Of a stretch of 64,000 nucleotides of DNA, positions 1-64,000 are shown one piece after another. Made by a program: the position numbers and the translations under genes. The DNA is from a virus. Lineage: Duplodnaviria; Heunggongvirae; Uroviricota; Caudoviricetes. The stretch spans positions 11,528 through 75,527 of IMG/VR virus record IMGVR_UViG_3300028832_000129. The stretch is one strand, 5' to 3'. The notes beneath the pieces are model-generated. The model made no database searches. It was not told where the DNA came from and worked only from the letters and a program-made list of their open reading frames with translations. Positions within the stretch are counted from its first letter, which is position 1; each line of letters opens with the position of its first letter.

Positions 1-23
1 GCTACCAGGAATCCTGCCACAAC

Positions 24-1547
24 ATGTCCATGGTTACCCGGCTGTTCCCCATCGCCAGCTACGAGCTTACAGCGACGAGCGAGCCGTCGACTAATGACCC
101 GAACAGGAGCGAACGCGGAAGCGCGAAGAGTATCAAGTACGTAATCCGGATGGACCTGAAGTCCGCATATCAGGGCGTCCGCGCATATCTCGATACTTTG
201 ACTTATCAGAAGAGCGATACCGAAGGGGTTGAGCCGGAAGACATCGCAGTGTATACTTCCAAGAAACCGAACTCTTTCAAGTTCAACCGTATCGGTATTT
301 ACGCGGTTCCCGTCACAATCAGGCATTTCTACAAGGAAGGCGATGCTGCTAACCGTAAGGATTGCAGGGCGACCCATTACCAGATGGAGATTTCCCCGGA
401 TGCGAAGCCCGAACTGTTCGCCGTGATGCAGGTCGACGAAGTGTGCATGTCGGAAGACGGCTCTTTCGGCCTCAGCGACTACAATACGACTTTCGTGCTC
501 AACCTGGAAAACGTATCGGACAATACTTCTCTCTGCACCAACCCGGAAGTGTACTACAACCTTGCCGAGAACGAGGCCATTACCTGGTACCAGAACCAGC
601 TTATCGCTACGGCCGGGTTGTCCGAGGCGGTGACCAACCTTGGCGTGAACATGGCCCACATGATGAACCGTCTGAATACCGGCAACGGAAATTGCGGGCC
701 TTCCGAACTTACCAACGTGACTACAGTGTCGAACGAGACGGCACAGGTTAACTCTGACTGGGAGGCCGACTGCGGTGTCGCGATGATTCTGAATAAGCCG
801 GATGTACCGGTAATAGATTCTGATACGGGTGCAGTCAGCGTGAATGGGACGACCAAGGGGTATGTCATCCCTAACCAGCTTCAGCCTGCTGGTGACACAA
901 CTACCCCAGTATATATTAACGAGCAGAAGCAATTTGTCGCTTGTTCTGACGTTGGTTATAGTGATAGAAATACCATATCAAGCTGGTGTGACAGTTCATT
1001 CAGATTTCAATCAACAAGTACCAGTGATAATTGGAGACAGCTAAGTAGGAATCCTGCGTATTTTAGCAGTCCTTCGGGAATGGCATCACTCCATTATGAT
1101 GGTTATTGGTATGTAATGCTTAACTGCTACTGGCCAGCTTTTTGCCCTGATGGCACAGGTACAATACATGTAGCAGTAGAAATTATTCCAACTAACTGTA
1201 CAATATCTTTTCCCTCCGTGACTGGTGGCGTTATAGGTACCATTAATGACCATCAAGCGATTATTACCGAGAATGTTAATTGCCTGTCGAATGAATGTTT
1301 GAGTGTACTCCATGAATTGATGATGGTGGTCTCGGGTTTTGACAGCGGCGCGAGCGCCATAGCATTCCATTGGTGGTTTAAAATCGTTGGCACGACAACT
1401 GAACGGTGCGATGTTGATGCGTCTGGCCCGTCATCTCCGTCAGGAAATGCTTGGACGGCATTGCCATGGCATGTATATGATGAGCGTAGGGAGTCATTGG
1501 ACGTATATCGCCCAAAGCGCTTGACTATGTATGCACAGCGTATATAA
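24..1547 (+). CDS. Hypothetical virion or tail-fibre-like protein, 507 aa. The C-terminal half is Cys-rich and of lower GC.
   Basis: Long intact ORF at the head of the + strand structural block. The 5' ~850 nt is high-GC and the 3' ~650 nt is clearly AT-richer, suggesting a mosaic. No recognisable catalytic motif. Confidence 0.5.
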   Translation: MSMVTRLFPIASYELTATSEPSTNDPNRSERGSAKSIKYVIRMDLKSAYQGVRAYLDTLTYQKSDTEGVEPEDIAVYTSKKPNSFKFNRIGIYAVPVTIRHFYKEGDAANRKDCRATHYQMEISPDAKPELFAVMQVDEVCMSEDGSFGLSDYNTTFVLNLENVSDNTSLCTNPEVYYNLAENEAITWYQNQLIATAGLSEAVTNLGVNMAHMMNRLNTGNGNCGPSELTNVTTVSNETAQVNSDWEADCGVAMILNKPDVPVIDSDTGAVSVNGTTKGYVIPNQLQPAGDTTTPVYINEQKQFVACSDVGYSDRNTISSWCDSSFRFQSTSTSDNWRQLSRNPAYFSSPSGMASLHYDGYWYVMLNCYWPAFCPDGTGTIHVAVEIIPTNCTISFPSVTGGVIGTINDHQAIITENVNCLSNECLSVLHELMMVVSGFDSGASAIAFHWWFKIVGTTTERCDVDASGPSSPSGNAWTALPWHVYDERRESLDVYRPKRLTMYAQRI

Positions 1548-1642
1548 TTCGGCAATAATGATGTAAATATCGAGTTCAGGCCGTTTTCTGGCCAAATGAT
1601 ATAGTTTTCCTCTCGTAGAACCCTACAGAGAGGAAATTTTAT

Positions 1643-2155
1643 ATGAAAATGACCGTCAAGCACAGCTATCTTATCCAGCTTGCCAACATTCTTGCAAATT
1701 CCGCCAGGATTTTCACCGGCGACTGCCAGGGAAGCGTCGCCTACAAGGTGTACATGAACCGCAATACCGCCAAGACCTACCTTGACGGCTTCATCCAGGC
1801 CTTCCCGGAAGACCCGAAATGGTTCGAATACACCCAGAAGCACGACAGCGTGTATGCCGAGGCCAACGTGCAGACGGCAGCCGAACTCGCCGCCCTTCCC
1901 CAGGAAAAGCAGGCCGAAATCACCGAAGCCGTGGCAAAAATCGATGCCGAATACAAGGACGTCATCGAAAAGAACCGCGCCATGGAGGCAGAACGCCGCA
2001 AGACCCTCGAGGAGATGGTGGAAGTGGACCTCTACACGGTAAAGCCGACCGACATCCATATCAAGGGTGAAAACTCCTGGGAAATCTGGGAAATCCTCTA
2101 CAACGACGGCAACGGCATCATCCGCGATGACGAAGCCAAGCCGATGGAGGCATAA
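1643..2155 (+). CDS. Hypothetical protein, 170 aa.
   Basis: Intact ORF. The AGAGG upstream is the inferred RBS. Coiled-coil-like KQAEITEAVAKIDAEYKD segment. Confidence 0.5.
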   Translation: MKMTVKHSYLIQLANILANSARIFTGDCQGSVAYKVYMNRNTAKTYLDGFIQAFPEDPKWFEYTQKHDSVYAEANVQTAAELAALPQEKQAEITEAVAKIDAEYKDVIEKNRAMEAERRKTLEEMVEVDLYTVKPTDIHIKGENSWEIWEILYNDGNGIIRDDEAKPMEA

Positions 2156-2158
2156 CAT

Positions 2159-3301
2159 ATGGCAACACTGAGTGCTTGCATTGTCGTCAAGAACGGCAAG
2201 GGCAGCATACTCAGGTGCCTGGACGCGTTGCTGCCCATGGCAAATGAGTATGTCGTAGTGGATACCGGCTCAGTTGACGGTACACTGGAACTCATTGCCG
2301 ACTGGCAGAAACACCATCCCAAGCAGAGGCTTATCCTCGACAAGGTTGGGCGGAAGTTCCACGATGCCGACGGGGTGTTTGACTTCGGCGCGGCAAAGGA
2401 CTATGCTATCTCCCTTGCCACTTGCCAATACGTCATGTGGGTGGATGTCAACGACATCCTCCTTGACGGGAAGCACGCCAGGGAGCTGTTCCAGAAAATC
2501 GTCTCGAAGTACCCAACGGCCGGCATCAGCATGCTGACCAAGGTCACTCCGACCCATTCGTTCCCGAGGCTGCGCATCCTCCCGAGGGAAAGTGCTAAGT
2601 TCAAGGGGATTATCCACGAGATGGTGGTCAACACTAACCCGGACGCCCCCACGATACATACCAAGTGCACGTTCGAGAACTACAAGTCCAGCAGGGACAT
2701 CCTCCGCAATATCGCCGGGCTCAAGAAGTCCTGGGAACAGGAACGCACCCAGCGCACGGCGTTCTATTTCGGCAATTCCTATATCGACCTGAAGGACTAC
2801 GGGCACGCATACGAATGGTACAGTGTGGCTGTAGACGCCTTCCCCGACCAGCACAACGAGGACAGGCTGAAGTCGCTGGAACAGATTTGCTCCATGATTG
2901 TGGCCACTAGGACAGACCTGGAGGAACTCGGCGCCCGGTCGCTGCAGCTAATCGAGGAGTTCCCTACCAGGGGCGAAGGGTACTATTACAGGGCCCGGTA
3001 CAATTTCGAGACCGGGAACTACAACATGGCCCTCAAGTGCCTCGACCAGCTGATGACCATCAAGGCGCCCAAGATGCACAACCTCTGGCTCAACTCGAAG
3101 ATATACGACAAGGAGGAAATCCGTTCGATTATCTTCATGGTGAAGGAGGAACTGCAGCGCAACGAGTCGGCCAGCCTAATCGACGCCGACCCGATGCAGC
3201 CCGACATGATAGACGCCGGATACGGGTACGGGGGGTATGACGGGCTGCCCGCCCACCTGAATTTCGGCACTACCGCGCCGGGATACAACGCGTTCATTTA
3301 A
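2159..3301 (+). CDS. Family 2 glycosyltransferase with a C-terminal helical, TPR-like extension.
   Basis: N-terminus CIVVKNGKGSILRCLDAL...YVVVDTGSVDGTLELI matches the GT2 DxGSxDGT nucleotide-sugar binding fold. Followed by a rho-independent terminator. Confidence 0.65.
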   Translation: MATLSACIVVKNGKGSILRCLDALLPMANEYVVVDTGSVDGTLELIADWQKHHPKQRLILDKVGRKFHDADGVFDFGAAKDYAISLATCQYVMWVDVNDILLDGKHARELFQKIVSKYPTAGISMLTKVTPTHSFPRLRILPRESAKFKGIIHEMVVNTNPDAPTIHTKCTFENYKSSRDILRNIAGLKKSWEQERTQRTAFYFGNSYIDLKDYGHAYEWYSVAVDAFPDQHNEDRLKSLEQICSMIVATRTDLEELGARSLQLIEEFPTRGEGYYYRARYNFETGNYNMALKCLDQLMTIKAPKMHNLWLNSKIYDKEEIRSIIFMVKEELQRNESASLIDADPMQPDMIDAGYGYGGYDGLPAHLNFGTTAPGYNAFI

Positions 3302-3303
3302 GC

Positions 3304-3332
3304 GGGGGCGGTGAGGAACCGCCCTTCTTTTT
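3304..3332 (+). terminator. Rho-independent terminator.
   Basis: GGGCGGT-gagga-ACCGCCC hairpin followed by TTCTTTTT. Confidence 0.6.
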
Positions 3333-3383
3333 GGCCCACAACAATCATAAACTACGGAAAACTGACTGTCCAAGGTACTAGCG

Positions 3384-6300
3384 ATGAACACTCTTTACGA
3401 CTTGGTTACTAAAATCGACGCGCTTACGGCAAATTCGCAGCAAGTCCTGAACGCCCTAATCAGGTCATGCGTGGCCTCCGGGTCGTCCAGCGGCTACAAG
3501 GTGAAAAAATACGGCGAGGAGATAGAGCTGGACCGGGCGGACATCTACCATCTTTACGATTTCTACCAGTCATGGGAGGCCGAGGGCTTCCCGTCCGACG
3601 AGTCCGAGTTCAATTCGCTGCTCGCCAGGGCAGATGCCCGCTGGAGGGTCGGCGAGGGCGATACGAGTACCCTGGCCAGCGACGCCGTCGCCAAGCACGC
3701 GAAGATTCTGTACCTCACCAAGGAACAGGCCGCCAAGCTAGAGGACGAGAATACCAGGGAAGCGACCGAGGCTCAGCTGAATACGAGCTACTGGGTCAAC
3801 CGGATTAGGGAATCCGCTACCCCGAAGGGCACCATTTCTAGTGCGCCAATCCCTCTCAACCTGCGTACCCCGCTGTACGACGAGAACCTTTCGGTCAAGT
3901 CTTTCAGTCAGTTCGAGACTTACCTGTTCCCCATGGGCTACCACCGTGCGGAAATCCTCGGGACTCCCGGGAACGGCGAGGACTATGTCGCCGGCGGACG
4001 CAACTGGACTATTGACGTCACTGACTTCCTTACACTCAGCGGGAACCATATCCTGCTCGGCAACAACAGCCTCCCCGTAAACAAGCTAGAAGGATACGGC
4101 GACAAGAGCCTCAATATCAGCTGGGGCAACGAGAGCTACGCCTTCGGTAACCTGTCGCTCGCCTTCGGCGACCATTCCGTGGCGCAGGCTGACGGTTCGC
4201 TCATATTCGGCAACCACTGCTATGGCCAGGGAATAGACTCGTTCATTGCCGGCGGCGACCGCAATCTCACGGTAATGGACAACGCGTTCGCGACGAACCA
4301 GCGCAATACGGCTGTCGCCAAGAACAGCTTTGCGGCAAATTACAACAACTATGCCGGCGGCTGGGGTTATGACTTTACCTTTATCGGGTCCGCCGACCCG
4401 AACGTGGTGAATACCGAGTGCGACGTGACCTATATCGAGTCCGAGGACGTTTGTGTATCGAATAAGACTGTAACCGATGTGCTCGGCGACAGTGCACTAT
4501 ATAAGGTGCTCTGCATTTCTGCTGATGACGTGACGCTTGCCAAGCTTCCGTTTGAGGAAACCATGCAGGTGGGCGACTATGTCGTTATCTATAACATGTG
4601 GGTAAAGAAGGATGGTTTCCAGAATACTGCCACTAGCATAGACGGGTATGCCGCCGATACGGTGATTGCCAAGATTACCAATATTACAAGGGTTAACATC
4701 GAGGGCACTAGTGACCTGGACCACTATGAAGTCACTCTGTCTACTCCGGTTCCTATCAAGAGCAAGAACGGCGTGTTTGGGGGCGGAACGGTTTCCTCAT
4801 ACATGAGGAGGGTTGTCCGGCATGATATCGACGGGAATCTCCTGGACAGGGACGATGTGTTACTTGGACTCAACTCGACTACCTTTGGACATGGCCATTC
4901 GGCAATCGGGCATAACCAGACCGTTGTGGGCCAGATGAGCGTTCCGAACATCGATGCAAAGTTTGTCGTCGGTACAGGCAGCTCCTACATATTCAGCAAG
5001 GACGAGGACGTATACAGGTCAAATTCGCTCGTTATCGGCGATACGTACAGCTATATGAAGCTGGCCAACGGCAGGAGCTATATCGGCGTGTCTACGCATA
5101 GCCAGCAAATCGATGACATGGGGGCGGACGATAATGGGACGGTGACATTGCCTAAGGGAACGGTGATGGCCACCAGGGACAAGTACACTCATGATTCAAC
5201 TAGGGTAGCCACCGATTCGAAGCTTGCATTCATGCAGGCCGAAAACAACCAGGGACCTGTGTCCAGGGTATGTATAGGCAGTACGATGCCTAGCACTGCC
5301 GGAGTCGGAACCTATCCTACCGCGTTGATGCAGAGCGTAAAGGGCACGACGGTAATTGCCGGCGGCGTCACGTATGTCGACGAGGTAACCGAACAGAAGC
5401 GTAACCTTGTGGAGACTCTTATCGATGCATCCCAGGTCATCATTTCCGGGGACGACAACGCTGTCGGAATCTATGCAAAGGATGGAATCGACATCAGGAA
5501 CGTCAACCCGTCCCGAGGCATCAACATCGAGACAAAGAACTGCATTGCGCTCAGGTTCAAGAACCTTGTTCTTGACGGGGATGATACGTTCGGGTCATTG
5601 ACCGCTACCGGTCGGGCACTGTCGTTCATCCTGGACAAGCAGGATGGGTCTGACAATAACGGGGCGCTTGATTCCATCCTCTGGGGTCATACCACGGGCA
5701 AGAGCGGCTTTTACTACATTGACGGTGGCAACAGCAATTCCAGACTGTTCGATGCAGCTGCCATTACCATGGGGACGACATCCAAGTATGACGGGAACCG
5801 GCTCCATCTGTACAACAGCGTACAGGCAAGCATAACCGACAACAAGTATCACGTTGCATCCCTGTCTATCCCGGAAGTCTCTACTGTCGTTCCCAGTGGC
5901 TATGCGTTACGCCCGAAAGTAACTACCGGTATAATTGACGGTGTAGGCGGTGCCGTTGGCAATGTGCTGACCAGCAAGGAAATCCCTTACATGGACGATA
6001 TCGGCGTATGGTCTTCTGCCCCGATGTCATGTTTCGGATTTATTAGGGGAGGCTCGTCGGTTTCGACACTTGACGCGGCATGCGATTTGTCCGATATCGA
6101 CGACTACGTGTATATGCCGTTGTTGCGGTTTGATAGAGATAGTAATGCATGGGTCTATAACCCTAGTAAAATATATGCCAAGATTTCTGCATCCGGTGGC
6201 TCCCGGAATGAATCCTATCTTCTAAGGTACAACGAGGCACGTATTGAATTGATGCATAATGACAACGGCACCACAGTTAAGTTTGGTGAAATGTCGGTAA

Positions 6301-6845
6301 TGTCTACATCTATCAATGATAATGAGGTTGATGTACAGGGAGAACTCACGTTTATAGTTAACGGTGAAACAAGCGAATTTTTAACGCGAATAAGTGATGG
6401 CTTCAGAATACCATTCATACCGGGATTTGCTACCCAGAGTACGGGTGACAAGTTTGTGCAGGCGGGCACTCCGCTGGCGAATAACGCCATATACAAGCGT
6501 ATAGCCGGTCGTCAGCAGTTGGTTACTAGACTCGACGGCGGTTATTATAGTTCATGGGGATGCAGCGGTGACGATGCCGACGACGACAATGTTTCGTATT
6601 ATGGTTTTGGCATTCAGCCGGGAATTCTGTGTATGGAAATACGGCGGCATACTAATTTTGCTACTCACTGGGAAGGCGATAAGCCGTACAGGTTCCGCTT
6701 ACAGGGGAAAGTGCCATTCGAGGCAACCAGCGAATGCATGGGGATGAACATCAACACTAGATGGAATGACGCATTGCGGGCATGTTATAAGAACAGGGTA
6801 TTGTATCCGATAAGTGAACTGGCCGCCATTCTGCAGGGAGTATAA
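3384..6845 (+). CDS. Large tail-fibre or receptor-binding-like protein, 1,153 aa.
   Basis: Repetitive Asn/Gly/Ser-rich beta-helix-like repeats (NISWGNESYAFGNLSLAFGDHSVAQADGSLIFGNH...). The last ~250 codons, from about 6100, are markedly AT-richer than the rest. Confidence 0.55.
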   Translation: MNTLYDLVTKIDALTANSQQVLNALIRSCVASGSSSGYKVKKYGEEIELDRADIYHLYDFYQSWEAEGFPSDESEFNSLLARADARWRVGEGDTSTLASDAVAKHAKILYLTKEQAAKLEDENTREATEAQLNTSYWVNRIRESATPKGTISSAPIPLNLRTPLYDENLSVKSFSQFETYLFPMGYHRAEILGTPGNGEDYVAGGRNWTIDVTDFLTLSGNHILLGNNSLPVNKLEGYGDKSLNISWGNESYAFGNLSLAFGDHSVAQADGSLIFGNHCYGQGIDSFIAGGDRNLTVMDNAFATNQRNTAVAKNSFAANYNNYAGGWGYDFTFIGSADPNVVNTECDVTYIESEDVCVSNKTVTDVLGDSALYKVLCISADDVTLAKLPFEETMQVGDYVVIYNMWVKKDGFQNTATSIDGYAADTVIAKITNITRVNIEGTSDLDHYEVTLSTPVPIKSKNGVFGGGTVSSYMRRVVRHDIDGNLLDRDDVLLGLNSTTFGHGHSAIGHNQTVVGQMSVPNIDAKFVVGTGSSYIFSKDEDVYRSNSLVIGDTYSYMKLANGRSYIGVSTHSQQIDDMGADDNGTVTLPKGTVMATRDKYTHDSTRVATDSKLAFMQAENNQGPVSRVCIGSTMPSTAGVGTYPTALMQSVKGTTVIAGGVTYVDEVTEQKRNLVETLIDASQVIISGDDNAVGIYAKDGIDIRNVNPSRGINIETKNCIALRFKNLVLDGDDTFGSLTATGRALSFILDKQDGSDNNGALDSILWGHTTGKSGFYYIDGGNSNSRLFDAAAITMGTTSKYDGNRLHLYNSVQASITDNKYHVASLSIPEVSTVVPSGYALRPKVTTGIIDGVGGAVGNVLTSKEIPYMDDIGVWSSAPMSCFGFIRGGSSVSTLDAACDLSDIDDYVYMPLLRFDRDSNAWVYNPSKIYAKISASGGSRNESYLLRYNEARIELMHNDNGTTVKFGEMSVMSTSINDNEVDVQGELTFIVNGETSEFLTRISDGFRIPFIPGFATQSTGDKFVQAGTPLANNAIYKRIAGRQQLVTRLDGGYYSSWGCSGDDADDDNVSYYGFGIQPGILCMEIRRHTNFATHWEGDKPYRFRLQGKVPFEATSECMGMNINTRWNDALRACYKNRVLYPISELAAILQGV

Positions 6846-6846
6846 T

Positions 6847-8643
6847 ATGGCCGACAATCAAAAATACATTCGTGCCAACATACGTGACATCAACGCATTG
6901 GAACACATCACTTCCGACGTGGCAAAATCCAGGTCGAACTACGAGTCCATCCTCAACGGCCTCGTCGCCTGGAATACCACGGACAACCCGAACGTCACGG
7001 TCCGCCTTTCGACGGACAACTACCCGTATTTCGTCGACTACACTTTCCCGTCAAGGTCGACCTTCGCTACAGGCGGCGGCACAGTCGCCGAGGAGGGGCT
7101 GTATCCGGGAATCTTTGACTATGCCAACATGATAGACATGGTGGCCACCACTTCGGACGAGGCGACGCTCAGGCTGACGGTCGCGTCGGGAAACCGTGGA
7201 AGCTGGACACTGTTCGAGGAAGCCATGGTCACCGAGGATGGCACCACGGCGTCGATGCCGTACAAGAAGGGGCAGTTCATCCGAAGGCCCAACACCAATA
7301 CGGGAACGTACCTCGTATGCGTCGCCACGGCCGATATAGACGAAGGCACCACGCTCGACGAGTCCAATACCAGGAAAGTAGTGACACGATGGAAAATTGA
7401 CGACTACGCGTCATACGGGGAATATCCCGGTACAGTCACGTTTACTGTCGACACGAGTTCCGACACGGTCAAAATCGTATCGGCCTATGTCCTCCGCGGG
7501 CCCAGTACCAATGCTGCCCCAGGACGCCCGAACAGCGCATGGGAACGTATAGCCGACTCGATTTCGGGAAAAAAGGTAGGCACGATGTTCGAGCCGGGGA
7601 AGCTCTACATCTATTCTTCCCAGGACGACCTTTCCGATGCCGCCCTGTACATGTACATAGGCGACCCCAAGGAGAAGCCTGCGGACAATTCGCTGGTACC
7701 CGTGGACGAACACGGGGAGCTCGATGACAAGGACTGGTACGGCCCGGTAATCATGGTTCCGGTAACCAACATCACCAGGTCAGCGGTGCTGCACCACGTG
7801 CCTACCACGGACATCAACGGGTTCATCCTCAGGTCCAACTCGTACGACACGACGTCCGTATCCGCCATTTCGAACCTGGCTGTACACGAGGGGACTTCCG
7901 AGCCGAACAAGGGCCTCAAGATATTCGGCACTAGCAACTATGCCAGGTGGCCGGATACCGAGTCAAGGATATGGCATACCGGCATTGACTACTCCACTTC
8001 GAGCCACTACACGGCAGAGATGGTGTTCCACCATGCAAGCGACGAGGTGAAGACCTGCAACATCGTCAACTACGACGGGCCTGACCTTGACCGCGGCCTA
8101 GCAATCTACCTCCCGGTAAACGACCGCATCGTCGGCGACAACGGGGAGGATGCTTACGTTGAGCCGAAGGACGGCGCGATGTTCGAGTTCCTGTTCAGGA
8201 TTTGGCCGAACACGGCATACAACGGCGCGACCACGCCCGACCTCATCATCAACAAGGCCCAAATCTACGTGTACAGCGCGAAGCGTTCCGACGAGCTTGA
8301 CAGCGCGAGGGTGCTCGCCAAGTTCAGCATGGCAAGGCTCACCAACTTCTACCTGTGGGCGGAAAACGTGGCCGTCCCGGCTCGTCCCGTGTTCTACAAG
8401 GCTAAGTTCATCTACTCGAGGGACGACAAGGAATGGCGCACCTACGACTATTACCAGGTGCCCGACCATGTGTTCCTGTCCCCGAAGGGCTTCGTCGACC
8501 CGGCAAACCGCAATGACGACACCTACGGCGAGGACGGAGATTTCAGCGGCGTGCAGACGGCGGGCTTCCCGCTCATGCAGGACCCGTTCGCTGAACTGGA
8601 CATGTCTCCCGTGCGGATGAACCGCATCGAGCACAACGACTGA
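6847..8643 (+). CDS. Hypothetical structural protein, ~598 aa.
   Basis: The ATG at 6847 directly after the upstream TAA is the likely start, rather than the track's 6814. Long intact ORF followed by a terminator hairpin. Confidence 0.5.
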   Translation: MADNQKYIRANIRDINALEHITSDVAKSRSNYESILNGLVAWNTTDNPNVTVRLSTDNYPYFVDYTFPSRSTFATGGGTVAEEGLYPGIFDYANMIDMVATTSDEATLRLTVASGNRGSWTLFEEAMVTEDGTTASMPYKKGQFIRRPNTNTGTYLVCVATADIDEGTTLDESNTRKVVTRWKIDDYASYGEYPGTVTFTVDTSSDTVKIVSAYVLRGPSTNAAPGRPNSAWERIADSISGKKVGTMFEPGKLYIYSSQDDLSDAALYMYIGDPKEKPADNSLVPVDEHGELDDKDWYGPVIMVPVTNITRSAVLHHVPTTDINGFILRSNSYDTTSVSAISNLAVHEGTSEPNKGLKIFGTSNYARWPDTESRIWHTGIDYSTSSHYTAEMVFHHASDEVKTCNIVNYDGPDLDRGLAIYLPVNDRIVGDNGEDAYVEPKDGAMFEFLFRIWPNTAYNGATTPDLIINKAQIYVYSAKRSDELDSARVLAKFSMARLTNFYLWAENVAVPARPVFYKAKFIYSRDDKEWRTYDYYQVPDHVFLSPKGFVDPANRNDDTYGEDGDFSGVQTAGFPLMQDPFAELDMSPVRMNRIEHND

Positions 8644-8668
8644 CCGGATACGCGAATGGATTAGTTTA

Positions 8669-8700
8669 GTGGGCGGCCATGCGGCCGTCCACTTGTTTTT
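8669..8700 (+). terminator. Rho-independent terminator.
   Basis: GTGGGCGGCC-atgc-GGCCGTCCAC hairpin plus TTGTTTTTGGG. Confidence 0.6.
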
Positions 8701-8741
8701 GGGCACCCGGGAGCATAAACTACGAAAAACGCGAGAGTCTT

Positions 8742-11700
8742 ATGAGCGAAACGAACCCCTACATTGTCAAGGAACACAAAGGCGATTTCGAGAACACCAT
8801 CCAGTATTTCGTTACTGGCAGGCCTCTTACCACCGATGAGGAAATGCGCCCGGACAGCCACGGGGTGCACCCGGTGAGTCCCCTGGGGTTCATGATTAAG
8901 GAGGACGGCACCACCCTGGCGCCGGCCGAGCCATTGAGCGGGTTCTCCGCGTACGGGGATTCCGGATGTACCGCGCAGGAGGCGTACGACGACTCGTATA
9001 AGGTATCCGGCAAGTACTATATGTACGGCAGCGACGTCATCTCGTTCCCCGTGCTGGACATACACCGCAGCGAGGACGGTACCAAGATTCTGGTTACCGT
9101 GAACGGCCTCCTTCCGCAGCCGGAAAACTCGCAGAGCTTCTATTTCAGGAATATTACTTCCGACGACTATACGCCTACAGGACTCGTCGGCACTACGTTC
9201 AGCAATCTTGACTCGTTGACCCAGGATGTCGGCAGCGGCACCACGGCAATCGCGCTTACGACCGACATCGTCTTTGACGGTACTGTTGGCGAGGGCAAGC
9301 TGGCATTTTGTGTAAACCATGAGGTCAGCGGCCACAAGTTCCTTACTGTCGAGGACCCGGATTCCGATACGCTTAGCGGCATATATGTATGGGGTGAATC
9401 CGAGGGCGAGCCTATCCGCAAGATATTCAACTGGGGAAGCTGCGAAGTCGGCGAGACGGAGGATACCGGCGGGCCGTGCTATGAAGGGAACGGGTACAGC
9501 GATACAGAGGTTGCCAAGTGGGTAAACGAGAAGGTCGGCGCGATGACGCACTACGGGTGCCATCCGTCGAGCGAGCCCGGTGACATCCGCGATGCGGGTG
9601 GACTAGTGAACTGGTTCGTCACCAACGGCGACGTGGACATTACCGGGGGTGCCGGGAATACTTCCGTGATGATTCCGGGGTTCGGACTGGGCCAGGGATT
9701 CCAGGGAAAATATGCCGTGGACACCGGTACCAACGTAAGGACAGAGGACCCGGACGAAACTTCGGAACATAAGTGGCTCACGTTCGGCTACGGCACCAAG
9801 CACGATGCATACGCTGCCGACGTGGGCAAGACTGCACTCCCGCTCGACTGGCCGTTCTCCCATTCGTCTGATTACGCCGACGAGAAGAGGGACAACAACA
9901 TAACACTGATTAAGGACGGGGTGCAGTTCTACGACGGGACTGACACGAGCGTGGTAGGCGGGCTCACCCGGATTTCCCGGGAGTGCCACGTGTGCGACGG
10001 TACTGGGGTCGTAATAGAGGGGCCATGCCATAACTGCGGCGGTACCGGCGAGGAGCCGGATTGCGAGACTTGTGGCGGCTCGGGCAAGGTAATTGACTCC
10101 GTTACTCAAGAGGAACACGAGTGTCCCGATTGCCATGGTATGGGCTTCCTGGGAGGTCACCGCTACGTTATGGACAAGGTACACGTGTGCCTATATAACG
10201 ACTTCAAGCCGAGCGACGGTGCGCATGACCATACTGCCGGCACTACCGTACTGAAGAAGACATTTGTAAATCTCGCCACCCCGATTACCCAGAAGGACGG
10301 CGATACGTTCGAGGTGACCGTGTCCTTGCCGAACGTCAACATCCCTGACGCATATTCCGGCAACGACGCGATGCAGAACCTCAGCGGGTACTATGCATAC
10401 GTATCGCAACCGAGAGTGTATGTCGTAAGCGGTACGTGGGAATTCAGCGACACCAGGGTGTTTTTCGATACCAAGGATTTGCTGACGTATGACCTTGGCG
10501 ACACGATGTTCAAGGCCAGGAAAGGCTTTCAACTCGATAACAATACCGAGGTAAAGGTTAAGATTAGCTTCGACGCTTACAGCAGAAAGAAGTTTGCCGG
10601 CATTGGCATCATTGCGGACGGACGGTATGTCGTGCTGAAAGAAGCACTGAATATTCCGGCTGTACTCCTGCGCAAAATCAAGAGGAGCGCAGATTCGGAC
10701 GGAAACATCAAGGGCTCCATCTGCGGTGCCGCCTACGTGGAGGCAAACAACGATACGCTGACACAGGCAATACAGACCGATATCGGTCTGAATGCCGTGC
10801 GAAATGAAGAGGGTGCTCTTGGAAAGGACATGGGAAATGGTGAGGCAAACTCTCTCCAGCAATACAACAAGCTTTATACGGCCGATATCGAGAATGGTAC
10901 CAGGAAGCATGTCCTGTTTGAAGCCGACGGGACTCCCAGGAAAGACCAGCGGCAGATTGTGGCGACTGTCTACCCGACCACCACGAATACGTTCCCGTGG
11001 GCGCTGACGCACCGACGGAAGCTCGGCTTCCTCGACAAGCTGATGACAATGGAGTCCGACGCCGGGGTCAACGGGATGTTCGCCAGGGTTTACAGGATGA
11101 ACCGGGCAATCCTTGAAAGCATACCGATGTCCGAATCGCTGGCTCCCGAGGACTACCCGCTGGACATGTACAGCACGGCATCCTGGAATTCCCAGGAGAA
11201 CGACAGGCTATCAATCATAGGGGCGCTGCTCACGGTCGTCATGGACCCGGATGTCGACGTTTCCAGGAAATCTCAGGCCCAGCCAGTACGCCGTGCTCTT
11301 GCCGCGGTGAAGATGCTGGCCGAGGACTACAGGAACGCCAGGGTATCCAGGCTCGGGGATGTCGGCGCCGGCGTCACGTCCTATGTGTCTTACGCCAAAA
11401 TTCGCAAGGACGGGTCGGCACTTTCGGACTATTCGAGCCTCGGCAGCACGGTCGACCTGAATTCCCGCAACGACTACGAGGGAATGGCTAACGCCATAAG
11501 GCTGCGGCATCTCCCGGAATTCCTGGCTGCGGCCGGGACGGACGAGTATACCGGGGAACCGCTTTCCCCCAGCCTGGACGCTTATCCGTACAGGGATAAC
11601 TCCAAGTATTCATACTACAGCGGCAACCCGTATGGCTACGGTACATTCGACACGACGACACGCACCGAGGAGGTGCCGTGCGAGGTCGCTTCCTCTACCG

Positions 11701-13172
11701 GAACCGAGGCGTGGCCGATGAGCAACAGCATAGTAAAGGCGTGCATAGGAAAGGTGGATGACACCGTTACCGTGGAGGAGCTGTACCGCTCGGCGGAACT
11801 GCACGCAATCGACTTCAGCGACATAGGCGACATCCTGCAGCCGCAGGCACACCGGTCGGGGACGGACATATCCTGGCTTGACGCAATCGACGCGTTCACG
11901 AAGATTGTATCGCCGGACAACATACCTGTACCGAGCACGGGCGGCATTGATTACACCCTGTTGTTTGACCAGAAGGAAGACCAGCTACCGTTCATCATGG
12001 CCGATGCGTACGGATACTACAGGGTACTTACTGCTATTGACTGGGACGGTGCGGATTACTTCATAGCCACTACGATGCCGACCGACGATTCGCTGGCATT
12101 GTTCCTCAAGGACTACGTTCCTGGCTATGCGGCGCGGCTTGCCGTCAGAAACTGGGACAGTTACCGAGTGAAGGTGACAAGCCCGGCGACGCCGTCACCT
12201 GATACGGCCTATCTTACCAGGATGCACTGGTATGACCCTGAGTGCGACGCGGCGAGCCGCGGTATCTATGCGTCCGACGCGTTCATTGTCGGCAACGAGT
12301 TCTCCGACATGAACATGAACAGGATTGAGTTCAGCAGCGCGGACAAGGCCCGTTCGCTGAACTGCAGCGTCCCTCCGTACAGCGTGAAGGACGACTACAA
12401 TATTCTGGCGCCGTTCGCTACCGAGAACGACCCGTACTCGGTCAGCTACATCCGCGTGTTCATGAAGTTCGCATTCTCCGAGGATGCCGGCCGATGGTAC
12501 TGCATGGACTACAGGCAGGCACCGGTTTCCTACCTGAGCCCGCTTTACGGCGCGAAGGCGCTCGACCAGACTGTCGACGGAAAGAGACTATGGTCTCGCC
12601 CGGAATGCGTGTCCGCGAAGTGGCAGGCCCCGTTGATGCATACGTACGAGGAGTACTGCCCGCTGGACATCAACCCGTCACTAGTCCGCTCGGTGATGCG
12701 CAAGGACGCCAACGGGGAATGCCCGCTGATGTTCCCGTATCTCCCGGTGGATGACGGCGGTCTCGGCCTGAACGCTCCCGTGAACAAGGCGGGGACTTCT
12801 ACGGCGGAGTCAATCGCCTCGATGCCGCACGCGAACTTCTGGAGCGTCCGGGAGTTCCTACGTCCAGCCACGGGCGCCGCGAACGTGGGCGACATACCGA
12901 GATACTACAAGGACCATGGTGAATGGACATGGGGAGAAACCGGAGGTATCATGTCGGATGCGGTCCTTTGGGGACAGTACGACTATCCACACAAGGGAAA
13001 CCCGGAATACCATATTCCGGACACCGATATCCCGGATGCTGACCTCAGCAAGCGCAGCATGGTATATGCACGGCGCAATGGCACTACTCAACTGATGGAC
13101 ACCGGCGATATACAGGTGGGGCCGCATGAGAATACTGTGCTCGCCGTATCGTACGGGGCAGGCCGCGAATAA
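8742..13172 (+). CDS. Giant virion or tail protein, ~1,477 aa, with an internal DnaJ-type CXXCXGXG zinc-finger domain.
   Basis: The ATG at 8742 (MSETNPYIV) lies downstream of the terminator, so the track start at 8679 sits inside the hairpin. Residues CHVCDGTGVV...CHNCGGTGEEPDCETCGGSGKV...CPDCHGMGF (about nt 9982-10150) form four CxxCxGxG repeats. Confidence 0.55.
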   Translation: MSETNPYIVKEHKGDFENTIQYFVTGRPLTTDEEMRPDSHGVHPVSPLGFMIKEDGTTLAPAEPLSGFSAYGDSGCTAQEAYDDSYKVSGKYYMYGSDVISFPVLDIHRSEDGTKILVTVNGLLPQPENSQSFYFRNITSDDYTPTGLVGTTFSNLDSLTQDVGSGTTAIALTTDIVFDGTVGEGKLAFCVNHEVSGHKFLTVEDPDSDTLSGIYVWGESEGEPIRKIFNWGSCEVGETEDTGGPCYEGNGYSDTEVAKWVNEKVGAMTHYGCHPSSEPGDIRDAGGLVNWFVTNGDVDITGGAGNTSVMIPGFGLGQGFQGKYAVDTGTNVRTEDPDETSEHKWLTFGYGTKHDAYAADVGKTALPLDWPFSHSSDYADEKRDNNITLIKDGVQFYDGTDTSVVGGLTRISRECHVCDGTGVVIEGPCHNCGGTGEEPDCETCGGSGKVIDSVTQEEHECPDCHGMGFLGGHRYVMDKVHVCLYNDFKPSDGAHDHTAGTTVLKKTFVNLATPITQKDGDTFEVTVSLPNVNIPDAYSGNDAMQNLSGYYAYVSQPRVYVVSGTWEFSDTRVFFDTKDLLTYDLGDTMFKARKGFQLDNNTEVKVKISFDAYSRKKFAGIGIIADGRYVVLKEALNIPAVLLRKIKRSADSDGNIKGSICGAAYVEANNDTLTQAIQTDIGLNAVRNEEGALGKDMGNGEANSLQQYNKLYTADIENGTRKHVLFEADGTPRKDQRQIVATVYPTTTNTFPWALTHRRKLGFLDKLMTMESDAGVNGMFARVYRMNRAILESIPMSESLAPEDYPLDMYSTASWNSQENDRLSIIGALLTVVMDPDVDVSRKSQAQPVRRALAAVKMLAEDYRNARVSRLGDVGAGVTSYVSYAKIRKDGSALSDYSSLGSTVDLNSRNDYEGMANAIRLRHLPEFLAAAGTDEYTGEPLSPSLDAYPYRDNSKYSYYSGNPYGYGTFDTTTRTEEVPCEVASSTGTEAWPMSNSIVKACIGKVDDTVTVEELYRSAELHAIDFSDIGDILQPQAHRSGTDISWLDAIDAFTKIVSPDNIPVPSTGGIDYTLLFDQKEDQLPFIMADAYGYYRVLTAIDWDGADYFIATTMPTDDSLALFLKDYVPGYAARLAVRNWDSYRVKVTSPATPSPDTAYLTRMHWYDPECDAASRGIYASDAFIVGNEFSDMNMNRIEFSSADKARSLNCSVPPYSVKDDYNILAPFATENDPYSVSYIRVFMKFAFSEDAGRWYCMDYRQAPVSYLSPLYGAKALDQTVDGKRLWSRPECVSAKWQAPLMHTYEEYCPLDINPSLVRSVMRKDANGECPLMFPYLPVDDGGLGLNAPVNKAGTSTAESIASMPHANFWSVREFLRPATGAANVGDIPRYYKDHGEWTWGETGGIMSDAVLWGQYDYPHKGNPEYHIPDTDIPDADLSKRSMVYARRNGTTQLMDTGDIQVGPHENTVLAVSYGAGRE

Positions 13173-13198
13173 ACTTTTAGAGGAATTGACGGTAGAAT

Positions 13199-14821
13199 AT
13201 GGCACAGATTGAACAAGAACGAATTTCCGCGCTGGATAGCTTGGTTACCCAGTCAGCGGACGGCGTTAACGAGCTCATAGAGTCCACTGTTGAAGCAGCA
13301 AAGTGGGCCATGGCGGTGGACTACATTGTCCCCGATAGTGATACCGCCAACCAGGAAGACTTGGTAGACCAGGGTACAAAGCGTATACCGGTAAGCCGAA
13401 TTGGCTTGCTGACTGATAGCCGTACCGTTCCACAGTCCATGTTACCTCACCAGATGGACGAGATTCTTAATGGACGAATGGTGCATGATACAGGTACCGG
13501 AAAATGGACATTCACCACTACCGTCGACGGGGTGCAGGTGGTATATGTATGCCCTGGTCCCCCGGTAGGAGATGAACGGCGGCCGGACATTAGTACTATA
13601 TACCGGGATGTAAGTGACGAAGACCAGGATGGAAACCCAATCTACACTCAGTATAGATATGTGCCGGATGACAATGCTGATGTTGGAACTGCCTCCGAAA
13701 CAGGGAGTTTCGTTCCTATTCCGAGTGACCTAGTCATGATAAATGGTGCCGGGACGGTAGTATCTGATAACGATGGCTCATACACCAGGGCCGTTGATAT
13801 TGTTATCGGTGCCCCTGCGGCGGAAACCAATACACATAATAGTCTCTTAATCAGCAGTGGCAAACTTTCGCATGCTACGAGTGGTGTGGCTGCCGGTACG
13901 TATCCAACCCCTCCGCAATCGTCTCAGTTGACGTTTGGCGGCACATTCGCCGTAGATGCATTTACCGTTAACTCGACTGGCCATGTTACCGCAGTCACTC
14001 CGTATTCGCTGACTGTGCCTAATACGGCGGCTTCACTATCTACCGAGGGATTGGTAAAGATAGGCAGTACCGATGACATACAAAATATAGGCCAGCAAAA
14101 ATCGGCGGGTACAACGACACCGAGTCCTTATGTAAAGGTTGCCGCCGCCGACCATGTCCATGCAGCATCCCATTTGATTCTGGAAAATATCAATGATTCC
14201 ACCAATTTCCAAAATGGGAGATTGGAATATACGGGTGCTGGTTCGGATATTGAATATAGTTTCAAGAATATTTTGAAGGCTACACTTCCGACTAATGGGC
14301 CGACTGCTGCCGGACAACTGTTGGTCAGCGTCGGAAATTCCGTTGCTAATATGCAGGCCGTCTGGAGAAATCCCGATGATGTATTTGCGCCAGAGTATGC
14401 ATTTGTGAAGGTTGCTAGCGGATGTACGTGTGGTACCTCTCCGGTTACCGTTCCATTCGATACATCAACGGAAACCCATGGCGGTAGCATGACGGTTGCA
14501 CAAACCGAATTTGGCGGGCTGAAGGCAGGCAAGGCATATGTCGTGTGCTTTAACTTTGGGTTCTCACATTCGTCAGCGACAACGTTTATTGAAGATGCCG
14601 TTGTAACAGTACAGACCGGCGCCGATTCCCAGTGGACAAGTGCGGCGGAGTATCGTTATTATCTGGACGGCTCAATTACTGGCGTATCAAACTATATAAA
14701 CGGTTGCATCATATTCTCGGTACCCAATGGTCATACATTAGCGAGACTCCGGCTGAATACAGGCCGGTCAACGTGGAACATTACTACTGACAGTAGCGTA
14801 CAAATTGCAGAGGTTAAGTAG
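13199..14821 (+). CDS. Tail-fibre or receptor-binding-like protein, paralog A, 540 aa.
   Basis: Shares a long collinear block with the next ORF: DIVIGAPAAETNTH...TFGGTF..DAFTVNSTGHVTAVTPYSLTVPNTAASLSTEGLVKIG...QQKSAGTTTPSPYVKVAAADHVH. Moderate GC. Ends with TAG. Confidence 0.55.
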   Translation: MAQIEQERISALDSLVTQSADGVNELIESTVEAAKWAMAVDYIVPDSDTANQEDLVDQGTKRIPVSRIGLLTDSRTVPQSMLPHQMDEILNGRMVHDTGTGKWTFTTTVDGVQVVYVCPGPPVGDERRPDISTIYRDVSDEDQDGNPIYTQYRYVPDDNADVGTASETGSFVPIPSDLVMINGAGTVVSDNDGSYTRAVDIVIGAPAAETNTHNSLLISSGKLSHATSGVAAGTYPTPPQSSQLTFGGTFAVDAFTVNSTGHVTAVTPYSLTVPNTAASLSTEGLVKIGSTDDIQNIGQQKSAGTTTPSPYVKVAAADHVHAASHLILENINDSTNFQNGRLEYTGAGSDIEYSFKNILKATLPTNGPTAAGQLLVSVGNSVANMQAVWRNPDDVFAPEYAFVKVASGCTCGTSPVTVPFDTSTETHGGSMTVAQTEFGGLKAGKAYVVCFNFGFSHSSATTFIEDAVVTVQTGADSQWTSAAEYRYYLDGSITGVSNYINGCIIFSVPNGHTLARLRLNTGRSTWNITTDSSVQIAEVK

Positions 14822-14823
14822 GA

Positions 14824-16374
14824 ATGGACCCGATAATCTACAAGAGAACCCACAAGAGGATACGCGAGCTTAATCAGTTCGAGGAAACTCAGGGTGGAGT
14901 TGACCCAATCGGAACACTGATGGGCTCGTCGGTGGCAAGTAAATGGTGTACAGCATTTGATGCGAGTGATTCATCCGTTGAACCTGATGATTCGTATAGC
15001 GTGCCATTAAGCCGATTGATTCTTCTTAGCCCGAACCGGAAAGTTCCGGCTGCGTTTTTGCCATCCTCGGTTTCTTCCGGCGAACTGCTGGTTACCCGCA
15101 CATATTCAGGTAGCGGCGACCCGAGGGAATGTCTACCTAATGTGGGTGAACAATATTACGGCAACATGAACCTTATCTTTAAGGTGGAAAGAACTGGACA
15201 GCCCGATGCATTTTATAGGTACGCATACACTGATTCCATGGATATACAGGAATGGTATGAAGTATACCATTCGCTATCGGACCGGCATGGGTTCTCTAAC
15301 GGTCAGGGTACAGTTGTTAGCGATACCATAAATCCGTCGACTGGAGCATATCATAGGGAAATTGATATCAATATCGGAACACCGGCTGCACATACGGACA
15401 CTATATTATCGATTACGAGTAGCAGTCCGTATAAGCTCGTGCATACGTTGAGCCAGAACACCAATGTCGATGCACCGGTACCTGCATCCGAGCCTGTGTT
15501 GTCGTTTGGGGGGTCATTATATACCCCAACACTAACTGTTGACAGTACAGGACATGTATCTAGCATAGTGTCGCAATCTTATACTTTGCCGAACACCCCC
15601 GCGGAAAAGGGTACGAACACTGATATTGCCGGTCTTGTTCGGATAGGGAACAGCAGTACATCTATAGGAACCCAGAAATCCGCCGGGCATACATCGGTGG
15701 ACAGTGAGCACCCATATATTCTGGTATCGGCCGCCGACCACAAGCATGATATGGCGAAGCTTGCATTTGTCGACAGCAATGATGACATTTCATATCAGGG
15801 CATGACGGATGTACCTGGTGTGGGAACGATAAGATATGATTTCAACCATATCGTGCAGGCCACGCTGCCAAGTGCCCCATTGTCTGCCGGACAGTTTGTC
15901 CTTACTGCCGAGTCGGCAACGACCCAGTCCAATTATGGAAGTACACGATGGACCACTATCGATAATGCGTTGCCGAACCAAGAGGGTATTGGTTCCGGGA
16001 CGGCTGTAATGCGAACCGTAGCTACTTCGCTTGGGTCGATTGCGCCGTTGGTTCAAGGTGGTATCTATCTGGTTACAATGAACATCATGGTTGAAGTTAC
16101 CGGTGGAGTCGGTGCACAGTCGGTTGCGCCTGTGCCTACGTTGCATGAACTTGAACTGACCATAGGAAACCATGTTGAAAAAATTACAATTCCCGGTTCC
16201 TGGACATGCACTGCACTTCCGAATAGTGGCATGCGATGGCTTGGCATGGCGACATTTATAATGATGGCGGCCGGTACAGCTGCACCAATGTCTGGCCGTA
16301 TGCCGGCACCGGACACCACTTATGATGGCGTATTTAAAGTAACGTGCGGTGCAATAGCCGAGCGTCTCAGGTAG
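14824..16374 (+). CDS. Tail-fibre or receptor-binding-like protein, paralog B, 516 aa.
   Basis: Tandem paralog of 13199..14821: DINIGTPAAHTDT...SFGGSLYTPTLTVDSTGHVSSIVSQSYTLPNTPAEKGTNTDIAGLVRIG...TQKSAGHTSV...ILVSAADHKH. Confidence 0.55.
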   Translation: MDPIIYKRTHKRIRELNQFEETQGGVDPIGTLMGSSVASKWCTAFDASDSSVEPDDSYSVPLSRLILLSPNRKVPAAFLPSSVSSGELLVTRTYSGSGDPRECLPNVGEQYYGNMNLIFKVERTGQPDAFYRYAYTDSMDIQEWYEVYHSLSDRHGFSNGQGTVVSDTINPSTGAYHREIDINIGTPAAHTDTILSITSSSPYKLVHTLSQNTNVDAPVPASEPVLSFGGSLYTPTLTVDSTGHVSSIVSQSYTLPNTPAEKGTNTDIAGLVRIGNSSTSIGTQKSAGHTSVDSEHPYILVSAADHKHDMAKLAFVDSNDDISYQGMTDVPGVGTIRYDFNHIVQATLPSAPLSAGQFVLTAESATTQSNYGSTRWTTIDNALPNQEGIGSGTAVMRTVATSLGSIAPLVQGGIYLVTMNIMVEVTGGVGAQSVAPVPTLHELELTIGNHVEKITIPGSWTCTALPNSGMRWLGMATFIMMAAGTAAPMSGRMPAPDTTYDGVFKVTCGAIAERLR

Positions 16375-16666
16375 GCGTCCCGCCGAATTTTACCATGTTG
16401 TGAATGAAGAACCTGATTCCGCAGTCACTGCATTCGCGGAAGGTTCCCTTTATGTCCCTCCCGGAAATCCCGGGACCTCCCGTGGGTTCCCCGCAGGACG
16501 GACAGGTGAACTGCCCGAGGAACGAGTCGAGCGTAACCGACTTGGGAAGGGTTATGTCGACCGTGCCGTCATCCCAGAAGCGCACGGTGCATTCCGGGTG
16601 CTCCTTCATGAAGGAGGCCACCTTTACCAGCTTCGGGTTGATTTCCAGCAGCTTCTCGGGTGTCAT
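16367..16666 (-). CDS. Small zinc-ribbon protein, 99 aa.
   Basis: Minus-strand ORF with CPSCGEP...CSDCG Cys pairs. Part of a four-gene minus-strand island. Confidence 0.4.
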   Translation of the reverse strand: MTPEKLLEINPKLVKVASFMKEHPECTVRFWDDGTVDITLPKSVTLDSFLGQFTCPSCGEPTGGPGISGRDIKGTFRECSDCGIRFFIHNMVKFGGTPT

Positions 16667-16670
16667 GGCT

Positions 16671-16901
16671 CTACCACAGGTACTTTATCGCGGCGAACGT
16701 GGCGAACGCGCAGCTCGCCAGGACCGGGATTGTGAGGCATATCCCGACGACGGCCCAGAAGATTCTCCGGTAGTGCCATTCGTCAGTGTCGATGTCGTAC
16801 AGCCTGAGGAAGTTCATCGATATGATGAACTCGGCCGCGAGGAACAGCCAAACCACCTCGAAGATGTTGAGGTACTGGTCGTCTTTGACTCTAGCAATCA
16901 T
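16671..16901 (-). CDS. Small membrane protein, 76 aa.
   Basis: Two hydrophobic helices (WLFLAAEFIISMNF, AVVGICLTIPVLASCAF). Confidence 0.4.
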   Translation of the reverse strand: MIARVKDDQYLNIFEVVWLFLAAEFIISMNFLRLYDIDTDEWHYRRIFWAVVGICLTIPVLASCAFATFAAIKYLW

Positions 16902-16905
16902 GCTA

Positions 16906-17595
16906 CTAAATTACATCAAAACTGTCCGGAACTTCAGGTTCCTCGCCCTGTTCGTTGGGTTCTTCCCCCGCGTTGTCTACCCACAGCTGGACCGGATACT
17001 TGGCGGTCTCGTCGTCCACCTGGGCGATGAACTGGTACCCGCTCTTCGCCAGGCCCTCGATGCAGTCCTTGTCGGTGGTGTCCACGACGATGAAAGTGGG
17101 GGTGTCCAGGGCGTTAATCTGGGCCCTGAGCTCCTCCCCCAGGCCGTGGTTGCGGTATTCCTCGGCCACGGCGAAGAATTCCTGCTGGACGCGCCCGTCG
17201 AGGTTGTAGCCGCTCAGGAGGCTGTAGTACTTGATTGGCACCACGCCACGGTAGTCCTCCCTGGTCGGGTCGATGAGGTTGGCGGCGGCCACCGGGAAGT
17301 CGTTGTCGGTGATGTACACGATGGTGACGGAGTTGAGCAGCCTGTCCACCGTGCTTGGGGTCGCCACGGGGACGGTGTTGTCCGGCGGCGGGGTAATGTC
17401 GTTCTTCCCGTCGATGACCGCGGCGATGTCGCGGAGGGTTCCCTCCTCGATGTCGGAGGGGGACTTGACGTAGGCCTTGAACCTCTCCGGGTCAAGCGAC
17501 GGCTGTTCCGCCGGGGCTTCCTGGGTGTCGCCTATCGCCTCGCACAGGACGAGGGCGGCATCCATCTTGTTGATGCTCTCGAAAAGGTTCCGCAT
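16906..17595 (-). CDS. Hypothetical protein, possibly a GNAT-like acetyltransferase.
   Basis: The C-terminal segment EEYRNHGLGEELRAQI resembles the GNAT acetyl-CoA motif R/Q-x-x-G-x-G/A. Weak. Confidence 0.4.
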   Translation of the reverse strand: MRNLFESINKMDAALVLCEAIGDTQEAPAEQPSLDPERFKAYVKSPSDIEEGTLRDIAAVIDGKNDITPPPDNTVPVATPSTVDRLLNSVTIVYITDNDFPVAAANLIDPTREDYRGVVPIKYYSLLSGYNLDGRVQQEFFAVAEEYRNHGLGEELRAQINALDTPTFIVVDTTDKDCIEGLAKSGYQFIAQVDDETAKYPVQLWVDNAGEEPNEQGEEPEVPDSFDVI

Positions 17596-18143
17596 TAGTT
17601 GTACTCCAGCATGCCGGTCTCCTCGTTGTACACGGGGCCGCGGTACTCGTAGTTCTGAAGGTCGTTGTTGTTGTACTCCTTGTCGTCGCAGCAGGGAGGG
17701 GCGTTGAACAGCTCGTTCTTCTTCCGGTTGATTGTCCTGGCGAACATGTCAGCCAGGTCCTTGCGGTTGTCCTTCACGAGCTTGCCGTAGATGTCCTTGG
17801 CGGCCTTCCACGACTGGGTGGACGTGACACTGTTGGAGTCGGCCATCTCGTCGACGATGCCGTTGGCGATGTCCAGGGCCAGCTGGTTGACAGAATCCGC
17901 GTTCACCGGGACGTTTTCCGGGATGGTCAGGACATGTTCGTGGGAACCGGGCTTCTGGACGTTGCCGGCGCAGCCGGAGAATATCGTGCCGGCCACCAGG
18001 GCGCCAATCGTCATGAGTTTGCCGAGGACTCCCTCCTCGAGGGGCCTGCCTGTCGAGGCCGTGCCAAGGCCGGCGAACAGCGCTTCGGCCAGGGCCTTGT
18101 CCTTGGTTCCACTCATCCTCTGTATGTCTTCGATAGTGTACAT
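17595..18143 (-). CDS. Putative lipoprotein. The real start may be the internal Met near 18017.
   Basis: Internal MTIGALVAGTIFSGCAGN signal peptide with an FSGC lipobox. The upstream 42 codons may not be translated. Confidence 0.45.
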   Translation of the reverse strand: MYTIEDIQRMSGTKDKALAEALFAGLGTASTGRPLEEGVLGKLMTIGALVAGTIFSGCAGNVQKPGSHEHVLTIPENVPVNADSVNQLALDIANGIVDEMADSNSVTSTQSWKAAKDIYGKLVKDNRKDLADMFARTINRKKNELFNAPPCCDDKEYNNNDLQNYEYRGPVYNEETGMLEYN

Positions 18144-18204
18144 AAGGTACCCAACTTTTCACTTTTTCGTAAGTTTATACCGTATTTCCGACGCCAATAA
18201 ACTA

Positions 18205-18223
18205 GATTTATGCTATATTTACC
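18205..18223 (+). promoter_or_regulatory. Phage promoter motif, variant TTTATGCTATATTTACC.
   Basis: Member of the recurrent TTTTGCTATATTTGG family. Lies in the AT-rich divergent intergenic region upstream of the + strand early-type genes. Confidence 0.5.
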
Positions 18224-18238
18224 AGAGAGGGTTCATCT

Positions 18239-18505
18239 ATGAATGCCAGGATTGAAGACTTTGCAGCAGATTACGTGGTCGTCCCGCTCTTCTCGGCGGG
18301 CAGTTACGGAATCGTCAACGTGAACCGCGGCGACATGACCGACAAGGAATGGGCCGTATGGAACCGCGCACGCACTGCCCCGGAAATCAAGGAAGCCATC
18401 AACAAGGCAGCTCGCCCGTCGGAAATCCCGGGAAGGGTGATTGCTGTCCTAGACGAAAGAGGAATACCGAGATGCCTTACAAATCAGGAACGTCCTATTA
18501 TGTAA
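18239..18505 (+). CDS. Hypothetical protein, 88 aa.
   Basis: First ORF after the promoter motif. Overlaps the start of the next gene. Confidence 0.35.
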   Translation: MNARIEDFAADYVVVPLFSAGSYGIVNVNRGDMTDKEWAVWNRARTAPEIKEAINKAARPSEIPGRVIAVLDERGIPRCLTNQERPIM

Positions 18506-19311
18506 CCGACAAGGACTGCGAGACTGCCTTCGCGCAGTGCAAGGCGTGCGAGTTCGTGTCCGACAACAAGAACTACAGGTCCATTGTCGAGAGCACGTAC
18601 CTAACTGTCCGCGATACGGATGACATCAACGCGTCGTGCGGAAGGCTCACCGATGCTGTCAGGAACCACCTGAACCAGTATTACCCAGTGGTGGACTGGA
18701 ACCAGTACACGCATATCCTGTCGGTATACGCCGGGATGCTCCGGTGGGTCAACATGGTCGCACACGTGTGCGAGTACATCGACCGCACGCACAGGATTGG
18801 CGAGGCGAAGAAGATGCTCGCCTGGTCGGCCACAAGGCTCACCTCGTTCGAGGCCGGCAGCGACTTCGTGCAGAGGTTCCTCGACGAGTTCCACATCCAG
18901 TGCGACGGGCATCGCGAGGAAGTTGTCAGGATGTACGCAATCGCCATCCTTGTCGGCCTCATCGGCCACGAGCTCGGCCACGCGTGCCTCGGTCACTACG
19001 GCCAGCCGGACCAGAACTCGATTTCCAGGAACAACGAGCGCTGCGCCGACATGTTCGCCTCCTCGGTCGCCCAGTCAATCGGCAACGGGTACGCCGGCGC
19101 AATCGGCGCCGTGGTGCTCGACGTGTCGTTCATGTGGCTCGCCGGGAAGCATTCCGCATACGTGACCAACGGCAGCGCCAAGGACAACAAGTTCATGTCG
19201 CACCCGGTGTCCATCGACCGAGTGAAGGCTTTCGTCGAGTCCTTCAACACGGTGCTGGTAACGTCGCCCGTGACGGCCAAGATGCTCATGAAGCTCACGA
19301 AGGATGCATAG
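18471..19311 (+). CDS. Putative Zn-dependent metallopeptidase with an HExxH motif.
   Basis: ATG at 18471 (MPYKSGTSYY) preceded by GAGGAATA. LIGHELGHACLGH is an HExxH zinc-binding motif, as in ImmA/IrrE-like peptidases. Confidence 0.55.
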
Positions 19312-19789
19312 CATGGCTTTCGCCGACGTAACAGTAAGCAAGTTCACCGTACAGTACATGCTCAAGGACCTTGAGAGGGACATGCCGACCATGCTCCCGC
19401 TCAAGGCGTATTCCGTCGACTTGACCCTGGAAGTTCCCGACGAGCTTTCCCAGTATCTCCCGGCGTACGTCAAGGGTTTCCAGGGGTTGGACCCGAACGC
19501 CGCGGAGGCCAGGGTAATCCCCGAATACAGCGCACCGTCGGAAGTGGTGAAGAAGTGGAAGAAGATTCTCACCAAGGAGTACCCGGACGCGTTCAACGCC
19601 AAGCAGACCAAGCCCGACATGGTAATCGACTGCGCCATCAGCTGTACGCTGGAGGACGCAATCAAGGACGCCCTGGAGGAACTGTGGGACAAGAGCCTGG
19701 CCGAGTCGCTCAAGGCGGTACCCGACGTACCTGACGGATACAGGATAGGGGCCAGGTACATCCACCTGGTCGATTGGAACGTGAAATGA
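19304..19789 (+). CDS. Hypothetical protein, 161 aa.
   Basis: Intact ORF. A terminator follows. Confidence 0.5.
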   Translation: MHSMAFADVTVSKFTVQYMLKDLERDMPTMLPLKAYSVDLTLEVPDELSQYLPAYVKGFQGLDPNAAEARVIPEYSAPSEVVKKWKKILTKEYPDAFNAKQTKPDMVIDCAISCTLEDAIKDALEELWDKSLAESLKAVPDVPDGYRIGARYIHLVDWNVK

Positions 19790-19812
19790 CACAAGGCCGC
19801 CCCGGGACGGCC
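19784..19812 (+). terminator. Rho-independent terminator.
   Basis: GGCCG-ccccggga-CGGCC hairpin plus TTTTGATTT. Confidence 0.55.
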
Positions 19813-19844
19813 TTTTGATTTAGTTTAAATGGAGAGGAAATCCG

Positions 19845-20672
19845 ATGCACGAATTTTTCGAAAGAGTTGACAACGCGTTCGGCATGATTAAGGCCGATAC
19901 GAAGTGGAATACGTTCACCATCAACGCGGTGAAGCTGCTTGGCGTGAACAAGCTGGTGGAGTCATACATTCCGCCGTTTGATTCTGATGCGCAGGCACCG
20001 ATAACCGCACAGAAGATGTCTGCCGAGCAAGGCAAGACGGTAACCGCCGAGGAAGTGAAGGCCATGTGGAAGCGCAAGGCAAAGATTTCCACCGAGCTCG
20101 GCGTCAGGGTACACTCGTACATCGAAGCCGCCATGGCAAACAAGTTCTACAGGTACGACGATGCTTCCATCAAGGAGGCATTCCCTAACGATACGGAAGA
20201 CCCCATAAGGGAACGCTACAACCGCATCATTCTCCAGGTAGACCAGTTCCGCGAGTCTATCCGGGGCAAGCTGATTCCTGTTGTTTCCGAACAGGTCATC
20301 GGTTCTCCCAAGTACATGGTGTGCGGAATCGTCGACCAGATTTTCTGGAACAAGAAGGCGAACGAGTTCCAGATTTGGGACTGGAAGTCCAACGAGAAGT
20401 TCAACCTCGACTCGAATTTCAAGTTCAATCCGCCGTTCGGGCATCTCGCCAACTGCGAATACCACAAGTATTCCATGCAGCTCTGCATGTACAAGCACCT
20501 GTTCACCGAAGCCACGGGCATTCCTATCGGCAAGTGCTACCTGTGCTGGTTCTCCAGCGAGGCACCCACGCAGCAGATGTTCCCGGTGCAGGACTTCAGC
20601 AACGAGGTGACGCAGATGCTGGCCATGCGTGCGCAGCAGCTCGGCCTAGTCGACCAGGGGAGTGTGTTCTAA
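19845..20672 (+). CDS. PD-(D/E)XK superfamily nuclease, RecB/Cas4/YqaJ-like.
   Basis: CGIVDQIF (motif II Asp), IWDWK (D-x-K) and QLCMYK (QxxxY) in canonical order. Confidence 0.55.
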   Translation: MHEFFERVDNAFGMIKADTKWNTFTINAVKLLGVNKLVESYIPPFDSDAQAPITAQKMSAEQGKTVTAEEVKAMWKRKAKISTELGVRVHSYIEAAMANKFYRYDDASIKEAFPNDTEDPIRERYNRIILQVDQFRESIRGKLIPVVSEQVIGSPKYMVCGIVDQIFWNKKANEFQIWDWKSNEKFNLDSNFKFNPPFGHLANCEYHKYSMQLCMYKHLFTEATGIPIGKCYLCWFSSEAPTQQMFPVQDFSNEVTQMLAMRAQQLGLVDQGSVF

Positions 20673-20977
20673 TGGACATGAAGAAGATTGAAAAGATTAA
20701 GGCGTCCTTCACCGACGAACAGTACAACCTGTACAACGTGCTGCTCGGCGACAAGGACAAGCTGAAGGCGGAATGGATGCTTTGCCGCCGCATGTACGAC
20801 CAGGCGGTCGCAATCATCAAGGCGAAGGAGACCGGTCCTGAAGTGCGGCTCCTCCTGATGAAGGCGTCCACCGACTACTGGAGCCGCCGCCGGCTGGCCC
20901 TGGAAAGGACGATGGAGGAAGTAGGCATGAACGCCGACCTCGCCGAATGGAGGAAGGAAGCAGATGCCAAGAGCTAA
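20672..20977 (+). CDS. Hypothetical protein, ~101 aa.
   Basis: ATG at 20672 (MDMKKIEKIK) overlapping the upstream stop. The longer 20321 ORF in the track is an out-of-context extension. Confidence 0.45.
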   Translation: MDMKKIEKIKASFTDEQYNLYNVLLGDKDKLKAEWMLCRRMYDQAVAIIKAKETGPEVRLLLMKASTDYWSRRRLALERTMEEVGMNADLAEWRKEADAKS

Positions 20978-21386
20978 GAAGCCGTTGGGACACATCCAGG
21001 TAGAACTGCTGGTCGCCGGGCAACCGACCAGGAGCGGCCACGTGTATACCCCGGAGGCCATAGAGAAGCTGTGCGCCGACATCAAGGAAACCCCGGTGAC
21101 CATCGAGGAGGTTTCCCCGCTGGAGCGCAGGGCCCGCAAGATTCCTGTCTGCAATTCCTGGCCGGAGCACGCAATGGCGGTATCCACGGATGCCTCCGTC
21201 GAGAACGGCGTCCTCAAGGTGGATTTCGACATCAAGAACAACAAGTACGGCTCCCTCCTCATGAAAAGCATCGAGGCGGGCGAGGTGGTGTACAAGCCGG
21301 TCGGCGTGACGACGGACGAGGGCGACGTTATTTCCAACTACAGGATGAACTACGTAACTATTGACGTGAAGTATGGGACAAATTAA
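20964..21386 (+). CDS. Hypothetical protein, 140 aa.
   Basis: Intact ORF in operon-like tight spacing. Confidence 0.5.
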   Translation: MPRAKKPLGHIQVELLVAGQPTRSGHVYTPEAIEKLCADIKETPVTIEEVSPLERRARKIPVCNSWPEHAMAVSTDASVENGVLKVDFDIKNNKYGSLLMKSIEAGEVVYKPVGVTTDEGDVISNYRMNYVTIDVKYGTN

Positions 21387-22500
21387 CATCATAATGAGCT
21401 ATGACTGCGAGAAGCAGGACTTTGACGACGCCAACATCTTCTGCAGGAAGAAACTGTGGGATACGGCCGAACTGACGGACGTGTTCTACGGGCAGGTGGC
21501 CGTAATGACTGACACGATGGCCGAATCCGGGGCGATTCCCGGTATCCTCGCCCTGTGCCCCACGGTAGTCCCGATTACCGGGAACTGGCTGTTCCGCCGC
21601 GTGGTCGAGCGTCTCGGCGAGAGCGGCAGCGGCATAAAGACTAGCGTCTTCCTTGACAGCAAGAACTACAAGTCGGTGCTTGACTGCGACGGGATATCGA
21701 GCTTCTACGTCGTCCTGTGCGGATGCTCCGCGTCGGAATGCGAGTCCAAGGTGCCGTCCTTCCGCGGATGGGTCTACGACAAGTATACCGAAATCTACCC
21801 GGACATGTTCCTGGTGGGCATGAAGAAGAATGCCGGCCTATCCATCAGCGACGCCGACCTGGACGACGAAATCAGCCGCATGGAGGTGGAGATGAACGAG
21901 CCCACCGAGGACGAGCTCACGTCGAACTCCCAGAAGGAACTCGAGCGCCTCATCAACACCATCCTGCAGAGCTGGGAGGTTTTCGGCAAGTACGACTACG
22001 ACATGCCGAAGTTCCTGTCGCAGACCGATGGACTCGGAGCATGCGGCTCGATAGAGGTGGGAGAGGACGGGCTCGACGGCATGTTCGAAGGCGCTGCCGA
22101 CATGATGTCCGGCGACGACGACCTGCGCGAGCAGATGAACGGGCCGAACGGGGAAGCCCTGGAAGCCCCGGCGTCACTACGCGTGGTCAAGGTGATGGCG
22201 AACACCATCAGCAGGATTTCGGACTTCAGCATGAAGGTCCACGGCGCGGCCGTGCAGGCCCTGGCGAAGGCCAACTCCAACGAGAAGAAGCTGGCCGAGA
22301 TGGACGCGATGGTCGTCGACGCGATGAAGGCGATGGACGAGAAGTGTGACAGCGTCAGGGACTACAGCGACGAGCGCATTTCCGGGCTTCGCCACCAGAT
22401 TGCCATCCTCGTCATGCACGACAGGGCGAAGCAGTATATCCCCCTGGCCGTATCCCTGCTGTCGCTGGTAGTTGTCGTGCTCTCGCTGATACTTCGCTGA
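21373..22500 (+). CDS. Hypothetical protein, 375 aa, with a C-terminal transmembrane anchor.
   Basis: Acidic central region and terminal hydrophobic helix PLAVSLLSLVVVVLSLIL. A terminator follows. Confidence 0.5.
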   Translation: MGQINIIMSYDCEKQDFDDANIFCRKKLWDTAELTDVFYGQVAVMTDTMAESGAIPGILALCPTVVPITGNWLFRRVVERLGESGSGIKTSVFLDSKNYKSVLDCDGISSFYVVLCGCSASECESKVPSFRGWVYDKYTEIYPDMFLVGMKKNAGLSISDADLDDEISRMEVEMNEPTEDELTSNSQKELERLINTILQSWEVFGKYDYDMPKFLSQTDGLGACGSIEVGEDGLDGMFEGAADMMSGDDDLREQMNGPNGEALEAPASLRVVKVMANTISRISDFSMKVHGAAVQALAKANSNEKKLAEMDAMVVDAMKAMDEKCDSVRDYSDERISGLRHQIAILVMHDRAKQYIPLAVSLLSLVVVVLSLILR

Positions 22501-22522
22501 TTTTGGCGGTACGTCCCTTAAA

Positions 22523-22549
22523 GGCCCCCGGTACGTGGGGCCTTTCTCT
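22523..22549 (+). terminator. Rho-independent terminator.
   Basis: GGCCCC-cggtacgt-GGGGCC plus TTTCTCT. Confidence 0.55.
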
Positions 22550-22578
22550 ATAAACTGTTCCAGTAAGGGGGATGAACC

Positions 22579-22893
22579 ATGCTCAGAAACATCGATGTAC
22601 TCCATAGGGCCGTAGTCAAGTCATGCGGGGATGCCCCGGGTTATTTCGCCGAGAGCGTATCGGCCGCGTTCACCGCAATGTTCGAGGATGGAGAGACCAT
22701 CCCGGTAAACGTGGACAACCTCGTCAAGAGCGACGAGGCCGACACCATCCCTGCCCAGCTCAAGAGCGCACAGGATGCGGCAAAGACGGCCGACGACAAG
22801 GTGCGGAACCTCCGGGATACTCTCGGTATTGCATCCAAGGATACGAACGGGGTGACTGGCACTCAGCAGGGGACTACGAATGCAACGGCATAA
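22579..22893 (+). CDS. Hypothetical protein, 104 aa.
   Basis: Intact ORF with a GGGGGA RBS-like sequence upstream. Confidence 0.45.
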   Translation: MLRNIDVLHRAVVKSCGDAPGYFAESVSAAFTAMFEDGETIPVNVDNLVKSDEADTIPAQLKSAQDAAKTADDKVRNLRDTLGIASKDTNGVTGTQQGTTNATA

Positions 22894-23464
22894 CGCCATA
22901 CTCAAGTTCATGGACGACATGTACCGGGAAACCCAGTCCCCGACCGTGCTCGAGGCAGCGAAGATTTACCGGAAGCTGTTCATGGAACAGCAGTTCATGC
23001 CCGCGTCCGCCACCAGGCAGACCCCGGCAATCGACTACAAGGGATTCATGCACGTTGTTCCCCATGCGGCTTCCGGTACGAACCAGCCAGATGTATGTCC
23101 GGCACAGGTGAACACCATCATCAACGGCACTTGCACCAGGGACACCGGCGAGGAAACAGCGAAGGAAAAATGGGAAGTCCCGGACTTTGCCCAGTTCAAG
23201 AAGGGACAGCTCAACAGTGCGCTTCTCCACGGCAGGACTGCAGGTACGCCTACCCCAGCAAACTTCGGGAAGTACAACAACGCAGTCATGGATGAACTTT
23301 CGAAGACCGGCAAGAAGAACCAGCGGGACCGCCTGTTCATGGGTGTCCCGAACTGCACAATGCCGATGCGCTGCGGGTACACGATTACCAATCCTCTGGA
23401 CTACCAGGGAACCGACGTCGGATATGCCGATGGCGGAGGTGGTGCCGGGGGAGCGGCCCAATAA
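22880..23464 (+). CDS. Hypothetical protein, 194 aa.
   Basis: Intact ORF ending at a bidirectional terminator. Confidence 0.5.
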   Translation: MQRHNAILKFMDDMYRETQSPTVLEAAKIYRKLFMEQQFMPASATRQTPAIDYKGFMHVVPHAASGTNQPDVCPAQVNTIINGTCTRDTGEETAKEKWEVPDFAQFKKGQLNSALLHGRTAGTPTPANFGKYNNAVMDELSKTGKKNQRDRLFMGVPNCTMPMRCGYTITNPLDYQGTDVGYADGGGGAGGAAQ

Positions 23465-23471
23465 TTTAAAA

Positions 23472-23500
23472 GGCGGTGGAAATCCACCGCCTTTCTTTTT
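23472..23500. terminator. Bidirectional rho-independent terminator between convergent genes.
   Basis: GGCGGTGGA-aat-TCCACCGCC hairpin flanked by A-run and T-run. Confidence 0.6.
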
Positions 23501-23522
23501 GGCATGCAGGAAGCATGCGATA

Positions 23523-24431
23523 TCAACCTGTAATGAATCCAATGAAGTATCGTTTGTTTTCTTCATAATATTTTTCCCATATATCGATAACTGCCTGCAC
23601 ATGTTTCTTTTCTACGTTATCCATCTTATGGATACAATCGGTGTATGGTGATGCGAGTGCAACATTATCGGCTCCTATATCAGCTATTACCTCATATTCG
23701 TTGCTTTTGCCTGCGCGAGCTACCCATTCGGTTAACATATAGTCTGCCCATCCAAGCAAGGTTTTGTTTTCAATCTTGTTGTTTGGGTGGTCCATGCCAG
23801 TATTGAAAGCCAGAATCTTAAGATTTCCATTATATTCTGACCGTTTTAGACCGGCGTTCAGCACGGCGATTGGCGAATTTGCCCAGCATCCACCGTCAAT
23901 ATATGATTGTCCATCCTTTATGACAACGTCAAAATAGGACGGAGCGGCAGTGCTGGTCAGAATAGCCAACCATTTGTCCGTATCGGTATCACCTAAATCC
24001 CATACTTTTTCTACGCTTTTTCCATTGGTGTGTGTAGTTGGAATAAATATAGGTTTTTTCCAATCGGAAACTTTCCCAGTAAACTTAGATTTTAGTATTT
24101 TAATGAGATTAGTGTTGTCATATGTTGGACATGTAGGTTGTACCCGTTTGTACCATGGATATTTTGTGAATATCTTCCCTAGGTTATTGTAATACAGGTC
24201 GAATAGGTCATGCGCTGAATATCCCTCGTCTAGTCCACCCGCAATGATGGCCCCGGTTGATGTACCGGCAAATGCGATTGCAATATCACCCAGCTTTTTG
24301 CCGATGTCCTGTTCGAGCCTACACATGAAGGCAAGTGGGCCGATACCCAGTGCGCCGCCACCGTTTACGCTGATAGCTATATTCTTCATAATTATACCCC
24401 TGTTTTCTTGCAGTTTATTCGGGTGCCGCAT
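23523..24431 (-). CDS. Patatin-like phospholipase (PNPLA family).
   Basis: GGGALGIG oxyanion motif, AGTSTGAIIAG (GxSxG nucleophile elbow) and DGGCWANSP (catalytic DGG). Alternative start at the internal Met (24389). It is the only minus-strand gene here. Confidence 0.75.
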   Translation of the reverse strand: MRHPNKLQENRGIIMKNIAISVNGGGALGIGPLAFMCRLEQDIGKKLGDIAIAFAGTSTGAIIAGGLDEGYSAHDLFDLYYNNLGKIFTKYPWYKRVQPTCPTYDNTNLIKILKSKFTGKVSDWKKPIFIPTTHTNGKSVEKVWDLGDTDTDKWLAILTSTAAPSYFDVVIKDGQSYIDGGCWANSPIAVLNAGLKRSEYNGNLKILAFNTGMDHPNNKIENKTLLGWADYMLTEWVARAGKSNEYEVIADIGADNVALASPYTDCIHKMDNVEKKHVQAVIDIWEKYYEENKRYFIGFITG

Positions 24432-24461
24432 AAACTATGGATATCGAAGTGGACGGTTGCC

Positions 24462-25922
24462 ATGGACGTATTGAGAGAATTGCTGAGTGAAATCCCGGGA
24501 AACACATTGTGCCGCAATGTACTTACCGAGGCATACTGCGCCCTGTTCGAGGACGTGGCCTCAGTAGCCACACACAAGTCCAAGAACGTTATCCGCAGCC
24601 TGTTCCCGCAGCTTGCATCCAGATGGGATGACATTGCCGTGGACGACGCCGGGAACCCCGTGCTGACCATGAGCGGGAAGCAGCAGACATACATCGAGTA
24701 TTTCGAGCGCACAATCAGGAACATGTTCTTCCATGACGGTGCGAACCAGAAGTTCGAACCGGGGGTCACCAGGATTGCATACGGGGAACTCAAGCTGGAG
24801 AATCGTGGACAGGACAGCCGGAAGCTGGCTTCACTCAAGAAGATTGTCAAGCTGATTTCCGAAGGGCACGCCGGCGAGTATGACGGCGACCTCAACGGCA
24901 TGTCCTACGATGAACTGGAGACGCGGTTCGGCACTGTCGTGCAGAAGGCCGACGACGAACTCAAGGAGAAACTCGCATCGGCTGATTACCAGGCAAGCGA
25001 CTACGTAATCAAGGAGATTCCGGATTACAAAAGCGCGACGAAATTCTTCAAGTACACTAACCCGGATTCCCCGTGGTGCATCACCCACATGGAGAACATG
25101 TGGCGTTCGTACACCGCCGACGGGATGAACAGGGTATATTTCGCGTACAGGCCGAACTTCAGGCGGATGAAACCCGTAAAGGGCCCGGACGCGCCGCTAG
25201 ACAGCTACGGATTGTCGCTCATATCCATCATAGTAGACCCGTGGGGCACGCTGCGGGCGGTGACGACCCGGTGGAACCATGCCAACGGCGGTTCGGACCA
25301 GGCGATGGACGCCACCCAGCTGTCCAACGTCCTCGGGGGGAACGTGTTCGAGCTGTGCCCGCCCACGGCAATGCCGGAACGGCATGTCGAGCGCATCGAC
25401 AACGATTCGATACGCATCGGCGACCAGGTATGGATGAGCCACAACCTGCAGATGCGCACGAACAGGAGGCGCGGGATAGTCCACGTCGGCGACGAGACCT
25501 ACTTTACCTGGAATGCCGCAATGGAAGTGGCTGCCGCGTACGGAAACGGCTGGCGGCTCCCTACCATGGACGACTGGGACAAGCTCATAGAGACATGCGG
25601 CGGTTATAAAAAGGCGGGGCTCAACCTCAAGTCGACCGAAGGATGGAGACCGGGCGTCGATGACGAAAACGGAAACGGGTTCGACACGTACGGGTTCGAC
25701 GCGAAACCGGCCGGAAAGTACAACCGCTATCATGGTCGTAGGGGCGTGGGATGTAAGCGGCACTTCGCCTTCTTCTGGACCAGTGACAGGTGTGAAGACA
25801 GTTTCGAGTGGGCCCGCTATGTTGAATTAAATTACCTTGACACTGGGGCCAGTACTAGCATAGGGAAACTCAGTGGTACGGACATGGTCGGACTGTCGGT
25901 CCGTCTTGTCAGGAATGCGTAG
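24462..25922 (+). CDS. FISUMP-domain protein, paralog 1.
   Basis: C-terminus ...YFTWNAAM...GWRLPTMDDWDKLIE..GG..AGLNLKSTEGW..NGNGFDTYGFDAKPAGKY...FFWTSD...GLSVRLVRNA matches the Fibrobacter succinogenes major paralogous (FISUMP) domain. The N-terminal ~300 aa are paralogous to 29042..31648 (RIAYGEL, RWNHAN, ELCPP). The start is moved to the ATG at 24462 to avoid overlap with the patatin gene. Confidence 0.6.
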   Translation: MDVLRELLSEIPGNTLCRNVLTEAYCALFEDVASVATHKSKNVIRSLFPQLASRWDDIAVDDAGNPVLTMSGKQQTYIEYFERTIRNMFFHDGANQKFEPGVTRIAYGELKLENRGQDSRKLASLKKIVKLISEGHAGEYDGDLNGMSYDELETRFGTVVQKADDELKEKLASADYQASDYVIKEIPDYKSATKFFKYTNPDSPWCITHMENMWRSYTADGMNRVYFAYRPNFRRMKPVKGPDAPLDSYGLSLISIIVDPWGTLRAVTTRWNHANGGSDQAMDATQLSNVLGGNVFELCPPTAMPERHVERIDNDSIRIGDQVWMSHNLQMRTNRRRGIVHVGDETYFTWNAAMEVAAAYGNGWRLPTMDDWDKLIETCGGYKKAGLNLKSTEGWRPGVDDENGNGFDTYGFDAKPAGKYNRYHGRRGVGCKRHFAFFWTSDRCEDSFEWARYVELNYLDTGASTSIGKLSGTDMVGLSVRLVRNA

Positions 25923-25947
25923 TCCGCCCGTCATGAAATTATGGAAG

Positions 25948-25970
25948 GTCGCCGCCGGGCGGCCTTTTTG
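25948..25970 (+). terminator. Rho-independent terminator fused to the promoter motif.
   Basis: GC palindrome GCCGCCgGGCGGCC plus TTTTT, running directly into TGCTATATTTGG. Confidence 0.55.
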
Positions 25971-25980
25971 CTATATTTGG
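25964..25980 (+). promoter_or_regulatory. Phage promoter motif CTTTTTGCTATATTTGG.
   Basis: Exact family member, 5 nt upstream of the ligA start. Confidence 0.55.
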
Positions 25981-25984
25981 GGAT

Positions 25985-28093
25985 ATGATAGACTTCAAGC
26001 AGTATGCAGAGATGTGCGACGTTCTCACCCAATGGGCAAGGGAATACGCCGCTGGCACGCCGTCCGTACCGGACGACGTATACGACAAGAATTACATCCT
26101 CCTCAAGGAATTCGAGGCGGCAAACCCCAGTGTCATCCTGGATACCTCGCCAACGCGCCACGTGGAGGACGGGGCTGACGGATTCCGCAAGGTGAAGCAC
26201 GAAATCCCGATGATTTCAATCGCCAACTCCAACGGTATCGAGGAGACCCGCGAATGGGCCACCATGATGTTCAACAACGGAGTCAAGCGTCTGGAAGGCG
26301 AATACAAGCTGGACGGCCTGAGCCTAGCATTGAAGTTCAAGGATGGCCAGCTGGTCGATGCCGTTACCCGCGGCAAGGACAACATCGGCGACTCCGTGTT
26401 CGAGAATGCGCTCCGCGTCAAGGGTGTGCTCACTAAGATTCCCTGGCTCGGCGAGGTGGAAATCCGTGGCGAGACCGTATGGAAATACGCTGACTTCGAA
26501 CCAATCAACGACCAGCTCATTGCCGAGGGGAAGAAGGCCTTCGCCAACCCCAGGAACGGCGCATCGGGTACGCTGAAGTCCCATGACCCGGACGAGGTAG
26601 AATCCCGTGGTCTGTCGTTCGTTGCATATCTCATCGTCAAGGGAAGCCCCAACCGCTTCCAGGATACCGACATCATGCAGTTGCAGGAGTTCGGTTTTGA
26701 AGTACCGGAACACTGGGTTGCCGAGACTGTAGACGAAGTAGTTGAGCTTGCCGAGAGGATGCGCGAGAAGCGTTTCGAACAGCCCTATCCCATTGACGGC
26801 GTAGTGCTGAAGGTGGACGACAAGGAAGACCAGAAGCGCTTCGGATACACCGCGAAGTCCCCGAACTTCTACCGTGCATACAAGTTCCCGCCGGAGGAAA
26901 AGGAGACCGAGCTGCTTGACATCGAGCAGTCCATCGGCATGTCCGGCGCAATCACTCCCGTCGCCATCATCAAGCCGGTGCATCTGGCAATGACGACGGT
27001 ATCGCGCTGTTCCCTGCACAACTGGGACCTCGTCGACTATCTCGGCCTGCACAAGGGTTGCCATGTAGTAATCCGTAAGGCCGGCGAGATTATCCCGGAA
27101 CTGGTCAAGTGTACGGAGACCGACCGTTCCAAGGATACCTACGAAGTCGAACGTACCAAGTGCGACAAGGACAAGATTCCGCATGTCAAGCCGTGGGTTC
27201 CCACGAATGATACGGAGAAGGCATATGAACGCTACCTCCGTCCGGTTACCTGCCCGTGCTGCGGCGGGGAACTGAAGTGCCAGGTGAACAATGAAGGCAA
27301 GGAACTGGTCGCCTGGGTATGCTCCAACGAGGAATGCCGTACACAGATTGGCGGCAAGCTCGCCAACTTCGTATCCCGTGAATGCATGAACATCATGGGT
27401 ATCGGCGAGTCGATAGTGGAACAGCTGCTGGAGGCAGGCAAGCTCCGCTTCTTTACGGACTTCTATACGTTGACCATACAGGACATCATGGACGCATGCG
27501 GCAAGACTGAAGCCGGTGCGAAGAAACTCCTGCAGAGCATCGACAAGTCGAAGGGAAACTACCTCCATCAGCTTATCGAGGGCTTCTCCATTCCTGGCCT
27601 AGGTCACCAGGTAGCCCCGGCCGTGGCCAAGTGTGTCCATGATGCCGGTGGCTTCATCCGTATCTATCAGGATGGCGACCCTACCGGGTTCATCGACGAC
27701 TTCTGCTACCGTGCCCAGAAGGCCGGCATCTCCCCGGTAATCGTCGGAAAGTTCTGTGAGTTCGTCACCAAGTATGAGGGTGCCCTTACCGAGTTCGCTA
27801 CATGGGGTGTCGCCCAGAACGTGAAGGAAGTGCAGTCCGCGAAGCTCGCCGGGAAGGTGTGCATCATGACCGGCACGTTCGAGAAGCTCGACCGAGACGT
27901 GTTCAAGGACATGGTCGTTGCCAACGGCGGCACCATCTGTTCTTCCATTACAAAGAAGTGCAACGTGGTGCTCATGGGAGACAACGCCGGGCCGTCCAAG
28001 GTACAGAAGATTGACGAGCTCAGGAAGGCCGGCCAGGAGATTACGGTGTACACCCCGGAAACCCTGCAGCAGTTCCTGGACCTGCTCAAGTGA
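25985..28093 (+). CDS. ligA: NAD-dependent DNA ligase.
   Basis: Adenylation motif EYKLDGLS (KxDG). Cys4 zinc finger CPCCGG...CSNEEC. C-terminal BRCT-like segment KVCIMTGTF...VVLMGDNAGPSKVQKIDELRKAGQEI. 702 aa. Confidence 0.9.
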   Translation: MIDFKQYAEMCDVLTQWAREYAAGTPSVPDDVYDKNYILLKEFEAANPSVILDTSPTRHVEDGADGFRKVKHEIPMISIANSNGIEETREWATMMFNNGVKRLEGEYKLDGLSLALKFKDGQLVDAVTRGKDNIGDSVFENALRVKGVLTKIPWLGEVEIRGETVWKYADFEPINDQLIAEGKKAFANPRNGASGTLKSHDPDEVESRGLSFVAYLIVKGSPNRFQDTDIMQLQEFGFEVPEHWVAETVDEVVELAERMREKRFEQPYPIDGVVLKVDDKEDQKRFGYTAKSPNFYRAYKFPPEEKETELLDIEQSIGMSGAITPVAIIKPVHLAMTTVSRCSLHNWDLVDYLGLHKGCHVVIRKAGEIIPELVKCTETDRSKDTYEVERTKCDKDKIPHVKPWVPTNDTEKAYERYLRPVTCPCCGGELKCQVNNEGKELVAWVCSNEECRTQIGGKLANFVSRECMNIMGIGESIVEQLLEAGKLRFFTDFYTLTIQDIMDACGKTEAGAKKLLQSIDKSKGNYLHQLIEGFSIPGLGHQVAPAVAKCVHDAGGFIRIYQDGDPTGFIDDFCYRAQKAGISPVIVGKFCEFVTKYEGALTEFATWGVAQNVKEVQSAKLAGKVCIMTGTFEKLDRDVFKDMVVANGGTICSSITKKCNVVLMGDNAGPSKVQKIDELRKAGQEITVYTPETLQQFLDLLK

Positions 28094-28100
28094 GTGCGCC

Positions 28101-28262
28101 ATGAAGGGATACATAATTGCGATTGTCCTGGTGCTCCTGCTCGCCGTGATGAACGTCTGTTTTCTCGGGTGCTCCACCGGAGAGACCGGCGCTGACGCGT
28201 GGTGTACGTCGACCGACTCGACTGCAACCTGCGGAGACGTGCAGTACGAGATACATCGGTGA
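28101..28262 (+). CDS. Small putative lipoprotein, 53 aa.
   Basis: MKGYIIAIVLVLLLAVMNVCFLGCSTGE has a signal peptide and a FLGC lipobox. Followed by a strong terminator hairpin at 28283-28314. Confidence 0.4.
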   Translation: MKGYIIAIVLVLLLAVMNVCFLGCSTGETGADAWCTSTDSTATCGDVQYEIHR

Positions 28263-28342
28263 CATGTATTGAATCATACGGAATGCCGCCCCTAGCGGGC
28301 GGCATTTTGTGTTTCGCTAAACTTACAATTGGAGATAATGAT

Positions 28343-28570
28343 ATGAAGAAGATTCTGATTGTATTGGCACTGCTCGCATGTTCAGTATTCGCCGGGAAGC
28401 CCGTCAAGGTGGAGGTGTGCCGCCCGAGCTTCTGCTACACCTACGTGTTCAACGACGTGAGGAAGGCGGAGTACAGCGTAGACCTGACCGGGAAGAGGTT
28501 CGTCCGGGTGTATTTCATCAACGGGAAAATCCTGGATATCACCGGGGACGTTAAAATCCTGAAGAAATAA
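28343..28570 (+). CDS. Small secreted protein or lipoprotein, 75 aa.
   Basis: GGAGATAAT RBS-like. MKKILIVLALLACSVFAG has a signal peptide and an LLAC lipobox. Confidence 0.45.
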   Translation: MKKILIVLALLACSVFAGKPVKVEVCRPSFCYTYVFNDVRKAEYSVDLTGKRFVRVYFINGKILDITGDVKILKK

Positions 28571-28604
28571 TTCACTTTTTTCGCGGTACCCGCCTCCACG
28601 CCAG

Positions 28605-28624
28605 GAGTTTTTTGCTATATTTGG
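28605..28624 (+). promoter_or_regulatory. Phage promoter motif TTTTTTGCTATATTTGG directly upstream of a tRNA.
   Basis: Exact motif. tRNA-Gly(CCC) begins 8 nt downstream. Confidence 0.55.
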
Positions 28625-28631
28625 TATATCA

Positions 28632-28704
28632 GCGGGAATAGCTCAGTTGGTAGAGCGCGACCTTCCCAAGGTCGATGTCGAGGGTTCGAGCCCCTTTTCC
28701 CGCT
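28632..28704 (+). tRNA. tRNA-Gly(CCC).
   Basis: GCGGGAATAGCTCAGTTGGTAGAGCG..CGACC-TTCCCAA-GGTCG..GGTTCGAGCC..TTCCCGC. Clean cloverleaf. The CCA is not encoded. Confidence 0.85.
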
Positions 28705-28964
28705 CTAACAAGTTGGCGTACATGCGCCGCATCACGCGGAGTTGGCCATTCGAATGTTCCTAGGTTCGAAACTGGGGACAGGAGAGCCACCTAGGGCTCC
28801 GTGAAACGTGCGGGTCGGGCCTGGCGCTGCGCTTGGTTTGATGCTGTCCTGTGCTGTGGCCCTCCGCGAGGAGTCTAAACGGCTTGCGGTGCGGTCGACG
28901 GTGTCGCCTCCGTCGCGGTGCGTGCAAAACCCGGTCTGCACAGATGTTGCGCATGAACGCCAAC

Positions 28965-28980
28965 TTTTTGCTATATTTGG
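28965..28980 (+). promoter_or_regulatory. Phage promoter motif TTTTTGCTATATTTGG.
   Basis: Exact motif ~60 nt upstream of the 29042 gene. Confidence 0.5.
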
Positions 28981-29041
28981 GGTAGGCCATACGTGCCTAC
29001 CCTTTATTATATTGTCAACACCATAACTATCAAGGTTATAA

Positions 29042-31648
29042 ATGAGCGAAAAGGAACTTGGCCCGGGAAGCGAGGGCGACGCATACAGGTACACCAAGAA
29101 GGTGCTTCTTTCCCTTCCGAACTTGAACGAAATCCGCCGCATCTATACCGAGATTGCGTTCAACAGGAATATATCGTCCTGGACCCGTGCATGCTACGAG
29201 GAACTCCGCAGGCAGTTCTTCCGTGACGGCCAGTGCAAGATTAAGTTCGCCCCGGGGCTTGCCCGTATCGCATACGGGGAGCTCCTCTTCGGTACGGGCG
29301 ACGAGGACTTCCGCCAGCTTGCCGACCTCCGCGACTTCGTGCGCATCATCTCTATCGCGCACTTTACAGAATTTACCCGCCACATCGCAATCGACGGCAA
29401 GGAACTCTCGTTCAAGGACCTCGTCGACCGCTTTGGCAGCACCGTGTCCGGTAACTGGAAGGAACTGAAGCGCGAGCTTGGCAAAATCCAGTACGGCCCG
29501 CGTCGATACAAGGTAATCTGGCTGGATTCGTTTGCCACTGCCAACAAGTATTACCAGTACACCGCCCCGCATAACTGGTGCCATCTAGGTTCCAAGAGCA
29601 TGTTCAAGTCGTATTCCTACAGCCGGAAGACCGATTCCAAGGGAAACTCCAGGATTTCCGTGGTGAAGCTGTACCTTGCCGTGCTTCCCGGTTTCGAGAC
29701 GATGACGGAAGACGACCCGCTGTATGGCGAGTCCATGCTCGGCATCGATATCGGTCCCGATGGCCGTCTCATGCACGTGAACAACCGCTGGAACCACGCG
29801 CACGACAATATCGACGAACGCAAGGGCGACAACAAGTATTCCGAGAGGGAACTGTCCGAACTCATGGGCGGCCCGTTCTATAAGCTTTGCCCTCCGTTCA
29901 GCAAGAGGGACTACCAGCACATCGAGAGTGTAATGAAACGCGCCCGCCAGAAGGACAACAGGGTATGCCTCAGCTGGGCAAAGAAGCTCGCCAACAAGAT
30001 AACCAATGCGGTGACTGCAAAGTGCAGTACTCGTGAACGCAAGTTCGTCGACGATAGGGATGGCCGCGCATACCGCACGGCGGTAATCGGTAATCGCGAA
30101 TGGATGCTTGACCCGGTATCCTATATCTCGGTCCCGGATATCCGTGAGAGCACCGGGGTTGCCGACAACCGCAAGGCTCTTGAATATGACTGGTATTGTT
30201 TCGATGAACTGCATTCGAAGAAGGGTCTCCGCTATGAGTCCGAAGGTCGCATCACTGTAGGCAACAGAGGAGTTGTCTATCACCCGGAGGGAGATACTGA
30301 CATCGATATGGATGGGGACATGGTTGAGGGCTGTGTACAGGACGAGGAAATCATTCCGGACCCGGTGTGTCTCAACAAGTTCATGCCGCTTACATCCATT
30401 GACATCGACCGTAACGGTCACGCAAAGGTGTACCTGTCTTCCGACGTGTACAAGATGAGCGACTCCGGCAACTACGACTCGTACGAGAGCCATGCCTATC
30501 AGCAGGCATGCGATAATTACCGTCAATGGCGTGCAGACACAATCGACCCCGGCGAGAACAAGCTGGACAAGGACGGAAAGTATGTCATGTACAGTGACGA
30601 CAATTACTGCGGCGTGTTTGTTGATGAGTACAGCGCCCTTGAGATGATTACCCCGCTTGGCTTTGACAAGACTCGCTGGAAAACTCTCAATGAAGGCAAG
30701 CAGAGGATTCTGGTGAACGACCTGGATGCCGATAGGAACTTTGTATTCTACAGTGCAAGGACTGTGCTGCATGCAATCCCCGCAGGCTGGCGTGTCCCTA
30801 CCTTGTTCGAGTTCTTGGGCATGGCTATTGCGAAGGGAGCCAAGTTCAGGTTCAGCCATGGAATCGGTGTATCCAAGGACGAGAACGCTGTCCTGGTTAC
30901 ACGTGAAGGTGTCGTGTCAAAGGAAGATGCGGTCGATGACCTGAAGGGCCTTGTATTCGAGGAACTTATTGAAGGCAAGATTGAACGCAAGTACGATACC
31001 CAGACGACGAATGCGTTGCGTGAGCGTATCACTGCTGCACCCAGGATAGTTGATGCCGGGCAGGACGCGGATGAAGACATCGAGGAAACCGTTGAAGACC
31101 CGGGAGATACGGACGATGCACAGCAACGGCAGCCGCAGCAAGATGACGGCTTCGGGTTTGACCTCAACTCTGCAGTACCTCCCCTGAATATCCGTCTTCC
31201 GGCTATGGAATTCGCAATGAAAAAGTTCGGGTTCGCATTCCCGGAAGAGATTAGGCAAGAGGCCAAGCCGTTCGCTATTGATGAAGCCACGCCGATGCTT
31301 GCAAGGCCTATCCTCCTGTCTCTCGACGGAGTGGACAAGATGAATGAAACAGAGGTAAAGAAGTTCTGCCGCAAGTTCGGGAAGGATGGTTCCTTCAAGT
31401 ATTGGCATGACGATGACTATACGGAAGAACTGGAAAATGCCGTGCATGACCTTCTTGACGCAGTAGATGCCGAGACTGCACACGCAAATGGTGCGGATGA
31501 TGTCCCAAAGAAACCGTATGCGTGCGCTACCTGGAGCGAATCCGACAATACGTTTACCATTTCGGTAAAGGACCGGTTCGACACGAGCGACAGTTACTTC
31601 ATGCTCTACTGCGTGAAGGACAGCAAGCAACTGATGCCTACCATTTAG
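29042..31648 (+). CDS. FISUMP-domain protein, paralog 2, 868 aa.
   Basis: N-terminal ~300 aa collinear with 24462..25922 (RIAYGELLFG, NNRWNHAHD, KLCPPF). Internal FISUMP-like segment (AGWRVPTLFEFLGMAIAKGAKFRF). Acidic Gln/Asp-rich C-terminal region. Confidence 0.6.
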   Translation: MSEKELGPGSEGDAYRYTKKVLLSLPNLNEIRRIYTEIAFNRNISSWTRACYEELRRQFFRDGQCKIKFAPGLARIAYGELLFGTGDEDFRQLADLRDFVRIISIAHFTEFTRHIAIDGKELSFKDLVDRFGSTVSGNWKELKRELGKIQYGPRRYKVIWLDSFATANKYYQYTAPHNWCHLGSKSMFKSYSYSRKTDSKGNSRISVVKLYLAVLPGFETMTEDDPLYGESMLGIDIGPDGRLMHVNNRWNHAHDNIDERKGDNKYSERELSELMGGPFYKLCPPFSKRDYQHIESVMKRARQKDNRVCLSWAKKLANKITNAVTAKCSTRERKFVDDRDGRAYRTAVIGNREWMLDPVSYISVPDIRESTGVADNRKALEYDWYCFDELHSKKGLRYESEGRITVGNRGVVYHPEGDTDIDMDGDMVEGCVQDEEIIPDPVCLNKFMPLTSIDIDRNGHAKVYLSSDVYKMSDSGNYDSYESHAYQQACDNYRQWRADTIDPGENKLDKDGKYVMYSDDNYCGVFVDEYSALEMITPLGFDKTRWKTLNEGKQRILVNDLDADRNFVFYSARTVLHAIPAGWRVPTLFEFLGMAIAKGAKFRFSHGIGVSKDENAVLVTREGVVSKEDAVDDLKGLVFEELIEGKIERKYDTQTTNALRERITAAPRIVDAGQDADEDIEETVEDPGDTDDAQQRQPQQDDGFGFDLNSAVPPLNIRLPAMEFAMKKFGFAFPEEIRQEAKPFAIDEATPMLARPILLSLDGVDKMNETEVKKFCRKFGKDGSFKYWHDDDYTEELENAVHDLLDAVDAETAHANGADDVPKKPYACATWSESDNTFTISVKDRFDTSDSYFMLYCVKDSKQLMPTI

Positions 31649-31664
31649 TACAAAGGAGTACCAT

Positions 31665-32015
31665 ATGCTTGTATATGTACCGAATTTTATTACCCTATTG
31701 CGACAGAGGTATTCTACTCTGAAGTTGCCTGGCGGCATCCATTATGATAATTCTGCAGTGCTGTGTCGCATGCAGTATGAGGTGCGCCTTGAGAAGAAGG
31801 TAGGCTCGAAAACTATCGTCGTGGAACTCGTGGCAAGATACGGTAAAGTCGAATTCCGGAAGCCGTTCACCGAGGATTTCTTGACAACTGGAGACCCGTC
31901 AAAGGTGATGGAGAAAATCAACGAGTATGCTGACGATGGATACGTCGTGTCGCATCAGACGCTGATGTACGGGGCGTCTGACAGCTGCGCCTATACACCA
32001 ACGAGTAGAATGTAA
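31665..32015 (+). CDS. Hypothetical protein, 116 aa.
   Basis: Intact ORF immediately after the paralog. Confidence 0.45.
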   Translation: MLVYVPNFITLLRQRYSTLKLPGGIHYDNSAVLCRMQYEVRLEKKVGSKTIVVELVARYGKVEFRKPFTEDFLTTGDPSKVMEKINEYADDGYVVSHQTLMYGASDSCAYTPTSRM

Positions 32016-32431
32016 CGAAAATTTTACACATTTTTCTTGCATTTTCCCTTGCCATTTCATTCGTTTTTATCTACTATTGCTATAAACATTACGTCAAAGG
32101 AATTAAAGATGCTAAAGCAACTCAACAATCTGTGCAAATTAACAGCTGCGGCCCAGGACGCACGTTATTTTGGCATTTTGGGTTTCGCAGGAAAAGCGGA
32201 GGCTGATGCAACTTAGTTCCAGGTAGACGAAAAGGTTTACGAGAGACGAAAAGGGCGGTTGCATCAGCAGGCAACCGCCCTTTCCGTTTAACCATTCGGG
32301 GGCGCATGTTCCAAGGTGGCGAATGATGCTGGCAGCATCGTTGAGAAGGATTCGATTTCCTTCGCTTCCATTAAAGCAAGGCTCGAGCAGCCTTGCGGTA
32401 GATTGACAGTTCGGATGCGATATGTTTTATG

Positions 32432-32504
32432 GGCCATTAGCTCAGTTGGTAGAGCGCCTGATTTGCACTCAGGAGGTCATCGGTTCGACCCCGATATGTG
32501 TCCA
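32432..32504 (+). tRNA. tRNA-Ala(TGC)-like. The acceptor stem is imperfect.
   Basis: GGGCCATTAGCTCAGTTGGTAGAGCG CCTGA-TTTGCAC-TCAGG ..ATCGG-TTCGACC-CCGAT. The 3' acceptor ATGTGTC pairs poorly with the 5' GGGCCAT. Preceded by the repeated 20-mer AGATTGACAGTTCGGATGCG. Confidence 0.5.
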
Positions 32505-32595
32505 GTATAATATGGGCTGCTAGAAGCAAGGGTAGCCAGCAACTACCCGATGGGCACTGCCTGGACAGATAGTAATCTATCCGTATTCCTAGGAA

Positions 32596-32697
32596 CCAAC
32601 CGTCGCCGTTGCCGGCGGCAGTGTTCCGACATGATGGGATAAGGACATTACGGGACTGGGGTCCATGCGAGGCCGGTTCGATTCCGGTGCGGTCCAC
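32596..32697 (+). ncRNA. tRNA-like element: canonical T-arm plus 3' acceptor, with the 5' partner unresolved.
   Basis: ...GCCGG-TTCGATT-CCGGT-GCGGTCC-A. No clean complementary 5' acceptor was found by eye. May be a degenerate or split tRNA. Confidence 0.25.
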
Positions 32698-32704
32698 TAT
32701 TTCG

Positions 32705-32775
32705 GGTCATTAGTTCAATGGTAGAATTCCCGGTCCGCATCCGGGGGATACCGGTTCGACCCCGGTATGTATCCA
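32705..32775 (+). tRNA. tRNA with an atypical anticodon loop TCCGCAT (anticodon CGC?). The acceptor stem is imperfect.
   Basis: GGGTCATTAGTTCAATGGTAGAAT..CCCGG-TCCGCAT-CCGGG..ACCGG-TTCGACC-CCGGT-ATGTATC. Shares the same acceptor oddity as 32432. Confidence 0.4.
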
Positions 32776-32791
32776 TTAGTTTGTTTGTATT

Positions 32792-32865
32792 CTCATCTAT
32801 ATCAACTGGTTAGATAGTCGCTCTGATAAGGCGGAGGTTCTTGGTTCGAGTCCAAGGGTGAGAAC
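32792..32865 (+). tRNA. tRNA-Ile(GAT).
   Basis: Acceptor TCTCATC/GGTGAGA, anticodon arm TCGCT-CTGATAA-GGCGG, T-arm CTTGG-TTCGAGT-CCAAG. Confidence 0.75.
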
Positions 32866-32872
32866 TATCATG

Positions 32873-32946
32873 CCACTGTAGCTCAGTCCGGTAGAGCGGG
32901 GGCCTGAAGAGCCCCGCGTCGAAGGTTCGATTCCTCCCGGTGGCAC
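32873..32946 (+). tRNA. tRNA-Phe(GAA).
   Basis: GCCACTGTAGCTCAGTCCGGTAGAGC G GGGGC-CTGAAGA-GCCCC ..GAAGG-TTCGATT-CCTCC-CGGTGGC. Confidence 0.85.
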
Positions 32947-33029
32947 TAAAATATGTTCGACAAATATATGAATGACATAATGAACAAAATTATGTATTTT
33001 TATATAAGGTTTATCGAAGAGTTGACAAT

Positions 33030-33767
33030 ATGAACTATAGACATATTTACTTAAACATTATCTTCCGTGCGCAAAATGATTATTTATCACGGTTAAAATT
33101 GAAGAAACATGGGATGTATTTTGAAAAGCACCATGTTCTCCCGCGGTCATTAGGTGGTAAAAATATCGCAAGTAATATAGTCTTATTGACGGGGAGAGAA
33201 CATTTTATTTGCCATTGGTTGTTGTTTAAAATGTTTAATAAGGGGACTATAGAGAGGAGCAAGATGCTATTTGCTTTATGGTGTATGAAATCGATTGAAC
33301 GCGGTCATACAGGAAGATATATTAATGCGAGAACATATGAATATATTCGGGCCGAGTTTGCGAGTATGGTAGGCCAGCTTAACTCAAAGCTGCAATCAGG
33401 TAGCCAAAATTCGCAATATGGAAAAATATGGTATACTAATGCATACACTGGTGCATCCACGTCATCCATAATTCCGTTAAAATATCCTTGGTATAAAGGC
33501 CGTAGACTGTTTCGCGGGGAAACAATGGTACTATTTAATAAAACCCAGCAATGTAGTATGATTCTGGCCAAACAAATATGGGACTTATTTCATAGTGGAA
33601 ACTACACATCATTTAGTGAGTTTACCAGCATGACTAATTTGCCGTTAAAGCGGCCTGGTATTCTGGCATTATTTAATAAATATGTGCCAATATCACGAAC
33701 TTTATGGAAGGATTCCACTAAGCCAAAACAGTCGGACAGTGCATATGTTGGACGATACTATAAATAA
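33030..33767 (+). CDS. HNH homing endonuclease.
   Basis: EKHHVLPRSLGGKNIASNIVLLTGREHFICH is an HNH motif. The gene sits in an AT-rich islet (32950-33890) inside the tRNA array. Confidence 0.75.
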   Translation: MNYRHIYLNIIFRAQNDYLSRLKLKKHGMYFEKHHVLPRSLGGKNIASNIVLLTGREHFICHWLLFKMFNKGTIERSKMLFALWCMKSIERGHTGRYINARTYEYIRAEFASMVGQLNSKLQSGSQNSQYGKIWYTNAYTGASTSSIIPLKYPWYKGRRLFRGETMVLFNKTQQCSMILAKQIWDLFHSGNYTSFSEFTSMTNLPLKRPGILALFNKYVPISRTLWKDSTKPKQSDSAYVGRYYK

Positions 33768-33892
33768 GAATTCCAGCATTATATAATAGGTATTAATATA
33801 TTTAGGGTGAATGTCACGATGAACGCAGCGTGTCATCCCGTAATACTGACTCGTTTGACTAACCAATATAAGTTTAACCCAGTAATTATTAT

Positions 33893-33965
33893 TCCACCTT
33901 AGCTCAGTTGGTAGAGCACCCGACTGTTAATCGGGTCGTCCCTGGTTCGAGTCCAGGAGGTGGAG
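33893..33965 (+). tRNA. tRNA-Asn(GTT).
   Basis: TCCACCTTAGCTCAGTTGGTAGAGCA CCCGA-CTGTTAA-TCGGG..CCTGG-TTCGAGT-CCAGG-AGGTGGA. Confidence 0.85.
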
Positions 33966-33969
33966 CTAT

Positions 33970-34055
33970 GCCGGTTTCGCCTAGCGGTCAATGGCAGGAG
34001 GCTGTAACCCTCCCGTTCTCACGAACTTCCGGTGGTTCGAATCCATCAGCCGGCA
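33970..34055 (+). tRNA. tRNA-Tyr(GTA), class II with a long variable arm.
   Basis: Acceptor GCCGGTT/AGCCGGC. Anticodon arm GGAGG-CTGTAAC-CCTCC. Variable stem-loop CGTTC-TCAC-GAAC. Confidence 0.8.
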
Positions 34056-34069
34056 CTATATATTCTTAT

Positions 34070-34144
34070 GCGGCATTAGCTCAGTTGGCTTAGAGCGCAA
34101 CCTTGCCATGGTTGAGGTCACGAGTTCGATTCTCGTATGCCGCT
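34070..34144 (+). tRNA. tRNA-Gly(GCC).
   Basis: GCGGCATTAGCTCAGTTGGCTTAGAGCG CAACC-TTGCCAT-GGTTG..ACGAG-TTCGATT-CTCGT-ATGCCGC. Confidence 0.85.
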
Positions 34145-34147
34145 TAC

Positions 34148-34220
34148 TGCCCGTTCGCCAAGTTGGTAAGGCACACGACTCTGACTCGCGCATTCGGTGG
34201 TTCGAGTCCATCACGGGCAA
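34148..34220 (+). tRNA. tRNA-Gln(CTG).
   Basis: Very close to the E. coli tRNA-Gln architecture: TGCCCGTTCGCCAAGTTGGTAAGGCA CACGA-CTCTGAC-TCGCG CATTC GGTGG-TTCGAGT-CCATC ACGGGCA. Confidence 0.75.
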
Positions 34221-34224
34221 CTAC

Positions 34225-34304
34225 CTCGACGTGGGGGAACTGGTAGACCCGCCGGCTTCAGGAGCCGGTGCATTTGCGTGCAAGTCCGAGTCTTGCCGTC
34301 GAGA
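34225..34304 (+). tRNA. tRNA-Leu(CAG).
   Basis: Acceptor CTCGACG/CGTCGAG. Anticodon arm CCGGC-TTCAGGA-GCCGG. T-arm GCAAG-TCCGAGT-CTTGC. Extra arm present. Confidence 0.75.
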
Positions 34305-34317
34305 CTAATGGAAACTC

Positions 34318-34401
34318 CGGCGATTGCTGGAATAGGTAGACAACCCGGTCTTAAAAACCGGGGCACTTGCGTGCGTATCGGTTCGAGCCCGATATCGCCG
34401 A
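34318..34401 (+). tRNA. tRNA-Leu(TAA).
   Basis: Acceptor CGGCGAT/ATCGCCG. Anticodon arm CCCGG-TCTTAAA-CCGGG. Long variable arm. T-arm ATCGG-TTCGAGC-CCGAT. Confidence 0.8.
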
Positions 34402-34485
34402 TAGGAGGTACACACGATGAAGAAGATTCTTAAACGCACCCGATTATGATGGTTGCAGTTGCCATGCTCTTATCAACTGCACTCT

Positions 34486-34557
34486 GCGGGTGTAGCTCAG
34501 AGGAAGAGCAACGTACTTTTAATACGTGGGTCGGGATTTCGAAATTCCCCACCCGCA
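34486..34557 (+). tRNA. tRNA-Lys(TTT).
   Basis: GCGGGTGTAGCTCAGAGGAAGAGCA ACGTA-CTTTTAA-TACGT..TTCGAAA..CACCCGC. Confidence 0.8.
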
Positions 34558-34561
34558 CTAT

Positions 34562-34633
34562 GCGAATATGGTGTAATTGGCAACACGACAGCCCTCCAAG
34601 CTGTAGTTTCCGAATCGTTGTCGGATATTCGCT
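34562..34633 (+). tRNA. tRNA-Gly(TCC) with a non-canonical T-loop.
   Basis: Acceptor GCGAATA/TATTCGC. Anticodon arm ACAGC-CCTCCAA-GCTGT. T-arm TCCGA-ATCGTTG-TCGGA has a perfect stem but an unusual loop. Confidence 0.65.
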
Positions 34634-34639
34634 TATCAT

Positions 34640-34715
34640 CCCCGGGTAGCCGAACTGGCATAGGCGGGCGATTCAAAATCGCCGACATCTGAAGGTTCGA
34701 TTCCTTCTCCGGGGA
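34640..34715 (+). tRNA. tRNA with anticodon CAA (Leu-type anticodon) but a short variable loop, which is atypical.
   Basis: Acceptor CCCCGGG/TCCGGGG. Anticodon arm GGCGA-TTCAAAA-TCGCC. 7-nt variable region. T-arm GAAGG-TTCGATT-CCTTC. Confidence 0.55.
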
Positions 34716-34725
34716 CTAAACGATT

Positions 34726-34799
34726 GGCGGCATAGCTCAATGGATTAGAGCGACAGATTTCTAATCTGTTGGTTCCAAGTTCGAGTCTTGGTGTCGTCA
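34726..34799 (+). tRNA. tRNA-Arg(TCT).
   Basis: GGCGGCATAGCTCAATGGATTAGAGCG ACAGA-TTTCTAA-TCTGT..CCAAG-TTCGAGT-CTTGG-TGTCGTC. Confidence 0.8.
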
Positions 34800-34803
34800 T
34801 AAT

Positions 34804-34874
34804 TGGCTTATGGTGTAGAGGTAGCACGGGTGGTTTTGAGCCATCAGGGCTGGGTTCGAGGCCTGGTTGGCCAA
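34804..34874 (+). tRNA. tRNA-Gln(TTG).
   Basis: Acceptor TGGCTTA/TTGGCCA with one mismatch. Anticodon arm GGTGG-TTTTGAG-CCATC. T-arm CTGGG-TTCGAGG-CCTGG. Confidence 0.6.
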
Positions 34875-34877
34875 TAT

Positions 34878-34959
34878 CCCGCAGTGGCGGAACTGGTAGA
34901 CGCGTGCGCCTTAGGAGCGCATGCCGAAAGGTGTGCAGGTTCGAGTCCTGCCTGCGGGA
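34878..34959 (+). tRNA. tRNA-Leu(TAG).
   Basis: Perfect acceptor CCCGCAG/CTGCGGG. Anticodon arm TGCGC-CTTAGGA-GCGCA. Long variable arm. T-arm GCAGG-TTCGAGT-CCTGC. Confidence 0.85.
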
Positions 34960-34978
34960 CTAAACAAAGGAGGAATAT

Positions 34979-35416
34979 ATGAGAAGACTGTTCATCATTC
35001 GCAAGGACCTGGACTTGTCCAAGGGAAAGCTTTCGGCGATGGTAGCCCATTGCGCCGAAGGTTTCTGGACACGCCTCATCTCCCGAAGTGCGACGAAGGA
35101 AGGCGACTCATACTCCGTCAAGTTCGAACTGGATTCAGCCACGATGGACGAGTATGTCCGCGGGCTGTTCGTTAAGACCGTGTGCGAGGCGAAGAACCTC
35201 ACCCACCTCATGAAGGTGGAGGAAGTCGCCAAGGGGTTCGGCCTTGTCGAGAATGTAGACTACGGCTTCATCGACGACGCGTGTCTTACCGAGCTTACCC
35301 CGGAGTCGACCGACGAGAACGGCAACGGCTACTGTAGGGTGGGCATCTGGTTCAGGCCGCTGCCGGACGACGTGAGCCATGCCCTCAGCAGGAAGTACCA
35401 GCTTTTCCGGGGATGA
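34979..35416 (+). CDS. Peptidyl-tRNA hydrolase, PTH2 family.
   Basis: Strong AAAGGAGGAATATATG RBS. N-terminus RLFIIRKDLDLSKGKLSAMVAHCAEG matches the Pth2 signature (..vvR.Dl.mgkGKiaAQ.aHAa). Collinear mid and C-terminal blocks. Embedded between tRNA genes. Confidence 0.7.
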   Translation: MRRLFIIRKDLDLSKGKLSAMVAHCAEGFWTRLISRSATKEGDSYSVKFELDSATMDEYVRGLFVKTVCEAKNLTHLMKVEEVAKGFGLVENVDYGFIDDACLTELTPESTDENGNGYCRVGIWFRPLPDDVSHALSRKYQLFRG

Positions 35417-35425
35417 CCCGGGATA

Positions 35426-35507
35426 TGTCGGGGTGGTGGAATTGGTAGACGCGCTGGTCTGAGAGGCCAGTGGGGAGACCCGTGCAGGTTCAAGTCCTGT
35501 TCCCGAC
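35426..35507 (+). tRNA. tRNA-Leu(GAG).
   Basis: Acceptor GTCGGGG/TCCCGAC. Anticodon arm CTGGT-CTGAGAG-GCCAG. Long variable arm TGGGGAGACCCGTG. T-arm GCAGG-TTCAAGT-CCTGT. Confidence 0.85.
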
Positions 35508-35513
35508 ACTATA

Positions 35514-35587
35514 CGCACTCGTAGCCAAGTGGATTAAGGCGGGGGCCTGCAAAGCCCCCATGCGGGGGTTCGAGTCCCTCCGAGTGC
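35514..35587 (+). tRNA. tRNA-Cys(GCA).
   Basis: GCACTCGTAGCCAAGTGGATTAAGGCG GGGGC-CTGCAAA-GCCCC..GGGGG-TTCGAGT-CCCTC-CGAGTGC. Confidence 0.85.
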
Positions 35588-35629
35588 TCTATTTGACCAT
35601 GTTTAGCAGAAAGGACTCCACTCGGGTCG

Positions 35630-35645
35630 ATTTTTGCTATATTTG
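35630..35645 (+). promoter_or_regulatory. Phage promoter motif TTTTTGCTATATTTGG.
   Basis: Exact motif at the start of a ~450-nt ORF-free structured region. Confidence 0.5.
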
Positions 35646-35703
35646 GTTAGCAAGAATTTCGTGCCAAGATATAAACAAAAACCACCAGGTTGACGTTTTT
35701 GCA

Positions 35704-35720
35704 GAAAATTGCTATATTTG
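35704..35720 (+). promoter_or_regulatory. Phage promoter motif AAAATTGCTATATTTGG.
   Basis: Second motif copy 60 nt downstream of the first. Followed by the repeated 20-mer AGATTGACAGTTCGGATGCG at 35751. Confidence 0.5.
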
Positions 35721-36088
35721 GTACACCGGGAAGCCCGTGAGGTTCCCCAGAAGATTGACAGTTCGGATGCGTTTCCTTTGCAGTTCGGGTTAAACTGCGC
35801 GTTGCAACCAACGATAGGTTGCTCGCATTTTGAAGATTTTACGAAATCTTACCCCGGCGGGAGGCGTCCCGCCCGAAGCCACGCGCTTTGGCGTGGTGGA
35901 ATACCTTTAGCATAAACGTGAGTGCGCCCGGGTTCGCAACCGGGAGGTGTCTTCTGCTCAGGAAGGCAAGGGAAATTAACTAATGAGTTCGGCGTGAGCC
36001 GGGACGGGCGGACGTATAGGGCTAGTTCCATTGCCCTTCTCCTTTTTGGTTGTGTCGAGGTCCCCCGTCCCGCTCGCGCCGTTCGCAT

Positions 36089-36161
36089 GGCGATGTCGTC
36101 TAGAGGCCTAGGACACAGGATTTTCATTCCTGGAACTCGGGTTCGAATCCCGGCATCGCTA
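36089..36161 (+). tRNA. tRNA-Glu(TTC).
   Basis: Glu-type D-arm TCGTCTAGAGGCCTAGGAC. Anticodon arm CAGGA-TTTTCAT-TCCTG. T-arm TCGGG-TTCGAAT-CCCGG. Acceptor GGCGATG/CATCGCT with G1·U72. Confidence 0.75.
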
Positions 36162-36169
36162 CTAATCAT

Positions 36170-36242
36170 CGCGGGATGGAGCAGTTGGTAGCTCGCGAGG
36201 CCCATAACCTCGAGGTCGTCGGTTCGAGTCCGACTCCCGCTA
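36170..36242 (+). tRNA. tRNA-Met(CAT), initiator-like.
   Basis: CGCGGGATGGAGCAGTTGGTAGCTCG CGAGG-CCCATAA-CCTCG AGGTC GTCGG-TTCGAGT-CCGAC TCCCGCT. Closely parallels E. coli tRNA-fMet, including an unpaired position 1-72. Confidence 0.75.
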
Positions 36243-36250
36243 CGAAACAT

Positions 36251-36355
36251 TGCCAAATGGCGGAAAGTGCATCGACGATGCCGTTAGACGCAGGGGAATC
36301 TAAGTCCCCGGCCCTCGCGCGAAAGGGTGTCCAGGTTCGAGTCCTGGTTTGGTAA
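36251..36355 (+). tRNA. Atypical long tRNA-like gene with a CUA (amber-reading) anticodon arm.
   Basis: Acceptor TGCCAAA/TTTGGTA (7 bp incl. G·U). T-arm CCAGG-TTCGAGT-CCTGG. Perfect anticodon arm GGGGA-ATCTAAG-TCCCC (anticodon CTA at 36300-36302). A ~16-nt palindromic hairpin (GCATCGACGATGC) is inserted in the D-region. Total ~105 nt. Confidence 0.4.
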
Positions 36356-36380
36356 CTATGATTTTGCCGTCGCTAAGACT

Positions 36381-36454
36381 GGGTGGGTAAGCTCAGGTGG
36401 TAGAGCTCGGGTGGAAAACAACCCGGGACACCGGTTCGAGTCCGGTTCTGTCCT
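36381..36454 (+). tRNA. tRNA-like or pseudo-tRNA with a possible 8-nt anticodon loop.
   Basis: D-arm TAAGCTCAGGTGGTAGAGCT and T-arm ACCGG-TTCGAGT-CCGGT are canonical. The acceptor GGGTGGG/TCTGTCC is mostly G·U. The anticodon stem CGGGT/ACCCG encloses GGAAAACA. Confidence 0.3.
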
Positions 36455-36579
36455 GTTGATTGCGGCGGAAGTGCCGGGAAGACGTCCCCGGCGCGGCGCT
36501 ATTAAGTCATTTTCGGATTAGGGCCCCGACGCACCAGCAAAACCGTTTGGTACCTATAGAAAATGACCGCCGTTCCCAT

Positions 36580-36668
36580 GGCCACGTAGCTTAGCAAGGT
36601 GGACGAGGCCTCGTCAGAGCGCCCGGCTAACCAGGCCGGGAGACGCCGGTTCGATTCCGGCCGTAGAT
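36580..36668 (+). tRNA. tRNA-like element with a hairpin insertion. Not resolvable by eye.
   Basis: 5' GGCCACG-TA-GCT..., a perfect inserted palindrome GACGAGG/CCTCGTC, CCCGGC-TAACCAG-GCCGGG arm and T-arm GCCGG-TTCGATT-CCGGC. The 3' acceptor does not pair cleanly. Confidence 0.25.
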
Positions 36669-37273
36669 TGGGACGGCAAACCTTTAACGACACAGTCGCC
36701 TGTTAGGCGAACCGCCCGAGAGCATGTTCCTGCTGCCGTATAATTTTCCGGCGGACGCTCTAGGGGGTCAGCAAAATGATGCCGTGTGTTAGGACGCACT
36801 TGGCAGCATAGAGAAGGTGGTCTCCGGAGGCCGGCGGACTCAGTCCCTGTTTCCGGTATGTGCTCTAGGGTAACGGCCGAACATGAAATCCCGTGGGCCG
36901 ACCCGTGACGGGGAATTAACGAAAGTCACGGAAGGCCCGGCGTGATTCTCGCGGGAGACGGCTGTGTCATACGTTTAGGCGCAAAGGGAGTTCCTATTGA
37001 AACTTCCAACAACAGTGACTTACTCCCAGCGCTTGCTTTTAGACACCAAGGCGGTTCCTACCCAAAGCTTGGTCTGCAAAACCGATTTACCGCCAGTGTC
37101 GCTTTTAAATGTGTACCCGGACGTATTTTTCGTTGTGGGTTGATGATTTGTGCCAATCCGAGTACATGAATTTGCGTGCCCAAACGAAGTTCCTCGTTTG
37201 ATGGTTGACTTACTTCCCGGGCACGCATTTTGTTTGATGAGTGCTAGAACGGTTGCTGATTTAGTTCATCTTT

Positions 37274-37348
37274 GCTCTCGTCGTCTAATGGAATTAGGAT
37301 TACGAGAATCCGAATCTTGTGATAGCAGTTCGAATCTGCTCGAGAGTA
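37274..37348 (+). tRNA. tRNA-Arg(CCG)-like.
   Basis: Acceptor GCTCTCG/CGAGAGT (G1·U72). Glu-like D-arm. Anticodon arm CGAGA-ATCCGAA-TCTTG. T-arm AGCAG-TTCGAAT-CTGCT. Confidence 0.55.
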
Positions 37349-37371
37349 CTATATTACCGTAGGAGATTTCA

Positions 37372-38232
37372 ATGAAGCGGAAATATATGCAAGTTACCAA
37401 GCAGCATCCCAAATTTAGGGCACTGATTACGCCATATGATGACTATCATTCGGCTGGCCCACGATTAAAATCTGATGGCCGGATGTATATAGATATACTA
37501 AAGAATGAAACGGATTGCTTTCTCGGTATGCTATATGCTCGGTATTTATTGGAAGTGAAGTTAGGACGGCGCTTGAGGGATGGTTATGTAGTAGACCATA
37601 TCGATGGGTGTAGCTGGAATGATGATATGACGAATTTACAGGAAATTCCTGCTGCTGATAACGAAAGAAAGGGAATATCTGGAATTAGGCTAGACATGCA
37701 ACACGCTCGCACGTTCATACAGATAAAATGCCCTTGGTGTGGTACATGGTTTGAAAAGCAGAAAACATCTATTAACGGTAAATTATCGTTTTGCTCAAGG
37801 GCATGCGTGTCGAAATATTATAGGTCGGACCGGGCATGCAAAAATGAAACGCGTACTATGCGGGCCGTGCCTGCACCGGATAGCAGCATAGTTCCTAAAC
37901 GCTATTCTGTTCCGTTCGAACAAGTATCTACTGTGTATTTTTATAGTGTCCGTGTTCCGACGTGTCTATGCGGTAATCCGATTTCTTCGAAGTCAAGCAT
38001 ATACTGTGACCAATGCTTGGATATGAAGGTAAAAGCTACCGTGGAACAAGCTGATATGGAAAGAAAAGCTATTGCGGACCGTATACGGTTGATATATCAA
38101 GAAGAAGGCAAAGTGCCTATGTGCAAGCTAGCTGGATACATGGGTTATAGTGACAAAGGACTTGCGAAGGCAATACTTAGGTTATTCGGTAAGCCGCATA
38201 AAGAGGTAATCAATTCGATATGCGGAAAATGA
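37372..38232 (+). CDS. HNH endonuclease (AP2/HNH_3-like homing endonuclease).
   Basis: YVVDHIDGCSWNDDMTNLQEIPAADNERKG is an HNH motif. Multiple CxxC pairs follow. AT-rich gene adjacent to tRNAs. Confidence 0.65.
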   Translation: MKRKYMQVTKQHPKFRALITPYDDYHSAGPRLKSDGRMYIDILKNETDCFLGMLYARYLLEVKLGRRLRDGYVVDHIDGCSWNDDMTNLQEIPAADNERKGISGIRLDMQHARTFIQIKCPWCGTWFEKQKTSINGKLSFCSRACVSKYYRSDRACKNETRTMRAVPAPDSSIVPKRYSVPFEQVSTVYFYSVRVPTCLCGNPISSKSSIYCDQCLDMKVKATVEQADMERKAIADRIRLIYQEEGKVPMCKLAGYMGYSDKGLAKAILRLFGKPHKEVINSICGK

Positions 38233-38255
38233 TGACAAATAAAATTTTGGCGTAA

Positions 38256-38418
38256 GCAAGGCCGCTTGTACATGTATCCAGGTTCAGGTACTTCCTGCTC
38301 GAACATCAAGAACCGGGGCATACGCCATTACCATTAGAAAGGGTTGACATTGGCAAGGCCGCTTGTTCTGCATCCAGGTTCAGGTACTTCCTGCGAACAT
38401 CAAAATACGGGGCATGTG
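38256..38418. repeat. Pair of ~65-nt direct repeats (38256-38323 and 38353-38418) separated by a TTGACA-containing spacer.
   Basis: GCAAGGCCGCTTGT(A/T)C(A/T)TG(T/C)ATCCAGGTTCAGGTACTTCCTGC(TC)GAACATCAA(G/A)A..CGGGGCAT occurs twice. Confidence 0.6.
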
Positions 38419-38606
38419 TCACCAGTCCAGCCGGGAGGACGCTCCCGGACGTAGCTCCACCCTGACGCCGTTACCTCCCCTGGTAGAAAACACGGCTATA
38501 CGGGTTCCGACCCGCCTAAGGTACAATATGGCGGGGTGCCGGGCAACACCGGTATCGTATGGTGCGGACGGATTTCCGCTCTCCGGGTGTGTGAGCGGAA
38601 CCTTTT

Positions 38607-38679
38607 TCCGGCTTAGCTCAGCTGGTAGAGCACATCATTCGTAATGATGGGGTCCGCCGTTCGAGCCGGCGAGCCGGAG
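38607..38679 (+). tRNA. tRNA-Thr(CGT).
   Basis: TCCGGCTTAGCTCAGCTGGTAGAGCA CATCA-TTCGTAA-TGATG GGGTC CGCCG-TTCGAGC-CGGCG AGCCGGA. Confidence 0.85.
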
Positions 38680-38776
38680 CGAACATTGAGATAGAATGGC
38701 TACCGCGCGTCTGAGATTTCTGGATATTCGCGTGGCAAGTTCCTTGGCCCGACAGGAATCTAGGGTCATGCTCTTC

Positions 38777-39135
38777 GGGGGTGCTTGGTTTCGACTGGGC
38801 ATCGGACTGTGGAGACCTCACACGAAGTTGGTCTGTGGCTTCGTAAAAACGGACCGAAAAGATAAATGCTGACAATGCATTCGCCTACGCCGTTGCTGCT
38901 TAATCGGTAGCACGCCGTTGCCCGGGTCAAGTGGGATGAATAAAGCCCGGGACCAAGTAGATAAGTCCCGAATTTAGCCGTGAGTTACTGGTCGTAGACC
39001 GGCTATCTTACACTGGACCAGGACCCCTCAAGGATACATCTCCCCGGGCAACAGGTCAGGGCCCAAAACGATGGATTGTGATACGGTTGAAACGGAATGG
39101 CGTTTAGGACAGGGGTTCGACTCCCCTCACCTCCA
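38777..39135 (+). ncRNA. ssrA: tmRNA (transfer-messenger RNA).
   Basis: 5' GGGGGTGCTTGGTTTCGACTGGGC parallels E. coli GGGGCTGATTCTGGATTCGACGGG. 3' tRNA-like domain GGACAGGGGTTCGACTCCCCTCACCTCCA (T-arm plus acceptor pairing with the 5' GGGGGTG). Internal tag reading frame GCT GAC AAT GCA TTC GCC TAC GCC GTT GCT GCT TAA = ADNAFAYAVAA-stop at 38868-38903. Length 359 nt. Confidence 0.8.
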
Positions 39136-39380
39136 CGAAATTTACGTCCTGCTGCCGGTAGGACCGCCCTTCAGCACGGGGTAGAACGCGAGTACGACCA
39201 TGGGTGTGGCCGGCTTGCGCGAAGGCGGTGGACTAAAATCTTGGCACGATGCCATATCACCAATCCCACTCCGGGAAAGGTTGCAGGCGTGTAGCCGCGT
39301 ACCGGCCACGCGAGCGTAAAGCGGTAAGGGCCCGCTAATAGGCCCAGTGTGTTTGAAAAGTCTCGACGGTGATGAGGTAA

Positions 39381-39397
39381 TTGTCCTATATTTGAAT
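39381..39397 (+). promoter_or_regulatory. Promoter motif variant TTGTCCTATATTTGAAT.
   Basis: Matches the TATATTTG core inside the ORF-free region between the tmRNA and the next tRNA block. Confidence 0.35.
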
Positions 39398-39847
39398 ATG
39401 GCGTAGTCTGGCTCATTTAGAAGCCATAAAACATACCAAATCAACACTTTGGGTGGACATCGCCTAGCATAAGTTGCGGAACAGTGGCTAGGGTAACTTT
39501 CTGGTAATCCTAGTAATGCGCCGTCGAGACTCTTAGTTTGGGTGTACCCGTGATTAGCCTAGGTTTAAATTGCGGGAGCCCATTAGGGACGCGCCGGGTA
39601 TGCACCGGCAAGCCCCGACGTCGGGTGCGCCCGTCGAAACGACGTAAAACAAGACAGAGTGCGGCTACGTCCTGGTAACGTGGAGCATTAAGGACCCGTT
39701 GGCCACACTGGTTACAGTGGCCTAGCCGGCTGGGAGTTAGCCGGATGGTTTCCGCATCGGCGGAATGAGTACAGTCCCCGCAAGGACACCGAGAGGGAAC
39801 TGGGCGATGACGCGTTCTAGAAGCTAGGATATCGCCGTTCCCACCAT

Positions 39848-39924
39848 GTTGCGGTAGCTTAATGGTTAGCGCATGCCTGGACTGCAGCCGGCATGAGATG
39901 GTGGTCCGAATCCACCCCGTGACA
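39848..39924 (+). tRNA. tRNA-like gene with an extended or bulged anticodon stem. Identity unresolved.
   Basis: Acceptor GTTGCGG/CCGTGAC (two G·U). D-arm TAGCTTAATGGTTAGC. T-arm GGTGG-TCCGAAT-CCACC. Central CATGCC(T)GG-ACTGCAG-CCGGCATG helix. Confidence 0.35.
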
Positions 39925-39938
39925 CTAACAGAAATTTT

Positions 39939-40014
39939 GGACCGGTAGCTCAGTTGGTCTTAGAGCAGCTGACTCATAACCAGCGGGTCCCTGGTTCAAA
40001 TCCAGGCCGGTCCA
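39939..40014 (+). tRNA. tRNA-Met(CAT), elongator or lysidine-Ile type.
   Basis: Perfect acceptor GGACCGG/CCGGTCC. Anticodon arm GCTGA-CTCATAA-CCAGC. T-arm CCTGG-TTCAAAT-CCAGG. Confidence 0.8.
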
Positions 40015-40024
40015 CTACTGTTTC

Positions 40025-40100
40025 GCCTCCTTAGCTCAGTAGGATTTAGAGCGTCGCGCTACGAACGCGGAGGTCCCAGGTTCGAGCCCTGGAGGAGGTA
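40025..40100 (+). tRNA. tRNA-Arg(ACG).
   Basis: GCCTCCTTAGCTCAGTAGGATTTAGAGCG TCGCG-CTACGAA-CGCGG AGGTC CCAGG-TTCGAGC-CCTGG AGGAGGT. Confidence 0.8.
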
Positions 40101-40313
40101 CTAAAATCCTGGTCTTCTAAATGAGCCTACGCTAAAAACGGGGGTGCTTAGGAATCCGGCGGCAGATGGGCGGGCGACGGCCGGCCAAATACCGCGGGCG
40201 ATGCTGGTTCTACTAACTCCAGCGCAGGTCGCGTTTCATGGTGCGCATAGCTCAACTGGTAGAGCCACGGCTTGTGGAGCCGTACGTTGTCGGTTCGAAA
40301 CCGGCTGTGCACC
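40040..40313 (+). tRNA. tRNA-His(GTG), with an encoded G-1.
   Basis: G-GTGCGCA TA GCTC AACTGGTA GAGC C ACGGC-TTGTGGA-GCCGT ... GTCGG-TTCGAAA-CCGGC TGTGCAC C. The extra 5' G pairs with the C73 discriminator, as is typical of tRNA-His. Confidence 0.85.
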
Positions 40314-40329
40314 CTACACTTCTCATCTT

Positions 40330-40402
40330 GTCTCGATAGTTAAACAGGATATAACTAGTCCCTCCTAAGGACTGATTCCACGTTCGAGTCGTGGTCGGGA
40401 TA
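40330..40402 (+). tRNA. tRNA-Arg(CCT).
   Basis: Acceptor GTCTCGA/TCGGGAT (two G·U). Anticodon arm AGTCC-CTCCTAA-GGACT. T-arm CCACG-TTCGAGT-CGTGG. Confidence 0.75.
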
Positions 40403-40413
40403 CTAAGACATAA

Positions 40414-40502
40414 GGAGGGTTGGCAGAGTTGGTCTATCGCACCCCGGTGCTAACGGGGAGGGGCCCAAAAAGCCCCCACAGGTTCGAATCCTGTACCCTC
40501 CT
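40414..40502 (+). tRNA. tRNA-Ser(GCT), class II.
   Basis: Acceptor GGAGGGT/ACCCTCC. Anticodon arm CCCCG-GTGCTAA-CGGGG. Long variable arm AGGGGCCCAAAAAGCCCCC. T-arm ACAGG-TTCGAAT-CCTGT. Confidence 0.85.
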
Positions 40503-40534
40503 CTACAGAATAAACTTCGTAACTGGAGTAAATT

Positions 40535-40831
40535 ATGGACATCACGTCGTTTTCTATATGGAAATTCAGGTTTATCGAAGGGTACCTGCAGGATATGCAC
40601 GCGTACGACGTGCATACCACGAAGTATGTCGACCACCGGACGTCGGATACAGCATGGATTAGGTATGACACCGCCAAGGATGTCGCCACTATCGAGCGGG
40701 AGGGCCTCACGCTGGACTGCAAGTTCGGCGAACTTGAAAAGACACTGAAGGACCTCGGGATGTACCGGGAGCGGCCATTGGGCGAGAGACACAGCCTGGC
40801 CGGACCGCAGCATGACGAGGAGAAACCGTAG
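40535..40831 (+). CDS. Hypothetical protein, 98 aa.
   Basis: Intact ORF following the tRNA block. Two further tiny ORFs (28-aa basic peptide at 40850-40936; ~53-aa Cys-rich zinc-ribbon-like peptide from ~40953) follow and are not listed separately. Confidence 0.4.
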   Translation: MDITSFSIWKFRFIEGYLQDMHAYDVHTTKYVDHRTSDTAWIRYDTAKDVATIEREGLTLDCKFGELEKTLKDLGMYRERPLGERHSLAGPQHDEEKP

Positions 40832-41124
40832 AGGTATCAATGAAAGGCGTATCACTAAAGTCAAACCCCGCGTTCGAGCGGGCTTTGAAGCGTTTCCTGC
40901 GGGAGCAGAAACGGAAGAAAAAGTAGCATGGCGGAGGACCTATGGTAACATGCGATATTTGCGGGGAACCGCGTGAGTGCAAGATGTACAGGTGCACGTT
41001 CGGCCAGTATACCGAATTCATGTGCCTCTGTGACGATTGCGTGAAGGTGCAGGAGAAGGAAGGCCCGGTTGTCGAGGACAAGTCGTGCAGCCCGGGATAT
41101 TAACCAATCAAAAAGGAGTCTACC

Positions 41125-41382
41125 ATGACCAAAGAAGAAGTTTCCAAGAAGGTTATCGCGCACATCGCACGACTTCTCGGCATGCAACAGCATGAAGTGA
41201 AGCCCGAGAGCCTCGTAGGAGCTGACCTCGGGGCCGATTCACTCGACCTGGTAGAGATTGTCATGGCGGTCGAGGACGAATTCGAAATCGAGGTTCTCGA
41301 CAGCGAGATGGCAATGCTTTCGACCGTGCAGGACTGGATTAACCTGGCCGCCGAAAAGGTCGGCGCACAAAATAAAGATTAA
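41125..41382 (+). CDS. Acyl carrier protein.
   Basis: AAAAGGAG RBS. DLGADSLDLVEIVMAVEDEFEIE is the canonical ACP helix II with the phosphopantetheinylated Ser in the DSL motif. 85 aa. Confidence 0.8.
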   Translation: MTKEEVSKKVIAHIARLLGMQQHEVKPESLVGADLGADSLDLVEIVMAVEDEFEIEVLDSEMAMLSTVQDWINLAAEKVGAQNKD

Positions 41383-41387
41383 GGACG

Positions 41388-41461
41388 CGGGGTGTAGCTC
41401 AGCCTGGTAGAGCGCATGCCTTGGGCGCATGAGGCCGTGGGTTCGAATCCCGCTACCCCGA
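41388..41461 (+). tRNA. tRNA-Pro(TGG).
   Basis: C1-G72 acceptor CGGGGTG/TACCCCG. Anticodon arm CATGC-CTTGGGC-GCATG. T-arm GTGGG-TTCGAAT-CCCGC. Confidence 0.8.
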
Positions 41462-41753
41462 GTATCCCACAGAATTTTCGCGCCGATTCCCCTAGAATAT
41501 TCACCCGGCGCGAACATGGGAGCCCGACCATGGATAAGACGGGCAGCATTGAGATTGCCGCCGCATTGATTAAATTGGGTTCAAGTCCCGGCGGTCGGGA
41601 AAGTGTACGCGAGTCCACCGGTACCGGCAGCCAAGAAGGAAACAGGATTCCCGGCGGCATGGCACTAAACTGTCTGCCACAGAAATGACGGTGAGACCTT
41701 CGGCAGTTAATACGGGAAAGTCCAGGAGATGTCTTTTGGTAAAGCTGCCATTT

Positions 41754-41826
41754 TCCGGTGTAGCTCAGTTGGTAGAGCACCCGATTTGTAATCGGGCGGT
41801 CGGGAGTTCGAGCCTCTCCACCGGAG
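41754..41826 (+). tRNA. tRNA-Thr(TGT).
   Basis: TCCGGTGTAGCTCAGTTGGTAGAGCA CCCGA-TTTGTAA-TCGGG CGGTC GGGAG-TTCGAGC-CTCTC CACCGGA. Confidence 0.85.
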
Positions 41827-41835
41827 CTAACTTAT

Positions 41836-41908
41836 GGCCTCGTCGAATAATGGCTAGTTCGCTGCCCTCTCAAGGCGGAAATTCGGGTTCGAAACCCGAC
41901 GTGGCTAC
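41836..41908 (+). tRNA. tRNA-Glu(CTC), copy 1.
   Basis: Glu-type D-arm TCGAATAATGGCTAGTTC. Anticodon arm CTGCC-CTCTCAA-GGCGG. T-arm TCGGG-TTCGAAA-CCCGA. Acceptor GGCCTCG/CGTGGCT with one mismatch. Confidence 0.6.
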
Positions 41909-41931
41909 TACAGGAAAACAAGCTAATTTAT

Positions 41932-42004
41932 GGCTCCGTCGAATAACGGTTCAGTTCGTCGCCCTCTCAAGGCGGAAATTCGGGTTCGAGTCCCGACGGG
42001 GCTA
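41932..42004 (+). tRNA. tRNA-Glu(CTC), copy 2 (tandem near-duplicate).
   Basis: GGCTCCGTCGAATAACGGTTCAGTTCG TCGCC-CTCTCAA-GGCGG AAAT TCGGG-TTCGAGT-CCCGA CGGGGCT. Confidence 0.6.
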
Positions 42005-42020
42005 CTAAGGAGAAAACACG

Positions 42021-42494
42021 ATGCATACATTGCACTTGATGATTGGCATTCCCGGGTGCGGCAAGTCTACGTACGCCAGGAAACTCGCGGAGTATACCGG
42101 GGGACGCATAGTGTCGTCCGACGGAATCCGCAAGGAGCTCACGGGTACCGAAGAATACCTGTATCCCGAGCTGAACACGAAGGTGTTCGGCATTTTCGAG
42201 TCCCGGGTCGCGGAATGGATTAAGGACACCGACGTGATAGCGGACGCCACCAACATACACGTGAAGGACTGGAAGAAGTACGTCGGCCTGTGCCCGGAAG
42301 GGACCGTGGCCAAGGCTTACTGGTTCCTCGTAGGTCCGGACATAGCCATGGAGAGGATGGAAGGGCGCGACCGCAAGGTCCCGAGGGAAGTCGTTGAGCG
42401 CATGTGGGAAACCATGTTCCAGAACAGGAAGTACCTCCCGGAATATTTCAAGGAAGGCTGCATACAGATAATCAATCCGGACGAAAAGATATAG
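42021..42494 (+). CDS. P-loop polynucleotide-kinase-like protein (AAA_33/PNK family).
   Basis: AGGAGAAAACACGATG RBS. Walker A MIGIPGCGKSTYA followed by SSDGIRKEL, as in the T4 Pnk kinase domain. 157 aa kinase-only architecture. Adjacent to the tRNA genes. Confidence 0.55.
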   Translation: MHTLHLMIGIPGCGKSTYARKLAEYTGGRIVSSDGIRKELTGTEEYLYPELNTKVFGIFESRVAEWIKDTDVIADATNIHVKDWKKYVGLCPEGTVAKAYWFLVGPDIAMERMEGRDRKVPREVVERMWETMFQNRKYLPEYFKEGCIQIINPDEKI

Positions 42495-42518
42495 TTTGTT
42501 GGCAAAAGAGAGGTTACA

Positions 42519-42707
42519 ATGAAGAAGCACAAGACGGAATTCGTGGAAGAGACAGAAGAACAGAAGCAGGCCCGCTGGGACAAGCAGAAGAAGGCTGCCA
42601 GGGGCATGGCCAAGCTGTGCGGCATCGACCTCAAGAAGCTCGCCAAGGAACGTGAACGCAATTACCGGGAGAAGATGTCCCTGAACGGCTCCCGATACAG
42701 TTACTAG
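42519..42707 (+). CDS. Small basic hypothetical protein, 62 aa.
   Basis: AGAGAGGTTACAATG RBS. Lys/Arg-rich. Confidence 0.35.
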   Translation: MKKHKTEFVEETEEQKQARWDKQKKAARGMAKLCGIDLKKLAKERERNYREKMSLNGSRYSY

Positions 42708-42715
42708 GGACTACC

Positions 42716-42798
42716 GGAGGGTTAGGCTAACTGGTAAGTCAGCGGTCTTGAAAACCGCCGCGGGAAACTGCTTGGGGGTTCGAGTCCCTCACCCTCCG
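42716..42798 (+). tRNA. tRNA-Ser(TGA), class II.
   Basis: Acceptor GGAGGGT/ACCCTCC. Anticodon arm GCGGT-CTTGAAA-ACCGC. Long variable arm. T-arm GGGGG-TTCGAGT-CCCTC. Confidence 0.8.
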
Positions 42799-42835
42799 CG
42801 AATTTTACGCATCCGGAACTGTCCGTAAATTTCCA

Positions 42836-43669
42836 ATGAAAGTCCTATTCATATCAGACCTGCACCTCGACTCATATACGTGTCTTACCGACAACGAGTC
42901 CATACTGCAGACGGCCTACGCCGTATTCGTCAACCGGTTCCTTACTCCGGCTGACGCTATTTGTATAGCGGGGGACCTGGCAAACTATGAAGGACTCGAG
43001 GTATCGTTCCTCAAATTCATCGCTCCACTTTACAAGAAGGTATATTTCGTACACGGTAACCATGACCTTGTAGTCAAGAGGGAATATCCCGGTAGACGCT
43101 TTGATACAAGCGAGGAACGCAAGGCATACGTGCAGGAAAACCTATCAGGACTAAAGAATGTCTTTATACTTGATGGCACCGTGTCCAATGATGGGATTGT
43201 TGGCGGAACAATGGGCATGTGCGACCTGTCCTATCGGCCACCCGAGGAGGAATCGTTCGACGCGTACGATTTCTGGTGCAAGAGATGGTTCGACGGACGC
43301 ACGTGGAACTACTGCAACCAGGTGCTCCCGGATATCATGCGACGGGAATTCGACAACCTGGAACGGATATGCATGGCGAAGCCGAAGATAGTCATGACCC
43401 ATTTTTGCCCGATGCAGATGGGCGTGGCGGACGAGTTCAAGGCGGACCCGAAGACCTCGCTGTTCTATTTCGAGGCTGCGAAATACCTGGACATGCTCGA
43501 TGACGGAACGATATGGGTATGCGGCCATACCCATGGGCAGCATGACGTTACGCATGTCAATTCCAGCGGTAACCGCATCAGAATCATATGCAATCCACTG
43601 GGCATGCCGGAGGAAAAGAACGCATTTGCCCTATGCAGGGATGCTGGAGTGTATCTTGTGGACGTCTAA
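42836..43669 (+). CDS. Calcineurin-like metallophosphoesterase.
   Basis: Motifs FISDLHLD (DxH), IAGDLAN (GD) and FVHGNHD (GNHD/E) in canonical order. 277 aa. An RNA-end healing role is inferred from the neighbouring genes only. Confidence 0.7.
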   Translation: MKVLFISDLHLDSYTCLTDNESILQTAYAVFVNRFLTPADAICIAGDLANYEGLEVSFLKFIAPLYKKVYFVHGNHDLVVKREYPGRRFDTSEERKAYVQENLSGLKNVFILDGTVSNDGIVGGTMGMCDLSYRPPEEESFDAYDFWCKRWFDGRTWNYCNQVLPDIMRREFDNLERICMAKPKIVMTHFCPMQMGVADEFKADPKTSLFYFEAAKYLDMLDDGTIWVCGHTHGQHDVTHVNSSGNRIRIICNPLGMPEEKNAFALCRDAGVYLVDV

Positions 43670-43677
43670 CGGCGTCC

Positions 43678-43695
43678 ATTTTTGCTATATTTGTA
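43678..43695 (+). promoter_or_regulatory. Phage promoter motif ATTTTTGCTATATTTGTAG.
   Basis: Follows the weak hairpin GGACGTC-taac-GGCGTCC. Lies 14 nt upstream of the 43709 gene. Confidence 0.5.
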
Positions 43696-43708
43696 GACGG
43701 AGAAACCA

Positions 43709-43978
43709 ATGAAGAAGATGCTGGACTTTCTTGACCGCGCAGAGACATTTCTTGAACAGGCGTTCATAATTTTCGTTGCATGTGCAATGTTCGTAGCCAT
43801 ACTTACCGGGTGTGACTGTAATTGCGGCCCGAAGGGAACACTGATGCTTCGCGATGGGAACGGGGGCTACAGCTACGTATGCCATGGACGCTATTATGCA
43901 GTCAAACATAACCCGAGATTCAGGTGTGACGACGGACGAGAAATCCTGAACCCAACAAACTTCATATTGGAGAAATAG
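43709..43978 (+). CDS. Small secreted or membrane-anchored Cys-rich protein, 89 aa.
   Basis: Hydrophobic N-terminus FIIFVACAMFVAILTGCDCNCG. Confidence 0.4.
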   Translation: MKKMLDFLDRAETFLEQAFIIFVACAMFVAILTGCDCNCGPKGTLMLRDGNGGYSYVCHGRYYAVKHNPRFRCDDGREILNPTNFILEK

Positions 43979-43988
43979 AGGATAGCTT

Positions 43989-44333
43989 ATGGATATCAAC
44001 GTATTACAACTTTCGTTCTGGATTCTGGCCGTCGTATATCTGGTTGCCGCATTCGTTGCTGTACTGAAGAAGGGCAAGGAAGCCGAATTCATTACGAAGA
44101 AGCAGGTAGTTCTTTTGAAAGTGACTGCCGCAGTTATCAACCTGGCATTTTGCGTGGTCATGATAGTTCTATCTATATACCACGACACCATGGCCGGGAC
44201 TATAGGTGGGGTATTGTTCGCAATACTTACCGGGTTTGCGGTTTCGGAGGCTCGGCAGAAAGGTTCTATGTGGCAAGCCGTTGGGTACTTGCTGGTGCTG
44301 GTGCTCATTGTAGCCGGACTTCTTCAACATTAA
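43989..44333 (+). CDS. Integral membrane protein, 114 aa.
   Basis: Four predicted TM helices (ILAVVYLVAAFVAVL, VTAAVINLAFCVVMIVL, IGGVLFAILTGFAV, AVGYLLVLVLIVAGLL). Confidence 0.5.
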   Translation: MDINVLQLSFWILAVVYLVAAFVAVLKKGKEAEFITKKQVVLLKVTAAVINLAFCVVMIVLSIYHDTMAGTIGGVLFAILTGFAVSEARQKGSMWQAVGYLLVLVLIVAGLLQH

Positions 44334-44355
44334 CAAATAAAACCAAGGAATAACT

Positions 44356-45159
44356 ATGAAAAAAATCAAACTCATTCTCGCCATCGCAATCTTCGCACTC
44401 GCAGGTTGCTCCCAGGTTGACCAGACAGACCGCGCCGTCGTTAAGGTGTGGGGTGAAGTCGACGGGGTCGCCGGTCCCGGCCTGATATGGTACAACCCGA
44501 TTTCGACATCTTTGCACAAGATGCCCATTACCAACCAGCAGGCGAAGGGCCACATGGAGGCAAGCTCGAAGGACATGCAGAAGGTCAATACCGATGTGCT
44601 TGTTAACTTCCATTATGTACCCAATAAGGTGGACAGCATCTACTCAAGGTTTGGTGACGATTTTTGCCACGGCTTCCTTGACGCTCGCATCATCGAGGCA
44701 ATCGGTATCGTGATTTCGCAATACAAGGCCGACACTATTCTCGCAATGCGTGACAGGATGCAGCATGAAATGAAGGCTGCGATAAAGGCTAAGATGGATT
44801 CTGCCAACGTTCCGGCAATTATTGATGGTTTCGTGATTGCAAATATCCGTTTCTCCGACGAATACAGCAGGGCAATCGAAGCCAAGCAGGTGGCTGAACA
44901 GGAAGCCGCGAGGGCCGAAAAGATTTTGGACAAGGTCGATAAGGAAAACCAACAGAAAGTTATCGCTGCAAAGGCTGATTCCTCGGCTAAGGTCATTAAC
45001 GCCATCGCTGACTCTATCGAGACTGCCATCAAGCTCAAGGTGCTCAAGATGTCCAACGTCAAGGAATACATCACCTTGAAGTGGATTGAGAGCTGGGACG
45101 GCAAGCTCCCGAGCGTCATTGGCAACGACAAGATGATGCCCATTGTCGACATCAAGTGA
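44356..45159 (+). CDS. SPFH/band-7 (prohibitin/HflK-like) domain lipoprotein.
   Basis: Signal peptide with LAGCS lipobox. Core VLVNFHYVP...SRFGDD...ARIIEAIGIVISQYKADTILAMRDRMQHEM followed by an Ala/Lys/Glu-rich coiled coil, typical of the SPFH family. Confidence 0.6.
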   Translation: MKKIKLILAIAIFALAGCSQVDQTDRAVVKVWGEVDGVAGPGLIWYNPISTSLHKMPITNQQAKGHMEASSKDMQKVNTDVLVNFHYVPNKVDSIYSRFGDDFCHGFLDARIIEAIGIVISQYKADTILAMRDRMQHEMKAAIKAKMDSANVPAIIDGFVIANIRFSDEYSRAIEAKQVAEQEAARAEKILDKVDKENQQKVIAAKADSSAKVINAIADSIETAIKLKVLKMSNVKEYITLKWIESWDGKLPSVIGNDKMMPIVDIK

Positions 45160-45580
45160 AGGGACCGGGGAACCTATGGAACACGACAAACGGTACAAAG
45201 TTACCAGGAGAATCCTGGACGAAATCATCAAGGCATCGGACTCCCGGATAGTGGATACGATGGACTACAAGCTGGCCAAGGCTATCGAGAAGGCCAAGGC
45301 ACAGCTGGAAGTATTGGACGAACTGGCGGACGACAGTCTGACTATGGACCTTACCGCGCCGGGACCGAAGACTATACCGACGCCGCATCAGGGACCCAAT
45401 ACGATTACAGTCCCTATACCGGGTCAACCCCAGCCTATCCCCTGTGAGCCGTATATCGGCTCCTCGTCTCCGTGGATTAAGCCGACCATCTGCGAGTTTA
45501 CTGAAGCGAAGGACCAGAACGTATGGCCTCCCAGGCAAGAGATTGCACCACACCTAGAACCATTGCAGACAGGAAGGTAG
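45143..45580 (+). CDS. Hypothetical protein, 145 aa.
   Basis: Intact ORF. Pro-rich C-terminus. Confidence 0.45.
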   Translation: MSTSSEGTGEPMEHDKRYKVTRRILDEIIKASDSRIVDTMDYKLAKAIEKAKAQLEVLDELADDSLTMDLTAPGPKTIPTPHQGPNTITVPIPGQPQPIPCEPYIGSSSPWIKPTICEFTEAKDQNVWPPRQEIAPHLEPLQTGR

Positions 45581-45583
45581 GAC

Positions 45584-45868
45584 ATGATATCAGTACAGGA
45601 AGTAGCCGACTCGTTTGCCGGGCATCACGGAAGCGTTGGTGACGCGAACACCCTACGCGATTGCATTATCGAGTCCCTGGTGTCGCTCGGGGCATCCCCG
45701 AACGCCGGGTGGGATTTCGACGGCCCCCGCCGCAAGACGGTGTATACGCTTGACGATGCCGCCGAACAGCTCGTAGAGCGTTACCTCGGGGGAATACCCC
45801 ACGTTGGCGAGGTGGACGTCATCAAGGAAGGAATCGTACGCGGGTTGAAGAAAATAGGCCGTCTGTAA
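45584..45868 (+). CDS. Hypothetical protein, 94 aa.
   Basis: GGAAGGTAGGACATG RBS. Intact ORF. Confidence 0.45.
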   Translation: MISVQEVADSFAGHHGSVGDANTLRDCIIESLVSLGASPNAGWDFDGPRRKTVYTLDDAAEQLVERYLGGIPHVGEVDVIKEGIVRGLKKIGRL

Positions 45869-45893
45869 GGCGCCGGTAAGCAACGCCTAAGCG

Positions 45894-45913
45894 AAAAATA
45901 TACTATATTTGGG
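45894..45913 (+). promoter_or_regulatory. Promoter motif variant AAAAATATACTATATTTGGG.
   Basis: ACTATATTTGG core. A second degenerate copy TTTGCTTTTATATGG lies at 45936-45950, just before the ATG at 45961. Confidence 0.4.
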
Positions 45914-45960
45914 ATGTGCACCATGCGCACACCCCTTTGCTTTTATATGGAATTTACGAC

Positions 45961-46281
45961 ATGATTAAGGAAAAGATTTACAGGCTGATGTTCCATAACT
46001 TTATCAGTAACCGAATCCGCCAGATTGCGTGCGGGTGGCGCCGAGAGCTCCGCCACGGCGTGTCCATCTGGTACAAGCCGGTGAAGCACTATCCGGGCTA
46101 CGGGGACTACGACTACGAGCCGATGTTCGAGCGCGCCGTGCGCACCGTCAGGCAGAACCGGAAGAAGTTCCCGGGAAAGCGCGTGGCCGTCGAGGTCGAG
46201 GTGTTCTACTCGGGCGGACGCCCGGGCATCGGTACCAGGCTGGTACAGTACAGAATCAAGCCGTACAGGAAAGTGTTCTAG
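45961..46281 (+). CDS. Hypothetical protein, ~106 aa.
   Basis: ATG at 45961 (MIKEKIYRL). The track's GTG at 45916 overlaps the promoter motif. Confidence 0.4.
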   Translation: MIKEKIYRLMFHNFISNRIRQIACGWRRELRHGVSIWYKPVKHYPGYGDYDYEPMFERAVRTVRQNRKKFPGKRVAVEVEVFYSGGRPGIGTRLVQYRIKPYRKVF

Positions 46282-46331
46282 TGGACTACCGCAAGGAACA
46301 GCTGGCAGGACAGGCCCTCAGGAAGGCCGTC

Positions 46332-48119
46332 ATGATGATGCAGAAGACCGCCCCCGGTCTCCTGCCCGTCTACATGGGTATCACCGGGATTCCCACGGAC
46401 AACCCGAACGTGGCCGTGCGTGTCGGGGTCAACGGCGGCACCCCGGTCATGGAATACAACGTGGACTTCGTCGCCGCCCTGGAGCCGTCGCTTCTCGGGG
46501 CGATAGTCTACATGGAGTGCGAGCGCATAGCCCTGCACCACTGCGACAGGCGCAAGCAGGAGCCGCTCGACATGCTGAAGCTGGCGAGCGACGTGGTCGT
46601 CGCCGAATACGCCAGGAAGCTCGTGGACACTTCCGTGGGCAAGAACCTGGAGATTGTCAACAGGCTGTTCCCCAGCTACTGGAACTACTGGCCGGTGCTG
46701 CAGAAGCACGGGTTCAACCCGGAGACCGACCTCACCCTCGAGAAGCTCTTCAAGATATTCAAGGAAGAGTACGCCACGATGAAGCCCGAGGAGGAAGAGG
46801 AGGACGGGGAACAGGAGAAGGGGCAGTCCGACGGCAAGTCCAAGGACGAGCACGAGACACAGTCGAAGGGCACCAAGGACGACGCCAGGCAGCGGGAAGA
46901 TAGCAAGGAAGGCAGCAAGAACGGCAGCGAGAATGCCGAAACTTCCGGTTCCCCCGGTGAATCCGGCGAGCAGGGCGACGGCAAGGAAGACGGCAGTTCC
47001 GGCGAGGACGGCAAGGACAAGGGAGAGGAAGATTCCGGCGAGGACGGCGACGGCGGCGAGGGAGAATCCGGTGAGGGCGAAAGCGAATCCGGAGAGAATT
47101 CGGACAAGGATTCCTCCGGGGAACCCGGCGACGGGGAGAGCGACGGGCAGGACGGAAGCCAGGACGGCACCCCCGAAGAAAGCGACGACGACCCGGGAAC
47201 TCCCGGGAAAGGCGGAGGCGACGGCTCGAGCGGCGAAGGTGCCGACGGCGGTTCCGAACCGGGAAACGACCCGGGCGACGGGGCCGACGGCGACGGGGAA
47301 GGAAATGACGGCGACGGCAACTGCGAGGACGGCTCCGAGGGTGATTCCGGGAGCCCGTCCGAAGACATAGACGGCGGTTCCGGGCAGGGCGAACAGAAGA
47401 AGGACGATTTCGACAGCATGTCAAGGTACTTCTCCCTGACGAACGCCGGAAGCGACCTTTCCCGATGGGGGCAGGACGACGTGGCGAGGGACGCTGTCAC
47501 CGCCACGGTCAATGACGCACTGGACAAGGGTATGTTCGACAGGGTGCGCGGGCAGCTGCCGGTAATGCTCAGGAACGCCAACCGGGTGAAGGTCGACAAG
47601 GAGGCCATGTTCAGGAAGTTCATGACCAGCCTGCAAGACGACGAGCGTGAGGAGACCTGGAGCAGGCGCAACAGGAAGTTCATCCACTACGGAATGATTG
47701 CCCCGGGCCACGTATACAGGGAGACCCAGAGGATACTGTTCTGCGTCGACGTGTCCGGCTCGATGTACCAGGGGGACTCCATAGTCAACTGCCTTACAGT
47801 CATGGAGAACGTCGTGAACGGGCTGTCCATCGACCTCGTCTACTGGGACGCGGTGTGCAGCCCGGTGTTCACCGCGCCGAAGAGCATAAGGGACATGGCG
47901 ATATACGGCGGGGGCCGCACCGACCCGGAATGCGTCCTGCGGAAGCTGGGGCCCGACAGGTACAAGTACGACGGGCTGATATTCCTCACGGACTGCATAT
48001 TCACCTGGAGGCGTCCGCCGAGACACAAGCAGATTATGATTCTGCGCACTCACGGGGAGCAGGAGTTCCCGGAATGGTGCGTATACAAGGACGACCTGGA
48101 GAAGTTCATTGGACATTAG
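46332..48119 (+). CDS. VWA-domain protein with a ~200-aa acidic D/E/G/S-rich low-complexity spacer.
   Basis: ATGATGATG at 46332 preceded by AGGAAGG. The track's 46029 start overlaps the previous gene. C-terminal ILFCVDVSGSM is a MIDAS DxSxS motif of von Willebrand A domains. The central region encoded at about nt 46800-47400 is almost pure E/D/G/S. Confidence 0.6.
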   Translation: MMMQKTAPGLLPVYMGITGIPTDNPNVAVRVGVNGGTPVMEYNVDFVAALEPSLLGAIVYMECERIALHHCDRRKQEPLDMLKLASDVVVAEYARKLVDTSVGKNLEIVNRLFPSYWNYWPVLQKHGFNPETDLTLEKLFKIFKEEYATMKPEEEEEDGEQEKGQSDGKSKDEHETQSKGTKDDARQREDSKEGSKNGSENAETSGSPGESGEQGDGKEDGSSGEDGKDKGEEDSGEDGDGGEGESGEGESESGENSDKDSSGEPGDGESDGQDGSQDGTPEESDDDPGTPGKGGGDGSSGEGADGGSEPGNDPGDGADGDGEGNDGDGNCEDGSEGDSGSPSEDIDGGSGQGEQKKDDFDSMSRYFSLTNAGSDLSRWGQDDVARDAVTATVNDALDKGMFDRVRGQLPVMLRNANRVKVDKEAMFRKFMTSLQDDEREETWSRRNRKFIHYGMIAPGHVYRETQRILFCVDVSGSMYQGDSIVNCLTVMENVVNGLSIDLVYWDAVCSPVFTAPKSIRDMAIYGGGRTDPECVLRKLGPDRYKYDGLIFLTDCIFTWRRPPRHKQIMILRTHGEQEFPEWCVYKDDLEKFIGH

Positions 48120-48171
48120 CGGTTGGATGGACTAAACTGAACCATACCGCAGAAAAGAAACGGTGTAGCTG

Positions 48172-49428
48172 ATGGAAGAAATGGTTATCAAGGAAGCGGC
48201 CGAGCTGCCGCAGGTTGCAGAAGGATTGAAGCTCGCCAGGGCCATTAACGACCTTGGTTACGAGGCATACCTTGTTGGCGGTTGCGTAAGGGACCTTGCC
48301 CGCTGGAAGCTCGGGCTGGACTCCGAGCCGGGAATCCACGACGTTGACCTGGCAACGAACATGCCGGCGGACGAGATGGCGAAACACTTCAGGACGGCCA
48401 GCAACAACGGCGAGAAGCACGGTACGATACTGGTGTTCATGGACGGCGAGCCTTTCGAGGTGACGAGGTTCCGTGCGGACGGGGACTACAGCGACGGGAG
48501 GCACCCGGACTCGGTGGCGTTCGCCGATACATTCGAGGAGGACACCAGACGGCGCGACTTCACTATGAACGCCATGGGCATGGACGCCGACTGCAGGATA
48601 GTCGACTATCACGGCGGAGTGGAGTCGATACGCTCGGGGGTCCTTTCTACCGTGGGCGACCCGGTGGACCGTTTCAACGAGGACGCGCTGAGGATACTCC
48701 GTGCAGGCAGGTTTTCCTCCAAGTTCGGTATGAAGCCCGACCTGGTGATGAACTCGGCATGCCACGCGCTTGCCACGCGGCTGAAGTTCCTTTCGATGGA
48801 GCGGGTACACGACGAGTTCACCAAGTGTTCCACGGCGAAGGCGTTCGCCGGCATGATGCACTTCCTCGAGGACGGCATAGGCAAGGTGCTATCCGACGCT
48901 ATAGACTGGAAGGCCGCCGCCAGGGCCGTGGACAACTGGGCGGTATACCACCAGAAGCCATGGGACACGGTGACGGGTATGGCGATACTGTTCATGTCGT
49001 GCAGGTCGATGGCCGAGTTCGAGATGCGCAAGTTCAAGTGCACCGTAGAGGAAATAGACGCGTACAAGTACGCCAAGGTCATGACGATGGAATACCAGTC
49101 CGGGAGGATGGACCTTGTCGGGATGGTGGACCTGGTCGAGAACCGCAGGTGGCCGTATTTCGTCGGCGTGGTCAACGCGTATGGCGGGAAGTGTGCAATC
49201 GACTCCGCGCAGGAGGAGAAGCTCCTGTCGATGGGGAGGTCGTACCCTACGCCCAAGGACATATCGTCGGCGATGAAGGATGCCGGTGTCGAACAGGGGC
49301 CGCTGTTCGGCCGGATACTCCGCCGGGTGCGGCTCTGCGTCTACAAGCGGAAGGTGGCTGGACGCGGCGCGGTAGACCGGGAGTATCTCGATAAACTGGT
49401 TGCCGAAGTAATAAAAGAGTGCAGCTAA
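48172..49428 (+). CDS. cca: tRNA nucleotidyltransferase (CCA-adding enzyme).
   Basis: Head-domain motifs LVGGCVRDL and HDVDLAT, plus the class II signature RRDFTMNA. 418 aa. Confidence 0.8.
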   Translation: MEEMVIKEAAELPQVAEGLKLARAINDLGYEAYLVGGCVRDLARWKLGLDSEPGIHDVDLATNMPADEMAKHFRTASNNGEKHGTILVFMDGEPFEVTRFRADGDYSDGRHPDSVAFADTFEEDTRRRDFTMNAMGMDADCRIVDYHGGVESIRSGVLSTVGDPVDRFNEDALRILRAGRFSSKFGMKPDLVMNSACHALATRLKFLSMERVHDEFTKCSTAKAFAGMMHFLEDGIGKVLSDAIDWKAAARAVDNWAVYHQKPWDTVTGMAILFMSCRSMAEFEMRKFKCTVEEIDAYKYAKVMTMEYQSGRMDLVGMVDLVENRRWPYFVGVVNAYGGKCAIDSAQEEKLLSMGRSYPTPKDISSAMKDAGVEQGPLFGRILRRVRLCVYKRKVAGRGAVDREYLDKLVAEVIKECS

Positions 49429-49432
49429 CCGT

Positions 49433-49717
49433 ATGACACCCGTCGGCATCGCCTGTTGGATAATGGGAATCCTTTCCGCAATTTCGTTCGCGTTCAACCT
49501 GTATCCGCAGTACCGTCTCGCGAAGAGGACACACAAGACAGGGCTCGCATACGGCTTCTTCGTACTCGCCTACGTAGGCAACATCGGGGCCGCCATATTC
49601 GTGCTCTACACGAACCTGCAGACCGGGGATTTCCAGTGGCCGCTGTACGGCAACTACGGGGTTGCGACCTACTTCACGACCCGCCTGTTGATAATGAGGA
49701 TAAGGTTCGGGAAATAA
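49433..49717 (+). CDS. Small membrane protein, 94 aa.
   Basis: Three hydrophobic helices (IACWIMGILSAISFAF, FFVLAYVGNIGAAIFVLY, YGVATYFTTRLLIM). Confidence 0.45.
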   Translation: MTPVGIACWIMGILSAISFAFNLYPQYRLAKRTHKTGLAYGFFVLAYVGNIGAAIFVLYTNLQTGDFQWPLYGNYGVATYFTTRLLIMRIRFGK

Positions 49718-49767
49718 TCCACGAAAGATGCAATTTTCTTACACGGAGGCCGTCACGGTAGCCGCGT

Positions 49768-49785
49768 CTTTTACTATATTTGCTG
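49768..49785 (+). promoter_or_regulatory. Phage promoter motif variant CTTTTACTATATTTGCTG, placed to drive the IscB leader RNA.
   Basis: ACTATATTTG core ~300 nt upstream of the iscB ATG with no ORF in between. Confidence 0.5.
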
Positions 49786-50088
49786 TAGGACCCATGGAGT
49801 AATCAACTACTCACCGGCTAAAGACTGGTGGGTTTGAGGAAACCCCTCGAACCCATAGTTGATTAGGCTAAGTGATAGGAGGCAACTCCTTGAACTACGT
49901 TGATAGAATCATGGCACCCCGGAATGTTTGTCCAAGTTCCCCGCTCTGCCGTATGTCATTAAAAGTCCTGATGGGTAGGGACGGTGTGGCATACCTAGTA
50001 AGTTCTTCCAACATTGCCGATGGACACCCACAGGGAGAAATCCCTGCATTACCTATTAAGTTAGGTTAAGACAAAAAGGAAACGATAG
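49786..50088 (+). ncRNA. Putative omega-RNA (OMEGA guide RNA) scaffold upstream of iscB.
   Basis: ~300-nt ORF-free, promoter-preceded leader with multiple stable stem-loops (e.g. AATCAACTA...TAGTTGATT; GGGTTTGAGGAAACCCC) immediately 5' of and abutting iscB. This is the canonical position of IscB omega-RNAs. Confidence 0.5.
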
Positions 50089-51357
50089 ATGGTATATGTT
50101 TTGAGCATTGATGGCAAACCGCTGATGCCAACCGAACGGTTTGGCAGGGTTCGCCGTCTGTTGAAAGCACGTAAGGCCTTTATCGTAAACTACCACCCGT
50201 TCACAATCAAGCTAACCTACAAGTGTCCCGACCGGACACAGGAGGTATCACTGGGTGTAGATGCAGGCAGCAAGCACGTAGGCCTGTCTGCTACCACAAA
50301 GAAGAAAGTATTGTTCGAGGCTCAACTGGAATTACGGAATGACATCGTAAAGAAGCTGGCTACCAGACGCGAGTTCCGTAGGACTAGACGCTACCGGAAA
50401 ACTAGATATCGTAAAGATAGATTTCTTAACCGTACCAAGAAGGAAGGATGGCTCGCTCCATCTGTTAAGCACAAGGTATGGGCACACCTATGGAACATCG
50501 TTAGAATCAAACGAATACTGCCTATAAGCAAGATAACCATAGAGGTGGCACAGTTCGATACCCAGTTGCTCAAGGCTCAAGAACTAGGCTTGCCGGTACC
50601 CCAAGGCACGGACTACCAGAGAGGCGAACAGCTTGGATTCTGGAATGTAAGGGAGTACGTGCTGTTCCGTGATGACCACAAATGCCAATGCTGCAAGGGA
50701 AAGTCGGGAGATTCCGTTCTCAACGTGCATCATATAGAGTCTCGGAAGACCGGAGGGAATGCGCCCAACAACCTTGTGACTCTTTGTGAGACTTGCCACA
50801 AGAAATATCATAAGGGTGAAATCAGGCTCCCTGCATCTATCAGGCGTGGTGCAAGTTATAAGGATGCTGCATTTATGGGCATTATCCGAAAGGAAGTATA
50901 CCGAATGTCTCGGATAGTGAACAATACGCTTACATGTCCTGTAGACATTACCTATGGCTACATCACCAAGAATACCAGAATCCGGTGTGGATTGCCTAAA
51001 GAACATACTATTGATGCTAGATGCATCAGCGGAAATCCGATGGCTAAAAGCAATGGAACAACTTATATAATTAAGCCTTTGAGACACAATAACCGACAGC
51101 TACACAAGGCATCTATCTTATCTGGAGGCATACGTAAGAACAACCAGGCTCCTAAAGAAGTGTTCGGTTTCCGCATTATGGATACCGTACTATACAATGG
51201 ACAGGTATGCTATGTCAATGGCCGTAGGGCGTCCGGCTATTTCTCCCTGGTAGATATCTACGGGAAAGTTTTAACCAACTCTGTCAGTTACAGGAAACTG
51301 GCCAGAATCAACCACAATAACTACATCATAGGAGGCGCAATTCCTCTCACCCACTAA
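50089..51357 (+). CDS. iscB: IscB, RNA-guided RuvC/HNH nuclease (OMEGA system; IS200/IS605-type Cas9 ancestor).
   Basis: N-terminal PLMP domain MVYVLSIDGKPLMPTERFGRVRRLLKARKAFIV. RuvC-I LGVDAGSKHVGLS. Arg-rich bridge RREFRRTRRYRKTRYRKDR. RuvC-II ITIEVAQFD. HNH CQCCKG...VHHIESRKTGGNAPNNLVTLCETCHKKYH. RuvC-III HTIDARCISGN. 422 aa. Confidence 0.85.
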   Translation: MVYVLSIDGKPLMPTERFGRVRRLLKARKAFIVNYHPFTIKLTYKCPDRTQEVSLGVDAGSKHVGLSATTKKKVLFEAQLELRNDIVKKLATRREFRRTRRYRKTRYRKDRFLNRTKKEGWLAPSVKHKVWAHLWNIVRIKRILPISKITIEVAQFDTQLLKAQELGLPVPQGTDYQRGEQLGFWNVREYVLFRDDHKCQCCKGKSGDSVLNVHHIESRKTGGNAPNNLVTLCETCHKKYHKGEIRLPASIRRGASYKDAAFMGIIRKEVYRMSRIVNNTLTCPVDITYGYITKNTRIRCGLPKEHTIDARCISGNPMAKSNGTTYIIKPLRHNNRQLHKASILSGGIRKNNQAPKEVFGFRIMDTVLYNGQVCYVNGRRASGYFSLVDIYGKVLTNSVSYRKLARINHNNYIIGGAIPLTH

Positions 51358-51363
51358 AGATGG

Positions 51364-52650
51364 GTGAGTTTCCTTGCGTATTTTATTATGATTACTGACA
51401 AGACAGGCATAAGCTTTGCCCAGTTCTTTGACTTGATGGTATGCTGCGGCCCTGATTCGGCCGTATTGCTGGAAGGTGACACCGGTATAGGCAAGACGAC
51501 CATTTCCAGGTACTTCGCAGAGAAGATTGTGAAGCTTCCTTTCTGCGTGATACAGGTTTCCGAGAACACCGACATGACCGACGTGTTCGGGCTACCAGAC
51601 TTCGCCAACGGCCGCACCGTATACAAGCCGCCCTCATGGTATCTCGGGCCCGACACCAAGTGCGTGCTGCTCCTTGACGAGGTCAACCGTAACAAGACGG
51701 TCATGAAGGGCCTGATGCGTCTCGCCACCGACCACAGGATTGGCGACCTTACGTTACCTGACGGCAGCTACGTCCTTGGTGCAATCAACCCGGAATACGG
51801 CTCGCTCTACCAGGTCGTCGAGATGGACCCGGCACACAGGGCCCGTTTCCAGGTTGCACAGCTGAACCCGACCATGCCCGAATGGGTGAAGTTCGCCCGA
51901 GAGGAAGGGCTGCCGAACGTGGTAATCGAGTACGTCCAATCGCACGAACTCGACCTGGACACCTTCAAGAACCAGGAGAACGTGAACCAGGCCGAGGGAC
52001 AGTTCTACCACCACGTGCTGCCGTGCCGCCGCCAGTGGCACCAGTTCGCCAAGCAGGTCGTACGCGGCGAGAACTTCAAGGGCACCGGCATATCCCGCTT
52101 CGACCCGAAGCACTTCGACGACGCCGAGAACTTCATGTACGCGATGGCTGCAGGCCGTCTCGGCACCGGTGTAGCCGAGCGTTTCACCAAGTTCTACTAC
52201 AATTTCAAGTTCAGGAACGACGACTGCTGGATTACGGCTGAGCAGCTCCTTTTCGGAACGGACAAGGACTGGGCACCCGGCGGGAAGATGGTCAAGGAGC
52301 TCAAGCGGATGGCGGACAAGGATATCCCGGGGCTCACCAGTCTCGGCGAGGAGCTGCTCGACCTGACCGCACGCAACGAGGACAAGATGTGGAACGACTT
52401 CCACAGCGGTCCCAGCTCCACCGCGAAGGCATACGGGACCAACATATTCAAGTTCATGTACACCTGCCCGCACGAAGTCGTGTGCAGCCTGTACTATTCT
52501 AAGATTGCCCCGGCGAACCAGGAGGCCAAGCGCAGGAAGGCGCTGGCCAAGCAGGGAGTCGGCAAGGACGACGGGCCGAAGTGGGAGAACCTGATGTGTC
52601 TCGGGTTCCCCAAGCTGGCCGAGCTACTCAAGGACATAGTCAACCCGTAA
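51364..52650 (+). CDS. AAA+ ATPase, MoxR/AAA_5-like.
   Basis: Walker A GDTGIGKTT and Walker B VLLLDEVNRN. GTG start at 51364 (alternative ATG at 51388). 428 aa. Confidence 0.65.
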   Translation: MSFLAYFIMITDKTGISFAQFFDLMVCCGPDSAVLLEGDTGIGKTTISRYFAEKIVKLPFCVIQVSENTDMTDVFGLPDFANGRTVYKPPSWYLGPDTKCVLLLDEVNRNKTVMKGLMRLATDHRIGDLTLPDGSYVLGAINPEYGSLYQVVEMDPAHRARFQVAQLNPTMPEWVKFAREEGLPNVVIEYVQSHELDLDTFKNQENVNQAEGQFYHHVLPCRRQWHQFAKQVVRGENFKGTGISRFDPKHFDDAENFMYAMAAGRLGTGVAERFTKFYYNFKFRNDDCWITAEQLLFGTDKDWAPGGKMVKELKRMADKDIPGLTSLGEELLDLTARNEDKMWNDFHSGPSSTAKAYGTNIFKFMYTCPHEVVCSLYYSKIAPANQEAKRRKALAKQGVGKDDGPKWENLMCLGFPKLAELLKDIVNP

Positions 52651-52664
52651 CGAAGGAGAAAACG

Positions 52665-53096
52665 ATGCAGCAGGATGGACAGGCGGAAAACGCCAAGCCT
52701 ACCAGGGAAGAGATAATGGCCGACAGGGAGGCCATCAGGGCGAAGTACAGCAAGCCCGTTGCCGAAAGGTACGACGAGGCGTGCGACCGCGACGAGGACT
52801 ACGGCGCGAACATAGTAATGTTCGACGAAATGGAGGCCGCCATGGTCGGCACCACGGTCAACGCGGCCGGCGTAGTGGTGCCGGTGTACGAGCGCGAGCT
52901 GTGCATCAAGGCGCTCGCCAAGAAGTACATGGCGAGCGGCGACTACAAGGACGATGACGAGGCATACACCGCGGCTACCGAGTGGTTCGAGTTCAACACG
53001 GAGCGCACCCTTCCCTACCTGAAGGAACAGGCCCCGGTCATAATCGACGGGTTCTTGAGGGACGCCGGACTGTGGGAGGGCTTCCTCGATGAATAG
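52665..53096 (+). CDS. Hypothetical protein, 144 aa.
   Basis: GAAGGAGAAAACGATG RBS. Intact ORF. Confidence 0.45.
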   Translation: MQQDGQAENAKPTREEIMADREAIRAKYSKPVAERYDEACDRDEDYGANIVMFDEMEAAMVGTTVNAAGVVVPVYERELCIKALAKKYMASGDYKDDDEAYTAATEWFEFNTERTLPYLKEQAPVIIDGFLRDAGLWEGFLDE

Positions 53097-53634
53097 CACT
53101 ACGGTTTCGACCAAAGACGTTCTCCTGATGGCGTCGCGCCTCGGGTTCAAGCACGGGAAGAACGACAAGGGAATCCCGGCGTTGACCTATTCCTCCGCCA
53201 ACGGGTTCGTCATGGAGTTCCTGGTGCCGTGGCTCAAGGATGACGGTACCTACCTGTATGACCAGGTGTGCACCCAACTCAACGCGATGAAGACGTCGGC
53301 CAGGATGGACGAGGAAGTGTACGACTTCCTGCGGAACAAGGACAACCAGGAGAAGATTAACAGGGCGTGCCTCGACTTCGGCATGGTGTACGACAACAAC
53401 GACCACATGTTCTACTACGTGAAGGGCGGGAAGGCGCTGTTCGGCGTGGACCACGACTACATCGCGAGCCTGATATGCACCGGGAAGGCGAGCATCGACC
53501 ACCTGGACGACATGCTGGCCACTTTCCTCGACACGTCGGAGTTCGAACACGAACAGAGCGCCAAGGCGTCTGGAAAACAGCTTCTGGAAAAGGGAAAGAA
53601 GGGGAAGAAAGGTGGAAGAAAGAAAGCGGGCTAG
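53089..53634 (+). CDS. Hypothetical protein, 181 aa.
   Basis: Overlapping-start operon arrangement. Lys-rich C-terminus. Confidence 0.45.
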   Translation: MNSTTVSTKDVLLMASRLGFKHGKNDKGIPALTYSSANGFVMEFLVPWLKDDGTYLYDQVCTQLNAMKTSARMDEEVYDFLRNKDNQEKINRACLDFGMVYDNNDHMFYYVKGGKALFGVDHDYIASLICTGKASIDHLDDMLATFLDTSEFEHEQSAKASGKQLLEKGKKGKKGGRKKAG

Positions 53635-54064
53635 GATAGCGGTGGACTTCGACGGGACCCTCGCCAGGAAGTCATGGCCGTCAATCGACAAGGATACCGT
53701 ATGGAACGACGTGCTGTGCGCGTGGCTCCAGAAAAGGAAGGCCATGGGCGACTACGTCATGCTGTGGACCTGCCGGGAGAACTACGGGGGAATACGTTTC
53801 CCTGACCACGAATACCTCAACGACGCGGTCAGGATGTGCACCAGGCACATGCTGTTCTTCGACGGGGTCAACCGGAACGTCGGCGAGGCGTTCGGGGAGT
53901 ACCTGTCCGGGACCGAGAGGTATGGCAGGAAGCTATGCGCCGACATTTACATCGACGACAGGTCGCTCCCGTTCAGCCCGGACGGCAGGTTCGCCAGGCT
54001 CTACTGGAAGGTATACCTGTGGCTGATGGACAGGAAACTGGCCAAAATGGAGAAAATCGACTAA
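53612..54064 (+). CDS. HAD-superfamily phosphatase-like protein; possibly a polynucleotide 3'-phosphatase.
   Basis: N-terminal RIAVDFDGTLARKS is the HAD motif I (DxDGT), as in the T4 Pnkp phosphatase domain. 150 aa. Confidence 0.5.
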   Translation: MEERKRARIAVDFDGTLARKSWPSIDKDTVWNDVLCAWLQKRKAMGDYVMLWTCRENYGGIRFPDHEYLNDAVRMCTRHMLFFDGVNRNVGEAFGEYLSGTERYGRKLCADIYIDDRSLPFSPDGRFARLYWKVYLWLMDRKLAKMEKID

Positions 54065-54073
54065 GAATCCTGG

Positions 54074-54099
54074 ACCCGCGCCGCACGCGCGGGTTTTTG
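54074..54099 (+). terminator. Rho-independent terminator fused to the promoter motif.
   Basis: ACCCGCGCC-gcac-GCGCGGGT plus TTTTT, running into TGCTATATTTGGC (motif at 54094-54110). Confidence 0.6.
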
Positions 54100-54152
54100 C
54101 TATATTTGGCATAACGATACAATACAATTCACGCCCTTCAGGGCGTGGGTAG

Positions 54153-54491
54153 TTGACCATATCAGTCAAGGAGTTACACATGTACGCAATCATTCGTTCC
54201 ACCACAAAGCATGGGACGCATGCGCAGGAGCGCCCCCAGATGATATGCCACGGGGACTTCAAGAGCCTCCTGGTTCCGCGCCTCTGCGAGCAGATTGAGG
54301 GTTGCCTCAAGAAGGGGGCGTCGCTCTATGCCAGTATTCCCGGCGCTGCCGAGGAGAGGATTACTCCATCCAACAATATCTACGGGGTTATCTCGGCAAT
54401 CGACCGCGGATGCGACCATATCGTCATTGATGTTCCCGGTGAATACGAGAGACAGTCGTACAGCGTGCATTTCGTAATCGAGGAACTATAG
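54153..54491 (+). CDS. Hypothetical protein, 112 aa.
   Basis: Intact ORF after the promoter motif at 54094-54110. Confidence 0.45.
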   Translation: MTISVKELHMYAIIRSTTKHGTHAQERPQMICHGDFKSLLVPRLCEQIEGCLKKGASLYASIPGAAEERITPSNNIYGVISAIDRGCDHIVIDVPGEYERQSYSVHFVIEEL

Positions 54492-54515
54492 TTCTGCAGA
54501 CACCGTCCTGCGGGA

Positions 54516-54531
54516 CTTTTGCTATATTTGC
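54516..54531 (+). promoter_or_regulatory. Phage promoter motif CTTTTGCTATATTTGC.
   Basis: Exact core. The 54571 gene starts ~40 nt downstream. Confidence 0.5.
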
Positions 54532-54570
54532 AATACAATAAGTATACCACCATACAGAAGGACATACACA

Positions 54571-55527
54571 ATGAATAACGCATACGAAGCGGCCATGACC
54601 GCACTACAGAAAGCACACCTCGATTTTGAGGCAGTGATGCGCCCGGTCTCGTTCCTCGGGGTTGATGGCGAATACCACGAAACCAAGATGTTCACTCCTG
54701 TCCGCAGCGACAACGGAACCATCATTTCCGACCACACCTTTACCAAGGCCTACCATCCCATCCAGAACAGCGACGCGTTCAAGGTCATTGCCGACATCGC
54801 CAGCGTCACCGACATCGAATTCAAGAATGTCGGGTGCTGGGGCAACGGTGCCGGCGTCTATGCCCAGATTGCCCTCGGCGACGATATGGTTGTCGGCGGC
54901 GGAGACGACCGCGTCGGCCGCTACCTGTCCGTGGTGAACTCCCATGACGGGACCCGCGGATGCACTATCCTCATTACACCGTTCCGTTTCTTCTGTCAGA
55001 ACCAGATTGCGGCCGCACTCAGTCATGCTGACAGGGACAACCTGTTCCGCGTCCGCCACAATTCCCTCGCGGAAGGCCGCCTCCGTATTCTCGGCGAAAG
55101 CCTCAAGATTGCCGAAGGCGTTTTCGTGAAGACCGCTGAAGTATACAACCGCCTTGCGGACAAGATTATCGACATGGATTTCGTCCGCGAAGGCATCGCC
55201 CGTAGCCTCCCGTTCAAGGGCGAAGAGGAGACCCCGGAAGAACCGACGACGCATTTCGAGAACATGCTCACGGGCATGATTAACCGCTTCAATTCCGCGG
55301 ACCACGGCAACGTGGAGAAGATGACCGCCTGGAACCTCTACAACGCTATCCAGGGCACCTTCCAGCACGACAGCCGCAACACCGCGAACAAGAACTTCTC
55401 TGTTCTGTGTGGCGGTATCGCCGGCAAGAGCCAGACCGCCCTCAACCATATCATCGAGATGGTTGACCGCGGGTATGAAAAGACCAGCACCACCCTGTTC
55501 GACAGGGCATTCGCACGAGTTGCATAA
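54571..55527 (+). CDS. Hypothetical protein, 318 aa (DUF932-like?).
   Basis: Contains SVVNSHDGTRG, reminiscent of the NSHDGS motif of phage/ICE DUF932 proteins. Tentative. Confidence 0.45.
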   Translation: MNNAYEAAMTALQKAHLDFEAVMRPVSFLGVDGEYHETKMFTPVRSDNGTIISDHTFTKAYHPIQNSDAFKVIADIASVTDIEFKNVGCWGNGAGVYAQIALGDDMVVGGGDDRVGRYLSVVNSHDGTRGCTILITPFRFFCQNQIAAALSHADRDNLFRVRHNSLAEGRLRILGESLKIAEGVFVKTAEVYNRLADKIIDMDFVREGIARSLPFKGEEETPEEPTTHFENMLTGMINRFNSADHGNVEKMTAWNLYNAIQGTFQHDSRNTANKNFSVLCGGIAGKSQTALNHIIEMVDRGYEKTSTTLFDRAFARVA

Positions 55528-55871
55528 TGACAAAGACAGTAAGGAACGAACGCGGCCACGAGGTGGACCGCCTCCGCAAGGAGGTGGAGCGCCTGGCCGC
55601 AGCCCTCGCCTCGGTGAAGAACCAGAAGGACGCATACGTGCTCGAGGTCCGCAAGGAGGACGGGGAAAGTTTCTCTATCACCCGCACCTACTACCACGCC
55701 AAGAAGGACGCCATGAACGACCTTTGCGTGGAGCGGGCGAAGTTCGCGGGGGACGACAAGGAGCTCATGAGCAAGGAACCGAGACAGGTCACCCGCGGCA
55801 ACACCGAACTTACAATATCGACGGAAGACCGGGTATTCCGGGGAACCGTCAGCAGGATTAAGATAATCTAG
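55527..55871 (+). CDS. Hypothetical protein, 114 aa.
   Basis: Intact ORF with a start overlapping the upstream stop. Confidence 0.45.
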   Translation: MTKTVRNERGHEVDRLRKEVERLAAALASVKNQKDAYVLEVRKEDGESFSITRTYYHAKKDAMNDLCVERAKFAGDDKELMSKEPRQVTRGNTELTISTEDRVFRGTVSRIKII

Positions 55872-55880
55872 GAGAATACA

Positions 55881-56420
55881 ATGCCAGTAGCAGTCAACCG
55901 CATACGCAAGCTCGGCACGCCGAGACTTGACCTTGAACCCGGGGCATACCCGGCACATATCGTCGGGATGGTATACCCCAAGGAAGTCAACGGCGAATGC
56001 CGCCACACGTTCGGCGAGTACCTCCTGCAGGTTCACAAGGGGGACCTGGTGTGCTATCTCGCCACCAAGCCGTTCGACGTGAGCATCAACGAGGAGAGCC
56101 CCCTCAGCAAGCTCCTGCAGGGCCTGACCGGTACGAAGAACAGCGACGAGCTGTTCAAGTGGCTTGAAGGAAATGGATACTTCGAAGACGGAGTGTTCGA
56201 CGAGCGCGACTTCATCGGCGTGCCTCTCATGGCGCATGTGGAGAGATTCTGCCGCAGGTCGGACGCGACCGCCAGGTACAACGTGGTAACCGGCTTCGCC
56301 CCAATCCCGGAATCGGCGGTGCCTACGCTGAACACGACCCGTCTCATCCCGTACAGCTTCGCCCGTCCCCACAAGTACGAACTCGTCAAGCTCGACGCGC
56401 TCTCCATCGACGAGGCGTAG
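55881..56420 (+). CDS. Hypothetical protein, 179 aa.
   Basis: GGAGAATACAATG RBS. Intact ORF. Confidence 0.45.
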   Translation: MPVAVNRIRKLGTPRLDLEPGAYPAHIVGMVYPKEVNGECRHTFGEYLLQVHKGDLVCYLATKPFDVSINEESPLSKLLQGLTGTKNSDELFKWLEGNGYFEDGVFDERDFIGVPLMAHVERFCRRSDATARYNVVTGFAPIPESAVPTLNTTRLIPYSFARPHKYELVKLDALSIDEA

Positions 56421-56438
56421 CTTTGCTATATTTGAACT
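56421..56438 (+). promoter_or_regulatory. Phage promoter motif GCTTTGCTATATTTGAAC.
   Basis: Core TGCTATATTTG 12 nt upstream of the 56450 gene. Confidence 0.5.
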
Positions 56439-56449
56439 GAGGAACTACC

Positions 56450-57202
56450 ATGCCAAACAATTCCGGTATAATACTGAACCTGATTACGGGAAAAAACGGG
56501 GCCGGCAAGAGCACGGTCTCCAAGCGACTGAGAGAGCTGGGGTATTCCGTCCTGGATACAGACGTACTGTTCAAGGACATCATCAGTAACGACACGATGG
56601 TCAGGACGGCACTGTATGCCAGGCTAGGCATGCCGGTGACTGACGATAAAGGCAACCTCTCCGGCGAGATTACATCCAAGTACATCAACGACAAGGCAAC
56701 CTACGACATGGTGTGGGCAGAAGTGTCCCACCGCATGGCAGAGGTAATCGGGTCCATCCGGGCAAGCTTTGTCGAGGTTCCCGTGCTGTACCCGTGGCTG
56801 AACGCATGGCTGGAATCCCAGGGAAGGATGCGCCAGCCGCCATGGTCGCCCGGTTCCATGGTACACCAGTTTACCGTGCGGGAGTTCCGCATCGAGGTGA
56901 GCAACGACGCCGAACGAATCGAACGACTTGTATCCGACTTCGTGAAGAAGGAAGACCTGTACCTGGGAGGAGGCGGTTCCACCATGGACCTGCTGTTCCA
57001 TTCGAGGGAAGAGATTGAACGCAACAAGAATGCGGTGACCGCATACCGAACGGTAATCAAGACCCTGGATGAACGGCAGTCCGCATGCTCGGTTGCCGAA
57101 AACAACTGCTTCACGGAAATCGAGCTCCATACATACAGGAACGACAACCCGGATTCACCGGTACTGATTGCAGAGAAGATAGTAGAGGAGATAAACGGAT
57201 GA
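56450..57202 (+). CDS. P-loop kinase, dephospho-CoA kinase (CoaE)-like.
   Basis: ILNLITGKNGAGKSTVSKRL...GYSVLDTDVL mirrors the CoaE N-terminus (GxxxxGKST...viDaD). 250 aa. Confidence 0.5.
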   Translation: MPNNSGIILNLITGKNGAGKSTVSKRLRELGYSVLDTDVLFKDIISNDTMVRTALYARLGMPVTDDKGNLSGEITSKYINDKATYDMVWAEVSHRMAEVIGSIRASFVEVPVLYPWLNAWLESQGRMRQPPWSPGSMVHQFTVREFRIEVSNDAERIERLVSDFVKKEDLYLGGGGSTMDLLFHSREEIERNKNAVTAYRTVIKTLDERQSACSVAENNCFTEIELHTYRNDNPDSPVLIAEKIVEEING

Positions 57203-57492
57203 ACCGAGAGATGGTGTTCGGCGATGCGCTGATGCAGATGTGCGACGGTATCCACCGTCCGCATTCCTTTATGTACGTAGTTGACGATAAGGTCACCTAC
57301 CGCAACATCCGCGACGCCAAGGAGCTCCTCCGCGTCGAAATCAAGAAGATGCACCGGGACGAGTTCCTGGAATACCTCGAGTCGATAGGCGCTGACTTCT
57401 GCGACATGGAGAAGGTGTACGGCGAGTACAACTCGTTTGCCAAGGCATTCGACGGAAAGTCATATTTCGCCTGGTACAATAACGACATGTAG
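57199..57492 (+). CDS. Hypothetical protein, ~97 aa.
   Basis: ATG at 57199 overlapping the upstream TGA (ATGA). Confidence 0.4.
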   Translation: MNREMVFGDALMQMCDGIHRPHSFMYVVDDKVTYRNIRDAKELLRVEIKKMHRDEFLEYLESIGADFCDMEKVYGEYNSFAKAFDGKSYFAWYNNDM

Positions 57493-57500
57493 GATATGCT

Positions 57501-58109
57501 ATGTTTGGAATAACTGGAAGAAAACCCGTCAACAAGCAGGCCCCGAAGGACGCCACCGACAAGGCCAAGGAAATACTGGCACGTGCACACGAGATGTGGA
57601 GGGAAATTTCCCCGGTGTGCACGGTGGACGCCACGAAGGACGACGAGTGGAACACCTACCTGATGTGGCGAGGCAACAAGATGGCCATGCTCACGCTCGG
57701 CGTGAACGAGGTCGCTATTACGTACAAGATGGAGATAAACCCTCCGACGATTAGGCTGTCCGGCGTGAGCATGCTCGACGAGGAGGCCGGCCAGAAGAAG
57801 TACGGGAAGTTCTGCGGCGAGGTCGCTTACGTGGAGAACATCATCAGGACGTGGCCGACCGTCCTGTCCGACACGGTCGGCAACCTGAGGCTGATGGTGG
57901 ACAAGGGCGAGTACGGACGCATAGAGTTCTGCTCCACCGAGGTGAAGTACGCCAGGATAACCCAGTATTCCGACAAGGAGAAGCACGGCAGATGGGGATA
58001 CGTAGATTCAAGAGAAATGCTGAAGTACACCCTGAAGATAACGGGTCAGATAGACAGCATCGACGACAGGAAGCTCGAGAAGGAGCTGGACAGCCTGATG
58101 GAGCTGTGA
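57501..58109 (+). CDS. Hypothetical protein, 202 aa.
   Basis: Intact ORF. Confidence 0.5.
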   Translation: MFGITGRKPVNKQAPKDATDKAKEILARAHEMWREISPVCTVDATKDDEWNTYLMWRGNKMAMLTLGVNEVAITYKMEINPPTIRLSGVSMLDEEAGQKKYGKFCGEVAYVENIIRTWPTVLSDTVGNLRLMVDKGEYGRIEFCSTEVKYARITQYSDKEKHGRWGYVDSREMLKYTLKITGQIDSIDDRKLEKELDSLMEL

Positions 58110-58381
58110 GCTGGGTAAACGGCGAGCTGGAGACGGCCGAGAAGGAACTCGAGGAACGTGCGACGCCGTTGAGGCTGCGCGACGCGAGGGCCGCAAGCGA
58201 CGACGGCTACGAGGACTACCTGACAATGGCCGAGGAACTTACGCGGTCGGTGCGGGTGGCAGTAAGCAAGGAGAAGATTAAGATACTTAGGGATTGCAAG
58301 GACATCCTAGAGGAGATTGATGGACATGATAATGGACTTGGATTCATACCTGGAGATGATGAGGGGGAGACCGTTCCCTGA
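58108..58381 (+). CDS. Hypothetical protein, ~91 aa, with a GTG start overlapping the upstream stop.
   Basis: GTGAGCTGG start inferred. Acidic coiled-coil-like sequence. Confidence 0.3.
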
Positions 58382-58613
58382 AGTCGAACGTGAACTAGTG
58401 GCAGACGGGTACGTCAGGGGCAAGGCCGTCAAGGACAGGACGAGCGGGGGCGCGAAGGTGCGCTTCTCCAAGGGCCACCACGAGGACGCCATCGTACTGG
58501 ACGTGACGCATGCCTGGGACGTGGACCATTACGGAATAGGGAAGCCCGGCAAGGTGATATCCGGGACGATAGTCGATACAGGAGCAAGGTATGACAATCT
58601 CAGAAGCTTTTGA
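58317..58613 (+). CDS. Hypothetical protein, 98 aa.
   Basis: Intact ORF overlapping its neighbours by a few codons. Confidence 0.4.
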   Translation: MMDMIMDLDSYLEMMRGRPFPEVERELVADGYVRGKAVKDRTSGGAKVRFSKGHHEDAIVLDVTHAWDVDHYGIGKPGKVISGTIVDTGARYDNLRSF

Positions 58614-58902
58614 CGAAGTGCTCGCCTCGTGCGAGGAAACGGATGAACTGAAGAACATCATGGATGCCCTCGGGGTTGCCCTTCCGGAGGACGAGTACGG
58701 GCCCGACACGTCCCTGATACAGCCGGAAATCAAGGTAATCGCCGGTATCCTCCTGGTTGACAACAAGAGCGGCGACCCGTCCCACGACGCAAAGAAGACG
58801 CTCAAGGACGCGCTGGCGAAGATATGCGACGGAAAGCCCGTGGAGGGAGTATCGGAGACCGCGATGGACGGCGAGGTGGAAAATAACCTGGACCTGTTCT
58901 AG
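58591..58902 (+). CDS. Hypothetical protein, 103 aa.
   Basis: Intact ORF. Confidence 0.4.
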   Translation: MTISEAFDEVLASCEETDELKNIMDALGVALPEDEYGPDTSLIQPEIKVIAGILLVDNKSGDPSHDAKKTLKDALAKICDGKPVEGVSETAMDGEVENNLDLF

Positions 58903-58906
58903 TGGA

Positions 58907-59365
58907 CTATTTCTTCTTGCGCCGCTGTTCCTGGTAGCGCTGCCGGTAATCGTCGCGGGAATCCCGCATGTAGTCCAGCTTGTCACTGTAGCTGTCGCGG
59001 GTCTTGTAAGCCTTCTCCTTGTCCTTTACGGCGCGGTCGAACAGCTTGCCGTACTTGGTTATCTCCCGGAGAATCGCCATGCGCATGCTGTCGATGCGGT
59101 CCATGGTAGCCCGGTCCAGACCCTGGGAGAACGACGGCGTGTAGCCGGTGGTCATCCTGTTGTTGAAGCGCTGTCTGCGGACGCCTTCCGACTCGTAGAA
59201 CTTCTCGAAGATGCCGTTCACCTTGTTGGCCAGCTCCTGCGAAGGAGTCTGCTTGCGGCCGAACAACCAGCTCAGCAGTCCCTCCTGGAGGGGCTTCCCG
59301 GAAACGGCGGCATATCCTTCGATAAGTGCCTGTTCTGTGTTGTTGTCCATGCTGTCGGTGTCCAT
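58907..59365 (-). CDS. Hypothetical protein, 152 aa, on the minus strand.
   Basis: One of few minus-strand genes. Basic RQRYQEQRRKKK C-terminus. Confidence 0.5.
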   Translation of the reverse strand: MDTDSMDNNTEQALIEGYAAVSGKPLQEGLLSWLFGRKQTPSQELANKVNGIFEKFYESEGVRRQRFNNRMTTGYTPSFSQGLDRATMDRIDSMRMAILREITKYGKLFDRAVKDKEKAYKTRDSYSDKLDYMRDSRDDYRQRYQEQRRKKK

Positions 59366-59415
59366 CTGAGTACCTTGGGGTCGGTTAACCGGTAGTTTAT
59401 GCCGCCGGAGAATCT

Positions 59416-59433
59416 ATTTTTTGCTATATTTGG
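59416..59433 (+). promoter_or_regulatory. Phage promoter motif ATTTTTTGCTATATTTGG.
   Basis: Exact motif ~30 nt upstream of the 59466 gene. Confidence 0.5.
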
Positions 59434-59465
59434 TTTAACACAATCTTTCTAAGAGGATATTCACT

Positions 59466-59696
59466 ATGAAAATCAACCTTATCAATACAGCAAAGGCCGC
59501 CGCAATCGTCACGGCCGTCGTAATCACAGTCAAGGCGGTCAAGGCCGTAGTGGCCAAGCTCAAGGCCAAGAAGGTCACCTCCGAGGATATCGAGGAAGAG
59601 TCCATCACTTCCGCCAAGATTTTCTCCGGCAACGAACGCGAGGACTGCGACTGCGGAGCCTGCGACTGCGCCGCAGAGGAAGCATTCGGCCGCTAG
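59466..59696 (+). CDS. Small protein, 76 aa, with an N-terminal hydrophobic helix and a C-terminal Cys cluster.
   Basis: AGAGGATATTCACTATG RBS. AAAIVTAVVITVKAV helix. CDCGACDC. Confidence 0.4.
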   Translation: MKINLINTAKAAAIVTAVVITVKAVKAVVAKLKAKKVTSEDIEEESITSAKIFSGNEREDCDCGACDCAAEEAFGR

Positions 59697-59778
59697 CGGG
59701 TACCTCCTGCAGTGCAGGAAACTGGACGGGACCGCTTCTGCGGTCCCTTCATGATAAACTATGCAATAAGAGGACAAT

Positions 59779-60588
59779 ATGGCTATAACCGTTATCTATT
59801 CCGACATGGGCGACGTAGACTGCGCCAGCATCCCCCTTCTCTGGAAGGACGTACCGGACGTTCACGTAATGCGCCTGGCACGCGACACCGACTACACCAA
59901 GGACGACATCAGGGAAGCAATCCGTAACGAGGACGACACCCTCATCATGTGCGGCCACGGGACTCCCCGGGGCCTCCTGGGCTACGTCTGCGAGGAGCGC
60001 GAGGAGCGCATCCCGACCGCCGGCTCCTGGGGCTACACGCCCGGCAGCAGGCAGCGCGGCAGCCTGACATCCCGTTACGGGAGCGGCAGGATGATGAGCA
60101 TGTCCGAGATGTACGCTAGGCTCAAGCACGACGAGAATCTGCCGGGTGCAATCGGCCCGATGGTCGACCGCAAGCCGGCCCCCAAGCCAGTGGACAAGCC
60201 GGCCGAGAAGCCGGAACAGAAGACCCGCATCGTGAAGTACCGCCACATGGACAACGCCGTCGACGCGTCCATGGTGAACGACATCCACGCCGAGAGGGTT
60301 ATCGCCGTATGGTGCCACGCCACCTCGTTCGCCGAGGCGCACCACCTGTACGGGTTCTGGTCCTCGATGTTCATCTCCAACAGCGGAGAGGCCCGCATGT
60401 GCGGGTACAACGGGGTGACCCAGGAGACAATCGTCGCCGAGACCTACAAGTTCTGGCGCGACGCGAACACCCTCCTGAAGAACGACGTGCCGCTCGACGA
60501 GTGGATTGACCGCCTGATGGAGATGGGCAACCTGAACTACCCGACCACCAGGTTCAACTACGAGGGGCTCCGGTACTACCCGCGCTAA
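59779..60588 (+). CDS. Hypothetical protein, 269 aa.
   Basis: Intact ORF. A terminator follows. Confidence 0.5.
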   Translation: MAITVIYSDMGDVDCASIPLLWKDVPDVHVMRLARDTDYTKDDIREAIRNEDDTLIMCGHGTPRGLLGYVCEEREERIPTAGSWGYTPGSRQRGSLTSRYGSGRMMSMSEMYARLKHDENLPGAIGPMVDRKPAPKPVDKPAEKPEQKTRIVKYRHMDNAVDASMVNDIHAERVIAVWCHATSFAEAHHLYGFWSSMFISNSGEARMCGYNGVTQETIVAETYKFWRDANTLLKNDVPLDEWIDRLMEMGNLNYPTTRFNYEGLRYYPR

Positions 60589-60612
60589 AGTAAATTGAAA
60601 GTTTACAACAAA

Positions 60613-60650
60613 ATGCCTGACGAAAGTCGGGCATTTTTGCTATATTTGGG
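60613..60650 (+). terminator. Rho-independent terminator fused to the promoter motif.
   Basis: ATGCCTGAC-gaaa-GTCGGGCAT plus TTTTT, running into TGCTATATTTGGG (motif at 60634-60650). Confidence 0.6.
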
Positions 60651-60670
60651 TTACAACCAAAGGGAAAACT

Positions 60671-61231
60671 ATGTACGAGAAGAATTCACATACCGGACTG
60701 GACCTGTTCCTGCTCATAGTAATACTGGCCGGCTCTTTCGTGATTACGCGATGCGAGAACGTCCTAGCGGACGCCGACTTGCAGAAGGTGTCGCCTACCG
60801 CCAAGTCCGACTACCTGGAGTACAACACGGAGACCTGGTTCGAGCAGAAGGTAAAGGGTGGCAACCGCATGAAGAAGGCTGTGTACGCCACGTATACCTC
60901 CATAGCGAAGGAGAACGGCATTACCGTCTATGATGCGGTGAAGGGAAGCAGGGCGAAGTTCGCGGGGCAGTTTAGGAACAGCTTCCGCAGCTTCAGTAAC
61001 TTCCTTTCGTTACCCAACGTGCAGAACGTGTACCGCACGGAAAGCTTTGGTACTCCCGCGGTAATCGTGCATTTCACCTGGGAGGAATGCAGCGGCTCCG
61101 GGGATGACCGGCACTGTCACACTGAGCACGACGAAGTTACCATCCCGGAAGTCAATCTCCCGGAACAGGAAGTGGAGCACGACGGACAGGTCGACATCGA
61201 TTACGAAGGATTCGACATGGTGGTAAATTAA
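60671..61231 (+). CDS. Hypothetical protein, 186 aa.
   Basis: Intact ORF after the promoter motif. Confidence 0.5.
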   Translation: MYEKNSHTGLDLFLLIVILAGSFVITRCENVLADADLQKVSPTAKSDYLEYNTETWFEQKVKGGNRMKKAVYATYTSIAKENGITVYDAVKGSRAKFAGQFRNSFRSFSNFLSLPNVQNVYRTESFGTPAVIVHFTWEECSGSGDDRHCHTEHDEVTIPEVNLPEQEVEHDGQVDIDYEGFDMVVN

Positions 61232-61248
61232 TTTTTACAATAAATCTA

Positions 61249-61284
61249 TTGACAACGTCCGTAGATTAGGGTATATTTGTAGTT
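61249..61284 (+). promoter_or_regulatory. Promoter: TTGACA-N17-TATATT overlapping the GGGTATATTTGTAG motif variant.
   Basis: TTGACA at 61249-61254, a 17-nt spacer, TATATTTG at 61272-61279. The 61317 gene lies downstream. Confidence 0.4.
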
Positions 61285-61316
61285 GTAAAAGAAACGATAC
61301 AACCAAGGAGTACACC

Positions 61317-62006
61317 ATGTCCTACAAGAATTTTCTCGGCCGCTTTGGCCACCGCTGGTTCACGGATTACGACCGCAAGATGGTACTTATCGACTTTTCC
61401 GCAGACGAATACGATGTCGAGGTGACGTTCACCGACGACAAGCCGGACACTCCGCTCAAGGACTGCACCGGCACGGAAACCAACGTGGACGCCATCATGA
61501 TTTACTACAAGGATGGCACCGGACGCCGTGACCCCGAGCCGTTCCGTTGGCAGGTCACCGGCGTGTTCCACTGGAGCGACTTCTCCACTACTGTCGGGGA
61601 CAGCAATCCGAGAACCTACTTCTGGAACAGGAGCAAGAACCGCAAGCTGTTCCCGCAGACGAGGAACGAACCGGTCGCTGATATCGCCAAGTACCGCCGT
61701 GCAGTACGCGAGAAGTTCGTCAACTTCCTGCACATGAACGGAATCGACGACAACAGGGAAGGCGTGCTCCGTGTGCCCGTCAACGTGTTCAACGACGACG
61801 CCAGGAAGAACCTGATGCGTTTCCTGGGCACGCTGGATATGGACGGGATACAGACCTTCGTCACGGTGCATTTCGAACGCAGCACAATCGACCAGCTTAC
61901 CCGTCTCGACACCGAGATTGAACTCGGCGACCTCGGGGAAGTACTGGAAATTGCCGAAGAACGTAACCACGGAAACACCGATGATTCTGCAGACTACGGA
62001 AATTAA
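61317..62006 (+). CDS. Hypothetical protein, 229 aa.
   Basis: CCAAGGAGTACACCATG RBS. Intact ORF. Confidence 0.5.
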   Translation: MSYKNFLGRFGHRWFTDYDRKMVLIDFSADEYDVEVTFTDDKPDTPLKDCTGTETNVDAIMIYYKDGTGRRDPEPFRWQVTGVFHWSDFSTTVGDSNPRTYFWNRSKNRKLFPQTRNEPVADIAKYRRAVREKFVNFLHMNGIDDNREGVLRVPVNVFNDDARKNLMRFLGTLDMDGIQTFVTVHFERSTIDQLTRLDTEIELGDLGEVLEIAEERNHGNTDDSADYGN

Positions 62007-62017
62007 GGAGACATATC

Positions 62018-62560
62018 ATGGGAAGGCATTTCAAGAAACGAGAATACCGGTACTGGACCGAGCCCGAAATCGAGAAGCTACGCAACGGGCAGATTCCGGA
62101 AGGCCGCACCTACGTGCAGTGCTGCGCGAAGGCGGACTTGCTCGGTTTCCCTCGCCCGGATTCCCCTACTGGACGCCACAAGTGGACGAAGGAAGACCTG
62201 GAAACCATGAAGAGCGGGAAGGTGCCGCCGGGACGCACGGCGACTGCCTGCATCACCAAGGGATACGGCCTCGGCTACCGCGTGGCGGACCTGGGGGACG
62301 GCAACCTGCAGGTGGAATCGATGCGCGACGAGACTCCGTCTGAGGTCGCGACGATGACTAAGGCCGCCCTGCTGTCCAAGATGAGGGACGAGGGGCTCAC
62401 CTACCCACAGATAGCCGAGCTCGCCGGGATTTCCAAGCAGTACGCATGCGACCTGGTGAACAGGTACCGCAGGAGCGCACGGTATGCGGCCAAGAAGGCC
62501 AAGTCCGGCAACCGGGTGGAAGACCTGGTACGGAAATTCAACGAGGCCAGGAAACGCTAG
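62018..62560 (+). CDS. Putative DNA-binding protein with two tandem ~30-aa repeats and a C-terminal helix-turn-helix.
   Basis: Repeats YWTEPEIEKLRNGQIPEGRT and KWTKEDLETMKSGKVPPGRT. HTH-like LTYPQIAELAGISKQYACDLVNRY. Confidence 0.5.
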   Translation: MGRHFKKREYRYWTEPEIEKLRNGQIPEGRTYVQCCAKADLLGFPRPDSPTGRHKWTKEDLETMKSGKVPPGRTATACITKGYGLGYRVADLGDGNLQVESMRDETPSEVATMTKAALLSKMRDEGLTYPQIAELAGISKQYACDLVNRYRRSARYAAKKAKSGNRVEDLVRKFNEARKR

Positions 62561-62587
62561 TATTGCAAAAAGAAGGCACCCTTACGG

Positions 62588-62746
62588 GTTGAATACCTCG
62601 ACACCGTACTCGGCACATCGTTCGAGTCTGACCTGGTGAAGGACATCCTGTCAATCATTATGGTGTTCTCAGCCAAGCTGTACGGTAAGCGAAGCAAGGA
62701 AAACAAGCTGAAAATGAAGGAACTCAACCAGATAGGCGTTGCCTAA
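62588..62746 (+). pseudogene. Remnant of the C-terminus of an IS607-family TnpA (serine recombinase).
   Basis: In-frame translation ...EYLDTVLGTSFESDLVKDILSIIMVFSAKLYGKRSKENKLKMKELNQIGVA* closely parallels the IS607 TnpA C-terminal block (..EDLLAIVTSFSGRLYGMRSHK..). There is no start codon or N-terminal catalytic domain. The AT-richer region begins here. Confidence 0.5.
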
Positions 62747-63104
62747 AGGAGATATGAATATGGCATCAGCTGCGTTTAAGTCAGAAGTACGGTCGCAGAT
62801 ATATAATCGTCTTATGAAAGACAAAAATGCGATGAACATTGCGTCGCACTTGGTCAACGAATGTAGTGAGTTTGTTGAATACTGTGCCGAGCATTTTGCA
62901 GAAGAGCACAATGAAGCATATCGCTGCGCCGTGGGCATAATGGCAAAGCTGGATTCGCAAAATCACCCGGAACGGTACAAGGGATATAACATGAGTTCGA
63001 TGTTTGAAGTTCATCTGTGTGCCGGTCGCATCATTGAGCACGAGGACATAGTTGCTATTAGTCAGCTGGAAGATGAGGTCATTGCATCTCTTGGGAAAGG
63101 ATAA
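62739..63104 (+). CDS. Hypothetical protein, ~121 aa, AT-rich.
   Basis: Intact ORF of lower GC than the phage backbone. Confidence 0.4.
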   Translation: MPKGDMNMASAAFKSEVRSQIYNRLMKDKNAMNIASHLVNECSEFVEYCAEHFAEEHNEAYRCAVGIMAKLDSQNHPERYKGYNMSSMFEVHLCAGRIIEHEDIVAISQLEDEVIASLGKG

Positions 63105-63264
63105 TGGTATGGAGCCACTCGTATGTCGTATGAAACTTGCTGATGGCAGCATTCTTCGTTGCCCTAAACGATTTATGGACTGGTGGCGTAGCACTCCTGT
63201 TAATGAACGGGAACCCAAGTTTATGCGAGAACAATTAGAATGGTATAGGCAAATGGATAATGAG

Positions 63265-64000
63265 TAAACACTGTTGGACATTGAAAGATAGGTACGAATC
63301 GCAGTTCTCCGCTGCGTTCTATCCTATCATGCTGTCCGACACTAAGCGAGCCGAAATCATCCATAGGGCAGAGGAAATCCGTGCTGTAAGGAACGACATA
63401 TCGGAAGTGTTCTTCTCGGATATGCTCGGCTTCCAGGACATGTCCAAGTTCGAGGCGTTCAACTACTTCAATCCGACATTCAACACCCGGCTTTCCAGCC
63501 ACTACTTGAAGAAGGCAGTAGAAGATGTATGGAGAGCCTATCAGTTGAGGTTCGATGCCATCCGCAAGAAGATTGAGTTCACCAAGGTTGAAAAACTTGT
63601 ACCGTCCTTCTACAAGATAAACGTCAAGGGACACAAGAAAGGTGAACTTAAATCCATTGAAGTTCATATCAAGAAGACAGAACTTACCAAGGTACTGACT
63701 TGGCTTGCACGATACGGCAAGGATGAAACTGTTTACTGGCTTGAATCCGTCATCCCTACCGCTGTAGAATCCAAGCAGAAGTTCTATCGAGCGATACTAG
63801 ATAAGATTCGCAAGTTCGGGGTCGACCGTCTCATGAGGTTAGCCCTATCTAGGAGAACCACCGTATTTTCTGAATACGAGAAGCGCGGAAAGATTACCTT
63901 TGAATCACTTACATTCAGCGGTCGCAGCCGAATCAAGCGTCCTATCGTGGACGCTAGAAGAAATGAGCATGGTAAGTTCGACTACTTTATCGAGATTTCA
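63265..64000 (+). CDS. Hypothetical protein, 5' partial, running off the window end.
   Basis: ATG at 63265 (MSKHCWTLKDRYESQF...) with an open frame to position 64000. AT-rich. Not in the supplied track, presumably because no stop lies inside the window. Confidence 0.35.

Follow-up and report, generated by a model that had tools for sequence, protein, structure and literature searches.

A putative fibre gene module with cassette exchange, patchwise recombination and a fixed paralog pair in an uncultured giant phage

Tail-fibre genes of mosaic make-up, in which the C-terminal receptor-binding part can be exchanged, are known from H of P2, S of Mu and S of P1, gp37-gp38 of the T-even phages, and stf of the lambdoid phages. 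Other phages carry several receptor-binding proteins at once, including TSP1-4 of CBA120, the dual tailspikes of K1-5 and SP6, and the long plus short fibres of T4. To our knowledge, nothing has been established on host recognition in uncultured giant phages. Examples for the mosaic tail-fibre genes are reportedly given by Haggard-Ljungquist et al. 1992 and Tetart et al. 1998.

The locus described here lies in a 64-kb stretch of phage DNA (the window), which also contains about 33 tRNAs and a tmRNA. Relatives are contigs of 200–470 kb, all of them short-read metagenome assemblies; the closest, L002, was used for the dS and dN comparisons. Gene order is kept across the clade, with ORF1 followed by genes for proteins of 170 aa, GT2-TPR, about 1150 aa, about 600 aa, about 1500 aa, A and B, all on the plus strand in the window. 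We consider it likely that the region is a module of fibre/adhesin genes from an uncultured giant phage, and that cassette exchange, patchwise recombination and a fixed paralog pair occur together in it. Apart from the GT2, no module protein matched any PHROG, Pfam structural family or cultured phage; fold, motif and architecture are therefore the grounds for the label "fibre", and the products would be located on the virion. The biology is ordinary for phages and is met here in an unstudied lineage.

ORF1 (1..1547) is the 3′ part (515 codons) of a fibre-like gene encoding 786 aa in contig L005, which is 99.98% identical to the window. Its frame is open to base 3 and is cut by the window edge, and the ORF 24..1547 of an earlier sequence-only reading is thus incomplete. 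The N part is conserved across the clade, with 98, 86 and 61% identity to L002, L004 and L001, respectively. The C-terminal module (291 aa) and a 3′ untranslated tail make up cassette V1 (668..1593; GC 0.464, GC3 0.44). Comparison with L002 showed matches of 95–96% over window positions 1–673 and 94.4% over 1596–16824, with no match for 674–1595; cassette V2 occupies this place in L002. Contig L007, with both flanks >99% identical to the window, carries cassette V3, which brings an extra small downstream gene. V1, V2 and V3 (926, 2062 and 1588 nt, respectively) are mutually unrelated and all low in GC. The left junction lies just after ...NLGVNMAHMMN. The right junction (1594..1642), where identity to L002 and L007 resumes, is conserved and holds a hairpin with a 9-bp stem (TTTCCTCTC...GAGAGGAAA) overlapping the ribosome-binding site of the 170-aa gene. 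On both sides, V2 and V3 are joined at the same positions as V1, and the reading frame of ORF1 stays open. The proposal that the ORF1 C-terminus is an exchanged segment was borne out by this unrelated sequence at the same junctions, on backbones 95% (L002) and >99% (L007) identical.

ORF1 resembles the P2, Mu and P1, T-even and lambdoid fibre genes in having a conserved virion-proximal part and a replaceable distal part, non-homologous between close relatives and separated by a sharp junction at a conserved motif; the small gene added by V3 recalls their fibre-assembly chaperone genes. Unlike them, it is known from genes only, has no sequence or profile similarity to these families, and belongs to a backbone of >200 kb, with exchange among strains >99% identical.

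V1 contains a single copy of a widespread fibre repeat, AQVNSDW-x-A-x-GV-x-x-ILNKP (747..812), onto which nearly all of the 824 HMMER hits to the cassette fell; the motif was present in 149 of the 150 top hits, with a median of 5 copies each. A distal tip domain of about 190 aa (969..1544) comes next and shares 41–44% identity (E 5e-42) with the C-terminal end of P0134, a fibre-like protein of 460 aa encoded in the structural module of an unrelated small (34-kb) phage contig with a P22-type portal. As in mosaic fibres, the distal domain thus also occurs on an unrelated phage backbone. P0134, the sole other holder of this tip, has a GC3 of 0.70 and is only about 42% identical; the searches yielded no further relatives of the tip and no donor for any cassette. 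We propose that the ORF1 C module would be swapped as a unit through homologous recombination in two conserved flanks, namely the coding motif ...NMAHMMN and the intergenic region with the start of the 170-aa gene. The outcome is no fewer than three unrelated alleles among genomes that are nearly identical elsewhere, with V1 combining one SDW...ILNKP repeat with a tip domain shared with an unrelated small phage. The 170-aa gene itself (1643..2155; GC3 0.77) is conserved (98, 86 and 71% aa identity to L002, L004 and L001) and had no family match in Pfam and PHROG profile scans.

The next gene (2159..3301; GC3 0.80) had been read as a GT2 glycosyltransferase, and profile searches agreed: it matched PF00535 (E 6.8e-10; 39.6 bits against a cut-off of 23.3) together with TPR_2, and also phrog_13126 (E 5.8e-22). 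No other gene of the module is as well conserved: it has a dN/dS of 0.04 against L002 and 98.7, 95 and 85.8% aa identity in relatives, and is a core rather than an accessory gene. The best PDB matches were GmaR, the ThuS-type enzyme 7msk (aligned nearly full-length, residues 6–325) and SunS, with E values from 7e-7 to 3e-3. GmaR is the flagellin O-GlcNAc transferase of Listeria, and SunS and ThuS are peptide S-/O-glycosyltransferases. In all of them the GT2 fold is N-terminal and a TPR-like or helical domain comes after it, as in the protein described here, the gene for which sits inside a putative structural module; this protein differs in scoring below the cut-off for the SunS family. Membership of that family (TIGR04195) was rejected at 33.7 bits against a curated cut-off of 350, though the alignment spans residues 3–337. 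Since its closest solved relatives glycosylate proteins, the GT2-TPR enzyme most likely does so too, and its substrate is plausibly one of the fibres of the module, of which it is a conserved partner. There is precedent for glycosylated phage virions (Freeman et al. 2023, cited in PMC12619734), namely those of mycobacteriophages. Mycobacteriophage virion glycosyltransferases act on capsid and tail-tube proteins. In a giant phage, the conserved GT2-TPR gene is a candidate for glycosylating the fibres.

Three AT-richer segments had been singled out in the sequence-only reading, and all were present: 750–1800 (GC 0.40–0.48), 5850–7050 (minimum 0.417) and 13000–16350 (0.44–0.53). The surroundings, described there as uniformly about 60% GC, measured about 0.55–0.61. 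The drop is almost wholly at third codon positions, GC1 and GC2 of the low segments being normal: GC3 is 0.44–0.49 in segments of about 670–1593, 5800–6845 and 13199–16374 versus about 0.72–0.87 in neighbouring genes. By gene, GC3 is 0.44 for ORF1 672–1544, 0.49 for the 1,153-aa fibre gene 6093–6842, and 0.47 and 0.475 for paralogs A and B, versus 0.72–0.87 in core genes. Against a null in which synonymous codons were drawn according to the usage of 19 genes lying outside this finding, the drop stood out clearly, with z of -11.7 (ORF1 C part), -8.6 (fibre C part), and -12.4 and -12.5 (paralogs); neighbouring genes gave z of +0.4 to +3.5. Codon usage of backbone segments correlates at r = 0.95 among themselves, and that of low-GC3 segments at 0.2–0.68 mutually and about 0 with the backbone. 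Milder dips (z about -3), absent from the sequence-only reading, were also observed at 4350–4950 and 10350–10950.

Paralogs A (13199..14821; 540 aa) and B (14824..16374; 516 aa) lie in tandem, and about 386 of their N-terminal residues align at 34% identity (E 1e-40). In A, a shaft (aa 1 to about 390) is followed by a TNF/C1q-type knob (aa about 400–540; nt about 14396–14818). B belongs to the shaft family of A over aa 10–361 and ends in an unrelated C-terminal part of about 150 aa (nt about 15919–16371); profile comparison of the two tips gave no significant similarity (hhalign probability 15%). The paralogy claimed in the sequence-only reading is thus real, and its description as duplicated fibres with different tips is fair, but the two do not diverge in between: the N-terminus is common and the last 150 aa or so are unrelated.

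The predicted monomer of A has at its C-terminus a ten-strand jelly-roll beta-sandwich of about 130–140 aa matching TNF/C1q domains, and we infer from this model a trimeric knob. Comparable knobs are the binding domain of the cyanophage A-1(L) short tail fibre (8ke9), P5 of PRD1 (1yq8), the receptor-binding domain of mycobacteriophage TM4 gp23 (9n6a), the Sf6 needle knob (3rwn), and the tips of BclA and F-ENA (1wck, 9h38); sequence identity to TNF/C1q knobs is only 6–16%, and the likeness is that of a predicted monomer. Unlike known TNF/C1q-tipped fibres, A has no collagen-like or coiled-coil shaft signature. As adjacent paralogs with a common proximal part and different distal domains, A and B resemble the sets of CBA120, K1-5/SP6 and T4, and this architecture suggests two specificities on one virion, on which the two unlike tips are probably displayed together. 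A and B revealed no enzymatic (depolymerase) domain.

The pair had also been regarded as exchanged, or as a duplication broadening host range; neither exchange nor a recent expansion was supported. A and B are syntenic, with full-length orthologs in all clade members examined (B: 98, 63, 37 and 32% identity in L002, L004, L013 and L014); dS against L002 is flat at about 0.1, and gene-tree distances are congruent with those of neighbours. Synteny, dS against L002 and pairwise distances gave no sign of recent exchange. These comparisons indicate that the duplication is ancient and vertically inherited, and A and B would be fixed tandem fibres with a common shaft and different distal tips; differing from the sets of CBA120, K1-5/SP6 and T4, they appear fixed in the clade, with no variable add-on.

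How, then, is the low GC3 to be explained? The sequence-only reading had held that the same composition throughout homologous phages would mean no mosaicism; such sameness was found only in part, relatives having like dips, including that of the vertically inherited V2. Because of these dips, low GC3 alone cannot mean recent transfer, and we read it as a long-standing trait of the tip-module pool and no timestamp of recent transfer. In this case, low GC3 rightly flagged the exchanged cassette and flagged vertical genes equally; composition alone therefore over-calls transfer.

A different explanation, which we hold to be possible though doubtful, is that the low GC3 of A, B and the fibre C module is a gene- or region-specific mutation-selection equilibrium in vertically inherited genes, reached with no horizontal exchange, for example if GC-ending codons are favoured less by selection or biased gene conversion in those host-contact parts that evolve quickly. 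The orthology, congruent distances and flat dS of A and B agree with it, as do the weaker dips recurring in L004 (0.57/0.63 vs. 0.69) and L013 (0.66/0.72 vs. 0.83), the low GC3 of the vertical V2 cassette in both L002 and L004, and the finding that the fastest-evolving proteins are the lowest-GC3 parts. However, the exchanged cassettes V1 and V3 have the same low-GC3 regime and correlated codon usage, L014 has no dip, and genes of expected low expression, such as the GT2, are high in GC3. Moreover, the shifts are intragenic and occur at module boundaries, so expression level cannot account for them. With the backbone of the window lineage risen to a GC3 of about 0.78 and A/B at 0.47, allelic import before the split of the window from L002 also fits better than drift.

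The low-GC3 codon regime is common to all host-distal modules and persists in the vertically inherited V2 and A/B. It is conceivable, though in our estimate unlikely, that the distal modules (ORF1 cassettes, fibre C module, A and B), at a GC3 of about 0.45 and with shared codon usage inside a backbone at about 0.78, form a separate long-lived compartment, maintained by steady gene flow out of a pool of tip domains common to several phage families, with a dedicated GmaR/SunS-like GT2, the most conserved gene here, glycosylating the fibres. If so, fibre glycosylation would be a core trait of the giant-phage lineage.

Whether the cassette variants could be chimeras of metagenome assembly, joined at a conserved repeat, was also considered. 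The data are all short-read assemblies, and V3 is present on a single contig, with just 191 nt of that contig lying upstream of the junction. Against this, V1 was recovered independently in at least four samples; V2 came from two, and L004 has an ortholog of it; the junctions are identical with the ORF1 frame open, and the unusual composition is common to all three variants. Assembly artefact is thus very unlikely, and exchange of real alleles at the ORF1 tip is the reading that we retain.

Variation of another kind was observed in the 1,153-aa fibre-like protein. It has 97 homologs, the alignments of which end in clusters at aa 226, 570, 780 and 873, residue 873 being the commonest stop. The N-terminal 873 aa (3384..6002) consist of a conserved anchor (aa 1–226) followed by a shaft, which has YadA-head-like repeats around aa 248–267; the YadA head repeat (PF05658) scored 14.6 bits (E 0.045) in the window protein, under the threshold of 25 bits, and exceeded it in homologs P0036 (26.7 bits) and P0070 (35.2 bits). 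The C-terminal module (6003..6845; 280 aa, GC3 0.49) is all-beta with two terminal helices and, whichever relative is compared, has diverged more rapidly than the N part. It is orthologous in the 18 closest homologs, its identity dropping in step with that of the N part, and is lost below about 44% N-part identity. Within it, a patch at 6012..6330 has 77–79% nucleotide identity to L002, with indels; dS is 0.38–0.49 and dN 0.19–0.27, against backgrounds of about 0.1 and 0.02. The suggestion that this C-terminus was exchanged was partly supported, by an imported patch, fast divergence and a boundary at residue 873; orthology in the 18 closest homologs would point to patchwise recombination and fast divergence more than to a wholesale domain swap in the lineage.

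After this gene, the corrected starts are 6847 and probably 8742. The gene at 6847..8643 (598 aa; GC3 0.78) is conserved, with gene calls in relatives and 96, 70, 70 and 66% aa identity. The gene at 8742..13172, listed as a 1,497-aa ORF from 8679, encodes a large protein of about 1,476 aa that bears a zinc-finger-like CXXCXGXG motif (DnaJ_CXXCXGXG, 29.5 bits, below the cut-off). Recombination hotspots, none of them low in GC, lie at about 9870–10170, 10695–11030, 11330–11630 and 11895–12270; they had been missed in the sequence-only reading. In these patches dS against L002 reaches 0.76, 0.75 and 1.36, and among strains >99.4% identical the differences cluster at 10730–11030 and 11330–11630. 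Elevated dS together with dN and this strain-level clustering indicate that the patches in both genes are imported, and diverged alleles would recombine patchwise, both within the C module of the fibre of 1,153 aa and in several places along the larger protein (about 1,476 aa).

That near-identical strains differ in tight short stretches of large putative structural proteins would also suit targeted hypermutation by a diversity-generating retroelement, but we regard this as highly improbable, and it was ruled against by the presence of all substitution types, many of them synonymous at third positions, dS rising along with dN, indels, the absence of a template repeat of any patch within the 64-kb window, and the absence of a reverse transcriptase among the ORFs scanned. 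Least credible of all is an invertible segment or shufflon (Mu G/P1 C type) that would switch a single genome between the ORF1 variants: alternation of the C-terminus at fixed junctions and the extra gene of V3 recall S/U of Mu, but this locus, unlike invertible fibre systems, has no inverted repeats around 668–1593, no opposite-orientation alternate copy nearby and no visible invertase, and each contig has one variant, of differing length.

Under the preferred reading of cassette exchange, patchwise recombination and a fixed paralog pair, host-contact specificity, including any receptor binding by these parts, would vary in these three ways. The part swapped between co-circulating strains is the ORF1 tip, with three alleles and fixed junctions. 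The module has no annotated homolog, yet its variable and fixed parts can now be assigned: it is sorted into swapped parts, patchwise-recombining parts, and fixed parts, the last being two fibres with different tips. These parts are targets for host prediction, engineering and structural work on this lineage of giant phages.

The C-terminus of ORF1, the fibre-like gene at the start of the window, was demonstrated to undergo cassette exchange. The sequence-only reading had delimited this gene as an ORF at 24..1547; its frame is open to the window edge and covers only the 3′ part of the gene, whose full length of 786 aa is present in contig L005 (99.98% identical). The closest distinct relative, metagenomic contig L002, was collinear with the window and 94–96% identical over 1-673 and 1596-16824. 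Window positions 674-1595 had no counterpart in L002, which carries 2,062 nt of unrelated sequence there (cassette V2, the window's own being V1, 668..1593), and the two ORF1 proteins were the same up to ...NLGVNMAHMMNRL and completely divergent thereafter. Contig L007, which matches either flank of the cassette at more than 99% identity, had a third insert of 1,588 nt (V3) at the same junctions; there, ORF1 ends in a different C-terminus of 286 aa, and an additional gene of 226 aa is present. V1, V2, and V3 showed no mutual similarity, and all had a GC content of 0.44–0.46. The proposal that this domain is exchanged was thus right, as unrelated cassettes occupy the same junctions between flanks 94 to >99% identical.

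Since V1 was found in at least 4 independent samples and V2 in two, with an ortholog of V2 in the more distant contig L004, assembly chimeras were judged unlikely. An invertible segment was rejected because no inverted repeats were found flanking the cassette, and the change therefore represents allelic replacement between genomes. At the right junction, a hairpin (TTTCCTCTC-13 nt-GAGAGGAAA, window 1604-1640) lies directly upstream of a 170-aa gene and overlaps its likely ribosome-binding site; it was kept in L002 and diverged in L007. The extra V3 gene (L007 1089-1769), located downstream of the alternative ORF1 tip, had no family match in Pfam, PHROGs, or NCBIfam, and its product contains an FFDGDR motif. 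This protein may serve the assembly of its particular tip, in the manner of factors encoded in the fibre loci of Mu and P2, or may be a small enzyme.

The V1 module retrieved nothing in a word-indexed protein search, not even itself, and an exhaustive HMMER search was needed. Results showed that V1 begins with AQVNSDW..GV..ILNKP, a fibre repeat that is very common and occurs here once; it was present in 149 of the 150 top hits (median, five copies). V1 ends in a tip of approximately 190 aa. The sole relative of this tip was the C-terminus of P0134 (41–44% identity, E 5e-42), a protein of 460 aa whose gene belongs to the structural module of L010; this phage contig of 34 kb encodes a P22-type portal. 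Domain sharing across phages, as had been suggested, is therefore borne out by an unrelated phage. L010 was rejected as the donor of V1, because its copy of the tip had a GC3 of 0.70; the two copies are only about 42% identical. The codon usage of L010 was very close to that of the megaphage backbone (RSCU r ~0.8), a similarity that may reflect a shared host or ecosystem. No further holders of the V1 tip were found in scans of viral and bacterial genome collections, and none of V2 or V3 in the scan of viral contigs.

For the 1,153-aa fibre-like protein (3384..6845), 97 homologs were obtained. Ends of their alignments recurred at aa ~226, ~570, ~780, and, most often, 873, corresponding to nt ~6003, where GC3 begins to fall. 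YadA-head repeats in the shaft exceeded the Pfam threshold in two homologs, the window copy being sub-threshold. The sequence-only reading had regarded the C-terminus of this protein as swapped, which held in part. The C-terminal 280 aa (6003..6845) were orthologous in the 18 closest homologs, diverging faster than the N part throughout (N part/C module identities of 95/80, 63/41, 58/35, and 43/22%), and had no detectable counterpart in more distant homologs. Within this module, the patch 6012-6330 showed dS of 0.38–0.49 and dN of 0.19–0.27 against L002, with backgrounds of ~0.1 and ~0.02, respectively, a pattern characteristic of the import of a diverged allele and not of in-place selection alone. 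Among strains more than 99.4% identical, the module contained no clustered differences.

Paralogs A (13199..14821) and B (14824..16374) are tandem fibre-like genes, as had been noticed, sharing 34% identity over approximately 386 N-terminal residues (E 1e-40). Their C-terminal ~150 residues were unrelated, and profile-profile comparison of the two tips was not significant. Paralog A had 30 full-length homologs (36–95% identity), all of A type including the C-terminus, and no match in the viral-contig scan. The tandem and the whole gene order were kept in L002, L004, L013 (a 472-kb contig), and L014, with ortholog identities of 95, 70, 52, and 42% for A and 98, 63, 37, and 32% for B. Against L002, dS was flat at ~0.1 and dN/dS was 0.22 (A) and 0.13 (B); the parts of A and B covered by contigs of strains more than 99.4% identical had no clustered differences, and pairwise distances ranked the lineages as neighbouring genes did. 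Synteny, flat dS, and congruent distances indicate that the duplication is old, the sequence-only interpretation of the pair being wrong as to recency, and neither orthology, dS, strain differences, nor pairwise distances gave evidence of exchange between lineages.

The main strain-level recombination hotspot is the protein of ~1,476 aa (8742-13172), overlooked in the sequence-only reading. Its variable patches (~9870-10170, 10695-11030, 11330-11630, and 11895-12270) reached dS of 1.36 against L002 and contained most of the differences among strains more than 99.4% identical. None was low in GC, and the first coincides in part with a CXXCXGXG motif resembling a zinc finger (aa 425-457). The types of substitution, together with the lack of a template repeat in the window, excluded a diversity-generating retroelement (DGR) as the source. 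Strong terminator-like hairpins were observed at 8668-8693, after a 598-aa gene, and at 3304-3326, after the glycosyltransferase gene. The former overlaps an ATG at 8679, suggesting that the large ORF starts at 8742, in agreement with gene calls in relatives.

All three dips in GC content were present, the loss being at third codon positions. GC3 was 0.44 in the ORF1 C part, 0.49 in the 3′-terminal 750 nt of the ORF for the 1,153-aa protein, and 0.47 and 0.475 in the paralogs, compared with 0.72–0.87 in ordinary genes of the window; GC1 and GC2 were normal. When synonymous codons were resampled at the frequencies of 19 genes that lie outside the finding, these segments proved 11.7, 8.6, 12.4, and 12.5 SD too GC-poor, and adjacent genes lay at +0.4 to +3.5 SD. 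In relatives, GC3 was 0.45 in the unrelated V2 of L002 and 0.49 in its L004 ortholog (0.63 in the N part); for A/B it was 0.57/0.63 in L004 (versus ~0.69) and 0.66/0.72 in L013 (versus ~0.83), with no dip in L014. Codon-usage vectors fell into two regimes. Backbone segments correlated among themselves at r = 0.95; the second regime comprised the three cassettes, both paralogs, the fibre C module, and further low-GC islands, which correlated at 0.2–0.68 with one another and at ~0 with the backbone. Five further islands outside the finding (GC3 0.37–0.52), at 23523-24431(-), 33030-33767, 37372-38232, 50089-51357, and 62781-63281(-), had codon usage that followed the fibre-tip modules rather than the backbone; one of them encodes an RRXRR-HNH endonuclease. 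The dips in relatives and the two regimes indicate that low GC3 is a mark of all host-distal modules, whether or not exchange was shown, and is retained in vertically inherited ones. It could result from continual import out of a lower-GC pool, from allelic replacement predating the split of the window and L002, or from a region-specific mutation-selection balance. Expression level is a weak explanation, since the shifts are intragenic and the glycosyltransferase gene has a GC3 of 0.80.

A dense array of approximately 33 tRNA genes with a tmRNA (28632-42799; tmRNA 38777-39136, tag ADNAFAYAVAA), a CCA-adding enzyme (48172-49428), and an NAD-dependent ligase (25985-28093) identify this as a giant phage that brings translation functions of its own, and homologs of the module genes (ORF1 through B) were located on metagenomic contigs of 200–472 kb. 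Among 50,697 cultured or deposited phages, the module region had no megablast match, and the 1,153-aa protein, the V1 module, and paralog A had no tblastn match. A PDB sequence search with the 1,153-aa fibre and paralog A gave no match, and Pfam, PHROGs, and NCBIfam matched only GT2/TPR across all modules and cassettes. Because only the GT2 protein of the region matches Pfam or PHROGs, the label "structural genes" in the sequence-only reading had been a guess in need of testing. Downstream, an M48/U49-type peptidase-like protein (18349-19311) was kept just after the module in L013 and L014. A 504-aa protein (24408-25922) has a C-terminal Fib_succ_major domain (PF09603, E 3e-17), and L013 encodes a protein with a similar domain downstream of the module; the 504-aa protein may be another adhesin and offers a hint as to the phylum of the host.

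The GT2 glycosyltransferase predicted at 2159..3301 was confirmed by Pfam. This GT2-TPR gene was the most conserved of the module (98.7, 95, and 85.8% aa identity to L002, L004, and L001; dN/dS 0.04), with codon usage of the backbone type. Its best NCBIfam match, far below the family cut-off, was the SunS peptide S-glycosyltransferase family (residues 3-337), and its best solved relatives were GmaR (a flagellin glycosyltransferase), the ThuS-type enzyme 7msk (residues 6-325), and SunS. These matches suggest that the acceptor is a protein, with the fibres encoded nearby as plausible, inferred substrates. Glycosylation of phage virions has a precedent (Freeman et al. 2023, as cited in PMC12619734).

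Phage fibres are well known to evolve in modular fashion, and the present data document this at strain-level resolution for an uncharacterised lineage of giant phages. Two leads are worth following: the conserved GT2-TPR gene resembling protein glycosyltransferases, and the persistent compositional compartment formed by the tip modules.

Follow-up and report, generated by a model that had tools for sequence, protein, structure and literature searches.

The giant phage protein that we call Z carries, in one loop, four CxxCxGxG motifs that we interpret as two tandem two-motif zinc hairpins projecting from an exposed fibre or baseplate adhesion component, not as part of a chaperone; we give this reading a probability of roughly 0.55. 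Because relatives of Z carry 0, 2, 4, or 6 motifs, we take the motifs to be plug-in structural zinc hairpins rather than a chaperone domain. In the mechanism that we propose, motif 1 would pair with motif 2 and motif 3 with motif 4, giving two Cys4 zinc hairpins that together form a small metal-stapled projection. Each two-motif, one-metal hairpin would fold on its own, much as in Anti-TRAP, for which a hydrophobic core would not be required, and such units would be gained, lost, tandemly duplicated, and copied to other loops of the gene in two-motif steps. Constraint would act on the Cys/Gly skeleton alone, leaving fast-evolving hairpin tips. Z itself, probably tail-fibre or baseplate-associated, is confined to one clade of huge phages, all uncultured.

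Z is encoded in a window of 64,000 nucleotides, the whole stretch of DNA that was analysed. The open reading frame listed for it spans 8679–13172 (1,497 amino acids), and the Z homologues all begin with MSE.NPYIV in the alignment, which matches ATG 8742 and gives 1,476 amino acids. Judging from these N-termini and the surrounding sequence, translation most likely begins at ATG 8742 rather than the first ATG at 8679, and the length of 1,477 residues given in a preliminary description is one residue over. Alignment numbering of Z runs from nt 8739 and is therefore one higher than numbering from ATG 8742. The gene, the module, and its flanking strands are as follows.

8742–13172, plus strand: gene for the giant host protein Z, 1,476 amino acids plus stop (open reading frame list, translation, and homologue N-termini)
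9891–9920, plus strand: DNNITLIKDG, a conserved strand that flanks the insertion point N-terminally (AF2 strand 386–391)
9984–10145, plus strand: fourfold CxxCxGxG module, amino acids 415–468 (sequence, PF00684, PDB profile, and AF2)
9984–10049, plus strand: putative hairpin unit A, consisting of motif 1, the 6-residue linker VVIEGP, and motif 2
9984–10007, plus strand: motif 1, CHVCDGTG
10026–10049, plus strand: motif 2, CHNCGGTG
10050–10061, plus strand: connector EEPD between units A and B, 4 residues
10062–10145, plus strand: putative hairpin unit B, consisting of motif 3, the 12-residue linker KVIDSVTQEEHE, and motif 4
10062–10085, plus strand: motif 3, CETCGGSG
10122–10145, plus strand: motif 4, CPDCHGMG
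10167–10205, plus strand: VMDKVHVCLYNDF, a conserved strand that flanks the module C-terminally (AF2 strand 474–488)

The fourfold array of the preliminary description is real and is embedded in a giant protein, as had been stated, about 415 residues in. It is encoded in frame on the plus strand and reads CHVCDGTG-VVIEGP-CHNCGGTG-EEPD-CETCGGSG-KVIDSVTQEEHE-CPDCHGMG, with motif starts at nt 9984, 10026, 10062, and 10122 (amino acids 415, 429, 441, and 461, counted from ATG 8742) and the end of the last motif at 10145. The pattern C..C.G.G is expected by chance 0.003 times in a protein of Z composition, and shuffling Z produced at least one motif in 55/20,000 trials and two motifs in 0/20,000; chance origin of the motifs is excluded. 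The six frames of the window contain two other matches to C..C.G.G, both isolated and in reverse-strand frames without an accepted gene. A recent tandem duplication of the window's module was considered and rejected because DNA similarity between motif codons is weak (only 65–74% over 23 nt inside the module), and the four motifs are for the same reason taken to be old copies.

Profile searches place the array in the DnaJ cysteine-rich (CR) type. Pfam model PF00684 (DnaJ_CXXCXGXG), which the preliminary description had named as a check, scored 38.4 bits on an isolated segment of 120 amino acids, passing the gathering score of 32.7, and 29.5 bits on full-length Z, slightly under that score. Searched against the PDB, a profile of the Z family matched CR-type zinc domains only, namely the DnaJ CR domain (1exk), which was the best PDB sequence match of the module, Anti-TRAP, the Q antiterminators (7ubj, 4mo1), and BSD2; the array belongs to no alternative Cys-rich fold, TNFR-like or otherwise. 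A profile of 18 two-motif units aligned gap-free and over its full length with residues 10–34 of Anti-TRAP (3lcz) at E 5e-6. In Anti-TRAP the two motifs share one zinc, and the likeness to Anti-TRAP (RtpA; PF15777; 2bx9, 3lcz) concerns the two-motif unit only, with two adjacent CxxCxGxG motifs 14 residues apart, as in unit A, and a single shared zinc site that would exist in Z as well. Anti-TRAP has two CXXCXGXG motifs and a zinc-binding segment at residues 9–36 (PMC2896485). By contrast with the Z unit, which is an insert and often in tandem, Anti-TRAP is a free-standing protein of 53 residues that binds TRAP and assembles into trimers and dodecamers, and Anti-TRAP models scored below cut-off against Z (Pfam PF15777, 19.3 versus 32 bits; NCBIfam RtpA, NF058604, 17.5 versus 65 bits).

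In a collection of 1.84 billion proteins, just 75 cluster representatives belong to the Z family, its cluster members are without a name or called 'hypothetical protein' throughout, and the clade that carries Z is known solely from metagenomes. Comparison of 29 Z homologues (31–98% identity) and more distant relatives revealed how the module varies. First, the main loop of Z orthologues contained 0, 2, 4, or 6 motifs, always an even count, and in some lineages further motifs occupied a second insertion site after about residue 72 (2 or 4 motifs) and a third (about residue 717) and fourth (about residues 1031–1046) with 2 motifs each; four further hot spots in the family take large insertions. 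No odd count was found in 41 aligned full-length family members, nor did a tally of CxxC motifs give one in about 45 other full-length representatives. Second, P0010, which is nested inside a four-motif clade, has motifs 3 and 4 only, with the 12-residue linker intact, and at the second site motifs 1 and 2 stand alone in P0002, P0007, P0008, and P0009, as do motifs 3 and 4 in P0006. Since motif pairs persist alone with intact linkers, the unit is most simply a two-motif, one-zinc hairpin. Third, the second-site unit of P0006 is an intragenic copy: it agrees with the last of the main-site units in that gene at 62/84 nucleotides and 19/28 amino acids, compared with 30–42 of 84 nucleotides in other registers. 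Fourth, the array grew to six motifs on at least two occasions in the family, and the six-motif forms P0003 and P0006, with spacing 15/18/12/12/20, could have a nested arrangement. Finally, CxxC motifs are missing altogether from the outgroup and from almost every distant relative, which makes the module an acquired trait, and the module-less orthologues (P0025–P0027, L006, and most distant members) conserve the remaining scaffold, so that the module appears dispensable for folding.

A conserved beta-hairpin of Z most likely bears the module as an insert at its tip. In zero-motif homologues a short turn bridges the two conserved flank strands, in which N386 and T389 on the N-terminal side and H482 and N487 on the C-terminal side are invariant in the alignment (numbered from nt 8739). 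Among 11 close homologues the linkers were 38% identical and the x positions 39%, compared with 63% over full-length Z and 70% in the flanks; the connector EEPD was nearly constant in length and also reached 70% identity. The Cys and Gly positions of the module are fixed in the homologue alignment and its other residues hypervariable, as would be expected of a solvent-exposed surface for interaction or decoration. Motif spacing likewise varies greatly among homologues, being 14 in unit A and in most two-motif homologues. The strictly even motif counts and the invariant cysteines speak for putative stoichiometric zinc binding by Cys4 sites. AF2 models were modest overall (mean pLDDT about 62) and scored 77–84 over the module, where strands were predicted between motifs 1 and 2 (424–425 and 428–429, numbered from nt 8739) and between motifs 3 and 4 (450–452 and 459–461). 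These predicted strand pairs within motifs 1+2 and 3+4 agree, indirectly, with tandem Cys pairing in Z, whereas pairing in the DnaJ CR domain is interleaved, with zinc centre I formed by motifs 1+4 and centre II by motifs 2+3. Martinez-Yamout and colleagues are said to have placed motifs 3 and 4 of DnaJ, whose spacing is 14, in different zinc centres in 2000, and spacing alone therefore leaves the topology unfixed.

We advance only tentatively the idea that a self-folding, two-motif zinc mini-cassette has been copied, multiplied, and pasted into different exposed loops of Z and that its hypervariable tips diversify recognition of hosts or partners. Metal-stapled diversification of this kind would be an alternative to the Ig-like or fibre-tip sort, and Cys4-zinc sites could be usable outside cells because these phages may inhabit anoxic, reducing habitats. 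It is rather unlikely, in our judgement, that the cassette is instead nearly neutral and self-propagating, a motif pair that folds by itself round a metal, leaves the host loop undisturbed, and has no specific function. Recurrent gain, loss, and intragenic copying would suit this account, as would the dispensability of the module in many lineages and its hypervariability outside the ligand skeleton, but the Cys/Gly skeleton is strictly kept and no decayed odd or partial copies occur among the members examined, which implies purifying selection on metal binding, and the expansion to six motifs at least twice also speaks against it. For the tandem zinc hairpins that we favour, a comparison is offered by the HxH metal sites of T4 gp12 and gp37, at which structural metal ions stabilise slender, core-poor exposed phage parts. 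The likeness would lie in structural metal in slender parts; the T4 sites are formed by inter-subunit histidines along the trimer axis and are not intrachain Cys4 knuckles.

The context of Z hints that it may belong to an exposed tail-fibre or adhesion module. The conserved neighbouring genes are as follows.

1643–3301, plus strand: conserved upstream pair of a 170-residue open reading frame and a family-2 glycosyltransferase (the latter at 2159–3301)
3384–6845, plus strand: upstream neighbour C1153, 1,153 amino acids, syntenic in all related loci
6814–8643, plus strand: upstream neighbour D609, about 600 amino acids, syntenic
13199–16374, plus strand: downstream paralogue pair E540 (13199–14821) and F516 (14824–16374)

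C1153 has adhesin-head-like beta-roll repeats at about residues 229–316, and its family profile gave a weak match to UspA1 (3ntn, E 1e-4) as well as matches to BpaC and YadA. D609, in which the C-terminal half is very conserved, matched no known family. E540 and F516 have invariant histidines, among them an HxH (AAADHVH), and the pair of the 170-residue frame and the glycosyltransferase stands ahead of the block even in distant relatives. Adhesion-type additions were present in 2 of the 20 distant members scanned; the distant homologue P0115 has added Big_2, DUF285, and BspA-type LRR (LRR_5) domains, and another distant homologue a CBM5/12 (CBM_5_12) domain. The preliminary description had assumed a virion protein with a structural module, and no search ties Z to a known virion protein. 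Searches of PHROGs, INPHARED (tblastn), the PDB (profile), and BFVD detected no relative of Z with a known function or fold: PHROGs returned, apart from families annotated as Q-like that also match the zinc module, only a family of unknown function, matched via that module; INPHARED gave no match; and BFVD gave nothing at E ≤ 1e-3. Pfam and PHROG searches of about 30 of the window's 77 accepted open reading frames, the larger ones, revealed no gene for a capsid, portal, sheath, or terminase protein to which a structural module could be tied.

We think it improbable that Z acts inside the host cell, using its zinc module to bind nucleic acid or RNA polymerase in the manner of a Q antiterminator. 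The profile matches to the Q antiterminator zinc regions (7ubj, 4mo1) and to Q-like PHROGs are compatible with such a role, as are the many replication and RNA-related genes of the window and the presence of CxxCxGxG pairs in the DNA polymerases of HMO-2011-type phages (PMC9038755). However, Pfam, NCBIfam, and PDB profile searches found no nucleic-acid-related domain in Z, most of the family is without the module, and the neighbours and the domains fused to homologues are of adhesion or fibre type. Other non-chaperone phage proteins are known to contain a partial, two-motif zinc module of the DnaJ type (PMC9038755, PMC5313236), and HMO-2011-type polymerases and Q-like antiterminators resemble Z in having a CxxCxGxG pair inserted in such a protein. 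Their hosts serve replication or transcription and the insert is fixed at two motifs, whereas the insert of the giant Z protein is found at several sites and in varying copy number.

A DnaJ-like chaperone module, whether an intramolecular chaperone, as the preliminary description suggested, or a means of recruiting Hsp70 to fold or assemble Z, seems to us quite improbable. The module does share the motif type and the four copies of the DnaJ CR domain (PF00684; 1exk), a domain that contributes to substrate binding (PMC4428491). Nevertheless, the start-to-start spacing of the motifs, which had been described as identical to that of DnaJ, is 14/12/20 in Z but 17/22/14 in the E. coli protein. Scanned with Pfam, full-length Z returned PF00684 only; it has neither a J domain, with its HPD motif, nor the substrate-binding C-terminal domains of DnaJ, a G/F region is missing too, and NCBIfam DnaJ models scored 12–18 bits against cut-offs of 338–556. 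Moreover, Z is a giant protein unrelated to DnaJ and bears the module as an insert in a loop, orthologues carry 0–6 motifs, and the location of the module varies. Both its spacing and its very presence also vary among homologues, which on the preliminary description's own terms refutes a fixed DnaJ-like domain. Nothing lends the chaperone proposal support, module-less orthologues are conserved elsewhere, and an insert that is variable and dispensable argues against a role in folding. Redox-active CxxC pairs of a thiol-disulfide oxidoreductase or isomerase, for which precedents are the weak thiol-reductase activity of the DnaJ CR domain (PMC4428491) and the reported oxidising activity of the plant DnaJ-like zinc-finger protein ZnJ6 (PMC7865324), are very improbable in Z, as 0–6 motifs in four different loops with hypervariable non-ligand residues would be unexpected in an enzyme and a thioredoxin-like context is absent.

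CxxCxGxG zinc knuckles are customarily read as the sign of a DnaJ-like chaperone. In the Z family the two-motif unit would also be an autonomous structural insert that is gained, lost, duplicated, and moved inside a single gene, one metal site at a time, and caution is advisable before such proteins are annotated as 'DnaJ' or 'chaperone'. The family offers a natural series (0, 1, 2, and 3 hairpins; four sites) in which the grafting of mini-domains onto loops can be studied. For a clade of huge phages with neither a cultured member nor annotated structural genes, the hairpin tips would be candidate determinants of host range if Z is a receptor-binding component.

The array of four CxxCxGxG motifs, hereafter the module, is encoded in frame at nt 9984-10145 within a plus-strand ORF (8679..13172) and reads CHVCDGTG-VVIEGP-CHNCGGTG-EEPD-CETCGGSG-KVIDSVTQEEHE-CPDCHGMG. 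The real start of its host protein, Z, is most likely ATG 8742, because all homologues in our alignment begin at MSE.NPYIV; a start at 8679, the earliest ATG in frame, would give 1,497 aa, with 21 extra residues present in no homologue. From ATG 8742, Z has 1,476 residues, correcting the 1,477 of the preliminary description, and its motifs start at residues 415, 429, 441, and 461; alignment positions are numbered from nt 8739 and are one residue higher. Eight of the 23 cysteines of Z fall within the 54-residue module. By chance, 0.003 C..C.G.G motifs are expected in a protein of this composition, and among 20,000 shuffled sequences one motif occurred in only 55 and two in none. In Pfam scans, PF00684 (DnaJ_CXXCXGXG; gathering score 32.7) scored 38.4 bits on the isolated module segment and 29.5 bits on whole Z, and the PDB matches of the Z family profile were CR-type zinc domains only, namely the DnaJ CR domain (1exk, E 2e-5), Q antiterminators, Anti-TRAP, and BSD2. 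The array is therefore real and belongs to the DnaJ CR class rather than to some other Cys-rich fold, in line with the preliminary description.

Motif number was compared in an alignment of Z with 29 database homologues (P; 31-98% identity) and 11 proteins from 14 IMG/VR loci (L).

Motifs per site in the Z family.
Main loop (residues 416-470), 0 motifs: P0022, P0025-P0027, L006, L007, outgroup L009-L013
Main loop, 2 motifs: P0010, P0018, P0021, P0023, P0024, P0028, P0029, L004, L005, L008; unaligned representatives P0067, P0068
Main loop, 4 motifs: window, P0001, P0002, P0004, P0005, P0007-P0009, P0011-P0014, P0019, P0020, L002
Main loop, 6 motifs: P0003, P0006, P0015-P0017, L003
After residue 72, 2 or 4 motifs: P0002-P0009 (absent from the window protein)
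Near residue 717, 2 motifs: P0022, L007
Near residues 1031-1046, 2 motifs: P0076

No member counted at these four sites had an odd number of motifs. Motif number (0, 2, 4, or 6 at the main loop) and spacing vary among homologues, which by the preliminary description's own criterion of conserved spacing speaks against a fixed DnaJ-like domain. In a neighbor-joining tree made without module columns, an outgroup with no motifs is followed by basal clades with two and later by four-motif forms, six motifs arise at least twice, and several losses occur, including a reduction from four to two in P0010. The scaffold of Z is older than the module, because almost all distant relatives (of 75) are without any CxxC. 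In P0006, the unit at the second site (after residue 72) matches the final unit of that gene's own main site at 62 of 84 nt and 19 of 28 residues (other registers, 30-42 of 84 nt), and the second-site modules with four motifs in P0003-P0005 align lengthwise with main-site modules, so an intragenic copy gave rise to the second site. Among 11 close homologues, identity was 63% over the whole protein, 70% in both the module flanks and the EEPD connector, 39% at x positions inside motifs, and 38% in hairpin linkers, and the Cys and Gly positions were invariant across aligned two-motif units. Such conservation points to a metal-stapled scaffold whose tips are free and probably solvent-exposed.

Spacing had been described as identical to that of DnaJ, but E. 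coli DnaJ has 17/22/14, whereas four-motif members have 13-21, then 12, then 12-20; their spacing-12 connector is nearly constant (EEPD in the closest homologues). Spacing is mostly 14 in two-motif members and 19/12/14/12/14, a 26-residue period, in one six-motif type. Several results indicate that the window module is likely two tandem zinc hairpins (motifs 1+2 and 3+4), not the interleaved arrangement of DnaJ. First, P0010 has lost motifs 1-2 but retains 3-4 along with their unbroken 12-residue linker, and the second site has motifs 1-2 alone in P0002, P0007, P0008, and P0009 and motifs 3-4 alone in P0006, so each adjacent pair is viable by itself. Second, the two motifs of Anti-TRAP bind one zinc jointly, and a profile of 18 two-motif units aligned gap-free over its zinc segment (3lcz residues 10-34, E 5e-6). 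In Anti-TRAP, a protein of 53 residues with a pair of CXXCXGXG motifs, the segment that binds zinc spans residues 9-36 (PMC2896485). Third, an AF2 model of Z residues 1-640 (30-sequence alignment, mean pLDDT 62; 77-84 over the module) has short strand pairs between motifs 1+2 and between motifs 3+4. In the model and alignment, the module emerges between conserved strands DNNITL... and ...VMDKVHVCLYNDF; members with zero motifs have just a short turn linking these two strands. Spacing by itself does not settle the pairing, because DnaJ motifs 3 and 4 are likewise spaced 14 yet lie in different zinc centres, and pairing is ambiguous in six-motif forms spaced 15/18/12/12/20.

Outside the module, Z matched no family in Pfam, PHROG, or NCBIfam and had no significant match in BFVD; its earlier label of virion protein is therefore an assumption. 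The gene block around Z (1643..16374) begins with a 170-aa ORF and a GT2 glycosyltransferase and continues as follows.

3384..6845, plus: C1153, with SxAxGxxA-type repeats at about residues 229-316
6814..8643, plus: D609
8742..13172, plus: Z
13199..14821 and 14824..16374, plus: E540 and F516, paralogues with 30% identity

This block is conserved even in distant relatives (loci L001-L017; counterparts of ~1,100 aa for C1153, ~600 for D609, and ~500 for E540/F516), often with a radical-SAM gene upstream, and the constant glycosyltransferase could mean that block proteins are glycosylated. The C1153 family profile matched beta-roll head repeats of trimeric autotransporter adhesins (UspA1, E 1e-4; also BpaC and YadA). 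E540 and F516 had no database match, including none in the PDB; they have in common invariant His residues, including HxH in AAADHVH, and a TAGLVxIG-like motif, which may recall the 'His boxes' of tail fibres. Large insertions without Pfam matches occur at four further hot spots in the Z family (alignment A1, numbered from nt 8739): after residues 239 (150-180 aa), 797 (170-184 aa), 1328 (about 127 aa), and 1354 (152 aa). A distant homologue of 3,090 aa carries extra Big_2, DUF285, and BspA-type LRR domains, and a different one carries a CBM5/12. The N-terminal ~50 residues of Z are among the most conserved of the family, with many invariant positions (residues 1-73, window 8742..8960), and have pLDDT of only 30-40; they may serve for docking and become folded only once a partner is bound. 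Indirectly, the gene block, the features of its neighbouring proteins, and the insertions and added domains of the Z family point to Z as part of an exposed fibre or adhesion apparatus, and we regard a virion-surface location as reasonably probable.

The source of the window is an uncultured huge phage, with nothing similar among 50,697 deposited phage genomes; homologues of Z sit on metagenomic contigs of 200-466 kb, and large tRNA arrays are typical of huge phages. HNH endonucleases and other phage-type genes accompany the following features.

18349..19311: M48-like peptidase
24408..25922 and 29042..31648: two FISUMP/Fib_succ_major ORFs (Pfam E 3e-17; partial NCBIfam TIGR02145 match)
25985..28093: NAD-dependent DNA ligase with BRCT
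28632..42799, plus: dense tRNA array, 33 genes by ARAGORN, 33-34 with one added by Rfam (39848..39924)
38777..39138, plus: tmRNA (Rfam RF00023, 101 bits; tag ADNAFAYAVAA by ARAGORN)
44356..45159: SPFH/Band-7 protein
48172..49428: CCA-adding/poly(A) polymerase-family enzyme
49802..50031: HEARO RNA (RF02033, 122 bits), followed immediately by an ORF of 422 aa that has RRXRR (E 1e-59) and HNH domains (element span 49802..51357)

The tRNA array covers most amino acids. A second ARAGORN 'tmRNA*' (39044..39558) overlaps the first, is without Rfam support, and looks spurious. The HEARO RNA and its ORF are assigned by sequence to an IscB-type OMEGA/HEARO element within the phage genome. The FISUMP ORFs may encode binding proteins and could point to a host of the Fibrobacter or Bacteroidota type. 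For Z, HMMER searching of all 1.84 billion cluster representatives gave only 75 relatives.

The motif class itself is known, as is its non-chaperone use in Anti-TRAP, BSD2, Q antiterminators, and HMO-2011-type DNA polymerases. New are the setting, in which the motifs are inserted into a loop of a giant huge-phage protein of unknown fold (Anti-TRAP, by contrast, is a free protein); the strictly pairwise copy-number dynamics over four sites, including an intragenic copy; and, likely, the tandem topology. Among rival functions, binding of nucleic acid or RNAP in the fashion of Q antiterminators draws on their presence among the PDB matches; redox-active CxxC pairs and a neutral self-folding cassette are further rivals. 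Complete ligand sets are strictly kept wherever the module is present, which argues for selection at least on its putative metal binding. The intramolecular chaperone suggested earlier is a weak candidate, as Z has no J domain, NCBIfam DnaJ models fail on it by a very wide margin, and many orthologues do without the module. We favor, with a probability of roughly 0.55, zinc-stapled, finger-like projections set on an exposed beta-hairpin of Z, which would offer a compact surface for interaction or decoration and whose number would shift by one metal site per step.

Follow-up and report, generated by a model that had tools for sequence, protein, structure and literature searches.

The window analysed here, 64 kb (64,000 nt) of the genome of an uncultured giant rumen phage, carries genes for an NAD-dependent DNA ligase, a tRNA-Gly, a kinase-like protein and a HEARO (IscB omega) RNA, each lying behind a copy of the repeat TTGCTATATTTG (Table 1). 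We find this repeat to be a genuine conserved promoter family, designated class I below. The initial annotation had proposed that it is a promoter and that it stands in front of protein genes, a tRNA and the omega RNA alike. The former is supported by the position, the strand and the conservation in relatives of the copies and by the constant distance that separates them from start codons and from the tRNA, and the latter was borne out.

Table 1. Class I promoter copies and associated hairpins in the window (L-numbers designate loci of related phages)
Feature	Position	Strand	Score or evidence	Remark
Class I promoter copy (ATGCTATATTTA)	18210..18221	+	PWM 23.1	Inside divergent gap 18144-18348, 9 nt after a ATAAACTA copy
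Terminator-like hairpin, 11 pairs	25943..25968	+	dG -18.3	T-run doubles as T-tract of the ligase promoter 25968..25979
Class I promoter, NAD-dependent DNA ligase (ATG 25985)	25968..25979	+	TATATT-N7-ATG	
Class I promoter, tRNA-Gly(ccc)	28612..28623	+	TATATT to mature 5' end = 10 nt	
Class I promoter, 868-aa gene (ATG 29042)	28968..28979	+	Motif match, conserved in relatives	
Hairpin and T-run	28979..29003	+		Begins at the motif's final G and covers the predicted start site; kept via differing sequences in the window, L133, L121 and L120 (dG -12 to -18)
Class I promoter, the first of two in tandem at a distance of 75 nt	35634..35645	+	Motif match	Preceded by weak hairpin 35614-35628; pair also kept in L133 (19895/19969)
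Class I promoter with -35 element, TTGACG-N17-TGCTATATTTG	35690..35720	+		Conserved noncoding element of ~370 nt downstream
Class I copy (GTCCTATATTTG) without TGn, TCGACG at 18-nt spacer	39383..39394	+		tmRNA upstream, then ~450 nt unannotated
Terminator hairpin 43658-43679 and class I promoter 43682-43693	43658..43693	+	dG -20.1	Promoter of 89-aa gene (ATG 43709)
Class I copy (ATACTATATTTG), then directly hairpin and T-run (45912-45934)	45900..45934	+		
Class I copy (TTACTATATTTG)	49771..49782	+	19 nt before HEARO (IscB omega) RNA 49802-50031	
Terminator hairpin 54072-54096 and class I promoter 54097-54108	54072..54108	+	dG -17.6	
Terminator hairpin 54490-54517 and class I promoter 54519-54530	54490..54530	+	dG -14.2	Promoter of DUF932 gene (ATG 54571)
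Class I promoter, kinase-like gene (ATG 56450)	56423..56434	+	Adjoins upstream stop codon	
Weak candidate copy (ATGCTATGTTTG), status uncertain	57496..57507	+	PWM 15.7	Overlaps predicted ATG
Class I promoter, 76-aa gene (ATG 59466)	59421..59432	+	Motif match	Minus-strand ATAAACTA copy 21 nt upstream
Terminator hairpin 60610-60637 and class I promoter 60637-60648	60610..60648	+	dG -17.5	Promoter of 186-aa gene (ATG 60671)
Class I promoter without TGn, perfect -35: TTGACA-N17-TATATTTG	61249..61279	+		Promoter of 229-aa gene (ATG 61317)

On the + strand of the intergenic DNA (~9.9 kb, 49% GC), TATATTTG was found in 15 copies and TGnTATATT was observed 12 times in intergenic DNA, compared with 0.26 and 0.24 expected from dinucleotide-preserving shuffles of the intergenic DNA alone. 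No copy of either was found on the two strands of the 51 kb of predicted coding DNA. Counting TATATTTG gave 16 matches for 1.04 expected (15 on the + and one on the - strand), and counting TTTTGCTATATTTGG with at most 2 mismatches gave 12 matches, all 12 on the + strand, for 0.10 expected; no 9-mer is commoner in the window than CTATATTTG. A position-weight scan returned 17 strong matches, all intergenic and on the + strand, the seventeenth being the weak copy at 57500; no copy was found in the region 1-18 kb. The 16 positions listed earlier all carry TATATTT[G/A], 0-10 nt from the coordinate given for them. Their described placement at 8-60 nt ahead of a gene is right for most copies but not for those at 35638, 35713 and 39387, downstream of which 370-450 nt are free of annotated genes. 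For the copies at 18214, which reads TATATTTA, and 45904, the distance to the gene hinges on uncertain start codons.

As read from the sequence, the grammar of the motif is that of a classical sigma-70 promoter of the extended -10 type, TGn + TATATT, and a side remark of the initial annotation, on the likeness of TGnTATATT to an extended -10 element, proved more apt than its main interpretation. The -10 hexamer TATATT would occupy -12 to -7 and the extended -10 TG -15/-14. Position -13 would be a near-invariant C and -6 a T, to which the lineage of the window adds a G at -5. Upstream, a T-tract would alternate with a canonical TTGACA at 17 nt, the latter in copies that lack TGn. TGnTATAAT promoters share with the motif the TG one base before a TAnnnT hexamer, a predicted start 7-8 nt past the hexamer, and a -35 element that is dispensable with TGn but present, as perfect TTGACA at 17 nt, in its absence. 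The -35 element is lacking in most window copies, and the TG of TTTTGC is missing in those at 39387, 45904, 49775 and 61272. Matches to at least 5 of the 6 bases of TTGACA, with a 16-18 nt spacer, were found at 15 of 61 sites in the window and relatives, against a background of 2.1%, and TTGACA is perfect in four sites devoid of TGn (61272 in the window; 6940, 7880 and -1545 in L136, where the layout is TTGACA-N17-(TGC)TATATT). The motif differs from known extended -10 promoters in its hexamer, always TATATT and never TATAAT, in the near-invariant C at -13 and T at -6 together with the G at -5 strongly favoured in the lineage, and in the T-run before the TG, giving TTTTGC.

No intergenic block other than the core TTGCTATATT-T is invariant at orthologous sites in phages whose proteins are 43-84% identical, and before the ligase gene, the tRNA-Gly and the 868-aa gene this block reads TTGCTATATTT. 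Over the 216 kb formed by the window and nine relative loci, 57 of the 61 sites are on the + strand, the strand of relative loci being set by the orientation of the anchor gene. The TATATT-N7-ATG spacing of the ligase promoter is kept in four phages (window, L133, L134 and L121), with a pyrimidine before the A, and recurs at the DNA polymerase B gene of L134, while 9-10 nt separate TATATT from the mature 5' end of tRNA-Gly in five phages. T and A are favoured at the predicted -1 and +1. Transcription would start 7-8 nt past TATATT, which would result in very short leaders, with 2-3 nt ahead of the tRNA and, because of the TATATT-N7-ATG layout, a leaderless ligase mRNA. As in leaderless mRNAs such as that of lambda cI, the start codon sits at the expected initiation point and no Shine-Dalgarno sequence precedes it; the present cases differ in that they are predicted from conserved spacing only and concern replication genes (the ligase, and polymerase B in L134).

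The initial annotation further stated that many copies directly follow a hairpin and T-run. This is clearly so for 5 of the 17 copies (25972, 43686, 54101, 54523 and 60641; RNAfold, dG -14 to -20 kcal/mol) and weakly so for 3-4 more (weak hairpins at 28616, 35638, 59425 and 56427). Conversely, 4 of the 6 best + strand terminator-like matches between 18 and 58 kb adjoin a motif copy. In about one third to one half of the copies, the T-tract of the promoter may be the U-run of the upstream gene's intrinsic terminator, a single 40-50 bp unit that would close one transcript and open the next. Copies of the motif also coincide with limits of homology: similarity with L121 and L134 begins at 25966 and 25965, the motif's first base, and stops at the ligase stop codon, and further homology blocks begin at 28609 and 28968. 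The closest analogue of these terminator-promoter units appears to be the PeSL (promoter-early stem-loop) cassettes of T4-like phages (PMC2839356, PMC4122927), which they resemble in the stem-loop placed right before a sigma-70-like promoter, itself followed by a Shine-Dalgarno site and start codon. Both cluster in the variable, non-structural parts of the genome, with few in structural blocks (PMC4122927), and both border insertions, deletions and replacements, that is modules that vary among related phages. However, the motif is mostly an extended -10 without -35, the hairpin taking the -35 position, and only 5-9 of its 17 copies have one; recombination at the motif is deduced from homology boundaries, in a phage not known to be T4-like.

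The motif would be recognised by bacterial core RNA polymerase bearing a sigma factor of group-1 type, for which the primary sigma of the host is the simplest candidate. The initial annotation had equated the core with the -7 box of Bacteroidota sigma-A promoters, whose full form is -33 TTTG / -7 TAnnTTTG, and had suggested a host in the Bacteroidota/FCB group. That the motif is such a box and the host a member of the Bacteroidota we regard as improbable. This reading does account for the fit of 15 of the 17 window copies to TAnnTTTG and for a box that spans -12 to -5 when counted from the predicted start, the geometry reported for Flavobacterium (PMC9723704); moreover, some Bacteroidota have a -33 element that is weak or cannot be detected (PMC7366714), and the FISUMP domains found were counted in its favour. 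The strong preference of the window lineage for T at -6 and G at -5 (11 of 12 sites in the window, 22 of 30 in close relatives) also speaks against an ordinary sigma-70 promoter, to which it is foreign, and is Bacteroidota-like. Yet the final G varies at the orthologous ligase promoters of four phages (TG, TT, TG and TA), and is found at -5 in none of 5 sites in L135/L140, while L136 mostly lacks it, with none in 5 TGn-selected sites. The G creating the likeness therefore reads as lineage-specific. No TTTG or TTG occurs in the -33 window save inside a full TTGACA, which many copies of the relatives have at 16-18 nt, the two n of TAnnTTTG are TA without exception, and the conserved TG at -15/-14 is foreign to the Bacteroidota consensus. 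In addition, the Shine-Dalgarno core is present at 56% of predicted starts against a background of 18%, with G enriched at -11 to -8, whereas such sites are lacking in Bacteroidota mRNAs (PMC6847099, PMC7366714). A Bacteroidota host is thus disfavoured by the variable G, the missing -33 TTTG and the use of Shine-Dalgarno sites. A host in the wider FCB group is possible: FISUMP domains occur, and a sigma factor encoded by the relatives has as nearest proteins short RpoD/SigA-annotated, primary-sigma-like ones from a Fibrobacteria MAG and other FCB taxa (only 36-39% identity), a proximity that the Bacteroidota assignment can also invoke. The motif by itself does not identify the host and is an ordinary kind of phage signal. 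This phage sigma, a protein of ~255 aa encoded in L135 and L140 with regions 2 and 4 and best NCBIfam matches to RpoS/RpoD models, leads to another reading, namely that a phage-encoded sigma-70-family factor on host core polymerase defines a phage-specific (middle) promoter class. It keeps the RERIRQ of the -35-reading region 4.2 and could read the grammar of the motif, and it has a lysine aligned with E458 of E. coli sigma-70 and K173 of sigma-S, the latter linked to a C at -13, which would fit the near-invariant C of the motif. The motif is, besides, unusually uniform and kept across phages of possibly different hosts, and uniformity beyond a generic host consensus (C at -13, no TATAAT) could mean a dedicated phage factor. 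Jumbo phages without their own RNA polymerase often have sigma homologues, thought to direct phage-specific promoters (PMC13282480). We nevertheless hold this reading to be unlikely. No sigma-factor gene was found in the 64-kb window, and no homologue in the contigs of the closest relatives, a weak negative given that these cover parts of genomes. The protein is devoid of the histidine aligned to H455 of sigma-70, which contacts the extended -10 TG, and its own gene lies behind the motif in L135 and L140, so that something else, presumably the host sigma, must read it first.

That the motif might be no promoter at all, and instead an RNA processing site, a terminator tail, a regulator site, or a recombination site or mobile-element remnant, would agree with its location at boundaries of modules that differ among relatives and with the part of it that is a terminator T-run. 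This is hardly credible, as a TTGACA placed at a constant distance of 17 nt marks sigma-70 promoters at the DNA level, at least 8 copies without convincing upstream hairpin still keep the T-tract, and the motif is asymmetric, strictly gene-sense and at conserved distances from start codons and the tRNA 5' end; with likeness among copies ending at ~16 nt, duplication of a mobile element is ruled out as their origin. As for timing, some late promoter classes of phages, among them the T4 late TATAAATA, typically consist of a single element without -35, and the missing -35 of most window copies would suit a late promoter. We judge this very unlikely, because the motif precedes replication, translation-support and sigma-factor genes (including polymerase B in L134) and is missing from the large-ORF block at 1-18 kb. 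In that block a second motif, ATAAACTA, holds the promoter position before the large ORFs, as it does before FISUMP genes, and L135 has a near copy, TAAACTA, in front of an operon that contains a terminase. ATAAACTA shares with the T4 late promoter the form of a lone A/T-rich octamer without -35 and a location ~17-30 nt before the starts of large, probably virion-related genes; it differs in sequence (ATAAACTAcgRAAAA) and in that no gp55-like factor was identified here and no recognisable function was found for its genes, whose designation as late would follow from their size and the one terminase operon. The description of the class I motif as middle or late, in the initial annotation, was not supported: the genes that it drives, its near-consensus sigma-70 grammar, the second motif and the likeness to PeSLs in layout and genome distribution (PMC4122927) make early or middle use more likely than late. 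We consider it rather probable that this giant rumen phage has in the motif its principal promoter class outside late expression, for the early or middle phase.

The recurrent TATATT-cored motif (TTGCTATATT or TTGCTATATTTG class, hereafter class I, its copies being designated by their window position) was found in the window far more often than expected. With at most 2 mismatches, the 15-mer gave 12 matches, all on the + strand, for 0.10 expected, and TATATTTG gave 16 matches, 15 of them on the + strand, for 1.04 expected. Coding and intergenic DNA were separated using a gene map derived from codon usage, and shuffles preserving dinucleotide content were made from intergenic DNA alone. TATATTTG was observed 15 times in intergenic DNA for 0.26 expected, and zero times on both strands of the 51 kb of coding sequence. 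The motif is therefore real and excluded from genes, and the 16 coordinates listed in the initial annotation were all correct within a few bases. A weight-matrix scan of the window returned 17 strong matches, all intergenic and on the + strand, and the most frequent 9-mer of the window is CTATATTTG, which exceeds tRNA T-loop words. Similarity between copies is confined to about 16 nt, indicating that they are independent sites and not copies of a longer repeat.

The window has a GC content of 55% and nearly all of its genes lie on the + strand. It contains 33 tRNA genes and a tmRNA, an NAD-dependent DNA ligase gene and a HEARO/IscB omega RNA followed by an RRXRR/HNH IscB-like ORF; other identifiable proteins are a CCA-adding enzyme, PTH2, kinase-like proteins, DUF932, a patatin-like protein and one FISUMP-domain protein. 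The ligase and the FISUMP protein belong to a large family of homologues, which sit almost exclusively on metagenomic contigs (up to 170-480 kb), many of them from ruminant gut; the relatives present in IMG/VR measure 171-260 kb, so that the window is assigned to a giant phage of the rumen that has not been cultured. The 868-aa protein had no match in a set of 50,697 phage records, in which the ligase reached at most 33% identity. When viral contigs were scanned for the exact 15-mer, most matches were isolated and due to chance, and only the contigs with 2-3 matches turned out to be relatives. Codon usage is aberrant in four ORFs (540 aa, 516 aa, patatin-like and IscB-like), with a score per codon of 0.02-0.06 versus 0.3-0.5 in the rest of the window, which suggests that they may have been acquired recently. 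The terminal stretch of the window matches part of a TnpB/Cas12f-like gene of the related locus L134 at 84% identity, in the opposite orientation; together with the IscB/HEARO unit, this stretch shows an apparent movement of IS200/605-type elements among these phages. At another related locus, L121, nine-base words including GGACCCACC and CACCCCCAT recur 12-13 times each on one strand, which indicates a putative tandem repeat array.

That class I is a promoter, as initially proposed, is well supported by its conservation across relatives, its spacing to start codons and tRNA, and the bases at the predicted start site. In orthologous intergenic regions (proteins 43-84% identical), TTGCTATATTT is the sole invariant block 5' of the ligase gene, of tRNA-Gly and of the 868-aa gene. 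A set of 61 sites was collected from 216 kb, i.e. the window plus nine loci of relatives, and 57 of them are + strand sites, each locus being oriented by its anchor gene. In four phages, the ligase ATG is placed exactly 7 nt past TATATT, with spacers that vary (TGGGGAT, TTCAGAT, TGTAGGC, TATGTAT) and a pyrimidine before the A of ATG, and in L134 the DNA polymerase B ORF has its first ATG in the same TATATT-N7-ATG arrangement. This conserved spacing fits a transcription start at the A of ATG, and predicts leaderless mRNAs for these replication genes. TATATT precedes the mature 5' end of tRNA-Gly by 9-10 nt in five phages, where the predicted start would leave a leader of 2-3 nt. At the predicted -1/+1 positions of the window copies, T and A (pyrimidine/purine) are favoured. 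Taken together, the two spacings and these bases give indirect support to transcription starting 6-8 nt downstream of the hexamer, with a group-1 or group-2 sigma holoenzyme.

Directly 3' of a TTGACG-N17-TGCTATATTTG promoter, a noncoding element of about 370 nt, ending at tRNA-Glu, is kept in three relatives (L133, L120 and L134); its 5' hairpin changes on both sides (GGGAA-N9-TTCCC), and it is a candidate for a new phage RNA. Rfam at a permissive threshold gave no match downstream of copies 35638, 35713 and 39387. The 20-mer AGATTGACAGTTCGGATGCG occurs twice in the window, once just 5' of tRNA-Ala (32431) and once within the conserved noncoding element after 35713. A TTGCCA-N17-TACTAT stretch overlapping TTGCTATAAAC precedes a small ORF and the first tRNA array, and is a possible degenerate additional promoter; the region around it is 79-87% identical in L133 and L121.

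Coordinates of the features discussed in the text. L120, L121, L133, L134, L135, L136 and L140 are loci of relatives.
Feature	Locus	Position	Strand	Remark
ATAAACTA copies	window	3347-3354, 8715-8722, 18197-18204, 24430-24437, 59754-59761	+	
ATAAACTA copy	window	59393-59400	-	
ATAAACTA variant	window	18164-18178	-	
ATAAACTA copies in a relative	L133	4630, 6381, -6355		
ATAAACTA copy in a relative	L120	4023		
TATATT-N7-ATG	window	25972-25987		ligase; no Shine-Dalgarno site
TATATT-N7-ATG	L133	9988		ligase; no Shine-Dalgarno site
TATATT-N7-ATG	L134	9988 and 1117		ligase and polymerase B; no Shine-Dalgarno site
TATATT-N7-ATG	L121	6964		ligase; no Shine-Dalgarno site
Perfect TTGACA, TGn-less site	window	61272		
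Perfect TTGACA, TGn-less sites	L136	6940, 7880, -1545		
Sigma factor gene	L135	2487-3254		behind motif copy
Sigma factor gene	L140	4001-4762		behind motif copy
Ligase gene	window	25985-28093		
tmRNA	window	38777-39138		
HEARO/IscB omega RNA	window	49802-50031		
IscB/HEARO unit	window	49802-51357		
ORFs of aberrant codon usage	window	13199-16374, 23523-24431, 50089-51357		
TnpB/Cas12f-like stretch	window	63260-64000	-	L134 14130-14870
Hairpin and T-run at 28972	window	28979-29003		
Hairpin and T-run at 45904	window	45912-45934		
Noncoding element	window	35721-36088		
AGATTGACAGTTCGGATGCG	window	about 32398-32417 and 35760-35779		
TTGCCA-N17-TACTAT	window	32049-32090		

The initial annotation equated the motif with the -7 box of Bacteroidota sigma-A, TAnnTTTG. 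This box is positioned at -12 to -5 (PMC9723704), so that it and an extended -10 element put the same bases at the same positions, and only the relevant flanking bases differ. A TAnnTTTG box is indeed present at about -12 to -5 in 15/17 window copies. Its G, however, is variable or lost at orthologous sites and in the relatives L135, L140 and L136. Among sites selected solely by TGnTATATT, positions -6/-5 are TG in 11/12 window sites and 22/30 close-relative sites, versus 0/5 in L135 and L140 together and 0/5 in L136, and they read TG, TT, TG and TA at the orthologous ligase promoters: the final G is lineage-specific. The -33 TTTG is absent from window copies, of which only 3/17 have TTG in the -33 window (spacer 17-23), two of these within TTGACA or TTGACG. 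As to the features of an extended -10 promoter, the hexamer TAnnnT (A -11, T -7) is TATATT in 16/17 copies and TATGTT in the weak copy 57500; TGn at -15/-14 precedes 12 of the 16 window TATATT copies, as well as the weak copy, and TGC is found in 22/24 close-relative sites selected solely by TATATTTG. TTGACA, matched at 5/6 positions at least, lies 16-18 nt upstream in 15/61 sites for a background of 2.1%, and it is perfect at four sites where TGn is missing, which is the classical trade-off of the -35 element against the extended -10. Translation signals also bear on the matter, since Shine-Dalgarno sites are missing from Bacteroidota mRNAs (PMC6847099; PMC7366714); Fibrobacteria, Kiritimatiellae, Lentisphaeria and most other phyla use them (PMC10783764). 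A Shine-Dalgarno core was found at -16 to -7 in 35/62 predicted starts for a background of 18%, and G amounts to 46-49% at -11 to -8. Given these observations, we consider the motif a sigma-70-type promoter of the extended -10 kind, with lineage-specific preferences (C -13, T -6, G -5), and not a Bacteroidota -7 box.

Its sequence varies far less than either generic consensus would allow, 15/16 intergenic TAnnTTTG matches of the window being TATATTTG; this is typical of strong phage promoter families, and a dedicated factor would fit too. Smaller phage contigs (L137-L139, 44-49% GC), reached via the DUF932 protein (45% identity), have TGCTATATTT and TGCTATAATA upstream of genes as well, so that the TGC-TATAWT core is not restricted to the giant-phage clade.

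No sigma-factor gene was found in the 64-kb window. Single-protein and profile scans of viral contigs for a sigma factor in its close relatives missed known close relatives, and unrelated sigma genes dominated the output of the profile scan. A sigma factor gene does lie behind a motif copy in L135 and L140, whose ligase is 57% identical to that of the window and whose motif variant is TTGCTATATTT[T/C]. The protein, of ~255 aa, has regions 2 and 4, and its best models are RpoS and RpoD, all under cut-offs. The cellular proteins closest to it (36-39% identity) are 270 aa long, carry a primary sigma factor annotation and have a common deletion in region 3; those with a named source are from a Fibrobacteria MAG and other taxa of the FCB group. 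As the sigma gene itself is behind the motif in both phages, another sigma factor must read the motif first, most simply the primary sigma factor of the host.

Genes behind the motif include ligase, polymerase B, tRNAs, kinase-like genes and the HEARO RNA, and no class I copy was found in the large-ORF block at 1-18 kb of the window, where a second motif precedes large ORFs. For these reasons the TTGCTATATTTG class is more likely to be early or middle than late, and the label “middle or late” first given to it is not supported. The second motif, ATAAACTA (often ATAAACTAcgRAAAA), came to light on inspection of minus-strand promoters. Its 6 copies in the window, for 0.91 expected, are all gene-sense and 17-29 nt 5' of an ATG, and one of them adjoins class I copy 18214. 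Behind them are the 1153-aa and 1497-aa ORFs, the FISUMP gene and two genes around 59.4-59.8 kb, to which PHROGs or PDB sequence searches assigned no function; corrected start codons near 8742 (1497-aa ORF) and 24462 (FISUMP gene) follow from the motif positions. Relatives also have ATAAACTA, placed before FISUMP and patatin genes, and in L135 the minus-strand operon with the terminase follows a near copy, TAAACTA. The late promoter of T4 is TATAAATA, which ATAAACTA resembles, and ATAAACTA is a candidate late promoter.

Several class I copies are fused to terminator-like structures. A GC-rich hairpin of -14 to -20 kcal/mol is found directly 5' of five copies (25972, 43686, 54101, 54523 and 60641), its T-run being the TTTTT of the motif, and weaker hairpins are found at three or four further copies. 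Generic promoter and terminator scans were not above chance for the whole region, and only the top terminator matches were informative: among the best + strand terminator-like matches at 18-58 kb, 4/6 abut a class I copy. Other copies keep the T-tract without a hairpin, so that the T-tract is part of the promoter too. At copies 28972 and 45904, a hairpin and T-run extend from the last G of the motif across the predicted start. The hairpin at 28972 is preserved through different sequences in four phages (including L133, L121 and L120) when each is folded separately; RNAalifold gave a weak result on it due to misalignment of the arms by MAFFT. Such hairpins could stop upstream read-through, from which transcripts begun inside the stem would be exempt, form a 5' leader structure or act as attenuators.

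These units correspond in layout to the promoter-early stem-loop (PeSL) cassettes of T4-like phages, in which a stem-loop, a promoter, a Shine-Dalgarno site and an ATG follow each other in variable non-structural regions, at the borders of indels (PMC4122927). Similarly, the cassettes of the motif have a stem-loop, a sigma-70-like promoter, a Shine-Dalgarno site and an ATG in series, they are biased to variable non-structural regions, leaving 1-18 kb devoid of copies, and they mark the points where related phages differ by an insertion, a deletion or a replacement. Homology with L121, L134 and L133 sets in with the motif's first base (25965/25966, 28609, 28968), the block at the ligase stops at the stop codon, with unrelated genes beyond the block borders, and a 780-nt insertion in L133 has its end at the motif. 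A role of the motif in recombination is only suggested by these borders, because Blast boundaries stop at a conserved promoter anyway. Hints that the carrier may be a T4-like myovirus are limited to two features of L134, its family-B DNA polymerase and its T4 Y07B-like domain. Class I is a family of phage promoters of the extended -10 kind (sigma-70), organized in PeSL-like terminator-promoter units. A bolder reading, whose two parts we consider jointly improbable, is that -35 TTGACA, extended -10 TG and Bacteroidota-like T -6/G -5 would form a hybrid grammar not described before, read by a short FCB-type primary sigma, either that of the host (e.g. an uncultured Fibrobacterota-like rumen bacterium) or a phage-borne copy, and that, with a stem from -5 at 28972 and 45904, read-through would be terminated while transcripts begun inside the stem would escape.

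Shine-Dalgarno use, the TTGACA element and the variable G count against Bacteroidota proper as host. The FISUMP-domain proteins, four of which are consecutive in L133, and the affinity of the relatives' sigma factor point weakly to a host in the wider FCB group. IscB relatives in 185,000 genomes have only 46-61% identity and belong to mixed rumen taxa (a Bacteroidales MAG, Selenomonadaceae, Succinimonas, Ruminococcus), and ligase and FISUMP-protein homologues are nearly all unnamed proteins of phage-like contigs; both are uninformative on the host. Literature searches yielded no Fibrobacter promoter consensus. In a small test on loci of bacteria carrying the nearest sigma homologues (L141-L143), TAnnTTTG was observed 9 times upstream of genes versus 3.0 expected from shuffles, with 8 on the antisense strand; this enrichment is thus one of base composition, and the test was uninformative on the host. 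TGnTAnnnT was not enriched upstream of the same genes.

A TAnnTTTG match by itself is an unsafe host clue, as comparison with relatives alters its reading. For this clade of uncultured rumen giant phages, the motif provides a usable map of transcription units, covering promoters, terminators, a probable second (late) promoter class and the predicted leaderless replication genes. If the host is identified, sites of such uniformity could serve directly as strong promoter-terminator parts in it.
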